This document shows, in pieces, positions 1-64,000 of a DNA stretch of 64,000 nucleotides (the stretch's first letter is position 1; the number at the start of each line of letters is the position of its first letter). The stretch is from Nemertoderma westbladi (taxonomy: Eukaryota; Animalia; Xenacoelomorpha): contig JAUCBJ010000491.1 of assembly GCA_032718475.1 (NCBI GenBank), positions 55,950 through 119,949 of the forward strand. The letters run 5' to 3'. A program made the translations under genes and the position numbers. The notes below the pieces were generated by a model. The model saw only the letters and a list, made by a program, of their open reading frames with translations. It ran no database searches and was not told the origin of the DNA.

Positions 1-1975
1 AAAATTCAGAAGTGCCGAAATGACCTTCATAAGGCGCAGAAAGAGTCCCGACTCAAACAGACTACAGCGGCCAAAAATTCAGTTAAGGCTGCATCTAGGT
101 CCCTGAACAGGCAGTACTCTGCTAATGTACAGGAGCTAATAAACCAACAGGTTGATGCCATCAATGATGCTGACGACAGCAGGCAATCATCCCAGGCATG
201 GAAATCGATCAATCTGCTTACTGGGCGGAAAAGCCAACCAACCACCAAGGTTAAGGCTGAATCACCAGCCGATCGCCTCAATGGTTGGAAAGCCCACTTT
301 GAAAAGCTCCTCAATAATGATAGGGTATTGCCTGATAACTTTATAGAAGTAAAAGTGTCTGAGTCTGTACTCCCAGATATTCCCATTGGCGATATTTCCT
401 TTGCAGAAGTGAAGGCTGCTGCAAAGAGCATTAAGACCAATCGTGCCAGTGGAGTAGATGGTGTTCCCCCTGAGGTCTTTAAAATACCTGAGTGTTTAAA
501 GCTCATCTATCCCATCATAGTAGACATGTACCGAACAACAAGAGTCCCACAAGAAATGAAAACAAATAAGTTGGTGCCAGTTCCCAAGAAGGGCAACCTA
601 ACACTCTATGGTTCTTTTCGGGGAATCTCATTGATCTCGATTGCTGCAAAGCTATACAATAGGATTCTATTAAATCGCATCAGGGATCCCATTGAGAGAC
701 TGCTCCGTGGAAATCAGAATGGGTTCCGTAAAGGTCGTGGGACCATGGAGCCCATTTTGGCACTTAGAAGGATAATTGAAGAGTTATCAAAAAAGAAAGA
801 CAGGCATCTGGCTGTTATCTTTGTTGACTTCTTCAAGGCCTTTGATTCAGTCTCTCGCTCACGTATGTTCAGCATACTTTCATTATATGGGATTCCTGAT
901 GAAATTATTGCAGCAATCAGATCAGTATACGATGGTTCGACAACATTTGTGTCTACTGTTGACGGTGACACAGAACCATTTGAAGTGTTATGGGGCGTCC
1001 TCCAAGGAGACACACTTGCACCATTCTTGTTCATTATTGTGGTTGACTATGTTCTACGCATGTCCTTAGATCATTATAATGATGATGGGGTGATGATAAC
1101 TCCACCTACTGGCTCCAGAAGTCGAGGAAATCCTGCCAAGTACCTAACTGATCTAGACTTTGCTGATGACTTAGGAGTACTATCAGAATAATTAGAGGGA
1201 GCCCAACGGCTCCTCAGCTCATTAGAACATGCTGCTTCTAGTGTTGGTCTTTTTATTAACTCCAGAAAGACCAAAATTCTGACAGTTAACTTTGAAAGTC
1301 CTCAGCAAGTCTCTGATCGGATGAGCATAAGCTCAAAGGATGGTATGCTTGAGCATGTGGACGACTTCTGTTACCTGGGATCATGGATCCGGAAGTCAGG
1401 TGAGGACCTTCGAATACGTAAGGGAAAGGCATGGGCAGCCTTGAATAGGCTTTCCAGGATTTGGAAGTCACCGAGAATTAATCGGAAACTTAAGGTCCGA
1501 TTATTTAGAGCAGCAGTAGTTCCAGTACTCCTCTACGGGAGTCCATGCTGGGCTCTAACTGCTGAGGACACCAAATCTCTGGATGGCACATTCACAAGAA
1601 TGCTACGCCGGGTTCATTGCGTCAAGTACAATGCACACATCTCCAACCAGACACTATATAACATTGGAGGTGTCTCATTGGTTCCCCCAAGTTGACACTA
1701 GAACAAAATCGCCTCCGCTTTGCAGGACATTGCTTTCGCCGTGAGGACCAGCCAGTGCATAATCTTGTACTTTGGCAGCCTCATGGAGTGAATAAGCATG
1801 GTGGACAGCCCATGACTTTCTTGAGACGCATCTTAAAGGACACTGGCCTTAAAGATGCGGATGATCTAGCAAATGTCATGGGTGATAGGGAGTTGTGGCG
1901 GTGCAATTTTGTTGACAAGCCGGCACAGCATTCTTAAAAATGCAGCTGCAATGCAGCATGCCGATCATAGTAGTA
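1..1975 (+). mobile_element. RTE-clade non-LTR retrotransposon, 3' part (RT domain + C-terminus + 3' UTR), disrupted
   Basis: Frame 1 is open from base 1 (..QSSQAWKSINLLTGRK..) into RT motifs RASGVDGVPPEVFK, PVPKKGN, FRGISLIS, NQNGFRKGRGT, FVDFFKAFDSV, GVLQGDTLAPFLF, LDFADD. In-frame TAA at 1189-1191, same frame resumes (GLFINSRKTKI, FCYLGSWI, VLLYGS), frameshift near 1690, then RLRFAGHCFR..VLWQP. Stop at 1935-1937, followed by a GCTGCAATGCAGC hairpin and a short TAGTAG tail. The 5' part lies outside the window. Confidence 0.92.
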
Positions 1976-4900
1976 TCGCCAACCTTCACTAACCTTCTGT
2001 CTCCACCCTTCACCAACCTTCTGTCTCCAACCTTCACTAACCTTCTGTCTCCAACTTTCACCAACCTTCTGTCTCCAACCTTCACTAACCTTCTGTCTCC
2101 AACCTTCACTAACCTTCTGTCTCCAACCTTCACTAACCTTCTGTCTCCAACCTTCACTAACCTTCTGTCTCCAACCTTCACCAACCTTCACTAACCTTCT
2201 ATCGCCAACCTTCACTAACCTTCTGTCTCCAACCTTCACCAACCTTCTGTATCCATCCTTCACTAACCTTCTGCCTCCAACCTTCACTAACCTTCTGTCT
2301 CCAACCTTCACTAACCTTCTATCTCCAACCTTCACTAACCTTCTATCGCCAACCTTCACTAACCTTCTGTCTCCAACCTTCACCAACCTTCTGTCTCCAA
2401 CCTTCACTAACCTTCTGTCTCCAACCTTCACTAACCTTCTATCTCCAACCTTCACTAACCTTCTATCGCCAACCTTCACTAACCTTCTGTCTCCAACCTT
2501 CACCAACCTTCAGTCTCCAACCTTCACTAACCTTCTGTCTCCAACTTTCACCAACCTTCACCAACCTTCTGTCTCCAACCTTCACTAACCTTCTGCCTCC
2601 AACCTTCACTAACCTTCTGTCTCCAACCTTCACTAACCTTCTGTCTCCAACCTTCACTAACCTTCTGTCTCCAACCTTCACCAACCTTCTGTCTCCAACC
2701 TTCACTAACCTTCTATCTTCAACCTTCACCAACCTTCACTAACCTTCTGTATCCAACCTTCACTAACCTTCTATCTCCAACCTTCACTAACCTTCTATCG
2801 CCAACCTTCACTAACCTTCTGTCTCCAACCTTCACTAACCTTCTGTCTCCAACCTTCACCAACCTTCTGTCTCCAACCTTCACTAACCTTCTGTCTCCAA
2901 CCTTCACCAACCTTCTGTCTCCAACCTTCACTAACCTTCTGTCTCCAACCTTCACTAACCTTCTGTCTCCAACCTTCACTAACCTTCTGTCTCCAACCTT
3001 CACCAACCTTCACTAACATTCTGCCTCCAACCTTCACTAACCTTCTATCTCCATCCTTCACTAACCTTCTGTCCCCAATCTTCACTAACCTTCTGTCTCC
3101 AACCTTCACTAACCTTCTGTCTCCAACCTTCACTAACCTTCTGTCTCCAACCTTCACTAACCTTCTGTCTCCAACCTTCACTAACCTTCTGTTTCCAACC
3201 TTCACTAACCTTCTGTCTCCAACCTTCACTAACCTTATGTTTCCAACCTTCACTAACCTTCTGTCTCCAACCTTCACTAACCTTCTGTCTCCAACCTTCA
3301 TCAACCTTCACTAACCTTCTGTTTCCAACCTTCACTAACCTTCTGTCCCCAATCTTCACTAACCTTCTGTCTCCAACCTTCACTAACCTTCTGTCTCCAA
3401 CCTTCACTAACCTTCTGTCTCCAACCTTCACTAACCTTCTGTTTCCAACCTTCACTAACCTTCTGTCTCCAACCTTCACTAACCTTCTGTTTCCAACCTT
3501 CACTAACCTTCTGTCTCCAACCTTCACTAACCTTCTGTCTCCAACCTTCACTAACCTTCTGTCTCCAACCTTCACTAACCTTCTGTCTCCAACCTTCACT
3601 AACCTTCTGTCTCCAACCTTCACTAACCTTCTGTCTCCAACCTTCACCAACCTTCACTAACCTTCTGTTTCCAACCTTCACTAACCTTCTATCGCCAACC
3701 TTCACTAACCTTCTGTCTCCAACCTTCACTAACCTTCTGTCTCCAACCTTCACTAACCTTCTGTCTCCAACCTTCACTAACCGTCTGTCTCCAACCTTCA
3801 CCAACCTTCACTAACCTTCTGTTTCCAACCTTCACTAACCTTCTGTCCCCAATCTTCACTAACCTTCTGTCTCCAACCTTCACTAACCTTCTGTCCCCAA
3901 TCTTCACTAACCTTCTGTCTCCAACCTTCACTAACCTTCTGTCTCCAACCTTCACTAACCTTCTGTTTCCAACCTTCACTAACCTTCTTTCTCCAACCTT
4001 CACTAACCTTCTGTCTCCAACCTTCACCAACCTTCACTAACCTTCTGTTTCCAACCTTCACTAACCTTCTGTCCCCAATCTTCACTAACCTTCTGTCTCC
4101 AACCTTCACTAACCTTCTGTCTCCAACCTTCACTAACCTTCTGTCTCCAACCTTCACTAACCTTCTGTTTCCAACCTTCACTAACCTTCTGTCTCCAACC
4201 TTCACTAACCTTCTGTTTCCAACCTTCACTAACCTTCTGTCACCAACCTTCACTAACCATCTGTCTCCAACCTTCACTAACCTTCTGTTTCCAACCTTCA
4301 CTAACCTTCTGTCCCCAATCTTCACTAACCTTCTGTCTCCAACCTTCACCAACCTTCACTAACCTTCTGTTTCCAACCTTCACTAACCTTCTGTCTCCAA
4401 CCTTCACTAACCTTCTGTCTCCAACCTTCACCAACCTTCACTAACCTTCTGTTTCCACACTTCACTAACCTTCTGTTTCCAACCTTCACTAACCTTCTGT
4501 CCCCAATCTTCACTAACCTTCTGTCTCCAACCTTCACCAACCTTCACTAACTTTCTGTTTCCAACCTTCACTAACCTTCTGTTTCCAACCTTCACTAACC
4601 TTCTGTCCCCAATCTTCACTAACCTTCTGTCTCCAACCTTCACCAACCTTCACTAACCTTCTGTTTCCAACCTTCAATAACCTTCTGTTTCCAACCTTCA
4701 CTAACCTTCTGTCCCCAATCTTCACTAACCTTCTGTCTCCAACCTTCACTAACCTTCTGTCTCCAACCTTCACTAACCTTCTGTCTCCAACCTTCACTAA
4801 CCTTCTGTCACCAACCTTCACTAACCTTCTGTCTCCAACCTTCACCAACCTTCACTAACCTTCTGTCTCCAACCTTCACCAACCTTCTGTCCCCAATCTT

Positions 4901-7900
4901 CACTAACCTTCTGTCTCCAACCTTCACTAACCTTCTGTATCCATCCTTCACTAACCTTCTGCCTCCAACCTTCACTAACCTTCTATCTCCATCCTTCACT
5001 AAACTTCTGTCCCCAATCTTCACTAACCTTCTGTCTCCAACCTTCACTAACCTTCTGTCTCCAACCTTCACTAACCTTCTGTCTCCAACCTTCACTAACC
5101 TTCTGTTTCCAACCTTCACTAACCTTCTGTCTCCAACCTTCACTAACCTTCTGTTTCCAACCTTCACTAACCTTCTGTCTCCAACCTTCACAAACCTTCT
5201 GTCTCCAACCTTCACCAACCTTCACTAATCTTCTGTTTCCAACCTTCACTAACCTTCTGTCTCCAACCTTCACTAACCTTCTGTCTCCAACCTTCACCAA
5301 CCTTCACTAACCTTCTGTTTCCAACCTTCACTAACCTTCTGTTTCCAACCTTCACTAACCTTCTGTCCCCAATCTTCACTAACCTTCTGTCTCCAACCTT
5401 AACCAACCTTCACTAACCTTCTGTTTCCAACCTTCACTAACCTTCTGTCTCCAACCTTCACCAACCTTCACTAACCTTCTGTCTCCAACCTTCACCAACC
5501 TTCACTAACCTTCTGTTTCCAACCTTCACTAACCTTCTGTCTCCAACCTTCACTAACCTTCTGTCCCCAATCTTCACTAACCTTCTGTCTCCAACCTTCA
5601 CTAACCTTCTGTCCCCAATCTTCACTAACCTTCTGTCTCCAACCTTCACTAACCTTCTGTCTCCAACCTTCACTAACCTTCTGTTTCCAACCTTCACTAA
5701 CCTTCTTTCTCCAACCTTCACTAACCTTCTGTCTCCAACCTTCACCAACCTTCACTAACCTTCTGTCTCCAACCTTCACCAACCTTCTGTCCCCAATCTT
5801 CACTAACCTTCTGTTTCCAACCTTCACTAACCTTCTGTCCCCAATCTTCACTAACCTTCTGTCTCCAACCTTCACTAACCTTCTGTCTCCAACCTTCACT
5901 AACCTTCTGTCTCCAACCTTCACTAACCTTCTGTTTCCAACCTTCACTAACCTTCTGTCTCCAACCTTCACTAACCTTCTGTTTCCAACCTTCACTAACC
6001 TTCTGTCACCAACCTTCACTAACCATCTGTCTCCAACCTTCACTAACCTTCTGTTTCCAACCTTCACTAACCTTCTGTCCCCAATCTTCACTAACCTTCT
6101 GTCTCCAACCTTCACCAACCTTCACTAACCTTCTGTTTCCAACCTTCACTAACCTTCTGTCTCCAACCTTCACTAACCTTCTGTCTCCAACCTTCACCAA
6201 CCTTCACTAACCTTCTGTTTCCACACTTCACTAACCTTCTGTTTCCAACCTTCACTAACCTTCTGTCCCCAATCTTCACTAACCTTCTGTCTCCAACCTT
6301 CACCAACCTTCACTAACCTTCTGTTTCCAACCTTCACTAACCTTCTGTTTCCAACCTTCACTAACCTTCTGTCCCCAATCTTCACTAACCTTCTGTCTCC
6401 AACCTTCACCAACCTTCACTAACCTTCTGTTTCCAACCTTCACTAACCTTCTGTTTCCAACCTTCACTAACCTTCTGTCCCCAATCTTCACTAACCTTCT
6501 GTCTCCAACCTTCACTAACCTTCTGTCTCCAACCTTGACTAACCTTCTGTCTCCAACCTTCACTAACCTTCTGTCACCAACCTTCACTAACCTTCTGTCT
6601 CCAACCTTCACCAACCTTCACCAACCTTCACTAACCTTCTGTCTCCAACCTTCACCAACCTTCTGTCCCCAATCTTCACTAACCTTCTGTCTCCAACCTT
6701 CACTAACCTTCTGTATCCATCCTTCACTAACCTTCTGCCTCCAACCTTCACTAACCTTCTATCTCCATCCTTCACTAAACTTCTGTCCCCAATCTTCACT
6801 AACCTTCTGTCTCCAACCTTCACTAACCTTCTGTCTCCAACCTTCACTAACCTTCTGTCTCCAACCTTCACTAACCTTCTGTTTCCAACCTTCACTAACC
6901 TTCTGTCTCCAACCTTCACTAACCTTCTGTTTCCAACCTTCACTAACCTTCTGTCTCCAACCTTCACAAACCTTCTGTCTCCAACCTTCACCAACCTTCA
7001 CTAACCTTCTGTTTCCAACCTTCACTAACCTTCTGTCTCCAACCTTCACTAACCTTCTGTCTCCAACCTTCACCAACCTTCACTAACCTTCTGTTTCCAA
7101 CCTTCACTAACCTTCTGTTTCCAACCTTCACTAACCTTCTGTCCCCAATCTTCACTAACCTTCTGTCTCCAACCTTCACCAACCTTCACTAACCTTCTGT
7201 TTCCAACCTTCACTAACCTTCTGTCTCCAACCTTCACCAACCTTCTGTCTCCAACCTTCACTAACCTTCTGTCTCCAACCTTCACCAAACTTCACTAACC
7301 TTCTGTTTCCAACCTTCACTAACCTTCTGTCCCCAATCTTCACTAACCATCTGTCTCCAACCTTCACTAACCTTCTGTTTCCAACCTTCACTAACCTTCT
7401 GTCCCCAATCTTCACTAACCTTCTGTCCCCAATCTTCACTAACCATCTGTCTCCAACCTTCACTAACCTTCTGTTTCCAACCTTCACTAACCTTCTGTCC
7501 CCAATCTTCACTAACCTTCTGTTTCCAACCTTCACTAACCTTCTGTCCCCAATCTTCACTAACCTTATGTTTCCAACCTTCACTAACCTTCTGTCCCCAA
7601 TCTTCACTAACCTTCTGTTTCCAACCTTCACTAACCTTCTGTCTCCAACCTTCACCAACCTTCACTAACCTTCTGTTTCCAACCTTCACTAACCTTCTGT
7701 CCCCAATCTTCACTAACCTTCTGTCTCCAACCTTCCCTAACCTTCTGTCTCCAACCTTCACTAACCTTCTGTCTCCAACCTTCACTAACCTTCTGTCACC
7801 AACCTTCACTAACCTTCTGTCTCCAACCTTCACTAACCTTCTGTCTCCAACCTTCACTAACCTTCTGTTTCCAACCTTCACTAACCTTCTTTCTCCAACC

Positions 7901-10900
7901 TTCACTAACCTTCTGTCTCCAACCTTCACCAACCTTCACTAACCTTCTGTTTCCAACCTTCACTAACCTTCTGTCCCCAATCTTCACTAACCTTCTGTCT
8001 CCAACCTTCACTAACCTTCTGTCTCCAACCTTCACTAACCTTCTGTCTCCAACCTTCACTAACCTTCTGTTTCCAACCTTCACTAACCTTCTGTCTCCAA
8101 CCTTCACTAACCTTCTGTTTCCAACCTTCACTAACCTTCTGTCACCAACCTTCACTAACCATCTGTCTCCAACCTTCACTAACCTTCTGTTTCCAACCTT
8201 CACTAACCTTCTGTCCCCAATCTTCACTAACCTTCTGTCTCCAACCTTCACCAACCTTCACTAACCTTCTGTTTCCAACCTTCACTAACCTTCTGTCTCC
8301 AACCTTCACTAACCTTCTGTCTCCAACCTTCACCAACCTTCACTAACCTTCTGTTTCCACACTTCACTAACCTTCTGTTTCCAACCTTCACTAACCTTCT
8401 GTCCCCAATCTTCACTAACCTTCTGTCTCCAACCTTCACCAACCTTCACTAACTTTCTGTTTCCAACCTTCACTAACCTTCTGTTTCCAACCTTCACTAA
8501 CCTTCTGTCCCCAATCTTCACTAACCTTCTGTCTCCAACCTTCACCAACCTTCACTAACCTTCTGTTTCCAACCTTCAATAACCTTCTGTTTCCAACCTT
8601 CACTAACCTTCTGTCCCCAATCTTCACTAACCTTCTGTCTCCAACCTTCACTAACCTTCTGTCTCCAACCTTCACTAACCTTCTGTCTCCAACCTTCACT
8701 AACCTTCTGTCACCAACCTTCACTAACCTTCTGTCTCCAACCTTCACCAACCTTCACTAACCTTCTGTCTCCAACCTTCACCAACCTTCTGTCCCCAATC
8801 TTCACTAACCTTCTGTCTCCAACCTTCACTAACCTTCTGTATCCATCCTTCACTAACCTTCTGCCTCCAACCTTCACTAACCTTCTATCTCCATCCTTCA
8901 CTAAACTTCTGTCCCCAATCTTCACTAACCTTCTGTCTCCAACCTTCACTAACCTTCTGTCTCCAACCTTCACTAACCTTCTGTCTCCAACCTTCACTAA
9001 CCTTCTGTTTCCAACCTTCACTAACCTTCTGTCTCCAACCTTCACTAACCTTCTGTTTCCAACCTTCACTAACCTTCTGTCTCCAACCTTCACAAACCTT
9101 CTGTCTCCAACCTTCACCAACCTTCACTAATCTTCTGTTTCCAACCTTCACTAACCTTCTGTCTCCAACCTTCACTAACCTTCTGTCTCCAACCTTCACC
9201 AACCTTCACTAACCTTCTGTTTCCAACCTTCACTAACCTTCTGTTTCCAACCTTCACTAACCTTCTGTCCCCAATCTTCACTAACCTTCTGTCTCCAACC
9301 TTAACCAACCTTCACTAACCTTCTGTTTCCAACCTTCACTAACCTTCTGTCTCCAACCTTCACCAACCTTCACTAACCTTCTGTTTCCAACCTTCACTAA
9401 CCTTCTGTCTCCAACCTTCACTAACCTTCTGTCTCCAACCTTCACCAACCTTCACTAACCTTCTGTTTCCAACCTTCACTAACCTTCTGTCTCCAACCTT
9501 CACTAACCTTCTGTCCCCAATCTTCACTAACCTTCTGTCTCCAACCTTCACTAACCTTCTGTCCCCAATCTTCACTAACCTTCTGTCTCCAACCTTCACT
9601 AACCTTCTGTCTCCAACCTTCACTAACCTTCTGTTTCCAACCTTCACTAACCTTCTTTCTCCAACCTTCACTAACCTTCTGTCTCCAACCTTCACCAACC
9701 TTCACTAACCTTCTGTCTCCAACCTTCACCAACCTTCTGTCCCCAATCTTCACTAACCTTCTGTTTCCAACCTTCACTAACCTTCTGTCCCCAATCTTCA
9801 CTAACCTTCTGTCTCCAACCTTCACTAACCTTCTGTCTCCAACCTTCACTAACCTTCTGTCTCCAACCTTCACTAACCTTCTGTTTCCAACCTTCACTAA
9901 CCTTCTGTCTCCAACCTTCACTAACCTTCTGTTTCCAACCTTCACTAACCTTCTGTCACCAACCTTCACTAACCATCTGTCTCCAACCTTCACTAACCTT
10001 CTGTTTCCAACCTTCACTAACCTTCTGTCCCCAATCTTCACTAACCTTCTGTCTCCAACCTTCACCAACCTTCACTAACCTTCTGTTTCCAACCTTCACT
10101 AACCTTCTGTCTCCAACCTTCACTAACCTTCTGTCTCCAACCTTCACCAACCTTCACTAACCTTCTGTTTCCACACTTCACTAACCTTCTGTTTCCAACC
10201 TTCACTAACCTTCTGTCCCCAATCTTCACTAACCTTCTGTCTCCAACCTTCACCAACCTTCACTAACCTTCTGTTTCCAACCTTCACTAACCTTCTGTTT
10301 CCAACCTTCACTAACCTTCTGTCCCCAATCTTCACTAACCTTCTGTCTCCAACCTTCACCAACCTTCACTAACCTTCTGTTTCCAACCTTCACTAACCTT
10401 CTGTTTCCAACCTTCACTAACCTTCTGTCCCCAATCTTCACTAACCTTCTGTCTCCAACCTTCACTAACCTTCTGTCTCCAACCTTGACTAACCTTCTGT
10501 CTCCAACCTTCACTAACCTTCTGTCACCAACCTTCACTAACCTTCTGTCTCCAACCTTCACCAACCTTCACCAACCTTCACTAACCTTCTGTCTCCAACC
10601 TTCACCAACCTTCTGTCCCCAATCTTCACTAACCTTCTGTCTCCAACCTTCACTAACCTTCTGTATCCATCCTTCACTAACCTTCTGCCTCCAACCTTCA
10701 CTAACCTTCTATCTCCATCCTTCACTAAACTTCTGTCCCCAATCTTCACTAACCTTCTGTCTCCAACCTTCACTAACCTTCTGTCTCCAACCTTCACTAA
10801 CCTTCTGTCTCCAACCTTCACTAACCTTCTGTTTCCAACCTTCACTAACCTTCTGTCTCCAACCTTCACTAACCTTCTGTTTCCAACCTTCACTAATCTT

Positions 10901-12600
10901 CTGTCTCCAACCTTCACAAACCTTCTGTCTCCAACCTTCACCAACCTTCACTAACCTTCTGTTTCCAACCTTCACTAACCTTCTGTCTCCAACCTTCACT
11001 AACCTTCTGTCTCCAACCTTCACCAACCTTCACTAACCTTCTGTTTCCAACCTTCACTAACCTTCTGTTTCCAACCTTCACTAACCTTCTGTCCCCAATC
11101 TTCACTAACCTTCTGTCTCCAACCTTCACCAACCTTCACTAACCTTCTGTTTCCAACCTTCACTAACCTTCTGTCTCCAACCTTCACCAACCTTCTGTCT
11201 CCAACCTTCACTAACCTTCTGTCTCCAACCTTCACCAAACTTCACTAACCTTCTGTTTCCAACCTTCACTAACCTTCTGTCCCCAATCTTCACTAACCAT
11301 CTGTCTCCAACCTTCACTAACCTTCTGTTTCCAACCTTCACTAACCTTCTGTCCCCAATCTTCACTAACCTTCTGTCCCCAATCTTCACTAACCATCTGT
11401 CTCCAACCTTCACTAACCTTCTGTTTCCAACCTTCACTAACCTTCTGTCCCCAATCTTCACTAACCTTCTGTTTCCAACCTTCACTAACCTTCTGTCCCC
11501 AATCTTCACTAACCTTATGTTTCCAACCTTCACTAACCTTCTGTCCCCAATCTTCACTAACCTTCTGTTTCCAACCTTCACTAACCTTCTGTCTCCAACC
11601 TTCACCAACCTTCACTAACCTTCTGTTTCCAACCTTCACTAACCTTCTGTCCCCAATCTTCACTAACCTTCTGTCTCCAACCTTCCCTAACCTTCTGTCT
11701 CCAACCTTCACTAACCTTCTGTCTCCAACCTTCACTAACCTTCTGTCACCAACCTTCACTAACCTTCTGTCTCCAACCTTCACCAACCTTCACTAACCTT
11801 CTGTCTCCAACCTTCACTAACCTTCTGTCTCCAACCTTCACTAACCTTCTGTCACCAACCTTCACTAACCTTCTGTCTCCAACCTTCACCAACCTTCACT
11901 AACCTTCTGTCTCCAACCTTCACCAACCTTCTGTCCCCAATCTTCACTAACCTTCTGTCTCCAACCTTCACTAACCTTCTGTATCCATCCTTCACTAACC
12001 TTCTGCCTCCAACCTTCACTAACCTTCTATCTCCATCCTTCACTAACCTTCTGTCCCCAATCTTCACTAACCTTCTGTCTCCAACCTTCACTAACCTTCT
12101 GTCTCCAACCTTCACTAACCTTCTGTCTCCAACCTTCACTAACCTTCTGTTTCCAACCTTCACTAACCTTCTGTCTCCAACCTTCACTAACCTTCTGTTT
12201 CCAACCTTCACTAACCTTCTGTCTCCAACCTTCACTAACCTTCTGTCTCCAACCTTCACCAACCTTCACTAACCTTCTGTTTCCAACCTTCACTAACCTT
12301 CTGTCTCCAACCTTCACTAACCTTCTGTCTCCAACCTTCACCAACCTTCACTAACCTTCTGTTTCCAACCTTCACTAACCTTCTGTCCCCAATCTTCACT
12401 AACCTTCTGTCTCCAACCTTCACTAACCTTCTATCCCCAACCTTCACTAACCTTCTGCCTCCAACCTTCACTAACCTTCTGTCTCCAACCTTCACTAACC
12501 TTCTGTCTCCAACCTTCACCAACCTTCACTAACCTTCTATCCCCAACCTTCACTAACTTTCTGCCTCCAACCTTCACTAACCTTCCGTCTCCAACCTTCT
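1974..12600 (-). repeat. 24-bp tandem array (plus strand CCAACCTTCACTAACCTTCTGTCT, about 420-440 units plus 10-bp partial units); unit = amplified exon-end/5' splice site
   Basis: Periodicity is directly visible. The minus-strand unit GAAGGTTGGAGACAGAAG|GTTAGT matches the end of exon 12582-12743 plus its donor. Confidence 0.97.
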
Positions 12601-12743
12601 ATCTGATTATTCAGCTCCAGGTTTCGAACCTCCGACCGCCTAAGTTTACTCGCTAACTCCAAGTGTTTCATCTCTAATCCATCGGATTTGCGTTGTAGCG
12701 AACTGTTGCTACGCAACAACTCGGAATTCTTATTTAAGGAATC
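12582..12743 (-). CDS. FYCO1: FYCO1-like exon (coiled coil; DSLNKNSELL..NNQIEGWRRK)
   Basis: Acceptor ttttag at 12744-12745; donor AAG|GTTAGT at 12581; 162 bp, phase 0/0. Confidence 0.82.
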
Positions 12744-15700
12744 CTAAAATAAATAAAATAGATAGACGGCTTCTGTTATGATAAATAAAACTAAAATTAA
12801 AAATAGTTTTTATAACAAAGGTATGCTGTGGAGAAGTTTTCAAACATAACTCGACTTCTAATAATTAGCACCTAATTAGGTGCTAGTTAATTAGCACCTT
12901 ATTTCAGTGAGTAAAGTATGAAACGAGCGTAAAGTGAAATACGGTTACTCTATATACTTACGCATCGTAAAGACAGAGGCATACATAAACGTAATCATAG
13001 TATATTGTGCTAATAATATTATAACAACAAAATATAATAATACTATTAATATTATTATATTATATTATATCTATATATTGTCATAAACAGTATATTAGAT
13101 TAGATTAAGATTATTTACAATGCTTGTACAAGCATACTAACTAACCTTTAGTCTCGTATTTAAGTTTTCAAATTCATCATCAATCTGCATTTCTCTATTT
13201 ATTAATTCAGTTTTCATGGCTTCTAAACAGGGAGAAAATTAAAACGATAAATAAATAAATCAAGTCACTCGTTATAGTGCTGTAACGTCTAGATTACCTC
13301 TAACAGCATATACAACATAGTTGTAGCGGTGTGTGCCGGATATCCGGCCGGGCCGGAATTCCGGCTGGATTTTGAGAAAAAAAATCCGGTTCCGGATCCC
13401 GCCGTAATTCAATTTTTTGAACGGATTTCCATTTCCGCGAATTGTTGACAAATTTAGAATTAATGTAAATTAAAAAAAAAACATCAAACAAATTTTCCTT
13501 TAAATTCAAACAAATTTAAACATAAGCAAATACAATGGAACACAATGCATTTTTTCTTAGTTTGTTTGTATCATATTCATTCATATTATGAATATAATAA
13601 AGTCTAAAGCAGAGCCTTTAAGACTATCTACATGCTGAGCCGGAGCTGAAGCGACTGACTACTTTTTGCCAACAATATTTGTATTTGGTTGGGCTCAGCC
13701 TCCTCACTAACATTTAATATAGTACACGTATGCTCATATATACTAATTATAACTAGTCAATAATTATTATATTGTCTCCGTGCGAAAACGTTGAAGTTAG
13801 ATTGTTATGTTATATTATATTATTATTTTCTCTGTGTCATTAGGACCTGAAACCTTTCCTCCTGTGAATGCGATCTTACCGGTATGTTTCCTGCGTCGAT
13901 AGGTCCCGTATCTGTCGACGCAGGACCTAACGGACCAAATGGCGCGGCACTCTCCCTCTGGCTCTGTTCATATATACAGGTAGAATTAGCTGATTCAGGA
14001 AAAAGTGATGATATATAAAAAAAAATCTGGCTTTGGCCGGAATTCCGGCCGGATTTTTTTTTACAAATCCGGCTCCGGTTCCGGCATGGCCGGTTTGAAA
14101 ATGGTCAATCCGGCACATCCATACATAGTTGTAACATTTGTTATGACATAATGTAACTATTATGTTATACCTATCTGTATAGGTAGTTGACCCTCCTGAA
14201 GACTCTTTAAACCGATAACTTCGGCGCGTTCTTTTACCAGAAGAGAATCACGATGGACAATCTCCAACCGCAATTCATCTACTTTCTGAAAAGTAACGGA
14301 CAGCCTGTTAATAAGAGTAAAAGAAAAGTTAAAGGATACCACTAGGTGTTGTACCAGCGTTCTTCCGAGGTCCGAGCCGTTTCAGTATATTGGGCCCCAT
14401 CACGTTAACCCTCTCAACCACTATGTCTTCTCACACATTGTGACTCATTTATCCCCCCTGCATTAGTTGATAAACTATTCATAAATTATGCATTATAGTT
14501 ATAGTTTGTTACAATTTACATTGATGCTTCTTTACTTTTCATAATGTTGATTATTATATTAAATATTTGGAAGACTTTCAAGTTCTAGAGATAATATTAT
14601 ATTTAGATATAATGCTTGGTAAATAATGTAGAACATTATTTTACTATATTCGAAAAATTAATTTTGTGAAAATTTTTTTTTTATAGTGAAATATGTTTCA
14701 CGTTATTTCTACTTGACGTTCCAACACTTCCAAATTAACGTTCTTTCTTGTGAAAACTACATTCTCAAGACAAGAAAATCTTGAAAGTTTGATTAGGGAA
14801 AATACCCCGATGTGGATAAGTAGAGCCAAATATACAGTTATTAAGGGGGGGGGGGGGGGGGGGGGTACACCCCCCCTCAGGTCAAAATTTTCGTTTTTTG
14901 TTTTTTTATTTCATCTAGAGTAGAATTTAATGCGGATTTCAAATCTGGAAACGGCTTAGCGAGATCTCTTTTACTTCTCGAGTAATGGTTGGTTTTCCGT
15001 CTGTATGTCTGTCTGTCTGTCCATCGAAATAATAAAAAGGGCATAAAATAAGCAATCTGAAATGTTTGCTGTTAGGAGTTTTCTTAATGTCGATGTTTGT
15101 TTTCATATTTGGAATTATCTAATCACTATGTCTGTATTTGTCTGTCTGTCTGTTTGTATGTCTGTCTGTCTGTCAACATCTCCGTCAAATTTTAATTAAT
15201 ATAAATTTAATAGATATTTGTGACATTACATATTGATATGTATTACATATTGAACAGTTGTCTAATGGACTTGTTGTCTACTAGTAATAACAAATGTGAA
15301 CAATCATATAACAATGGCTAGTAAAAATAATTCTGGGAAACAACCATAAACTTATTTTTTTTTAATTCCGCAGGCTCTAAGAATAATTCACGTGCTGCGC
15401 GAAGTTTTCATGTGCTACATGAACTTTTCATGTGCCGCGTGAAGGCTTCTCATTCTGATCAAAATAAAAAGCTTTCCGAGGTGCTCGATTAATTAACGTG
15501 CTTTGTGAAGAATTTAAGTGCTACGTGAAACCTTCACCTGCTGCGCAAATGTCTCACGTGCTGCGCGAAGGTTTCACGTGCTGCACAAAGCTTAATGTTC
15601 TGTGTAAAGGCTTATTATAAAATTATGTGGAAATTTTTATATAATTTTGAATGCTTCTTAAGGTTGTCTCATTATTCCATGACTATTTATTACTAAATGA

Positions 15701-18700
15701 CGAAATAGTATGCGGTCAAATTAATACGCCAAAATAAAATTTGTTCACGTGCTGCGCGAAGTGTTTTTTGGCAAGCACTCTAAAATTATTTTAACACGTT
15801 GTTAAAAGTGGGTAGGGGTTTTTTTGAACCAAATTTCATGAAATCCATTGAAAAATCACAAAATATGGACAGGGGATAACCAATGGGAAAAGAAAAGGAG
15901 ATACCAGTACTGAAAATAGCGGGAACATTTGAAATATATTGTTCTTAAACTTTAAATGCGTTTATCTCGGAATTGTATTTTTCACATTCAAAATACTACT
16001 ACTCAGCCATTTCTTAACCAATTTTCGAAATTTTTTTTTTGTTTGATTTCTTTTCGGGTTTTGATCAAAAGTTATCGGTTAGAATTTTGAATTGTGCCAT
16101 ATTAATTTCTTGAAATTAGTTAATATCTATTAAATAATAATTAATATTAGTTAATAATATTTAAAAAATATTTAAGACCTAAATAAAAAATGTAACCGAT
16201 AAGTTTTGTGGAGCCGAGGATGCTGATTCAGAAAAACCAAGTTTCGAAAATTTTCACCTAAAATTGTGAGACTAGTAGTGTTTTTAGTGAAATTAACAAT
16301 TTCGCTGGTGGCCGCTAGAGGGCGACGCAAATTTGCAAATTTTTTTTGAACCCAATCTTTGGTCATATGTTAATCCCCCGAAAGGTATAAAATATACAAA
16401 ACTACACACAAGCAGAAATTATAGCCATTTGCAAAAATGGTCCATAGGGGGGTGTACCCCCCCCCCCCCTTAATTAGGGGGGTGGTGGATTATTTCCCTC
16501 TCCCCTTACCTTTTCTGTACTATTGTCTCTGCTTCCCTCTTACCTTTTCTGTACTATTGTCTCTGCTTCCCTCTTACCTTTACTGTACTATTATCTCTGC
16601 TTCCCTCTTACCTTTTCTGTACTATTGTCTCTGCTTCCCTCTTACCTTTACTGTACTATTGTCTCTGCTTCCCTCTTACCTTTTCTGTACTATTGTCTCT
16701 GCTTCCCTCTTACCTTTTCTGTACTATTGTCTCTGCTTCCCTCTTACCTTTTCTGTACTATTGTCTCTGCTTCCCTCTTACCTTTTCTGTACTATTGTCT
16801 CTGCTTCCCTCTTACCTTTTCTGTACTATTGTCTCTGCTTCCCTCTTACCTTTTCGGTACTATTGTCTCTGCTTCCCTCTTACCTTTTCTGTACTATTGT
16901 CTCTGCTTCCCTCTTACCTTTTCTGTACTATTGTCTCTGCTTCCCTCTTACCTTTTCTGTACTATTGTCTCTGCTTCCCTCTTACCTTTTCTGTACTATT
17001 GTCTCTGCTTCCCTCTTACCTTTACTGTACTATTGTCACTGCTTCCCTCTTACCTTTACTGTACTATTGTCTCTGTTTCCCTCTTACCTTTTCTGTACTA
17101 TTGTCTCTGCTTCCCTCTTACCTTTTCTGTACTATTGTCTCTGCTTCCCTCTTACCTTTTCTGTACTATTGTCTCTGCTTCCCTCTTACCTTTTCTGTAC
17201 TATTGTCTCTGCTTCCCTCTTACCTTTTCTGTACTATTGTCTCTGCTTCCCTCTTACCTTTTCTGTACTATTGTCTCTGCTTCCCTCTTACCTTTTCTGT
17301 ACTATTGTCTCTGCTTCCCTCTTACCTTTTCTGTACTATTGTCTCTGCTTCCCTCTTACCTTTTCGGTACTATTGTCTCTGCTTCCCTCTTACCTTTTCT
17401 GTACTATTGTCTCTGCTTCCCTCTTACCTTTTCTGTACTATTGTCTCTGCTTCCCTCTTACCTTTTCTGTACTATTGTCTCTGCTTCCCTCTTACCTTTT
17501 CTGTACTATTGTCTCTGCTTCCCTCTTACCTTTACTGTACTATTGTCTCTGCTTCCCTCTTACCTTTACTGTACTATTGTCTCTGCTTCCCTCTTACCTT
17601 TTCTGTACTATTGTCTCTGCTTCCCTCTTACCTTTTCTGTACTATTGTCTCTGCTTCCCTCTTACCTTTACTGTACTATTGTCACTGCTTCCCTCTTACC
17701 TTTACTGTACTATTGTCTCTGCTTCCCTCTTACCTTTTCTGTACTATTGTCTCTGCTTCCCTCTTACCTTTTCTGTACTATTGTCTCTGCTTCCCTCTTA
17801 CCTTTTCTGTACTATTGTCTCTGCTTCCCTCTTACCTTTTCTGTACTATTGTCTCTGCTTCCCTCTTACCTTTTCTGTACTATTGTCTCTGCTTCCCTCT
17901 TACCTTTACTGTACTATTGTCTCTGCTTCCCTCTTACCTTTTCTGTACTATTGTCTCTGCTTCCCTCTTACCTTTTCTGTACTATTGTCTCTGCTTCCCT
18001 CTTACCTTTTCTGTACTATTGTCTCTGCTTCCCTCTTACCTTTTCTGTACTATTGTCTCTGCTTCCCTCTTACCTTTTCTGTACTATTGTCTCTGCTTCC
18101 CTCTTACCTTTTCTGTACTATTGTCTCTGCTTCCCTCTTACCTTTTCTGTACTATTGTCTCTGCTTCCCTCTTACCTTTTCTGTACTATTGTCTCTGCTT
18201 CCCTCTTACCTTTTCTGTACTATTGTCTCTGCTTCCCTCTTACCTTTACTGTACTATTGTCTCTGCTTCCCTCTTACCTTTTCTGTACTATTGTCTCTGC
18301 TTCCCTCTTACCTTTTCTGTACTATTGTCTCTGCTCCCCTCTTACCTTTTCTGTACTATTGTCTCTGCTTCCCTCTTACCTTTTCTGTACTATTGTCTCT
18401 GCTTCCCTCTTACCTTTTCTGTACTATTGTCTCTGCTTCCCTCTTACCTTTTCTGTACTATTGTCTCTGCTTCCCTCTTACCTTTTCTGTACTATTGTCT
18501 CTGCTTCCCTCTTACCTTTTCTGTACTATTGTCTCTGCTTCCCTCTTACCTTTTCTGTACTATTGTCTCTGCTTCCCTCTTACCCTTTCTGTACTATTGT
18601 CTCTGCTTCCCTCTTACCCTTTCTGTACTATTATCTCTGCTTCCCTCTTACCTTTTCTGTACTATTGTCTCTGCTTCCCTCTTACCTTTTCTGTACTATT

Positions 18701-21700
18701 GTCTCTGCTTCCCTCTTACCTTTTCTGTACTATTGTCTCTGCTTCCCTCTTACCTTTTCTGTACTATTGTCTCTGCTTCCCTCTTACCCTTTCTGTACTA
18801 TTGTCTCTGCTTCCCTCTTACCCTTTCTGTACTATTGTCTCTGCTTCCCTCTTACCTTTTCTGTACTATTGTCTCTGCTTCCCTCTTACCTTTTCTGTAC
18901 TATTGTCTCTGCTTCCCTCTTACCTTTTCTGTACTATTGTCTCTGCTTCCCTCTTACCTTTTCTGTACTATTGTCTCTGCTCCCCTCTTACCTTTTCTGT
19001 ACTATTGTCTCTGCTTCCCTCTTACCTTTTCTGTACTATTGTCTCTGCTTCCCTCTTACCTTTTCTGTACTATTGTCTCTGCTTCCCTCTTACCTTTTCT
19101 GTACTATTGTCTCTGCTTCCCTCTTACCCTTTCTGTACTATTGTCTCTGCTTCCCTCTTACCTTTTCTGTACTATTGTCTCTGCTTCCCTCTTACCTTTA
19201 CTGTACTATTGTCTCTGCTTCCCTCTTACCTTTTCTGTACTATTGTCTCTGCTTCCCTCTTACCTTTTCTGTACTATTGTCTCTGCTTCCCTCTTACCTT
19301 TACTGTACTATTGTCTCTGCTTCCCTCTTACCTTTACTGTACTATTGTCTCTGCTTCCCTCTTACCTTTTCTGTACTATTGTCTCTGCTTCCCTCTTACC
19401 TTTTCGGTACTATTGTCTCTGCTTCCCTCTTACCTTTACTGTACTATTGTCTCTGCTTCCCTCTTACCTTTTCGGTACTATTGTCTCTGCTTCCCTCTTA
19501 CCTTTTCTGTACTATTGTCTCTGCTTCCCTCTTACCTTTTCTGTACTATTGTCTCTGCTTCCCTCTTACCTTTTCTGTACTATTGTCTCTGCTTCCCTCT
19601 TACCCTTTCTGTACTATTGTCTCTGCTTCCCTCTTACCTTTTCTGTACTATTGTCTCTGCTTCCCTCTTACCTTTTCGGTACTATTGTCTCTGCTTCCCT
19701 CTTACCTTTTCGGTACTATTGTCTCTGCTTCCCTCTTACCTTTTCGGTACTATTGTCTCTGCTTCCCTCTTACCTTTTCGGTACTATTGTCTCTGCTTCC
19801 CTCTTACCTTTTCTGTACTATTGTCTCTGCTTCCCTCTTACCTTTTCGGTACTATTGTCTCTGCTTCCCTCTTACCTTTTCGGTACTATTGTCTCTGCTT
19901 CCCTCTTACCTTTACTGTACTATTGTCTCTGCTTCCCTCTTACCTTTTCGGTACTATTGTCTCTGCTTCCCTCTTACCTTTTCTGTACTATTGTCTCTGC
20001 TTCCCTCTTACCTTTTCGGTACTATTGTCTCTGCTTCCCTCTTACCCTTTCTGTACTATTATCTCTGCTTCCCTCTTACCTTTACTGTACTATTGTCTCT
20101 GCTTCCCTCTTACCTTTACTGTACTATTGTCTCTGCTTCCCTCTTACCTTTTCTGTACTATTGTCTCTGCTTCCCTCTTACCTTTACTGTACTATTGTTT
20201 CTGCTTCCCTCTTACCTTTTCTGTACTATTGTTTCTGCTTCCCTCTTACCTTTTCTGTACTATTGTTTCTGCTTCCCTCTTACCTTTTCGGTACTATTGT
20301 CTCTGCTTCCCTCTTACCTTTTCTGTACTATTGTCTCTGCTTCCCTCTTACCTTTTCGGTACTATTGTCTCTGCTTCCCTCTTACCCTTTCTGTACTATT
20401 ATCTCTGCTTCCCTCTTACCTTTACTGTACTATTGTCTCTGCTTCCCTCTTACCTTTACTGTACTATTGTCTCTGCTTCCCTCTTACCTTTTCTGTACTA
20501 TTGTCTCTGCTTCCCTCTTACCTTTACTGTACTATTGTTTCTGCTTCCCTCTTACCTTTACTGTACTATTGTTTCTGCTTCCCTCTTACCTTTTCTGTAC
20601 TATTGTTTCTGCTTCCCTCTTACCTTTTCTGTACTATTGTCTCTGCTTCCCTCTTACCTTTTCTGTACTATTATCTCTGCTTCCCTCTTACCTTTTCTGT
20701 ACTATTGTCTCTGCTTCCCTCTTACCTTTTCTGTACTATTGTCTCTGCTTCCCTCTTACCTTTTCTGTACTATTGTCTCTGCTTCCCTCTTACCTTTTCT
20801 GTACTATTGTCTCTGCTTCCCTCTTACCTTTTCTGTACTATTGTCTCTGCTTCCCTCTTACCTTTTCTGTACTATTGTCTCTGCTTCCCTCTTACCTTTT
20901 CTGTACTATTGTCTCTGCTTCCCTCTTACCTTTTCTGTACTATTTTCTCTGCTTCCCTCTTACCTTTTCTGTACTATTGTCTCTGCTTCCCTCTTACCTT
21001 TTCTGTACTATTGTCTCTGCTTCCCTCTTACCTTTTCTGTACTATTGTCTCTGCTTCCCTCTTACCTTTTCTGTACTATTGTCTCTGCTTCCCTCTTACC
21101 TTTTCTGTACTATTGTCTCTGCTTCCCTCTTACCTTTTCTGTACTATTGTCTCTGCTTCCCTCTTACCTTTTCTGTACTATTGTCTCTGCTTCCCTCTTA
21201 CCTTTACTGTACTATTGTCTCTGCTTCCCTCTTACCTTTTCTGTACTATTGTCTCTGCTTCCCTCTTACCTTTTCTGTACTATTGTCTCTGCTTCCCTCT
21301 TACCTTTTCTGTACTATTGTCTCTGCTTCCCTCTTACCCTTTCTGTACTATTGTCTCTGCTTCCCTCTTACCTTTTCTGTACTATTGTCTCTGCTTCCCT
21401 CTTACCTTTTCTGTACTATTGTCTCTGCTTCCCTCTTACCTTTTCTGTACTATTGTCTCTGCTTCCCTCTTACCTTTTCTGTAATATTATCTCTGCTTCC
21501 CTCTTACCTTTTCTGTACTATTATCTCTGCTTCCCTCTTACCTTTACTGTACTATTGTCTCTGCTTCCCTCTTACCTTTTCTGTACTATTGTCTCTGCTG
21601 TACTATTATCTCTGCTTCCCTCTTACCTTTTCTGTACTATTGTCTCTGCTTCCCTCTTACCTTTTCTGTACTATTGTCTCTGCTTCCCTCTTACTTTTTC

Positions 21701-24700
21701 TGTACTATTGTCTCTGCTTCCCTCTTACCCTTTCTGTACTATTATCTCTGCTTCCCTCTTACCTTTTCTGTACTATTATCTCTGCTTCCCTCTTACCTTT
21801 TCTGTACTATTATCTCTGCTTCCCTCTTACCTTTTCTGTACTATTATCTCTGCTTCCCTCTTACCTTTTCTGTACTATTGTCTCTGCTTCCTTCTTACCT
21901 TTTCTGTACTATTGTCTCTGCTTCCCTCTTACCTTTTCTGTACTATTGTCTCTGCTTCCCTCTTACCTTTTCTGTACTATTGTCTCTGCTTCCCTCTTAC
22001 CTTTACTGTACTATTGTCTCTGCTTCCCTCTTACCTTTACTGTACTATTGTCTCTGCTTCCCTCTTACCTTTACTGTACTATTGTCTCTGCTTCCCTCTT
22101 ACCTTTTCTGTACTATTGTCTCTGCTTCCCTCTTACCTTTTCGGTACTATTGTCTCTGCTTCCCTCTTACCCTTTCGGTACTATTATCTCTGCTTCCCTC
22201 TTACCCTTTCTGTACTATTATCTCTGCTTCCCTCTTACCTTTTCTGTACTATTGTCTCTGCTTCCCTCTTACCTTTACTGTACTATTGTCTCTGGTTCCC
22301 TCTTACCTTTACTGTACTATTGTCTCTGCTGCCCTCTTACCCTTTCTGTACTATTATCTCTGCTTCCCTCTTACCTTTTCTGTACTATTGTCTCTGCTTC
22401 CCTCTTACCTTTTCTGTACTATTGTCTCTGCTTCCCTCTTACCTTTTCTGTACTATTGTCTCTGCTTCCCTCTTACCTTTTCTGTACTATTGTCTCTGCT
22501 TCCCTCTTACCTTTTCTGTACTATTGTCTCTGCTTCCCTCTTACCTTTACTGTACTATTGTCTCTGCTTCCCTCTTACCTTTTCTGTACTATTGTCTCTG
22601 CTTCCCTCTTACCTTTTCGGTACTATTGTCTCTGCTTCCCTCTTACCCTTTCTGTACTATTATCTCTGCTTCCCTCTTACCCTTTCTGTACTATTATCTC
22701 TGCTTCCCTCTTACCCTTTCTGTACTATTATCTCTGCTTCCCTCTTACCTTTTCTGTACTATTGTCTCTGCTTCCCTCTTACCTTTTCTGTACTATTGTC
22801 TCTGCTTCCCTCTTACCTTTTCTGTACTATTGTCTCTGCTTCCCTCTTACCTTTTCTGTACTATTGTCTCTGCTTCCCTCTTACCTTTACTGTACTATTG
22901 TCTCTGCTTCCCTCTTACCTTTTCTGTACTATTGTCTCTGCTTCCCTCTTACCTTTTCTGTACTATTGTCTCTGCTTCCCTCTTACCTTTTCTGTACTAT
23001 TGTCTCTGCTTCCCTCTTACCTTTTCTGTACTATTGTCTCTGCTTCCCTCTTACCTTTTCTGTACTATTGTCTCTGCTTCCCTCTTACCTTTTCTGTACT
23101 ATTGTCTCTGCTTCCCTCTTACCTTTTCTGTACTATTGTCTCTGCTTCCCTCTTACCTTTTCTGTACTATTGTCTCTGCTTCCCTCTTACCTTTTCTGTA
23201 CTATTATCTCTGCTTCCCTCTTACCTTTTCTGTACTATTGTCTCTGCTTCCCTCTTACCTTTTCTGTACTATTGTCTCTGCTTCCCTCTTACCTTTTCGG
23301 TACTATTGTCTCTGCTTCCCTCTTACCTTTACTGTACTATTGTCTCTGCTTCCCTCTTACCTTTACTGTACTATTGTCTCTGCTTCCCTCTTACCTTTTC
23401 TGTACTATTGTCTCTGCTTCCCTCTTACCTTTACTGTACTATTGTCTCTGCTTCCCTCTTACCTTTTCGGTACTATTGCCTCTGCTTCCCTCTTACCTTT
23501 TCTGTACTATTGTCTCTGCTTCCCTCTTACCTTTTCTGTACTATTGTCTCTGCTTCCCTCTTACCTTTTCTGTACTATTGTCTCTGCTTCCCTCTTACCT
23601 TTTCGGTACTATTGTCTCTGCTTCCCTCTTACCTTTTCTGTACTATTGTCTCTGCTTCCCTCTTACCTTTTCTGTACTATTGTCTCTGCTTCCCTCTTAC
23701 CTTTTCGGTACTATTGTCTCTGCTTCCCTCTTACCTTTTCTGTACTATTGTCTCTGCTTCCCTCTTACCTTTACTGTACTATTGTCTCTGCTTCCCTCTT
23801 ACCTTTTCGGTACTATTGTCTCTGCTTCCCTCTTACCTTTTCTGTACTATTGTCTCTGCTTCCCTCTTACCTTTTCTGTACTATTGTCTCTGCTTCCCTC
23901 TTACCTTTTCTGTACTATTGTCTCTGCTTCCCTCTTACCTTTTCTGTACTATTGTCTCTGCTTCCCTCTTACCTTTTCTGTACTATTGTCTCTGCTTCCC
24001 TCTTACCTTTTCTGTACTATTGTCTCTGCTTCCCTCTTACCTTTTCTGTACTATATTGTCTCTGCTTCCCTCTTACCTTTTCTGTACTATTGTCTCTGCT
24101 TCCCTCTTACCTTTTCTGTACTATTGTCTCTGCTTCCCTCTTACCTTTACTGTACTATTGTCTCTGCTTCCCTCTTACCTTTACTGTACTATTGTCTCTG
24201 CTTCCCTCTTACCTTTTCTGTACTATTGTCTCTGCTTCCCTCTTACCTTTTCTGTACTATTGTCTCTGCTTCCCTCTTACCTTTTCTGTACTATTGTCTC
24301 TGCTTCCCTCTTACCTTTTCTGTACTATTGTCTCTGCTTCCCTCTTACCTTTTCTGTACTATTGTCTCTGCTTCCCTCTTACCTTTACTGTACTATTGTC
24401 TCTGCTTCCCTCTTACCTTTTCTGTACTATTGTCTCTGCTTCCCTCTTACCTTTTCTGTACTATTGTCTCTGCTTCCCTCTTACCCTTTCTGTACTATTG
24501 TCTCTGCTTCCCTCTTACCTTTACTGTACTATTGTCTCTGCTTCCCTCTTACCTTTTCTGTACTATTGTCTCTGCTTCCCTCTTACCTTTTCTGTACTAT
24601 TGTCTCTGCTTCCCTCTTACCTTTTCTGTACTATTGTCTCTGCTTCCCTCTTACCTTTTCTGTACTATTGTCTCTGCTATCCCGAAGACCTTTCATCTTC

Positions 24701-27700
24701 TCCAACTCTGCCTGGGTGGTTTCCAGCTCCAACTGAGTCTCTTGTAGAAGTCGACCTAAGTCTTCCATGTCCTTGGATAGATTGTAATCAGCTTCGTCTA
24801 AACGCATAGCCTAACAAATACAACATCATTCATAAAAGTTTATGACCTAAGAGGATATCGGTGCTACTGCGCAATGTAAAAAACTTTTTTTGTAAAAAAC
24901 GTAAAAATTTTCTACGTGATTATTTTTTCTCTTTCCATAAATAATTTTGACATCGGGGGTGTTTTGCATTGCACAAGCTGTATGTAAACAATACACATAA
25001 TGTGAGAATAATAATATAAGATAAATGATAATATGAGAATAATAAAGAATAATACATAATGTGACAAAACACCGTAAGTCTGTCAGTTACTGTAAGCGGA
25101 TCCAATTCCCTGTACTACCCAGCGGAAAATAGGGAAAGTGGCATTTTACCAATTACAATTGGCTAGGTGACATTACCAATATAATGTCACCTAACAACCA
25201 AAGAGGCAATATACATTGCCAGCCACAAAGAGAGATGAGAGGCTACACGCCATCTCAGGGGGACAAAGGAAGCTAGCACGTGGGTATCAGAGAACAGGGA
25301 GTGCCAAGGGAGGGAAGAATAGATTAGCCAATGGTGGGGCAGATTACCATCTGATTGGGATGCATCCATTGGCCAGGCCAAGTTCCAATATTCCATATGT
25401 GTTAGTAATATAACCGTTGCCTTTATTATCTGTTGTTCAGTTGGTTTGTGTAGAGTTGTGGAAGCAAGACAGTTTAGACCGTCGTCATTAACCGTGCTAT
25501 TATTGTATTCTGACATTACGAACAACTGCCACTAAAAACTCAGTTATTCTATCGGCCTCCGGCCTTTTAGATACCACAAGCCTTTCAGCAGCCAACGGAC
25601 GCGGCGACGCGTACTATCCCACAGCAAACACACCGGTCGGGATTCCCTCGCCAACTCGGGGATCCCGTCACAGTTACGGTGTGTTTACATTGTAGATTGA
25701 ATACAATAACATATTTTTTTTATAAAATATTAAATATAATTAATTAGAGATACTAAATTAATTACAACTAAATTGCCTTCTGTGAAACAATAACGTTTTC
25801 CGAGGTGTTTAATAATTTAAATTTAAGATAATTCATAAATAAAGGCAGACTGGGGTTGTGTACAGGAATTTTCTTACCATTAAATTATTTAATGTCATTA
25901 TTAACTAATAATACAAAAATCATAACCAGAGTGAGTTGTAGTCTCTGGAGTGAGCTATAGTACCAGAGTATGCTATATGGCATAATATTAATTAGTGTTA
26001 TCTTCATGCTATTATAAAACAATAAAAAAACAATATGTTAGGCCAGTTGACAATAATCAGTCAATTATCTATTCATATTGATAAGTTTTATAACTCAAAA
26101 ATCATCGAGAATGTCAGATAATATTTAGTAAATTTCGGAACCTTCGATGAAATAAGAGGTAGACTCAATCGGCGGGTTTCGCTTCTCCGCAGTTGGAGAG
26201 TCAAGTCGTCCAACTCAGTAGCTAACTCCTCGTTCTGTACGGATAATTCGTAATTGATTTGCTCCAAGTGAACCACTTTCTCCCTCAAAGCTGAATTCTA
26301 TAAAATACGAAAAAATAAAGGTAACTTACGAGTTGAGGAGCCAACAGTAGTTGGAGTATGCGCAGCTGGCACAACCCGGATTCGAACCCTGGATGTTGTA
26401 GCTGGAAGCACAGTGGCTAACAACTCCATCTCACAGTAGTATAGTAATACAAATAATAAATCGTACATATATTGGTGATCAATCGGTTATTGTAGTAAAA
26501 CTTGCGGTGCGGGATAACTTACGCAATCATGTGTATGATTGGAGAGACTGGCGTTGCTAGCCCGTGTTCCATCTTCTGGCTTTTCTCTCGATGACTCATC
26601 ACCGCTGTCTCCCATAGACATGGAACTCTCAGGTCGGCTATCCTTATCCCCGGTGTCCTGCAAACAATATATTATATGAAGCATACAGGGAAAATAAATC
26701 CTTCCTTTTATTTCTAACTACATAGAAGGATAACCTCACCCGCCCTACTGGTTGGCCCCACTCACTTTACCTAATCACGTCGCACATTCCACATCCACGC
26801 CCCCCCCCCCCTGCCCCCCTCCATGGCTCGCCCCACTCACCTCGTTCAAGGCCTCCCCAACTCCCACCTCCATGGCTCGCCCCAATGACCTCGTTCAAGG
26901 CCTCCCCACTCCCACCTCCATGGCTCGCCCCACTCACCTCGTTCAAGGCCTCCTCCACTCCCACCTCCCTGGGCTCCCCGAGTAGCTGCGCCAACCCCCC
27001 AGGGAATTCTCTCTGTTGAATGGCCGTCAAATCCTTGAAACGAACCAATGGGAGGCCGCCGTCCAATGAAAGCGCCCGTTGCGAGCGGCCTCGATGCCCG
27101 GTGAGTTTCTCGGTACTGCAACCATCCGCTGGGATGCGCTCCCTACTGGCTCGGATATCCGCGGACCAAGTCCGGATAAGGGAGGGAACAGCGCAGGAGT
27201 TACGGCGTTGCGAGGTCATCGACCCCGGGAGCAGTATCCCCGGCGTCAACGACCGCGGGGTTAGTGACCCCGGTATAACCCCACCCAGCACAGCTTGCAG
27301 TCTCTGGGACACGCGACAGTCCGCATTCCCGCTGTCGGACAGACTGGGTCCGGATTGAACTCTTGCGAGAGTCTTACTGCACTGGGCTGCTGCTCCTGGA
27401 ACCGACAACGCTACGCTAGGGTTCGTTTCGGTCTCGTACTTCTCAAGTTTGACCAGCGCGTGTTGCAACTGCGACAAAAGATCCTAGATAAATATAATAT
27501 TAAGCTTTATTAACGAATAGCAATAAATGTAAAAGCTATAAGCGAAATCAAAGTCAGTCAAATGCTGAAAAATCACAAAAAAACATATTGATAATTATTT
27601 TCCATTCGTAAATTTATACGATAAGTATAATAATAATAGTGTAGCCACAGTCCTGTGATAAAATGATTCGTCAGAAAATTTATCCAGTAGAAAAATATAA

Positions 27701-30700
27701 ATTAATATAAAATATCATTATTTTATTTATTCTACTAATAATACTTCAGCAGTATGATAAGAGTGACATAAAGTATTCCAAACTCCTATCACGCTTACAC
27801 TGCCACACGGAAAATTTGATTCAATTCAAATCACATCGCAGCTGAAACACGAGACAACCAATCACATCGCAGCTGAAACACGAGACAATCAATCACATCG
27901 CTGCTGAAATACGAGACAATCAATCACATCGCAACTGAAACACGAGACAACCAATCACATCGCAACTGAAACAGGAGACAACCAATCACATCGTAACTGA
28001 AACAGGAGACAACCAATCACATCGCAACTGAAACACGAGACAACCAATCACATCGCAGCTGAAACACGAGACAACCAATCACATCGCAGATGAAACACGA
28101 GACAACCAATCACATCGTAACTGAAACAGGAAACAACCAATCACATCGCAGCTGAAACACGAGACAACCAATCACATCGCAACTGAAACACGAGACAACC
28201 AATCACATCGCAGCTGAAACACGAGACAACCAATCACATCGCAGCTGAAACACGAGACAACCAATCACATCGCAACTGAAACACGAGACAACCAATAACA
28301 TCGCAGCTGAAACAGGCGACAACCAATCACATCGCAGATGAAACACGAGACAACCAATCACATCGCAGATGAAACACGCGACAACCAATCACATCGCAGA
28401 TGAAACACTAGACAACCAATCACATCGCAGCTGAAACACGCGACAACCAATCACATCGCAGCTGAAACACGAGACAACCAATCACATCGCAACTGAAACA
28501 CGCGACAACCAATCACATTGCAACTGAAACACGAGACAACCAATCACATCGCAGATGAAACACGCGACAACCAATCACAGCGTACCTGTTGGGCAGCCTC
28601 CTGTCCCTCGAACTCCGACTTAAACTGCTCGACAACCCGAACCAACTCTTCCTCCCTGTCGTCCGCTTGTATTGCGAGTCGCTCCACGTCTACCGACAGC
28701 CGCGCTATCTGGGACTGCAGCTCCAACTCTCGTGACCGACTGTCAGACAGTTCGGTAGTTCGTTCAACTATACGCTTATCCATCGTACTCACTAAAATCT
28801 GCGAAAGTAAAAGATATATTGATAATAAGGTATTGGAAAAAAAACTCTTTCTCGTTTCTATTGAACAAAATTCACTGACTCTGTCTGAGCGTATTGCGTT
28901 TAACACGAGATGGGCATGTTTTTCAGCACGAGCGAAGAGATGGTTAAATACGTAGCAGCTACTCAATACATCAGCACGAGCGAAGAGATGGTTAAATACG
29001 TGGCAGCTACTCAATACATGAGCACGAGCGAAGAGATGGTTAAATACATAGCAGCTACTCAATACACCAGCACGAGCGAAGAGATAGTTAAATACGTGGC
29101 AGCTACTCAATACATCAGCACGAGCGAAGAGATGGTTAAATACGTAGCAGCTACTCAATACATCAGCACGAGCGAAGAGATGGTTAAATACGTAGCAGCT
29201 ACTCAATACATCAGCACGAGCGAATAGATGGTTAAATACGTGGCAGCTACTCAATACATCAGCACGAGCGAAGAGATGGTTAAATACGTGGCAGCTACTC
29301 AATACATCAGCACGAGCGAAGAGATGGTTAAATACGTAGCAGCTACTCAATACATCAGCACGAGCGAAGAGATGGTTAAATACGTAGCAGCTACTCAATA
29401 CATCAGCACGAGCGAAGAGATGGTTAAATACGTAGCAGCTACTCAATACATCAGCACGAGCGAATAGATGGTTAAATACGTGGCAGCTACTCAATACATC
29501 AGCACGAGCGAAGAGATGGTTAAATACGTGGCAGCTACTCAATACATCAGCACGAGCGAAGAGATGGTTAAATACGTGGCAGCTACTCAATACATCAGCA
29601 CGAGCGAAGAGATGGTTAAATACGTAGCAGCTACTCAATACATCAGCACGAGCGAAGATATGGTTAAATACGTAGCAGCTACTCAATACATCAGCACGAG
29701 CGAATAGATGGTTAAATACGTGGCAGCTACTCAATACATCAGCACGAGCGAAGAGATGGTTAAATACGTAGCAGCTACTCAATACATCAGCACGAGCGAA
29801 GAGATGGTTAAATACGTAGCAGCTACTCAATACATCAGCACGAGCGAAGAGATGGTTAAATACGTAGCAGCTACTCAATACATCAGCACGAGCGAATAGA
29901 TGGTTAAATACGTGGCAGCTACTCAATACATCAGCACGAGCGAAGAGATGGTTAAATACGTGGCAGCTACTCAATACATCAGCACGAGCGAAGAGATGGT
30001 TAAATACGTGGCAGCTACTCAATACATCAGCACGAGCGAAGAGATGGTTAAATACGTAGCAGCTACTCAATACATCAGCACGAGCGAAGAGATGGTTAAA
30101 TACGTAGCAGCTACTCAATACATCAGCACGAGCGAATAGATGGTTAAATACGTGGCAGCTACTCAATACATCAGCACGAGCGAAGAGATGGTTAAATACG
30201 TGGCAGCTACTCAATACATCAGCACGAGCGAAGAGATGGTTAAATACGTAGCAGCTACTCAATACATCAGCACGAGCGAAGAGATGGTTAAATATGTAGC
30301 AGCTACTCAATACATCAGCACGAGCGAAGAGATGGTTAAATACGTAGCAGCTACTCAATACATCAGCACGAGCGAAGAGATGGTTAAATACGTGGCAGCT
30401 ACTCAATACATCAGCACGAGCGAAGAGATGGTTAAATACGTAGCAGCTACTCAATACATCAGCACGAGCGAAGAGATGGTTAAATACGTGGCAGCTACTC
30501 AATACATGAGCACGAGCGAAGAGATGGTTAAATACGTAGCAGCTACTCAATACATCAGCACGAGCGAAGAGATGGTTAAATACGTGGCAGCTACTCAATA
30601 CATCAGCACGAGCGAAGAGATGGTTAAATACGTGGCAGCTACTCAATACATGAGCACGAGCGAAGAGATGGTTAAATACGTAGCAGCTACTCAATACATC

Positions 30701-33700
30701 AGCACGAGCGAAGAGATGGTTAAATACGTAGCAGCTACTCAATACATCAGCACGAGCGAAGAGATGGTTAAATACGTGGCAGCTACTCAATACATCAGCA
30801 CGAGCGAAGAGATGGTTAAATACGTAGCAGCTACTCAATACATCAGCACGAGCGAAGAGATGGTTAAATACGTGGCAGCTACTCAATACATCAGCACGAG
30901 CGAAGAGATGGTTAAATACATAGCAGCTACTCAATACATCAGCACGAGCGAAGAGATGGTTAAATACGTGGCAGCTACTCAATACATCAGCACGAGCGAA
31001 GAGATGGTTAAATACGTGGCAGCTACTCAATACATGAGCACGAGCGAAGAGATGGTTAAATACGTAGCAGCTACTCAATACATCAGCACGAGCGAAGAGA
31101 TGGTTAAATACGTGGCAGCTACTCAATACATCAGCACGAGCGAAGAGATGGTTAAATACGTAGCAGCTACTCAATACATCAGCACGAGCGAAGAGATGGT
31201 TAAATACGTAGCAGCTACTCAATACATCAGCACGAGCGAAGAGATGGTTAAATACGTAGCAGCTACTCAATACATCAGCACGAGCGAAGAGATGGTTAAA
31301 TACGTGGCAGCTACTCAATACATCAGCACGAGCGAAGAGATGGTTAAATACGTGGCAGCTACTCAATACATGAGCACGAGCGAAGAGATGGTTAAATACA
31401 TAGCAGCTACTCAATACATCAGCACGAGCGAAGAGATGGTTAAATACGTGGCAGCTACTCAATACATCAGCACGAGCGAAGAGATGGTTAAATACGTAGC
31501 AGCTACTCAATACATCAGCACGAGCGAAGAGATGGTTAAATACGTAGCAGCTACTCAATACATCAGCACGAGCGAAGAGATGGTTAAATACGTGGCAGCT
31601 ACTCAATACATCAGCACGAGCGAAGAGATGGTTAAATACGTAGCAGCTACTCAATACATCAGCACGAGCGAAGAGATGGTTAAATACGTAGCAGCTACTC
31701 AATACATCAGCACGAGCGAAGAGATGGTTAAATACGTGGCAGCTACTCAATACATCAGCACGAGCGAAGAGATGGTTAAATACGTGGCAGCTACTCAATA
31801 CATCAGCACGAGCGAAGAGATGGTTAAATACGTGGCAGCTACTCAATACATGAGCACGAGCGAAGAGATGGTTAAATACGTAGCAGCGACTCAATACACC
31901 AGCACGAGCGAAGAGATGGTTAAATACGTGGCAGCTACTCAATACATCAGCACGAGCGAAGAGATGGTTAAATACGTGGCAGCTACTCAATACAGGGCGG
32001 GCGGAATATCTAAAATTCGTTCCTCGCAACGTTCTGATAATGGCGTTTTATAACTGAATTTACATTAAAAATTAGAAATTAATGGCAATGGTATTTGGTG
32101 GAAGTAAGTCGATCACTCTTAACAAAAGAAAAATAACATCGGGACAAGCCGTAAAAAAGTTTACTTTACTTTATTACACAGTCAATGAATAATTTATACC
32201 TCCAACTCTTTTATTTGGAAATTTAGCTGCGAAACCCGCTGCTCCAACTCCTGATTGTCGAGTTTCAATTTAGCAACTTCGTCATGTTGGTATTCGCGAC
32301 CAGATACCGTCTCCATGGCGATAGCGGGGTGAACAGGGGTCGTCACTTCTATCGATTCGGTAACTTCGTGAGGAACTTCAGCTATAGCCTAATGGAAATA
32401 AACAAGGAAATAAACAAGGAAATAAATATTAGAGAAGGAAATAAATATTACAGAAGGAAATAAACAAGAAAATAAATATTAGAGAAGAAGGAAATAAACA
32501 TGGAAATAAACATTGGAGAAGAAGGAAATAAACAAGGAAATAAACATTGGAGAAGAAGGAAATAAACAGGGAAATAAACATTGGAGAAGGAAATAAACAA
32601 GGAAATAAATATTAGAGAAGGAAATAAATATTACAGAAGGAAATAAATATTACAGAAGGAAATAAATATTACAGAAGGAAATAAATATTACAGAAGGAAA
32701 TAAATAAGAAAATAAATATTAGAGAAGGAAATAAACAAGGAAATAAATATTAGAGAAGGAAATAAACAAGGAAATAAATATTAGAGAAGGAAATAAATAT
32801 TACAGAAGGAAATAAATATTACAGAAGGAAATTAATATTACAGAAGGAAATAAACAAGAAAATAAATATTAGAGAAGGAAATAAACAAGGAAATAAATAT
32901 TAGAGAAGGAAATAAACAAGGAAATAAATATTACAGAAGGAAATAAACAAGGAAATAAATATTAGAGAAGAAGGAAATAAATATTACAGAAGGAAATAAA
33001 TATTAGAGAAGGAAATAAATATTACAGAAGGAAATAAATATTACAGAAGGAAATAAATATTACAGAAGGAAATAAACAAGAAAATAAATATTAGAGAAGA
33101 AGGAAATAAATATTACAGAAGGAAATAAATATTACAGAAGGAAATAAATATTACAGAAGGAAATAAATATTACAGAAGGAAATAAATATTACAGAAGGAA
33201 ATAAATATTACAGAAGGAAATAAACAAGAAAATAAATATTAGAGAAGAAGGAAATAAACATTGGAGAATATTTACAGGAAATTATGGAGCTGCTGTGGAT
33301 CCATCCTAAAGTCTAAACTTTAAAGTAATTAATTTGTATAATAATGCCTTAGGCGTCAGTTATAGTCACTAAATGAGAGACAGCGGATATTTTACTGGTC
33401 TATTTAGTCCTGTAAGTGAAATGACAAAAACTATTAACTTCAAGATTGCAATCTTTCACTTTATAGGACTACTACAGTGCGATGTGTTTGTACGTAATAT
33501 AGAGATGAGAACTGTAATATAATAGACAAAAAGTTGTGCATTATTCATCATGTTTTCCCAAAGGAGCGCACAAAGAGTGGCGCAGAGTTGCGCCGTGCGT
33601 AATCTCTTTAAATCAGTCATTCAAAAAACAAAAGTTAAAAAGGTCTTTCTTTAACTAATTTTGTGAAAAATTAGTAAAAAAGTCATTTTTTAACTAATTA

Positions 33701-36700
33701 AAAAAAAATTTCTAAATGATTTTTTTTTCAAATAAAACAATATATTCGATATAAAAACGAACGGAAAACACTATTTCCATGGCTCCATTAATAATAATCT
33801 ACATACCAAACGAATATATAACCTTGTTGAGCACCCCTATGAATTATTTCCTTGCGATAGATTGGACAGCAAACTAAATGAACTATTCCGGTTTGATAAG
33901 GCGGGTATTGAATTCGTCACAGACTTGATTCGATTCAATATCACCATGGACAGCCGAAGAGGACTTCCGATTGCTCCCGAATTAAAAGTTATGATTGCTT
34001 TGCGCTACCTTGCTAGCGATTCACACCAGCTATCTATTGCCCACGCCTTCCACATTGACCAATGCACTGTTTCTAGAGCTGTCAATGAAGTGATCGACAA
34101 TTTGGCCCTCTTAGTTGGAAAGTTTGTATATTTTCCAACTGATCTCCAGCAACTTAAGTCATTACAAACCAAGTTTTACCAAATGTGTCATTTTCCGCGA
34201 GTTGTTGGGGCAGTAGATGGTACCCATGTAAAGATTTCACCCCCATCCGAACATGAGGCCTCCTATGTAAACAGAAAGGGATTCCATTCCCTTAATTGTC
34301 AGGCTGTGTGCGACAGTAATGGCCGTTATTTGAATGTGGTCTCTCGTTGGCCAGGATCTACTCACGATAGTTTCTGCTTGAAGCACAGCGAGTTGTGGGA
34401 GGCCTTTAATACTAATGGTGTCTTTCGCAATGTTGGAGGAATCATTCTCGGAGACAGCGGTTATCCACTGAAGTCATGGCTAATGACGCCGATACCCCAT
34501 CCAACAACTGACGCACAGAAGAGATATAATTCTGCTCATGCGCAAACTAGGGTGGTGGTCGAGCAGAGTTTTGGTAAAACTAAACGCCAATGGAACATTC
34601 TATACGATGGAATTAGAATGCCGGTCGGTAAAGCGCCAGCGGTGATTGGAGTTTGCTTCATGCTGATAAATATTGCAATTGAGAGGAGGCTAAGTAATTC
34701 GTATGGAGATGGGATCGTAGATAATGTTGCTGTCGGATGCGATACCTACCAAGGTGAGTTTATAGGAACCAGGTTGTTAATCAATACTTTTCTTGAATTT
34801 TCAAATGTTACTTTTAACTATTAGAAATCACTACCTTTTTCATATGGCACACACAACTCACACTCTTAACTGCTGTAACTTTAGTTTATACACCATGTTG
34901 CTAGGGCACGAATAGTAAACAATCTAGTTATCAAGAAATATGTGGGCCCAATGTCATAAACTCTGTAAATTGACTTCCCTATTTTTTATACAGTCACCTA
35001 GCAACTAGATAGACAGTGTGTAATTGTGAACAATAATATATAAAATAAATAATAAAGTTTAATTTTATAATATAAAATACAGTGAGTATTGAAAACGGCA
35101 GGGTAACTGTATTACAAGTTGCGGATGATATCCCCATCACTGTTGATATGATAGATTTCTGGCTCGATATGAGTAATTGTCTGGCGCGATTGAACGATAG
35201 TATCCAGCAACTCGAGTCTTTGGCCGACCAACTGCTGGATACCTTCGCAGGCACTGACCACTGCTTTATTAGCTTCTATAGTGGACTGATTGGCTTCTAT
35301 CTGCGACTTTCGTGCCTTTAACTGCAACTGGCGCAGATCCACATTTGTTTTCTCTGCTGGAGACACATTAAGGGCGGCTGCCTCCTCCCTGTGGATCTTC
35401 TTTGGTGGTGGTGGAGGGAGGACATCGGCCGAATTACGTAAGGAAGACTCCAGCGATGTTCCAATAGGTGTCTCTATAAACTTATCCTCGCCCGTGAACT
35501 TCTTTGAAGAGCCTAAAATGCTCATCACAGCATCGGTAGTCTGCGACACTGCCATAGGCACTGGTCCCCCACCCGTCTTGTTGCTTACCTTCTTGAATAC
35601 TGCTACCTCTTCCTTTTACTTCATCATTATGTTATTCCATTTCTTTTTAACTTGCCCCTCCAAAAAATTGCCTCCCTCAGCATTCAAAGTCTCTGTGATG
35701 AAAGCCCAGGCATCGTTCCTTTTCTTCCGGTAACCAGCCTCTGTCCTTTACTGTCGATGTCTTTCTCGCCATACAGTTCGACGAGTCTCATCTTTAGGTC
35801 AGGTGTAAAGTACACCTTATCCACCCCTTTACCATCTGCATCCATGGTTGTAATAAATAAATAGATGTAAAAAATAGTCACAAACGTAAATCACTCTGAA
35901 ACACTAAAACTAGAGGTAGGCCCGAGTCAGTATATGCCGTTGATGACAGCAATGGTGAGAAAGTGAAAGTAAACAGAGTGTAACCTATCTGACAGTATCT
36001 GTATCTGTAAGCCTCCAAGTATGTAGGGCCTACCTACCATTCGTAAATGCGTCCATTACTTCTGACCAAGGCTTACAAACATTCTAGAATACTGTAAATA
36101 TAAATAATATGTTCTAGAATGTTTTATAATTTAATAGGTTCAAAAAGATCTTGCGCACATGCATGTGAAACAGGCAATTTCGAACGCCGTTTTTGGTCCA
36201 AAATACTACGAAATTATATTTATGATCTATTATAATGCACGATGTATAATGAAAGGTCGATTATCATCAAATATTTTTTTAAAGAAATTGTCAACTTCAA
36301 AACTCGACTACTTCTAAAATTTTTGAGCAATTAGTCTGAAAGTTATGTGGGTGTCTGCATAGCCACCCTGCATAAAAGTAACAGACAACTTTTTGAAATT
36401 TTTTTAAAATAAAATTTAATACTATTTATAACAAACCTAAAAAAATCGCATAAATTTGCAGCGCCACCTAGCGGTTCACAAAATTTCGCATAATAGTTAT
36501 GTTGCTCCATCTTTGATCTATCATATAAAAAAACTTTTATGTGATTAGATTCAAAACTGTAAATGCCTTAGGGTTTTAAGTGCAACCAAGTTTTTTTTAT
36601 TGTTAACTAGTATTAACTAATATTAAATAGCGAAAAATATAATTTTTTTGAACTGTCATGTAGAATAGCATCTTAGGTACCTATATTCCAAATTATAGCC

Positions 36701-39700
36701 AAAACCAATCAATTTTGAAACGCTGAGAGTGATAAATCGAAGAGTTGTTCGAAAATGACTCGATGGCATTTTAACACTCGCTTCGCTCGTGCTAAAAACC
36801 TGCCAACTCGTGTAAAACTCAACCACTCGGACAGAATAGTTGAATTTCGCTAAATTGAAAATGAGTGAAAAAAGCGGTGTTTTCCGCTTACTTTTATTTT
36901 TAACGAATAATAGTCCTATTTTTACTACCAGAGATATAATATTTAATTGATGGCGACAAAAGTTATATGATTAAAATGTTTACCTGGTTACCAAGACTAC
37001 CGCGCCGACTGCCACTCCTCCTACGCCCCCTAGCGCCGATCTCAGTTAACGAGCGATGGAGGAAGGATGGCCACCGCACATCGAGATCATGGGGCAGCAG
37101 CTGCAGGTTAAATATAGACGGAAACGCTGGATTCCTATTGGCTGGCGATAAACGATGTAGGCAGTTGATGAATGAGGTCGAGGTTGGAGGTGATAACACA
37201 GATTCTAGGGTGTAGTACAGTCTGTAAGGAAGATAACATAGATTCTAGTATAACTTTTTGTTGGGCACAGCTTTTGCAAAGTCGGCAATGACATCCAGGT
37301 GGGATCGCACTAGTGACCTCCGGGTTGGAAGTCTGACGCTCGTAACAATTCAGCTAGCGCCTCAGGTAAAAGATAGACCAGGAATTACTATCTGATTCGC
37401 AGTATTTCCAGGTCTATATTTTAGCTGAGCCGCTAGCTGAATGCTTAGAGCGTCAGACTTCCAACCCGCAGGTCACCAGTTCGATCCCACCTGGATATCA
37501 TTGCCAATTTTGCAAAAGCTGTGCGCAACAAAAAGTTATGAGACCACTGATTCAGTCATAACAGTAATAACAGATTCTAGAGTGTAGTACTACTGTGTGC
37601 AGGTATTTCACACTTCACGTGGTGTGTGCAAGGCATACAAACACAACTTACACCTAATAAGTAAGCCTTCCCGCAGAATGAACTAAATACCTTAAACAAA
37701 GATTACCAAATATTATATAAACTAACCTTGTAACCCTGGTATTGAGTATGCAATGCTGCAATGTGTCCCCTAGAAGGTCCCAATGAAGACAGTACCTTAT
37801 AAGGGCACGCCCTTTACCAACCTCTGACCTGTAGGCACCTGGACGGGCGTTCACTGAGTCAATACAAGCCTTGAGACCAGGCTTGTTGCCAACGCAATCG
37901 CATATGTACGACCAATAGGAAAGCCTGGTGTTACCTAGACAACAAAATACGAAGCGATTAAATAATTAATAAGAAATATAAGAGTAGTTTTTTTTTAGTT
38001 GGTTGTGTTTGTTTTTAGCAGCATACACTATGCCTACATGGGGTTATACCAGCTACCTGAAGATAACCAATAAACACGGGACTATATTCCCGGCTAATCG
38101 ATAAATCCAGAAAAATCAATGATTGCTGTGACGTGCGTTGCTTCGTGGAGGGTGTCTCCGTTTATTACGTTCGTGGAACATTACTGAACCTTGATCCTGT
38201 GTTTGACAACCTCAGATCAAACACAGTGCAGCCAGCCAATATATTAATTGGATGACAATATAGCAGATACCATATCCCAATAAATAGTTTTAGTGTTCCA
38301 CAACACAACCGGCTGGATAAGAATTCACTTTCACTTCCCTCATGTCTTCGCATAGAAATGTTGACGTTTCTTCACTTTATTTTATTAATTTCAACATTTA
38401 AAGTTTAACAACAACCCAATGGCAATTTATGTTCTCTCAGTTTAAGCTTGTTACCGTAGTTGGAGCAGTATTACCGTTAACGCACTGTCAGACTGAGACA
38501 TTACTGGTAAAATGAAAGTAAAGTTTGTCTGTACCGCCGATTCCAAGATTGCAAGATTCATCATAACAGTTTAACAGCGACGAAATGGGGGGGAGTTAAA
38601 ACTCTCAGATATTTCGCCCTATATGGACTGGAAAACTGCTGACTGATTATATACTGTCCTCACAAAGCTGCGTTCTAGTACATATATCATGTTTCAGTTT
38701 GAACGAATCATAAAAAACGACATCGGAAAAGGATTTCACTGTCAGATACTTCGCCATCTAGCGGCAGACCGGAGAACTGTATGAGCATTAGTCTCATTTA
38801 GAAGTCTGTCTGTATTTAAACTTTCTAAACATTTTTCATAGATCTGTCTTACGAGGTTTTAGTTTAAGACAGAAAGACAAAAACGAGTCTCAGATAGTAG
38901 TAGTACCTACCTGTATGCTAAGCTCGCTTGCATTCTTGGCGGTATATTGCGTATGTACGTAGTAGGCCTACTCGTGCCAAATATCATATGTGGACTGGGG
39001 AGATAAAAAGGCTATAAAAAGTTATTAGTAAGCGACAAAAAATGTGAGTATATTAGGGTGGCTCAGAAAATTTTTAGAAATACCGATATTGGCTGCCCTC
39101 TCCCAAAAAAATTTGCCAAATACAGTAGTGAAACCAATTATTATAACTTTCCATATTTTGTGGGATGTAATTCGTTCTCATTATAGGTATTTTATTTTTA
39201 GTGGTGACACATTTTTATCTCATTGGAACCACAATGGACGATTTAGTTGTACTAGAGGCGTTTTAAGACCAAATTATCAGTATTTTGAAGCTACTGGCCT
39301 ATATTTCTCATTACAGGCCAAAACTTCGAACTCATCGCGATGAAATAGATTGCGAAAGATCTGTAAAGAATTCTTATTGTAGGATTTTTTGGTGGTGTTA
39401 TATTGTATGGGCCTCATTTTATGCTCATTTGAACTTCAATGCTGATGGATTTAGTTGGACATGGTGGTCGTTAGTTGGAAATAATCATATATATTATAGG
39501 AGTAGATATAATATGGAAAAAATAAATTTTTGGAAAAATTGCGATAATAATTCGGTATATTGTATTCTCTTAGCCGAGAGTTATTATAATATATGGAAAG
39601 CAATGCCTACGTAGTTTGCAGAACGCGGCTCATTAAATAAAAACTACGATTAGGAGGATGGGAGAAGAAAATTTAATCTCGGCCATTTAATGAAATATAA

Positions 39701-42700
39701 GGTGGGAGGAGGGGAGATCATGAGTGATATGATAGCAGTTGGGATGTGGGCTGGCCATCCTGTAGCCACTAACTGAGCGGAAATGAGAGAAATGCAACAG
39801 CAAGGGACATTGTTGCGTCACTAGAAGCTTTAAGAAATAACGAATACGAATAGGGAATGCTTTCTACCCCCCACTAAAGCACTTTAGTAGCCGTTCACAC
39901 AGGTTGGGCTCCGGGCTGTGAAGCTATGACGTCTTCCTCACAATGGGGTACTATTATACATTGCCGGGCGATTTCTTATCCAACGGCCAGGCGGGCTCCC
40001 AGGTTATAAAGTGTTAATACCGTTTATATTCCATAAGTCTGAATGCTTTTCGGTTCAGGGGCGTGCCGAGGCATTCGTGCGCCCGGGGGCTAGAGTGGAT
40101 TTTTCGCCCCCCCCACACCCCGCAGAAAAAATTTTCAAACTGTTAAATTTTGCCTTGGTTTGAAGCTATAGGAGTTTTCATATACATAGGGGTTTTCAAG
40201 GCCGCTGATCACGATACAACTCGTTAAAATAATTTATGGTAACGCAACTAGCATTTTTGCTGCTTGTCTGATGGGACGAAAAAAACAAGTAGCGTAAAAT
40301 TTCAAAGGGCAAAAAACGAATTTGGTTGTACAATACGATATGGATTATATTTTAGTGTCATATTCGTGATCAGAATCCCAGAAAACCCCTAATGTCATAA
40401 AATCAGGTTGATTTGGATTTTTCATTATGAAATTTTGCTACGTGCATTTTTTATGCCACATATTAATTATTAACACGTATCCAAAAAAGCCGTAATCAAT
40501 AAGGTACAATACATACAATACAATACAATAGATACACAGTGAGGCATAGACTATGACTCACTGAGGGATAGACTATGCCTCACTGAGGCATTGACTATGC
40601 CTTACTGAGGCACTGAGGTCATAGACTATGCCTCAGTGAGGCATAGTCTATGCCTCAGTGCCTCAGTAAGGCATAGTCTATGCCTCAGTGAGGCATAGTC
40701 TATCCCTCAGTGAGTCATAGTCTATGCCTCAGTGCCTCAGTGAGGCGTAGTCTATGCCTCAGTGAGGCATAGTCTATGCCTCAGTGCGGCATAGTCTATG
40801 CCTCAGTGAGGCATAGTCTATGCCTCAGTGCCTCAGTGAGGCATAGTCTATGCCTCAGTGAGGCATAGTCTATGCCTCAGTGAGTCATAGTCTATGCCTC
40901 AGTGCCTCAGTGAGGCATAGTCTATGCCTCAGTGAGGCATAGTCTATGCCTCAGTGCCTCAGTGAGTCATAGTCTATGCCTCAGTGAGTCATAGTCTATG
41001 CCTCAGTGATGCATAGTCTATGCCTCAGTGCCTCAGTAAGGCATAGTCTATGCCTCAGTGAGGCATAGTCTACACCTCAGTGAGTCATAGTCTATGCCTC
41101 AATGCCTCAGTGAGGCATAGTCTATGCCTCAGTGAGGCATAGTCTATGCCGCAGTGCCTCAGTGAGGCATAGTCTATGCCTCAGTGAGGCATAGTCTATG
41201 CCTCAGTGAGGCATAGTCTATGCTTCAGTGAGTCATAGTCTATGTCTCAGTGCCTCAGTGAGGCATAGTCTATGCCTCAGTGAGTTATAGTCTATGCCTC
41301 AGTGAGGCATAGTCTATGCCTCAGTGCCTCAGTGAGTCATAGTCTATGCCTCAGTGAGGCATAGTCTATGCCTCAGTGCCTCAGTGAGGCATAGTCTATG
41401 CCTCAGTGAGTCATAGTCTATGCCTCAGTGCGGCATAGTCTATGCCTCAGTGAGTCATAGTCTATGCCTCAGTGAGGCATAGTCTATGCCTCAGTGCCTC
41501 AGTGAGTCATAGTCTATGCCTCAGTGAGTCATAGTCTATGCCTCAGTGAGGCATAGTCTATGCCTCAGTGCCTCAGTGAGTCATAGTCTATGCCTCAGTG
41601 AGGCATAGTCTATGCCTCAGTGCCTCAGTGAGGCATAGTCTGTGTCAGGTCTTAAATGAGAGTCTTACAAATTCGAACGTCAACGAACAAATTCGACGGT
41701 TACTGTTCCACTTTGGTGTAGTGGTTGCGTTGAATTCACATATCCCGTATGTCATGGGTTCGATCCCTGCATGAACCAGGGCAGTTTTCATTCGGTCAGC
41801 AATAGGCCTAACGTTGCAAAATGCAGTATTATTGCCTAGTAACAAATTCATGGCTACCGTATGGTTTTCACTTTGAGACATTTCGCCCTCTAGCGGCAGA
41901 CTGAGGAACTTCAGACTACTCTATGGCTCTGCAAAAGATATGGCCTATGCCGTAGTAGATGCCGTTTGGGGGGTCAAATTAAGTAATAATATATCTAAAT
42001 AAGCCTCAAACATCTTGCCTCATGGCTCGCCCCTTATAACTCTTAAGCAATATAACTTCATAGTTTTGCGGATTGTAAATATCAAAGCTAGAGAAGATGT
42101 TAATTTTTAAATAATGCGCCCTCTAGCGGTAGACTGGGGAACTTCAGACTAAACTGTGACTCTGCAAAAAATATAGCCCATATTGTAATAGATGCCGATT
42201 GGGGGGTCAAAATTAAGTAACAATATATCTAAATAAGCCTCAAACATCTTGCCTCATGGCTCGCCCCTTAGAACTCTTAAGCAATATAACTTCACGGTTT
42301 TTAAGGAAAACTGGTAAATGAGATGTGTTAATTACGCATACCTCGCAGTCTTAAGTAATTAATTATACAGTAGGTTAGATCGTTTTGAGAATAGGACCAT
42401 TGGAAAGAGCGCCCTCGATAACCTCAGTACAAAGAAAATTAATACGGATTAATACGGATTAACCGGATATAGCTTGTTATTATAAAACATAAATTACAGT
42501 AGAACAATTAGGGTTGTAAATAAAAACAAATTAAATTGAAGATAAACTGTATATATATAAACTTATGTATTAAAATAGGGCCCTATTTAATTATACAGTA
42601 TACTGAAAATGGTTAGCGATACCATAATTAGATTATCGATAGGGATGCGGCTTCCTTAAATGAGGCAATCCTGGCGCAGCACAAAGAATTTTAAGAGGGG

Positions 42701-44263
42701 CCCCGATAAATTGCTCATTCATGCGTAACTGGTAACCTTCGCTAACATTAACTCCAAAATAGTTACCAGTAAGGGAGCTGTATACCCTAGGGCTAAATAA
42801 GGCTGCAAGTCTATGGTTAGATGCTTCCAATAATGATCTCATTTAGTAGCGGTAAAACTAATTAATATAAAATAGAAATCAATGTATAAAGTAAAAGTAA
42901 TACAATTAATTAATTTAAAATAAAGTACAAATGAATACAAATAATTAATTAAAATTAAATATAAATAAATAAGTATTAATGAATAAAAGAGCTGCGGTGT
43001 CACTTATGACACCCTCTTGCTCCTCTTTGCGACAGTTAGACAACACTGATGACCCATTGTGTGTCAGGGCGCTAATCAGTCTGATTAATTAGGATAATCA
43101 ATTAAACCCTAATTAGGAGTCATATGACACCTGTTAGGGTTTAATTGTACTAATTAATTGATGACACCTGTCAATTAGGGTCTAATTAGCCTAATTGGGA
43201 GGTGTGACCCAGACAGTCTGGCGCCAATGACACCCAATGACACCCATAGGGTGATAATTGGGTGTCATATGACACCCAATGGGTGTCAGTGGGGTCTAAG
43301 TGTCACAGAGAGGACCAAGACCCTACTACTGCCGCGCACTTTTAAAATGACCAATAATTTTCCCAAATGGGAACAGGTCTTTTTGAGAAAACTAACAAGC
43401 GCAATGAAATTTTTTTTTTACAAAGTTTAAGTTGACTCGATTTGAAACAGTTTCGAAAATTTCAACATTCTCATTCTTTCAAATTTCAATTTTCTCAGAT
43501 TTAAAGAGGGCTGGGAAATAGAAGGTTACATTATATGAAAATAAACAATTCTTGGGTTTGGTTAATGTGTGTCCAGCGCCAAAGCTGGTGACGATAGCTA
43601 AATAGCCCCCGAAAATCCATGAACTGTGACTGTCTGTTTTACATTTTTTCGCCCCCCATTTTTTTCGCCCGGGGGCAATAGACCCCCCCCCCCCCCGATC
43701 CCCCTCGGCACGCCACTGTTTCGGTTAAATGGGAGATGACAGGAATTTAAAAAGAAATATATACAAACTTACCACGAAAACTCAAAAATCAAAATAGAAA
43801 ATTTAAATTCGGAAAATGTCATTGCATCAATTTTATACACAATTGATTATTATTATTATTTTATTATAATTGTAGCGGGAATGGTTTAATTTTATATTTA
43901 ATACAACAATAAATATTATTATAATGTTAGTCAGGAAATAACTATATTTATTTCAGCATTTGGAGTTACACCACATCCAATTTTACTTGATAATTTAGTA
44001 TATTTTAGCATTTTGATATTAATTTTAGATAGGTTGAGGCCGGGTGTGGGAGTGGCCCAACTACAGAATTGGACTTCTAGAATATTATTTATACCTATAA
44101 ACTAATATTCTAGAAGTCCATGACTTACCCAAGGCTGGGGTGTCCTTTAGTTGATAATGTAATATGTACTCCAAGCGAATACAGAATAAATTGAGACTAG
44201 CACTGTCGTCTGTAATAGGAGACCCGCTTGAGGCATGCTCTTCTTGTAACCTATTAACCACCC
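12582..44263 (-). CDS. FYCO1: FYCO1-like RUN + coiled-coil protein gene (multi-exon, partial: start exon not found, 3' end beyond the left edge)
   Basis: 12 exons with GT-AG boundaries and compatible phases. The N-terminal exons give VVNRLQEEHASSGSPITDDSASLNLFCIRLEYILHYQLK..G / YWSYICDC..GKGRALIRYCL..LGDTLQHCILNTRVT / YY..HDLDVRWPSF, matching my recollection of the FYCO1/RUFY4-type RUN domain (GEPITDDSTSL..KLEYLLQ; YWDYFCAC..GKGRAFIRYSL..LADTLQQC; FDLDAAWPTF). The downstream exons are mostly E/L/Q/K-rich coiled coil. Confidence 0.8.
13146..13222 (-). CDS. FYCO1: FYCO1-like exon ((E)AMKTELINREMQIDDEFENLNTRLK)
   Basis: Acceptor ttttctccctgtttag; donor AAG|GTTAGT; 77 bp, phase 1/0, compatible with neighbours. 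Confidence 0.75.
13324..14123. mobile_element. Non-autonomous hAT-type DNA transposon (MITE)
   Basis: Imperfect TIRs TAGCGGTGTGTGCCGGAT / ATCCGGCACATCCATA, 8-bp TSD CATAGTTG at 13316-13323 and 14124-14131, CCGG-rich subterminal repeats. Confidence 0.8.
14171..14285 (-). CDS. FYCO1: FYCO1-like exon (KVDELRLEIVHRDSLLVKERAEVIGLKSLQEGQLPIQI)
   Basis: Acceptor ttttcag at 14286-14287; donor G|GTATAA; 115 bp, phase 0/1. Confidence 0.72.
14845..16469. mobile_element. Non-autonomous Kolobok-like DNA transposon (TTAA TSD, GG..CC termini)
   Basis: TTAA-G(n)TACACCCCCCCT ... AGGGGGGTGTAC(C)n-TTAA inverted termini. TTAA TSD with purine-first termini fits Kolobok rather than piggyBac. Internal CACGTGCTGCGCGAAG repeats at about 15390-15760. 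Confidence 0.72.
16504..24677 (-). repeat. 34-bp tandem array (plus strand CTCTGCTTCCCTCTTACCTTTTCTGTACTATTGT, about 240 units); unit = amplified exon-end/5' splice site
   Basis: The minus-strand unit AGCAGAGACAATAGTACAGAAAAG|GTAAGAGGGA matches the end of exon 24655-24810 plus its GTAAGA donor. Confidence 0.97.
24655..24810 (-). CDS. FYCO1: FYCO1-like exon (AMRLDEADYNLSKDMEDLGRLLQETQLELETTQAELEKMKGLRDSRDNSTEK)
   Basis: Acceptor tttgttag at 24811-24812; donor AAG|GTAAGA; 156 bp, phase 0/0; heptad-like. Confidence 0.82.
26142..26297 (-). CDS. FYCO1: FYCO1-like exon (NSALREKVVHLEQINYELSVQNEELATELDDLTLQLRRSETRRLSLPLISSK)
   Basis: Acceptor ttttatag; weak donor AAG|GTTCCG; 156 bp, phase 0/0; coiled coil. 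Confidence 0.7.
26523..26657 (-). CDS. FYCO1: FYCO1-like exon (DTGDKDSRPESSMSMGDSGDESS..HTHDC)
   Basis: Acceptor tgtttgcag; donor TGC|GTAAGT; 135 bp, phase 0/0. Confidence 0.78.
26820..26975 (-). repeat. About 3 copies of a 48/49-bp unit spanning an exon end and its GTGAGT donor
   Basis: Minus strand GGAGGTGGGAGTGGGGAGGCCTTGAACGAG|GTGAGTGGGGCGAGCCAT repeated; the middle copy donor is mutated to GTCATT. Confidence 0.85.
26938..27483 (-). CDS. FYCO1: FYCO1-like exon (DLLSQLQHALVKLEKYE..GVEEALNE), low-complexity linker
   Basis: Acceptor tatctag at 27484-27485; donor GAG|GTGAGT; 546 bp, phase 0/0; GC-rich coding-like island. Confidence 0.8.
27829..28579. repeat. 31-bp tandem array (AATCACATCGCAGCTGAAACACGAGACAACC, about 24 copies) starting about 5 nt into the intron
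   Basis: Visible periodicity; abuts donor CAG|GTACGC at 28585. Confidence 0.93.
28586..28798 (-). CDS. FYCO1: FYCO1-like exon (ILVSTMDKRIVERTTELSDSRSRELELQSQIARL..EAAQQ)
   Basis: Acceptor ctttcgcag at 28799-28800; donor CAG|GTACGC; 213 bp, phase 0/0; coiled coil. Confidence 0.82.
28924..31994. repeat. 48-bp tandem array (CAGCACGAGCGAAGAGATGGTTAAATACGTRGCAGCTACTCAATACAT, about 64 copies)
   Basis: Highly homogeneous periodicity. Its left flank is homologous to a dispersed element copy at about 36765-36850. Confidence 0.95.
32200..32388 (-). CDS. FYCO1: FYCO1-like exon (AIAEVPHEVTESIEV..KLKLDNQELEQRVSQLNFQIKELE)
   Basis: Acceptor tttccattag at 32389-32390; donor GAG|GTATAA; 189 bp, phase 0/0. 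Confidence 0.8.
32394..33268 (-). repeat. Compound 19-bp/12-bp array (GAAGGAAATAAATATTASA / GGAAATAAACAA) abutting a splice acceptor
   Basis: On the transcribed strand it is repeated TTCTCTAATATTTATTTCCTTG, running into ..TATTTCCATTAG|exon. Confidence 0.9.
33862..34824 (+). CDS. PIF/Harbinger DDE transposase (HARBI1-like, DDE_Tnp_4 type)
   Basis: Motifs LKVMIALRYLAS, FPRVVGAVDGTHVKI, YVNRKGFHSLNCQAVCD, WPGSTHDS, ILGDSGYPL, YNSAHAQTRVVVEQSFG; the D/D/E triad is present. The true start is uncertain (frame is open further upstream, no ATG). Confidence 0.92.
   Translation: MDSKLNELFRFDKAGIEFVTDLIRFNITMDSRRGLPIAPELKVMIALRYLASDSHQLSIAHAFHIDQCTVSRAVNEVIDNLALLVGKFVYFPTDLQQLKSLQTKFYQMCHFPRVVGAVDGTHVKISPPSEHEASYVNRKGFHSLNCQAVCDSNGRYLNVVSRWPGSTHDSFCLKHSELWEAFNTNGVFRNVGGIILGDSGYPLKSWLMTPIPHPTTDAQKRYNSAHAQTRVVVEQSFGKTKRQWNILYDGIRMPVGKAPAVIGVCFMLINIAIERRLSNSYGDGIVDNVAVGCDTYQGEFIGTRLLINTFLEFSNVTFNY
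35112..35845 (-). pseudogene. Harbinger-associated Myb/SANT-like DNA-binding protein, disrupted
   Basis: MDADGKGVDKVYFTPDLKMRLVELY.. then a frameshift near 35740-35760 to RKKRNDAWAFITETLNAEG..QVKKKWNNI, an in-frame TAA near 35617, then KTGGGP..ILG. This is the typical trihelix/Myb partner, convergent with the transposase. Confidence 0.8.
36984..37221 (-). CDS. FYCO1: FYCO1-like exon, RUN C-terminal part ((R)LYYTLESVLSPP..HDLDVRWPSFLHRS..GNQ)
   Basis: Acceptor ttccttacag at 37222-37223; donor CAG|GTAAAC; 238 bp, phase 2/0. Confidence 0.82.
37250..37539. mobile_element. Fold-back (head-to-head) pair of tRNA-derived SINE-like elements
   Basis: About 140-bp arms that are reverse complements. 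The right arm has A-box-like TAGCTGAATGCTTAG, a CTTCCAA loop and B-box GTTCGATCC. Related single copies at about 49141-49282 and 49560-49690. Confidence 0.72.
37727..37934 (-). CDS. FYCO1: FYCO1-like exon, RUN core ((G)NTRLSYWSYICDCVGNKPGLKACIDSVNARPGAYRSEVGKGRALIRYCLHWDLLGDTLQHCILNTRVT)
   Basis: Acceptor ttgtctag at 37935-37936; donor AG|GTTAGT; 208 bp, phase 1/2; RUN signature GKGRAxIRYxL. Confidence 0.88.
40538..41641. repeat. Palindromic 22-bp minisatellite (GAGGCATAGTCTATGCCTCAGT) with 8-bp GCCTCAGT inserts and an inverted left block
   Basis: Each unit is GAGGCATAG-T-CTATGCCTC. The block at about 40541-40635 is in the opposite orientation. Confidence 0.92.
41883..42295. repeat. About 180-bp direct duplication (41883-42060 and 42116-42295)
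   Basis: Both copies start CGCCCTCTAGCGG.AGACTG and end GCAATATAACTTCA. Confidence 0.8.
43012..43322. mobile_element. Small MITE-like element with about 45-bp imperfect inverted ends and TGACACC repeats
   Basis: TCTTGCTCCTCTTTGCGACAGTTAGAC..ACCCATTG versus CAATGGGTGTCAGTGGGGTCTAAGTGTCACAGAGAGGACCAAGA. Confidence 0.6.
44129..44263 (-). CDS. FYCO1: FYCO1-like exon, RUN N-terminal part (VVNRLQEEHASSGSPITDDSASLNLFCIRLEYILHYQLKDTPAL(G))
   Basis: Acceptor tttcgtgtag at 44264-44265; donor G|GTAAGT; 135 bp, phase 1/1; PITDDS..LEY motif. Confidence 0.86.
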
Positions 44264-44356
44264 CTACACGAAATAAACAAACAGAAACTATTAACTTATT
44301 TATTTTATTTAAAAAAGTCGTAATATTTTTATTACACTGAAAACAAGGTAATCTGG

Positions 44357-44632
44357 GACCATGTGAAGAATACCAGACTTTCTGCCGTTATATTTCACTT
44401 TGCAGTTACCCCCATGTGAAGAATACCAGGTTTTCACCAAAACCACAGGTTACAGAAGGGCTGAATCTAACCAAAACAATAAACGAATTAGTATATGTAC
44501 AGGTTATAAGACAGAAATAAGCGCTGTAAAACACTTAATAAAGATAAATTAAAAAAAATAAAAAATCTTCATATATAAAATTCCAATAAAAAGTCGACCA
44601 AAAAGTGAAATCCTGGTATTCTTCACATGGGC
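44357..44632 (+). mobile_element. MITE family A (ends CCATGTGAAGAATACCAG / CTGGTATTCTTCACATGGGCG)
   Basis: Inverted termini; near-identical to 63017-63506; related copies at about 55087-55710 and 55855-56110. Confidence 0.8.
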
Positions 44633-45669
44633 GGTAATCTGTATCTGTAAACGTGAAACGATCTGGTAGTAACCCGTACAGGGATGGCCACTCTTACTCC
44701 CATGGTAGAGAATTCACAATCATTCACCCTTTAAATCCCTTCCCCAGAAGAAGTCAGGTATCCGGGTAGAACCAGTTGTAGAAATCGTATGTTGTATCAC
44801 GAGGTTCGAACCCGGGACTTCCAGACGAGAGTAGTAATTGAAAACCACTCCAACAAAGTGGTTAACTGACTCGCACATGGTGGAGAACAGACATTTCTTG
44901 GTTGTATGTCTAAATAATATACTTATTTGAATACGAAATTTTTTCATTATATTTTTTTTCATTATATTTCATCAGATCATAAATCGTGCCCTGATTATAT
45001 CCCTAACTAACTACCTGTATAATAATTGTAAAATTGGTGTAACGTTATTTTTTAGAAGCAATTTGAAAATTTTTTTGATCAGCGAATTATTAAGTCGACA
45101 ATCGCATTGCAATTAATAAAAAACATTGTAGTTGATGATAAACCGGAGGGGAAAAAAAACAAAAAGATTACGCGTCAGAATTCTTAAAAGAAGATAGACA
45201 TTGTGTGAACAACCGCTTTCTCACTGTGAGATAAAAAGAATTCGCGCAAATTACTAATTCTGTCAGAATGCACCCCTTTATACTTTTTTATAGAACCCGG
45301 GGTATGGAATAGCGCAGCCCCACTGGTACCACCAGGGAATTGAAATTATGTCAGGCAAAGTAATTACTCCATAGTGGAGACCATTACCATAGAGCAGAGA
45401 GAAACCTTACAGTCGTACAGCTAAACGAATTCCCGCATTCATAGAACACGCACGCGGAGGATGTGTACAGGGGAAGCTAGTTTTACGAGAGAACTAGTGT
45501 AGTTCAGTATTGAATTTCTGGGGGATGTGATGACGGGAAATCAGATAGGGTTTGCTTCGAGGCGTAAACCTAGAAATACATAATTCTTATGAGACTGCTT
45601 CAAGGTTGGAATTCAAGGTTATATTACATGGAAAAGCAGATATGGGGGAATCTTGACTTGACTCAATCA

Positions 45670-45925
45670 AAATACATCCCTCTCCAGGGGAAAATCGACT
45701 CATATAAGTTAAAAATTAAACCATAACTGGAAACTGGACGCAAATCCCACCTTGGCGAATTAATATCCCGCCTCAATGTTAAATTCTAAATTTAGAGAAA
45801 GGAGCAGGTTACAGTGGCACGTTATTTTAACCAAAACAATAAACTAAAAACAATAAACACTGTAATCAGCTGTTATTTACGTCGAATTTCCCCTGGAGAA
45901 GGATGAATTTTTATTGCGCCCAGTC
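45670..45925 (+). repeat. Dispersed repeat family B (GAAAGGAGCAGGTTACAG..TAACCAAAACAATAAAC..CCCTGGAGA.GGATG)
   Basis: Related segments at about 47540-47710, 51890-52250, 53410-53590, 55455-55500, 60210-60415 and 63860-63890. Confidence 0.6.
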
Positions 45926-48900
45926 CCCCCCCCCCCCCCCCCCCCACCCTATCTGTTTCAATTACATTAGCTTTCTTTGTAAATATTTGCATTACAATAT
46001 TTTGATTTCGGTATGAGTCACTAAAAATTAACTTGAAAGTTGCCATATTAAAATTTTTATTGTTACCTTGTAAACCTCTTTAGTATTGACAATGCGTTGT
46101 CGTAGGTAGAGGTTTAGATGAATGACTTTTCAATGAAACTGAACCTCAAACGTAAAATTGTGCTATTTTGTCTTGGCTACATAATTGAGTGAGGCTTGCA
46201 GATTTTTGCTACATCCGCCAGCCGTATGTCTAGTCTACAGTTTGGAAGAACCGGTGCCAGTGGTACCTGGATGCAATATCGAAAGTAAAACATTATTTGT
46301 ATATACCGCACAATGCAAATGTAAGTAAGTATATTAATAATTTTATAAGGTTCAAAATTTTCAATTCATAATTCCTTTTTGTTTTCATTAGTTATTCAGT
46401 TATCAGTATACCGGTGTGTGTGCCCTGTTAAACGCCAAAGATGATGGATATCTATTGAAATAATGTCATACACGGCCTGCATAACAAATCGATTAGAAAA
46501 ATATATTATACTACTTTCTATCATGCTATGATTAATTATCATTAACTTAAAATAAACAAGAAACATTTACTCGCAATTTAATTAAAATTTAACAGTAATA
46601 ACCTCCCTTTCATTTTGCCCAAACCCAACCGTCTTCTTGTGGGGCGCCGCAAACATTTAGAAGCGTAGTTAATTCTCGTAATCTCGTAAAGTAAAATAAA
46701 AAGTAAAGTAACGTGGAAAACAAACACGTTTTTTCCCACAGACCCCACTCAATGTGTATATCATTTGAAGAACAAGCGGTGTTAAATTATACATCATATT
46801 TGTAGGCTGTGTTTACATATCTGTATTTCGAATAATATTATATAATTTCATTATCAGTTGGCGTGACGTGAATACGGGTTGAAATAAAGTGGTGTACTAT
46901 ATATCCCGGCGTGAAATAAAGTAACAGTATTATTTCAGTATATGATTGTACCGTATTCTACGGTCACGATGATGTAGGCCATAACTAACAAACAGAAAGT
47001 CATTCATCATAGATGCAGACAGAACAGGCTACATGGTCGTTACCGGTACCGTACGGCACGGTACTGGTTCCAGTATAATATGTGATTTTTTCGAAACTTG
47101 AAAAAAAACGAGTTAAATAAAGTACATGTATTTCACTTCCAGTCCCTCGGCTTTATATTTCATTCACTCGCTTACGCTCGTTCGTGGAAATACATCCACT
47201 CAAGTCGGAGTGAAATCCAATTATTATTTCATAAAACTTCCTCTTCACCTCCACTCATCCACTTTGCTCGCAATAAACTAAATAACTAGTAAAGGATCCG
47301 TGAGTCCATGGATTTTGGTATGTTGTAGCCCAAGGCGCCTTGGTGTAGCCTAATTAAAACTGAAACGCTAGCAGTAGGCCTGACAGCTCAGTAAAAGAAA
47401 ACTGCTACACTGGAAACTGGTATATCTGCCGGTTGCAGACAGCTGTTGATACGTAGCCCCTACGGAGATAAGGTATACAGTAATTTTAGTCTATCCAATC
47501 TCTGCGAATTAATAATGCTAATTATCAATCAAGAAGGGAAAGGAGCAGGTTACCCTTCTATTTTTGCTATATATTAGGATGTTATTTGAGTCGATTTTCC
47601 CCGAGGGATCCATTTCCATTTTAAATAACGCAGATTGACCGCAAGTGAAATAAAGTTACGTATAATGTTTTGGTTAGAAAACACCCCCACTGTAACCTGC
47701 TCCTTCCCCTTAATGTTTTAAATTAAATTAATTTTTGAACCCTCTAAAACACATTGTTGGTATTTGAGGGCATTTTGTATTTGTACCATTAACTCAAGGA
47801 ATTGGCCAAACGTTATATACAAAACTATTTAATATGTGCCAAAATAAATAGATTCATTATGTGACAGATGTGCCAAAGCCAAAGAATCATAGAAAAAAAT
47901 TTATGCATAGGACTATTGTCACACGTTCTGAACATCATACAACGCCTTATGGGCATGCACCTGAATTAAAGAAACTCTTCAAGGACATAGTGTATACACT
48001 ATACATAGGCCTCTAGTGGTTGGTTACTCAGGAACCAGTACCCCGATAACAATTCTACGAAAGATTTCGAGTCCCACTCACCCCAACCCAAAGTCATATA
48101 GATTACTGTATATAGTGCTTTTCGAATTGGCAGCCATTGCTGTATGATAGGATTACAAAGTATAATTAAAAAAAAACGCAAGCAAACAACCAGCAAATGA
48201 AAGGGAAAGTTCATTTCATTCCCAATCGTTTTCCCAATAGAGAGATACAACACTTGCCTTGACCTTGTACTGATGCGATGTGGCGTGTCCTGTACCTAAT
48301 CGAATTGTTCTGTATTGGTAATATTACCGGGGAGATTAGCCTTGGGACTTTCAGCTATACCCCCGATATATATTAATGAATAGTAAATGACGTCGCCATG
48401 TCCCGACGTTAATCACATTGTGTGCGACACTTACGGTGGATCAAACGCACGTATTCCGCACGCTAATAGCCAAGTTAATAAACGGTAATGCTCATACGTA
48501 AACCATGCCCTGTTCAGTTCTTTCACTGAGACAGGATGTTTGAAGACATGTGGGTGGGTAGTGCCAATTCTAGTTTTTATATCTGGTGTCAACTAGAAAT
48601 TAATGTTCTTCAAAGACATGCAAAAGCCTTTCTTTTGCAATAAACTATTTGGGAGATGGGAGATGTCAATTCTGATTTACGATTTCATTTATTACTGAGC
48701 ACAGAATAGAAGTGACATCCCGGCAATTAATTTTTGAAATTAAAATCCAACCAAAATTGTCTTTATTCAGGCACCTTGCTATTAATCTAGCTCTCATATT
48801 TTATTTGCCACTTACAAAAATTAAATACGATTTTGCTCAGTTAAGTTTGTTATTTATTTAATGGTTTGCATTAACATATGCTTCAGTGTTCAGTCGTTGT

Positions 48901-49140
48901 CAGTAATATTTGGTTATCACTGTCATATAGGTCTATAGCTTCCTATAGCTATCAACAGGAGTACTGCACCGTATCGGATAGTGTGCTAGTTCTCTATCTA
49001 TCTATAATCAGCATTATTATTCTGCATTGCTGCTGAATAGAGAATGCTATGCCGGCTTAACAAAGAAATTGTGTTTCCACAACTCCCCATCCCCCATGAC
49101 TTCCGCGAGATTATTCTCACCTTCAAGGCCATTGTGCTTT

Positions 49141-49741
49141 AATAACTTTTGTTGGCCACAGCTTTACAAAGGTCAGCAAAGATGTCCAGGTGGGATCGAA
49201 CTGGTGACCTCCGGGTTGGATGTCTGAAGCTCTAATCATTCAGCAAGCGGCTCATGTAAAAGATAGACCTTGAAATACTGCTTGATACCGTGTATGTCCG
49301 CAATTTACGTCCTCATGGCCTTCCATCTGTCAACCCCTATCTGATGCCACTGTGCTCAACCCTACCGTACTTGGCCATCTTTACCCACTCGCTACAATGA
49401 AAGGGTAGTGTATATTAACCATGAACATCACGGCCACAATGACTAATCATACACTCTAGCTACTAATTTAGGTAGGACAGTTACACCCATAGAGAAATGC
49501 GACCGGTATATTTTTATAATTTATTATTGGTGTTTTGGTTAATGAGTGGTTTCATATTTTCGGCAATGACGTCCAGGTGGGATCGAACTGGTGACCACCG
49601 GGTTGGAAGTCTAACGCCCTAATATTCAGCTAGCGGGCCATGTAAAAGGTAGACTTTGTAAACTGCAAAAATGTGCCCAACAAGTTATTAAAAATATGAA
49701 ACCACTCATTCAACCAAAACACCAATAATAAATTATAAAAA
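49141..49741 (-). mobile_element. Two further copies of the tRNA-derived SINE-like family (49141-49282 and 49560-49690, the latter within about 50-bp inverted flanks)
   Basis: CCAGGTGGGATCGAACTGGTGACC.CCGGGTTGGA is shared with 37275-37330. Confidence 0.65.
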
Positions 49742-49743
49742 TT

Positions 49744-50150
49744 GTCCTTTAAGAGGCATCTTAAGAAAGTCGTGATGGACTGTCCAACATGCTTACTCTC
49801 ACCATGAGGCTACCAAAGCACAAGGTTGTGCACAGGCTGACACTCAAGGTGAAAGTTATGAATCGCAGCATGGACTCTCATAGGAGTACTGGTTCTACTG
49901 CTGCTCTAAATAATCGGACCTTAACTATCCGACGTATTCTGTGTGACTTCTAAATCCTGGACAGCCCATTCAACCCTCCTTACATATCCAAAGGCACCTG
50001 AACATGAACCGAACCCAGGTAACATAAGTCATCCACATGCTCATAGCTCAAAAAACACCACCCTTACATAGCTTATATGCCCGATCATACGATCAGTCAT
50101 TTGCTGAGAACTTTCGAAGTTAACTGTCAAAATGTTGGTCTTCGTGGATA
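49744..50150 (-). mobile_element. Degenerate fragment of the same RTE family as 1-1975
   Basis: Its reverse complement matches the RTE at about 1260-1530 and 1740-1845 (e.g. GGTCCGATTATTTAGAGCAGCAGTAG, GAGCATGTGGA.GACTT.TGTTACCTGGG). Confidence 0.8.
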
Positions 50151-50799
50151 ACAATTAGACGCAGCCTGCCTGACCAAGCTAAATTTGTTACTAATGAATA
50201 ATAATATCATTGATTTCATATTAATTTTTTTCCACCCGGGCACCTCTTCCATTCCAGCCAACTCATCATATCAGGGCGTTTGGAGAACTGGTTTAAGCGG
50301 TAGGCCTACAGTATACGTCTGACTGATGATTCTCAAACATTTGATCTGAATTAAAATGGTTATCAAAATGTTAGTTTATGTTTTGGTTCCTTTCAAACAG
50401 TCTCTGGAACATGTGTCTTTACTGACTTGCTTTCAAGTAGGTGTGTAGGCATAGGTGTAGGCGCAGCGTTATCAGTTAATGAAGCACTACAATAATCATT
50501 AATTTTCAAATGATATTATATTCGGATTCTAATTGTCCCCGTATGTTGGCTATAGGGCTAGGTTTGGTAGGCCTGTAGCGCTGTAGGTCAGTGGTGGCCA
50601 GGTCGGAGGCCAAGCTACTTGGGTGTCAAAAATAACGAAACAGCTTAGTTTTGAGGGTTACGTTATAACCAAAGCAATATTATATATCTTCAATTAGTTC
50701 GAAAAGGTCTAAATTTAAACTTTTTAAAATTTCGCGAAAATAAATATATAAGTCATTTAATATTTACAGGATAATCTTTTCTGCTCCAATTCACTAAAT

Positions 50800-51230
50800 T
50801 GATGCTTCTTGCTTCTCATCCACACCCCCAATCAAACAACCAGAGTTAAGTAGGTAGGGGTATTCAGTCGCATACCTTGGCTGTTTGCTCTACACCTATA
50901 ATGGATTTTCATGATACATTGCCCTCAGGCAGTGGATTTATGGGTATTCTCTTGCATTCTTACTTACTGACCATACCCTCTGCTAGGAGTTGCCCAATGC
51001 CCAGTTCAATTCCCAGCTAATGGAATTGAGACCGGATACCCCTAATCCCGTCTGATGATATATTTCGCCACCTAACAATATCGATTGGAATTTCGAATAA
51101 GTCATTTATATTGACAGAATAAAGAAGACGATAGTAGCTTAATCCCATCTGAGAGTAAGATGAGGTAACCGGATACCGGTAACAAAAGCCAGGACCTACT
51201 GTACTATACTGTACACCGGGTAGGTAATAC
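50800..51230 (-). mobile_element. Possible degenerate LINE 3' fragment
   Basis: Weak: an HxLGIELG-like remnant on the minus strand with many stops. Confidence 0.3.
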
Positions 51231-51454
51231 AATGGTGCCCCCGGCGAATTAGGCTGTCTGTGGTGATCAGTGCCCGCTCGGATTGTGGCTGAAAGTCGCA
51301 GCGCTAAACTTCCATAGATGAAATCACACCTATTTTATTATCCCGGACTTTATCTTGACGAAACAAAAATTTTCCGCTCTCCAAGGGATAATCGACATAT
51401 ATAAAACAGCTATGGAATCTATTCTCAACCATTCTACCACGTCACAGAAGCTAG

Positions 51455-51775
51455 GACAAATCCGTCCCGGACAAATCCGTCCCGGACAATTCCGACCCGG
51501 ACGTAAAAAAACGTAGAACTTTTTTTTTCAAAATTCTCTCGACCCTCTATTAACCTCGCTGGCACTCGGTAAATAAAATGCCTCGAGAATAATGAAAAAA
51601 AGTTACACTTTTTTTCCCATGTAATGATATATTTATTTATTATTATTTTTAAATTACTTGTGTCGGAATTGTACTATGCTGGATCCGGACAATTCCGACC
51701 CGGACAATTCCGACACATGAAAATTTAATTCGATCTCTGAGTCGGTCGGGATTGTCCGGGTTGGAACTGTCCGTA
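51455..51775. mobile_element. MITE-like element with GGACAATTCCGACCC subterminal repeats in inverted orientation
   Basis: Tandem GGACAA.TCCG.CCC at the left and at 51688-51715; TTGTCCGGGTTGGAACTGTCC at the right. Confidence 0.6.
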
Positions 51776-53205
51776 CACCCGCCTCACTACAATATTATTT
51801 TCATTCTCTCCAAAAAATAATTATACTTCGCTTTTTTCCTATTTCATCAGAACAAACTTCCACTATATCCAAATATATGGGTCTCGGTCGCAATCAAAAT
51901 TCATCCCTCTCCAGGGAAAGTTTGGCGCAAATAACAGACGATCAAAGATACAGCAGTAATTTACTACTCACTTTAGTTTTTAAGTTAAATGACGTGCCTC
52001 TGTATCCTGCTTCTTTCCCGTAATTAATAATAATTCAGTTAACTCGTATATTAATTCGCCGATACGGGATTCCCCCCCCCCCCCCCCTCACCCAGTCTTG
52101 ACTGTGTTGGGGTAGTTTCATAGTTGCAGTGGAATGTTATTACAATCTATGAATCTAACCTAAACAATAAACGAGAGTTAATAGTATAATTTTTGCCGGT
52201 CAGCCGTTATTTGCATCGATTTTCGGGATTTTCCCATACAGAGAGGGTATAATGTCCGAAGTCCCCCCCCCCCCCCCCTCACCCCTATTGGGGATCCACA
52301 CCCCATCACCAATCCTTATATAAAAACTCCCAAACCCTTCTCATATTTCCTCGCATCACTTGTGATGAACTCACAGGAATTCTTCATACTACCAAGTATT
52401 ATAAATTACCATAGATCCCATTCCAGTACAACGCGGTGGCGTTGTGCGTACCAGCACGACGATGAATATAATTAAAAATAATAAACTAGAGGACGGTAAG
52501 TGACAGCAATAATTCCTTAGGACGAGCAGATAGTAAACCAATACATTGAAAGATGGAATACACGCGGTGAGGAACTGACAAATACCGCGAGACGTGGACA
52601 CGTAGGAGGAATGCAAATACCTAGGCCCCACCCAAAATGGGGGTTAATTGCTTCCGGCATTAAATGCCACAGTATCCATGGCAACAGAAAGTTTGTATGG
52701 CTGCCTGTTGTACCGGGACCGGGGAGCCGTTGTATGCATCGGAATAATTAATGGCAGCGTTGAAGCGCCAATAATAATTGTCAATTATCATTCAGTTTTC
52801 CACAATTATTTCCATTTTATTTAATGTTTTCTAGTAAATAATATGGGGTATAATTGCTGCACTCAGGCACTCAGGGCAGCGCGGCAGTTGACATGTTTTC
52901 CCATTTCGACTGGGTATATTAATGAACAGGAAATGGCCCTCGTGTTGTTGCCAGGATAATGAGATGAAACCATTATAGTTTCGAACCATCTGGTATATTT
53001 AGATGCGGTTATATAAATAGAATGCTCAGCGGAAATACGAGAACTGATAAATTCTGAACTCGGTTAAATTAAAAGACGGGATGCCAGTTTTCCGGTTTCA
53101 CACACACAAAGACTATCCACGCATTTAAAATAAAGTTATGTAAATTATTATATAATTCAGTCAAAATAGTTAACGAATTATCAGTATCACCGCCCTACTG
53201 TACTA

Positions 53206-53869
53206 AGGCCTTCGTTACACGCGGCAACTTTCGTTGATGCAAATTGTGTCTGAAAGAAAAGTCTCTCGTGTGAGGGGCGATGGGACAGCAATAAGTTGAT
53301 GGACACTTACAGTACCATTGCTCATCAAAGAGTCTGATGGAAGTTTCTGTGTGTGAGGAAGTCAAGACACTTCTCGCTGAAACATTGTTAAAACAATTTT
53401 ATTCCCAGGAGACAGGGGAAAACTGGACGCAAATCCAATCTCGGCGAATTAATATTCCGCCTCAATGTTTAATTATCAATTAAGAGAAAGGAACAGGTTA
53501 CAGTAGCACAAGCACGGTATTAATCAGCTTGCGTCGATTTTCCCCTGGGGAGGGATGGATTTTAATTTCGTAAAAAGCCCCCCCCCCCCTGATTCGCAGA
53601 AACATATTTCATAAAATAATATTATATTTGATAACTTGAGTGACTTCCTTGAGATGCATTCTTAATATATATGTAATATATATATATATAATGCTGCTGC
53701 AATGCAGCATGCCGATCGTAGTAGTTGTAGATTTGATACAATAAATAAATAAGTGGAACTGTTAGCAATTTATTTGAATATAATTGTTATTTTCTTGAGC
53801 TACAAGTGTCGTGTGAGGAATGTAGACACAAGTTTGTGCGGATACAAGTTGTCTCGTATGAGGGGGCCT
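53206..53869. mobile_element. PIF/Harbinger-type MITE (TAAGGCC..GGCCTTA) containing an RTE 3'-end remnant at about 53640-53725
   Basis: Termini AGGCCTTCGTTACACGCGGCAACTT / AAGTTGTCTCGTATGAGGGGGCCT. Internal GACTTCCTTGAGATGCAT..GCTGCAATGCAGCATGCCGATCGTAGTAG matches the RTE at about 1814-1835 and 1940-1975. Confidence 0.6.
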
Positions 53870-56800
53870 TAATCTAATCTAACAAAGATGATGTGAAAAC
53901 ACCCAATTTCTAACGTCTCGAGTCAATATTATACAAAATTTAAAACTCTTTGAACTGAAAATATAATAATGAATATATGATTGAATTATATGATAAAATG
54001 ATATTAATCTAATTACTAAATTATCTAACTCAATGGTATTCGTTATACGCTATCTATGATGAACCCTTTTTGAGCTACTTACCTCTCTCTGTTAACACGA
54101 TAAATCTGGAAAAACTTAGAAATATAAATTTTCTCAAAACGAATTAAAAATGTTAAAATTAACTTTTAGAATAAATTAATTTTGTTATTTGTTTTAGAAT
54201 TACATTTTAATAACGCCAATGTTACAGTATACTCTATATATTTATGAATACCGGTACGTTTAATTCTCGTAGTTAAGTAAGCAGTACTACGGTGGCTGAA
54301 TCAGGCCAAAATTTAACTTATTTTCCTAGTGAGAAAATCATATAAAACCACTTTTCAGTCGAGTAAAAATCACAAACTATGTAAAACTGAAACTATTTAT
54401 TATATCAAGAATACTGTTACACTTGTGTACAGTGTGTATAATATAGTACAGTAATACGTATATATACCGGTACTGTATAATATATAATGTAGGGTATACT
54501 CTATATAAGTTCCTACTCCGGCCATCACAGCCTATACCACTCACTACAGAAATCAATAGATATATACAATGTGTAGTTGATAACGCTAATTAACTGATAC
54601 TATTTACAGTATCAATCAAGGGTTTGGTTTCTTTCTTACTACATTAATATTTTCCAATTTGTTCAAAACAATTAGGGGAAAGTTACAGAGTAAGTTTTAT
54701 TCATAATACTAATCTTAGTAAAATAAAGTATTAAGCAACATTGAATAAAGCCATAATGAATGTGGCACGCATATATGGCGGTATTACAGCGAAAGTGAAA
54801 GTAAATGCCAATCCCAAAACAAAAAATGAAAGTTATGATGTGTTACGCGGGTTAGTGGTACGCAGGTTAGACAGCAAAATGGTTAAAATCGTCCGAAATA
54901 CAACTTTTGTTGATGGCATTGCCCTGATATACGTTGTCTCCCGGTCTATAAAATATTACTCTAACTATAAAATAAGGCCCACCACCACACACCACACTAA
55001 AGTTTACATCACTTGACTAAGTTTTAACTTTTTCAATTTCTCCATGATGTTATCCTAACTAACACTACTATTGAACTTAAACGGGTTCATGTGAAGTATA
55101 CCAGACTTTCTGCTGTTTTATTTCACTTTGCAGTTTACACCCTTGTGAAGAATACCAGGTTTTCAACTTCAAATTTTCACTAAAATCACGGGTTTCAAAA
55201 GGGCTGATTCTAACCAAAACAATAAACGAATAAGTATCTATACACGTTATAAGACATAAATAAGCGTAATAAAACACTTAATAAGGAGAAATATGAAAAA
55301 ATAATTCTTCAAATATAAAATTCCAATATAATTTCGGGGAATAATCAATTTGGTGCGAACCACTTGTGATTTTTTTTCAAATTGCCCATTTATGTTGTCC
55401 CGTAGAAAAGACTTATACTTTATTTATATATACTGTATATATACCAATTGAAGGAAAGGTGCAGGTTACAGAGGCAGGCTTTTCTAACCAAAATAATACG
55501 ATCACTTTAGGCTACCAATTGAGGGAAACCATATGGTCAGACAGTCAGTAGTCACTCAATAAAAAAAAGAATCAGGCAGTCAAGCAATAGGTACCGGTAC
55601 GCAGCTGTAGAATGACAATTAGAAATGGTTTAAAAGGAGGGGTGTGCACCAAATTGATTTGAGCCGAATTTCGACCGAAAAGTGAAAACCTGGTATTCTT
55701 CACATGGGCGCTTAAACGAATTTAATTTAATCATATATTAATTATTTACTCATTGTAATATTAACTTTAATAATAATTACTTTAATTGTTATTTATTAAT
55801 AATCAATTATTTCTCTTAAATTATAAGAAAAGTGAACTTTCAACCACTAAAACCGCCCATCTGAATAATTCCAGGTTTTCACTTTTCGAGTTTTCGGTGG
55901 AAATCTTATTCAAATTTCTAATTATTAATGTTTTATAGCATTTATTTCTGTCTTATAACCTGTACATACATATACAAATTCGTTTATTGTTTTGGTTAGA
56001 TTCAGCCCTTCTGTAACCTGTGTTTTAGGTGAAAACCTGCTATTCTTCACATGAAGGTAAACTGCAAAGTGAAATATAAAAACAGAAAGTCTGGTATACT
56101 TCATATGGGTGCCAAAAGAAAATGGATATAAATACTTTCTACCACTCAAACAGGTGATATAAAATCTTTATCACACACTATCACAACTAATGTGAGTCTT
56201 TTTATCACAAGCTTCAATAATAATTACCTAGTCAAAGCAAGTAGTCTACCAGTAGTAAGCCAGTACTACTGGTAATGGCAAACTATGACAATAAAAAACG
56301 GCCATGTGAAGGTGACAATAAAAAATAATAAAAAATTATTATTATAATAATAATAAACGTGTTTTGAATAAGTAAGATTAACAATCAGAGATTAGTAGCA
56401 TTGAATTGTGTGGGAAAGGGAAGAACTTTCAAGCAAAATGTTTCCCAGGGAATAATGTGATTGCTAGATATTTGTCAGTCATTGACCAATGGTGAGTAAG
56501 ATATGTAAGGTATCACAAGAGGAATCTAATGCGTGGGTCAACTGCTGAAGCTGAGCGACTGGTTCATTGGTAGTTGGACTTGTAGTAGAATATTATAAAA
56601 GCGCCTGTGGTGTGAATGCTTGGTAAGCCTTATGGGAGAGTAGCTGCTGTCAAGTTGGTTGTCGAGTAGAAGGAATGGGAGCATAACGGTTTGAGACGTA
56701 GACACCCACAATGTGTGATGAATGTTTGGCATTTATTTATATCAAAATAGATTATAAATATGTCATTTAGTTGATTTGTGTTTACTTAAGTTTCAGGTAG

Positions 56801-57240
56801 AATTAGAAATCAGTATAGCAGTCATTTCGCGACCACAACTGCCCGGGGCGGGTTGAATAAGATAAATTGTCTGAGGAGATGCTAATAAAATATCTTAGCT
56901 CACTTCAACTATGTGGGGCGAGCCACTAAGTGAGGGAGGAGCCTTACTGATGTGGAACCATTAGTGAAAAGTCTGCCGTTGTTCACAACTGTTAACAATA
57001 ATAACTCTGTGAGATTAAATAATAAATATATCGAAAATTTTAGAGATTATTTCCTTACTTCAGAAACCATCAGCTCAACTATTACTATCGATAGACATGC
57101 TGTATTGCAGCTAATTATATATATATATATATTAAGAATGCGATCGTGTACTGGCTGGTCTTCAACGGCTGAAGCAAAGTTCCGCAAAGCTGACTCGGAT
57201 CCATTCAAGATCCAAGCTTGTGCCATCCAGAGCTTTTTAT

Positions 57241-58899
57241 ATGAAAACAATAAAATAGGACATGGGGTCTTATTCCCTCAGATACTACCTAGCATTTAGG
57301 GCCACTGTTAGTACTCAGGCACTTCCCTCAGATACTACCTAGCATTTAGGGCCACTTGGGCCACTGTTAGTACTCAGGCACTAAGGCCCATCAAAAAACA
57401 AAATATCAAATCGATTTTAGTGCTACATAACCAAACCCAACTACCACAAGAAAAACTACACCATACCATAGAGTAACTACAGGTTCCGGTAAGTATTGTA
57501 CGAAATAGGCTATCCCATAAATTGCGAAAAATATAGGACATTTTGTCCGCCAAAAAGGTAAGTCTAAGTAATAAATTTTATAAAAATAAAAGGGTTTAGG
57601 AGATTTAAACACTGAACCCTGGGATTCGTGGTTCTCCTCATCAGCAGTGTGCCACGAACCCCACCCCTACCCTAACAAAACTGCACCACTAAATTAAGAC
57701 AATGACCAATAAATTAGAAATCCTACCGTACCACCAAACAGAGTTGAAACCACCCACCCCCAATGTATGTTACCATCAGCCCCAAATGCATAAACATGAT
57801 TCCCCACTGAATGCAACCAACCCCAATAGCACCTACCGGTATGTACAGATAAATGATTAGATTTTTAAACAAAATTGCGCAGATGTCAGAAAATGCCCCT
57901 GTAAATATATAATTATATGATGTTAGACAACCACGACTTTAGAGGGATTGTGATATTAATTTAAATTTGCGAAATTTGCGCATTGATTTAAAATGCGCTG
58001 AGATACACACTGAATTTTGGAGTTCTCCTGCATTGACAAACCGAACTTGGACAGATTCAAATAAACGAAATCGCCACGTATTAACGCGTTTCTCTGTCCA
58101 TGGCTTTCACTTTGCGATCTGTTCCAGAAAAGATTTCCACGAACCTGATGAAAATTGCAGTTGCCAGCTTTGCGGGGATACAGCCGATATATATCACCTT
58201 ACTAGTTGCCGAAATAACAATAAATCTCTTAACGATTGGGCCAAATAAATATTTTAAGCGCTCTCAGTATTTTATAATATTTCATTATAAAATCTAGGTA
58301 TAAGTATCTCTACCTTTAGTATATTTTTAACAATTAATCGTGCTTTAATTTATATCATCGTTATTTACTTATTTTACTGGTGCCATAATGTTGGCTTAAT
58401 AAATAATATATATATAATAAAATAGGATATAGGGTCTTATTCCCTCAGATACTACCTAGCATGTGGTGCAGTTTTGTTAGGGTAGGGGTGGGGTTCGTGG
58501 CACACTGCTGATAAGGAGAACCACGAATCCCAGGGTTCAGTGTTTAAATCTCCGAAACCTTTTTATTTTTATAAAATTTATTACTTAGACTTACCTTTTT
58601 GGCGGACAAAATGTCCTATATTTTTCGTAATTTATAGGATAGCCTATTTCGTGCAATACTTACCAGAACCTGTATTTACTGTATGGTTTTGTGTAATTTT
58701 TCTTGTTGTAGTTGGGTTGGGTTATGTAGCACTAAAATCGATTTGGTATTTTGTTTTTTGATGGGCCTTAGTGCCTGAGTACTAACAGTGGCCCAAGGTA
58801 GTATCTGAGGGAATAAGACCCCATGTCCTATTTTATTGTTTTCATATTAATATCACAATCCCTCTAAAGTCGTGGTTGTCTAACATCATAATTATATAT
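57241..58899. mobile_element. Long inverted-repeat structure (about 57357-57690 versus 58462-58797, plus shorter inverted pieces), possibly Penelope-like pLTRs
   Basis: About 330-bp arms in opposite orientation (the ORF track shows near-identical spurious ORFs 57406-57612 minus and 58540-58761 plus). Each arm carries a hammerhead-like motif. Confidence 0.55.
57876..58420 (+). mobile_element. 3' end of a non-LTR retrotransposon (C-terminal CCHC zinc knuckle + 3' UTR)
   Basis: ..NRHVLTRFSVHGFH..CSCQLCGDTADIYHLTSC.. stop at 58248; AT-rich UTR ending AATAAA(TA)n. Confidence 0.65.
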
Positions 58900-60552
58900 C
58901 CAGAGCTTTGGTATCCTCTGCAGTTAGAGCCCAGCATGCCAGTTGCTTTTTATTTTTTTACATACTTTGGTCCTTGCCTCGGTAAGGTTTTTTACGTAAC
59001 TTGCTTGACAATTAATTAAAAAATCGCAATCTTCATGCAAATAAGTTAACTCTTAACCTTGAAAACTGCATGACAAACAAAAATATATGGCAATTAGTAA
59101 CACAAACGTCGCAACATTGCAATGTGAATGTAATTGATTTGCCTTGAATGCATAACACTGACCTGCATAAAGAATGCCATGAACTGAGTGAAAATGAGTT
59201 GTAGGTTTAATGATGATCCAATATGGTACAGGTACAACGCAACAATTAATAACAACAAAAGTTCAGAACGCCATTATTATTCAATAAATGTAATAATGTT
59301 AACTAGAATTCATCAAAACATTATAAAAGTTAACTCTCAATCAAGTGCTGTACGGGAATTTATAGATCTACAAGCGAAAACAACGGAATGTAATATGAGT
59401 TTGGTAGTAAGTAGTGGGATTAACATGAGGTGTTGGTGTTGTATTTGATATTAAACAGTATCGCAATGTCAAACTCCATCAATAAAAGTCGAAGGGAGAT
59501 TATATAGAAACTTAATGACCTGTTTCTATTGCGTATGCGCCAAGGTTTGTCACTTGTAGTTTAAACCAACCCAGCGTGCAGTGCCATGGGAGGTAGAACA
59601 ACGTGGACTAAGATTGATAAATGTGATTAACTTGGGTAACGTTTAATTATAATTATTATCAATTGTTTACCCATTGTAAAAGCGGCCACCATTAGAGCTA
59701 AGAACGTGAATTAAAATGAATCATAATTAAATAAATTAATTAAATTTAGACAAGAAGTTTTGACTAATTAAGGTATTAAGTTGACATCAAATAAATTAGC
59801 GACAAAGTAATATTACTGCATTGAAACCTACCATTGTCGCTGGACAGTTTTTCAGCACAAATTAGGTGATGGCCGGGCACTTGTTCTACACTACTGCGTA
59901 CCCGGGGCAATGTGGCGACTCTGTGCCACCACACCATTAATATGGTGATATGAAATCTACCCCCCCCCCCCCCGACCCCTCCCATTTATCCTTGATGAAA
60001 AAATAACATACAAACAATAAATAGAATCCATCTAATTTTTACTATTGTAATTGTAATCTGTATCCATATAACTGTTACGGAGCTACTAAATGTATCTTTT
60101 GGAAAGTTACAATTAAAATGTTTCGAAGGTCCATCAAGTAAATTAATACTCACTAAAGGTTTAAGTAGAGACTATTATAGAGACATGGGGGGGGGGGGGG
60201 GGGGGGGGTGCTTAATGTAAATCCCATATCGGCTAATTATAATATATCTCGTCCCAATGTTAAATTATCACTTAAGAGAAAGGATAAGTTTACAGAGGTT
60301 ATTCTAACCAAAACAATAAACGAAAGTCAATTGAAAGTTACGATTTTATTTTTAGGAGTAATCAGCTGTTATTTGGGTCCATTTTCCACTGAAGAGGGAT
60401 GAATTTTGATTGGGTCGAGCCCTCGAGAGCAACCCCCCTCCCTCATCTCAACTATTATACCATAACTCTGCACATACTGCTCAGTATCAGTTAGTTTTTA
60501 AATATATAAGTTTGACAAAGGCGATAAATAGTAGTTTGGTTACTGAGTTAAT

Positions 60553-61210
60553 TCAACCAGACTGAATAGCATGTGAGCCATTCCTCAGTAGAATTGAATC
60601 TACACGCGTGGCCAAATCTTTACGAGAGAAGCAGCACACGAAGCGAACCAACGATCTGTTCTCTTCCAAGGCCGACACCACGGACATGGCCTCCTCTGTA
60701 TGCGCACCTACCGGTCGGCTACTCTGGTTGGACAGATGGACCCGTTTAACGCTGCGGCTCTTGGCCAACGCCTGCACAACGCACAGAACTCCTTCGGCGC
60801 TGAAATCGTTCCCTTCGAGGTTGAGCGTCTCTATGACGGTGTTTACGCGAAGGAGGTTCGCGATCGATTTGGCTACCACGTCGTTACTCGCAGTGTAAGA
60901 GATATCGAGGTCGATAACGCTCGTATTGTTAGCCAACGCGTCGACTAACTGAACGATTCGAGGCACAGGAAGTCGGTTCATCCCTTTCCAATTGAGTTTC
61001 TTGAGGTTCTCGTCGTTGCGTTTAACACGCCCGATCGCGAAGTCGGCGTCCAACTCCCGCGGTTTCCACGGCCGCGTCGCGCGCTCTATCTCCGGGACCG
61101 GTCTCGCGTCTACCGCCGCGCTGGCGGCCACCAGTTGGGACTCCAGATGGGCCCGAAGGCGGTCCAAGTCCAACGGCCCCGTCGGTTTACGGGGCGAGTG
61201 GTAGGAACAT
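60553..61210 (-). CDS. Tropomodulin-like protein, terminal exon (actin-binding site 1 motif + LRR cap domain)
   Basis: (R)CSYHSPRKPTGPLDLDRLRAHLE resembles Tmod PTGPFDRxxL. The LRR motifs RVKRNDENLKKLN, ALANNTSV, TASNDVVAKSIANLLRVNTVIETLNLEGNDFSAEG, SNQSSRPVG and LEENRSLVRF resemble the Tmod LRR. Acceptor ttttgtttag at 61211-61212; stop at 60553-60555; upstream exon(s) not identified. Confidence 0.85.
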
Positions 61211-63016
61211 CTAAACAAAATACAAACGGAATAAATTGATTTATTTAAAAAAGCAAATTTATTCCAAAATTTGAACTTTTATTAATCGTAATGTATAAAT
61301 CTTTACAACTTTAGAGGAGTTACTTTATACAATGAAACGAAACATGCTCTACGGGTTGTCACAGCAACCTCTTGATACTTATATATTATTACCAAATATA
61401 AATACTAAAAGACGGTACCAACATACAACTGCATAAGTTCAAATTTCCAATAACTTCCAATTGCGAAGATGAAACTTCTTAATATTAGAAAGTCAAAACG
61501 TTTTCTAGATGCTCAACAATTAATATCTATCATAACAATTATAATTTGGCCTATGGGCTATCATGCACATATAATTTTTAATATGATAGATAATATATGA
61601 TTTGATAAATGCTATGTATGAGAGATAGTACTCTAGATGAATGTGCTATTTTTCGCTGGGGGCAAGAAGTGGGTGCAACATTACAATTAAAATATTGTAA
61701 TATCCAATTGTGCTGCATGACAAGATCTGCAATAATTTATGCCAAGGTTTTCTGTGGTATATATTTATTGACGGACAGACCAGACCGACTGACATACCGG
61801 TATACGGACATTCCTGATTCTAATAAATGAATTGGAGTTGAGCTGTTAATGCAACGGTAATTAAAAATGTAATATTATGGTTTTGTTCAGAAATGGAAAA
61901 AAATAAGAAAGCGCGTCACCGAGGGTTGAACCAGCGCTATACGTACTTTTCAGCCTACCCAGGCCTCCTCAGTAGCGCTAACCAGTTCAGCCACTTGTCC
62001 CTGACATTCACTTTCCCACCTAATCCACTTCTATTGAACGGACAGTCTTAAGTTGCATATCCTATCTCTAACATGATTCCTGATTATACCAAACGATAAA
62101 ACTGACATCGGAAATAGATTCACTGACGTGGAAAGCCCCTAGTTATGTAGTTAGTTTGTTTGTTTATTGACAAATAGATTGAATAAATACAAATAGAAAT
62201 AATTACAAATCAGAATACTGGTGATAAATATAGATAATTTCACAAACACAGTAGCGCGGCACGTTAACCCCTAAATTGTCCATCGTAACTAATAGTAGTT
62301 TAATAAGGGCACATAATGCATTATTGAAAATAGAAAAAATAACTTAGCACAATTTGGCTGATATAATAATTAACTGATTAATTAGTAAATTTTACCCGTA
62401 CATCTTCACAGCCTCATAAACAAAATGTAAACAATAATGTAATAGTTAAGTTATTATATGTTTTACGTAGTTTAATGGTATTTTCCTGGTGTTTACTGGT
62501 TCATCCTGCACAGATGTTCTATTACAATCGCATACCCCACTCAGGTGCGGGGTATCCGCGACCAACGGCTCTTCTCCACCATCAAATTATGAGATATATG
62601 CCTCAACCGGGTGATCTCAACTCTAATATAGTCGGGAATGCATGGTATTTTTATTTTACATAAGGTATTTTACATATGCCAAATTTTGTGGCTTCTACAC
62701 AGGTTACATATTATTATTTAATATATAACTTATAAAATAGGTTATAAGCCTGCACAAAAGGTATGGTCCGCGTACAGCAAACGTCCTAGCTTGTCGGAGG
62801 GGGGGGGGGGGGGGGGGGGGGGATCTTTTTTGAATGGCAGACTAATCTATAATCATTGTAGCCGTCACGTATTTAGAACAAATTATTGTGTTACAGTTTA
62901 AAAGTTACAATTATTGTAAAATAAAACTACATGCAATATTGTAAAGTAGGTTACATGATACACGTTATTAGTAAATCCTAATATATAACACTGTGATACA
63001 TAGTTATATAACAGTT

Positions 63017-63506
63017 CGCCCATGTGAAGAATACCAGACATTCTGCCGTTATATTTCACTTTGCAGTTACCCCCATGTGAAGAATACCAGACATTCTGCC
63101 GTTATATTTCACTTTGCAGTTACCCCCATGTGAAGAATACCAGACTTTCTGCCGTTATATTTCACTTTGCAGTTACCCCCATGTGAAGAATACCAGACTT
63201 TCTGCCGTTATATTTCACTTTGCAGTTACCCCCATGTGAAGAATACCAGACTTTCTGCCGTTATATTTCACTTTGCAGTTACCCCCATGTGAAGAATACC
63301 AGGTTTTCACCAAAAACACAGGTTACAGAAGGGCTGAATCTAACCAAAACAATAAACGAATTAGTATATGTACAGGTTATAAGACAGAAATAAGCGCTAT
63401 AAAACACTTAATAAAGATAAATTAAAAAAAATAAAAAATCTTCATATATAAAATTCCAATAAAAAGTCGACCGAAAAGTGAAATCCTGGTATCCTTCACA
63501 TGGGCG
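63017..63506 (+). mobile_element. MITE family A copy with 5 tandem copies of a 53-bp terminal unit
   Basis: TIR CGCCCATGTGAAG / CTTCACATGGGCG, flanked by ACAGTT direct repeats. CATGTGAAG occurs at 63021, 63074, 63127, 63180, 63233 and 63286. Confidence 0.85.
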
Positions 63507-64000
63507 ACAGTTCAAATATAGAGTCATTGTCTACTGTACTATGGAAACTCGGAATCTTTGTGATTGAGATATGCGAAAGTGGTTGGAATTGTCTAAACCT
63601 TCGAAACGGTTTATCAATGCCTAATAGGAAATTCCACAAAATTTTACTGAGTATTTATGAATAAAGATAACCTACTAAAAGTATCTGACTATATATATGG
63701 GCAGTTTATTTGTGGTGATAGATAATAGCAGGCGTGGGGGGGGGGGGGGGGGGGGGGGGGTGGCACGTATAATTATATCTTCTAAACTCCAGGAGAACAT
63801 CAAGAAGTACCTGACTACAACACAAATATAAACCTGGAACAGTGGATCTTTAGAATAGCACGTAACTGTAACCTGTTCCTTTCTCACAATTGCTAATTAA
63901 CATTGATGATCTTACACATTGTATTTTATTTAGCGTAAATAACCCTTCATGTACCTCTATATCAAAATCAACGGAGTGCAGGCAACATCAATGAAAACTG

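What the first reader, a model, noticed from the sequence alone, without database searches (positions are those of the whole stretch)
1974..33268. Splice-site-anchored satellite arrays: exon/intron junctions of one gene serially amplified into giant introns
Seen: five unrelated tandem arrays each begin at a splice site of the FYCO1-like gene. In three (24 bp x about 430, 34 bp x about 240, 48 bp x about 3) the unit is the last 18-30 exonic nt plus the 5' splice site, so the pre-mRNA carries hundreds of back-to-back donor copies. A 31-bp array starts about 5 nt after a donor, and a 19/12-bp array multiplies the acceptor pyrimidine tract. About 20 kb of intron is made this way. Each donor array shows a short exon/intron near-repeat at its seed. 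Inference: either a mutational process biased to splice junctions (for example transcription- or splicing-coupled R-loop slippage), or selection that only tolerates junction-spanning duplications because the first donor preserves the mRNA. Possible consequences are U1 snRNP loading or sponging, protection from premature polyadenylation, or alternative 5' splice site/NMD regulation. I do not recall this being described as a recurrent gene-wide pattern.
Basis: partly seen in the sequence, partly recalled or inferred. Interest (0 to 1): 0.88.

Follow-up and report, generated by a model that had tools for sequence, protein, structure and literature searches.

The report
Huge splice-donor mirage repeats in FYCO1
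In an animal FYCO1-like gene, three exon ends and their splice signals have been copied in tandem into the next intron, two of them hundreds of times, yet the one assembled RNA sample uses the first, genuine signal, so this is an unusually large example of a known and likely harmless repeat type.

Summary
A minus-strand FYCO1-like gene (RUN match E 1e-10) carries five arrays at splice sites, 20.6 kb in all. Three units copy an exon end plus its donor (24 bp x447, 34 bp x240, 48/49 bp x3.4). One array starts 6 nt after a donor and one ends 5 nt before an acceptor exon. Spliced contigs from one run use the first donor at all three donor arrays. DNA runs of two samples show strongly raised depth over the two large arrays. 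The three donor arrays sit at the three most purine-rich of 12 exon ends (post hoc, P 0.005). The layout is known: amphioxus 'mirages' (PMC3087553, PMC3902484) and human F7/CBS/LMNB2 VNTRs, where the first donor dominates (PMC1557585). This scan also reported it in several other genomes. Only the scale (372 identical donors in one intron) stands out. No evidence of function; no genome-wide test was possible.

The parts
1979..12599 (-). 24-bp donor-spanning array (18 exonic + 6 intronic nt) with 10-nt half-units; 372 AAG|GTTAGT copies; second copy has a -1 G>A change
   Evidence: raised DNA depth
12582..12743 (-). exon e9; its donor is the first copy of the 24-bp array and is the one used
   Evidence: X4 contig leaves at 12582 for an exon not found in the window
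13146..13222 (-). exon e8, no array
   Evidence: joints, CT..AC
14171..14285 (-). exon e7, no array
16501..24683 (-). 34-bp donor-spanning array, 240 units, 239 with G|GTAAG; in-frame stop at codon 8 of the read-through
   Evidence: raised DNA depth
24655..24810 (-). exon e6; first donor used
   Evidence: loose ends join e6 (with its unique upstream flank) to e7
26142..26297 (-). exon e5, no array
   Evidence: joints
26523..26657 (-). exon e4, no array
   Evidence: joints
26806..26972 (-). 48/49-bp G-rich donor-spanning array, 3.4 copies here, possibly longer in other samples
26938..27483 (-). exon e3; first donor used
   Evidence: joint 26656-26937
27829..28579 (-). 31-bp array x24 starting 6 nt after the e2 donor; the donor is not copied
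   Evidence: contigs of X2 and X3 go back 62 nt
28586..28798 (-). exon e2; donor supported by RNA, acceptor inferred
   Evidence: loose end
28923..31994 (-). 48-bp array x64 in mid-intron, not at a splice site (counter-example)
32200..32388 (-). exon e1, inferred from frame and contig length
32394..33268 (-). 19/12-bp pyrimidine-tract array with no AG and 12 CTRAY motifs, making an 899-nt AG-free zone before the e1 acceptor
36984..37221 (-). RUN-region exon R2
37727..37934 (-). RUN-domain exon R1, FYCO1 homologue
40537..41641 (-). 74-bp array x15 in mid-intron (counter-example)
44129..44263 (-). RUN-domain exon R0

Best explanation
These are 'mirage' minisatellites: short stretches at exon edges were duplicated in place, likely by slippage between local near-repeats, and likely grew by unequal exchange into arrays that are probably neutral, while the assembled mRNA is spliced at the first, genuine donor. 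Shown: the anatomy, first-donor use in one RNA sample, an open 776-codon frame, multi-copy DNA in two samples, and that no intact downstream donor copy gives an in-frame, stop-free extension. Inferred: birth by slippage; growth by unequal crossing-over or conversion (nested block repeats up to 1,581 nt); an excess at junctions because several ancestral introns were short (148-351 nt without their array) and because purine-rich, self-similar exon ends next to an AG|GT donor seed repeats easily; and a filter that keeps only layouts leaving the mRNA intact (first donor upstream of all copies; acceptor array without AG). First-donor choice likely follows the upstream-first rule shown for human F7, with nonsense-mediated decay hiding any slips.
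For: Spliced X4 contigs use the first donor at 3 of 3 donor arrays and give no depth inside the 24-bp array. The 12 modelled exons give no stop in 776 codons. Depth over the 24-bp array is 6854 vs 21.7 (X1) and 15204 vs 30.4 (X2), near the 447 copies seen, so the unit appears locus-specific; of the 8 array units searched, only the 53-bp unit outside the gene matched elsewhere in the window. Seed near-repeats are visible at the 24-, 31-, 34- and 49-bp arrays. Downstream intact donors giving an in-frame, stop-free product: 0 of 371, 0 of 221, 0 of 1. The three donor arrays occupy the three most purine-rich of 12 exon ends (0.77 each in the last 30 nt; P 0.0045). Same layout and normal splicing reported in amphioxus and human genes.
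Against: The short-intron null weakens but does not remove the excess (P 0.005-0.05 for 200-400 nt). The purine result is post hoc, one of eight related tests (P 0.0045-0.023), and overlaps the copied part; the 30 nt upstream of it are 0.60-0.70 purine, not exceptional. The 8 array-free donors hold no more near-repeat seeds than 300 random intron points (8-10 of 12 vs mode 8-9), so junctions are not generally seed-rich. The 31-bp array is not purine-rich (0.42). Neutrality is assumed, not shown. RNA evidence is contigs of one run, which drop rare forms.
Confidence: 0.62

Rival explanations
1. A transcription- or splicing-coupled mutational process (R-loop or G-quadruplex on the non-template strand at the 5' splice site) seeds and expands repeats at donors.
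For: All three donor arrays are purine- and G-rich on the sense strand (purine 0.73-0.82, GC skew +0.57 to +0.83); 3 donor-spanning arrays against 0.20 expected, P 7e-4 under uniform placement.
Against: Only the 49-bp array passes a G4Hunter mean of 1 (1.22; the 24- and 34-bp arrays score 0.68 and 0.48). The acceptor array has the opposite skew (-0.61). Coiled-coil codons are purine-rich anyway. Not tested directly.
Confidence: 0.15
2. Chance: a repeat-rich genome with short ancestral introns puts many arrays near a splice site with no sequence bias.
For: Three host introns are 148-351 nt without their array; with 200-nt introns 2.4 of 7 are expected and P is 0.051; the window was chosen for showing the pattern; 2 of 7 arrays are mid-intron.
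Against: Conditional on each array's present intron P is 4.6e-4; the arrays fall on the three most purine-rich exon ends.
Confidence: 0.13
3. The arrays are functional: hundreds of U1 sites protect a long intron from premature cleavage, load or sequester U1, or tune FYCO1 through alternative donors coupled to decay.
For: Donors are intact in most units (239 of 240 keep G|GTAAG; 372 AAG|GTTAGT); no AATAAA or ATTAAA on the sense strand of any of 8 arrays; the second copy of the in-frame 24-bp array carries a rare donor-weakening change also present in the X1 single-copy contig.
Against: Young homogenised arrays keep any motif; the long introns are long because of the arrays; edge units diverge anyway (PMC3087553); no downstream-donor form in X4 contigs; a weakened second copy suggests selection against its use, not for it.
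Confidence: 0.07
4. The arrays, or most of their length, are assembly artefacts.
For: A block of about 3 kb is repeated almost exactly 3.9 kb apart inside the 24-bp array; no X1 or X3 contig shows the window's base at 26887 in the 49-bp array; no laid piece spans an array.
Against: Three DNA runs of two samples show depth far above single-copy level on the 24- and 34-bp units, and contigs run from unique sequence into the arrays or loop back by 49 or 62 nt. Exact lengths remain open; existence does not.
Confidence: 0.03

Closest known systems
Amphioxus 'mirage' minisatellites (Adh3, troponin C, globins BflGb6 and BflGb9, PGBD5); PMC3087553 (passages, section 16, reference lines) and PMC3902484 (passages)
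   Same: Tandem units spanning an exon-intron boundary, many keeping the splice signal; normal splicing; more than one in a gene (PGBD5 has two); unit lengths of 10-160 bp cover those seen here; edge units differ from the core.
   Different: Copy numbers in the passages read are 2-7 for globins and PGBD5 (Adh3 numbers not seen; PMC117041 not held), against 240 and about 440 here. The animal here is unidentified: its RUN exon is at most 47% identical to any FYCO1-like hit. Two of the five arrays abut a site without copying it.
Human exon/intron-boundary VNTRs: F7 IVS7 (37 bp), CBS IVS13, 6-16, LMNB2, PDGF; PMC1557585 (abstract, passages, discussion)
   Same: The donor is reiterated as pseudo-sites; the most upstream site is used (F7, LMNB2, PDGF). 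A change in the second repeat that blocks its use is reported for CBS (title in the reference list only) and has a parallel in the 24-bp array.
   Different: 5-25 copies and one array per gene in the passages read; CBS and 6-16 also use the next pseudo-sites, which contigs here do not show.
Intron gain by tandem duplication of an AG|GT proto-splice site (Rogers model; as cited in PMC3087553)
   Same: Tandem duplication of sequence holding AG|GT.
   Different: Each closed intron here has its own unique acceptor and non-array sequence; the arrays enlarge existing introns and do not create them.
Satellite-filled giant introns of Drosophila Y-linked genes (recalled, no call)
   Same: Introns inflated by tandem repeats.
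   Different: Those are megabase-sized and made of simple satellites not derived from the gene's junctions; here 10-13 kb.

Membership tests
Mirage / junction-spanning minisatellite | Tandem unit spans an exon-intron boundary of the host gene | tested here: met
   24-, 34- and 48/49-bp arrays reach 18, 29 and 35 nt into the exon; boundaries from spliced contigs
Mirage / junction-spanning minisatellite (31-bp and 19/12-bp arrays) | Tandem unit spans an exon-intron boundary | tested here: not met
   The 31-bp array starts 6 nt after the donor; the 19/12-bp array ends 5 nt before the exon and has no AG. They are junction-adjacent arrays.
Mirage / junction-spanning minisatellite | Many units keep the splice signal | tested here: met
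   372 AAG|GTTAGT; 239 of 240 G|GTAAG; 2 of 3 GAG|GTGAGT
Mirage / junction-spanning minisatellite | Regular splicing is preserved, first donor used | tested here: met
   X4 contigs, 3 of 3 donor arrays; contig level only, one run
Mirage / junction-spanning minisatellite | Length instability between alleles or cells | tested here: inconclusive
   Depth ratios differ between runs, but also between X2 and X3 of one sample; depth is no copy number
Mirage / junction-spanning minisatellite | Homogenised core with divergent edge units | tested here: met
   146 of 240 and 176 of 418 units identical to the consensus; first, second and last units differ
Intron gain by tandem duplication | Donor and acceptor of the intron both come from the repeated unit | tested here: not met
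   The e6-e7 and e3-e4 introns end in unique acceptors 2215 and 148 nt beyond the array; the e9 intron's acceptor lies outside the window
Satellite-filled giant introns (Drosophila Y loops) | Megabase size, simple satellites (recalled) | tested here: not met
   Introns of 10.4 kb and over 12.6 kb
FYCO1 | N-terminal RUN domain closest to FYCO1 | tested here: met
   7bqi E 1e-10, the only PDB hit; named top hits include FYCO1 of limpet and oyster; three exons collinear with homologues
FYCO1 | C-terminal FYVE and GOLD domains (recalled) | not testable with these tools
   The gene runs off the window's low end; no genome is held

The most novel reading that the evidence does not exclude
In this lineage transcribed, purine-rich 5' splice junctions are true mutational hotspots for minisatellite birth, and donor-bearing units are the ones that can run to 10 kb because every copy adds a U1 site that keeps the growing intron from being cleaved early: splice signals driving their own amplification and intron growth genome-wide.
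Probability: 0.12. Interest if true: 0.68.

Novelty: new member of a known kind. Interest (0 to 1): 0.27.

Why it matters
As it stands it is an extreme natural test of 5' splice-site choice: one donor is picked ahead of 371 identical copies spread over 10 kb, more than ten times the largest count in the passages I read (25). It also offers a handle on a question the amphioxus paper calls unclear, how mirages arise: the link to purine-rich exon ends is testable in any assembled genome. Practically, such arrays mislead gene prediction and read mapping. It does not show a new kind of element or a function.

Tried and rejected
No whole genome is held, so the genome-wide enrichment test could not be run; the scan holds no other notes on this genome or on look-alikes of the RUN exon. 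The run search listed no holder on record as RNA; X4, listed as 'DNA?', gave spliced contigs and is treated as RNA. Protein searches with exon e3 (longer proteins) and the tropomodulin-like exon found nothing; the organism stays unidentified beyond 'animal'. Five multi-stretch or short hits were read as possible mirages in other FYCO1 genes; four are unrelated repetitive proteins and one a RUN fragment. Rejected: the 24-bp array as an in-frame coding repeat (stop at codon 15, frame-shifting half-units, RNA leaves at the first donor); a 30-nt exon at 33276-33305 making the 19/12-bp array a whole intron (in-frame stop; contig length leaves no room); the 48-bp array as coding despite a 1167-codon open frame (no room in the contig). 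The AG-free acceptor array is suggestive only: 24% of 14,852 31-nt intron windows also lack AG. The LINE-like frame was not scanned against Pfam. Paper searches. In the listings of 17, 23, 31, 44 and 49 I saw no report of kilobase-scale donor arrays or of a genome-wide enrichment test, but the library lacks most subscription papers and PMC117041. Passages of PMC10078293 and PMC2206037 held nothing relevant; one search was seen as a listing only. No supplements were read; those of PMC3087553 and PMC3902484 hold mirage alignments that may bear on copy numbers.
Full report
Gene. The window holds a minus-strand gene of at least 12 exons from 44263 to 12582 that runs off the low end. Its RUN exon matches human FYCO1 (7bqi, E 1e-10, the only PDB hit). 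Named top hits among 64 include FYCO1 of limpet and oyster, at 42-47% identity, and three exons are collinear with homologues. The 12 exons give 776 codons without a stop. The C-terminal domains lie outside the window and no genome is held. The organism is an unidentified animal.

Arrays. TRF finds the five arrays named: 24 bp x447 (1979-12599), 34 bp x240 (16501-24683), 49 bp x3.4 (26806-26972), 31 bp x24 (27829-28579) and 19/12 bp (32394-33268), 20,597 nt in all. The three donor arrays reach 18, 29 and 35 nt into their exon. They hold 372 AAG|GTTAGT, 239 G|GTAAG in 240 units, and 2 GAG|GTGAGT. The 31-bp array starts 6 nt after a donor and does not copy it. The 19/12-bp array has no AG in 875 nt, giving an AG-free zone of 899 nt against 17-91 nt at the nine other acceptors examined.

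Splicing. Run X4 is listed as 'DNA?' but its contigs skip introns at CT..AC in five joints (three, two), so I treat it as RNA. A 2007-nt contig (depth 355) joins e2, e3, e4, e5, e6 and e7 and uses the first donor at 26938 and 24655. The loose end behind e7 carries the unique exon flank of e6, not array sequence. A 1454-nt contig (depth 329) leaves e9 at the first donor, 12582, for an exon not found in the window, and X4 has no depth inside the 24-bp array. The modelled exons R0-e6 (1976 nt) plus 28 plus 3 equal 2007, indirect support for the unlaid acceptor at 32388 and for no extra exon. Limits: one run, contigs only, rare forms dropped.

Are the arrays real? Over the 24-bp array summed depth is 6854 vs 21.7 in X1, 15204 vs 30.4 in X2 and 1516 in X3. 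Over the start of the 34-bp array it is 2156, 705 and 121 against roughly 19-30, 30 and 5-7 in single-copy flanks. Contigs loop back by 49 nt (X3) and 62 nt (X2, X3). This is two samples, one of which may be the source of the window, and depth is no copy number. Lengths are therefore open: the 24-bp array has exact internal repeats of 1,581 and 1,486 nt about 3.9 kb apart, and the 49-bp array shows depth 336, 53 and 553 and a base at 26887 that no X1 or X3 contig shares.

More than chance? Five of 7 arrays lie across or within 10 nt of a splice site. Uniform placement over 15,263 nt of non-array intron expects 0.49 (P 2.7e-5). Conditional on each array's own intron, with 400 nt assumed for the last, it expects 1.19 (P 4.6e-4). 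If all introns were 200, 300 or 400 nt when the arrays were born, P is 0.051, 0.013 or 0.0046. The window was picked for this pattern, so these values overstate the case. A filter that spares junction-spanning duplications cannot by itself make an excess, since mid-intron arrays survive too.

Mechanism. Each seed shows a local near-repeat. The three donor arrays sit at the three most purine-rich of 12 exon ends (P 0.0045 for 30, 40 and 50 nt; 0.009 for 20 nt; G-minus-C 0.014-0.023). Against this: the test is post hoc, the sequence upstream of the copied part is ordinary (0.60-0.70), and the 8 array-free donors have no more seeds than random intron points. Only the 49-bp array looks G-quadruplex-prone, and the acceptor array has the opposite skew. 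No intact downstream donor gives an in-frame, stop-free product (0 of 371, 221 and 1). In the in-frame 24-bp array the second copy has A at -1, a position changed in 4 of 418 units, and the single-copy X1 contig agrees with the window there; a stop precedes the third copy. My reading: slippage at purine-rich, self-similar exon edges in short introns, growth by unequal exchange, survival because the first donor wins and slips would be degraded. Birth, growth, decay and neutrality are inferred.

Known relatives. PMC1557585 (abstract and passages; discussion) describes the human F7 37-bp VNTR spanning the exon 7 donor, lists 6-16, CBS, LMNB2 and PDGF as like cases with up to 25 pseudo-sites, and shows that the most upstream site is chosen. 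PMC3087553 (passages and section 16) and PMC3902484 (passages) describe amphioxus 'mirages' in Adh3, troponin C, globins and PGBD5, the last with two in one gene, call them possibly general in cephalochordates, and report normal splicing and an unclear origin. The original Adh3 paper is not held. Earlier notes of this scan report the same pattern in other genomes, three of them as multi-intron patterns; I did not check their DNA. The three donor arrays meet the tested defining features of mirages; the other two are junction-adjacent arrays.

Verdict. A real, RNA-supported and very large example of a known kind. The copy numbers exceed those in the passages I read by about tenfold, and the purine-rich-seed link is a testable lead on how mirages form. 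There is no evidence of function. Interest 0.27.

Noticed in passing
window 1-1978 (+): LINE-like reverse-transcriptase frame (motifs recognised from memory, not scanned), broken by a stop at 1189-1191 and a frame change near 1662-1695; its 3' end abuts the 24-bp array, and related pieces lie at 49019-50108, 53690-53725 and 58898-58938.
   Followed up: partly
window 33736-35864: Harbinger-like transposon in the R2-e1 intron: DDE_Tnp_4 transposase on + at 33736-34824 (E 5e-37) facing open frames on - at about 35112-35840 that may be its second gene.
   Followed up: partly
window 14258-14420 and beyond: An X4 contig of 338 nt at depth 27 (mRNA contigs 329-355) runs from exon e7 into the upstream intron: unspliced RNA, another acceptor or another start downstream of the 34-bp array.
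   Followed up: no
window 26141-26136 (-): The e5 donor AAG|GTTCCG matches only 4 of 9 consensus positions yet is the one used.
   Followed up: partly
window 28544-32047 (-) and 30140-32053 (+): The 48-bp mid-intron array gives long open frames on both strands (1167 and 637 codons); the minus one is in frame with exon e2 and the array carries 55 CTRAY motifs. No room for it in the X4 contig.
   Followed up: partly
window 60553-61278 (-): Tropomodulin-like exon with a leucine-rich repeat (weak Pfam hits; no homologue found).
   Followed up: partly
window 63012-63302, 44359-44631, 55088-56109: A 53-bp array whose unit also occurs singly in dispersed repeats elsewhere in the window, so it likely grew from a mobile element.
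   Followed up: partly
window 40537-41641: The 74-bp mid-intron array is built of 22-bp self-complementary-looking subunits, with a short inverted segment near 40540-40640.
   Followed up: no
window 25044-25709 and 13308-14165: High-copy interspersed repeats inside introns (depth up to several hundred times the single-copy level in three DNA runs); they inflate the non-array intron length used in the null.
   Followed up: partly
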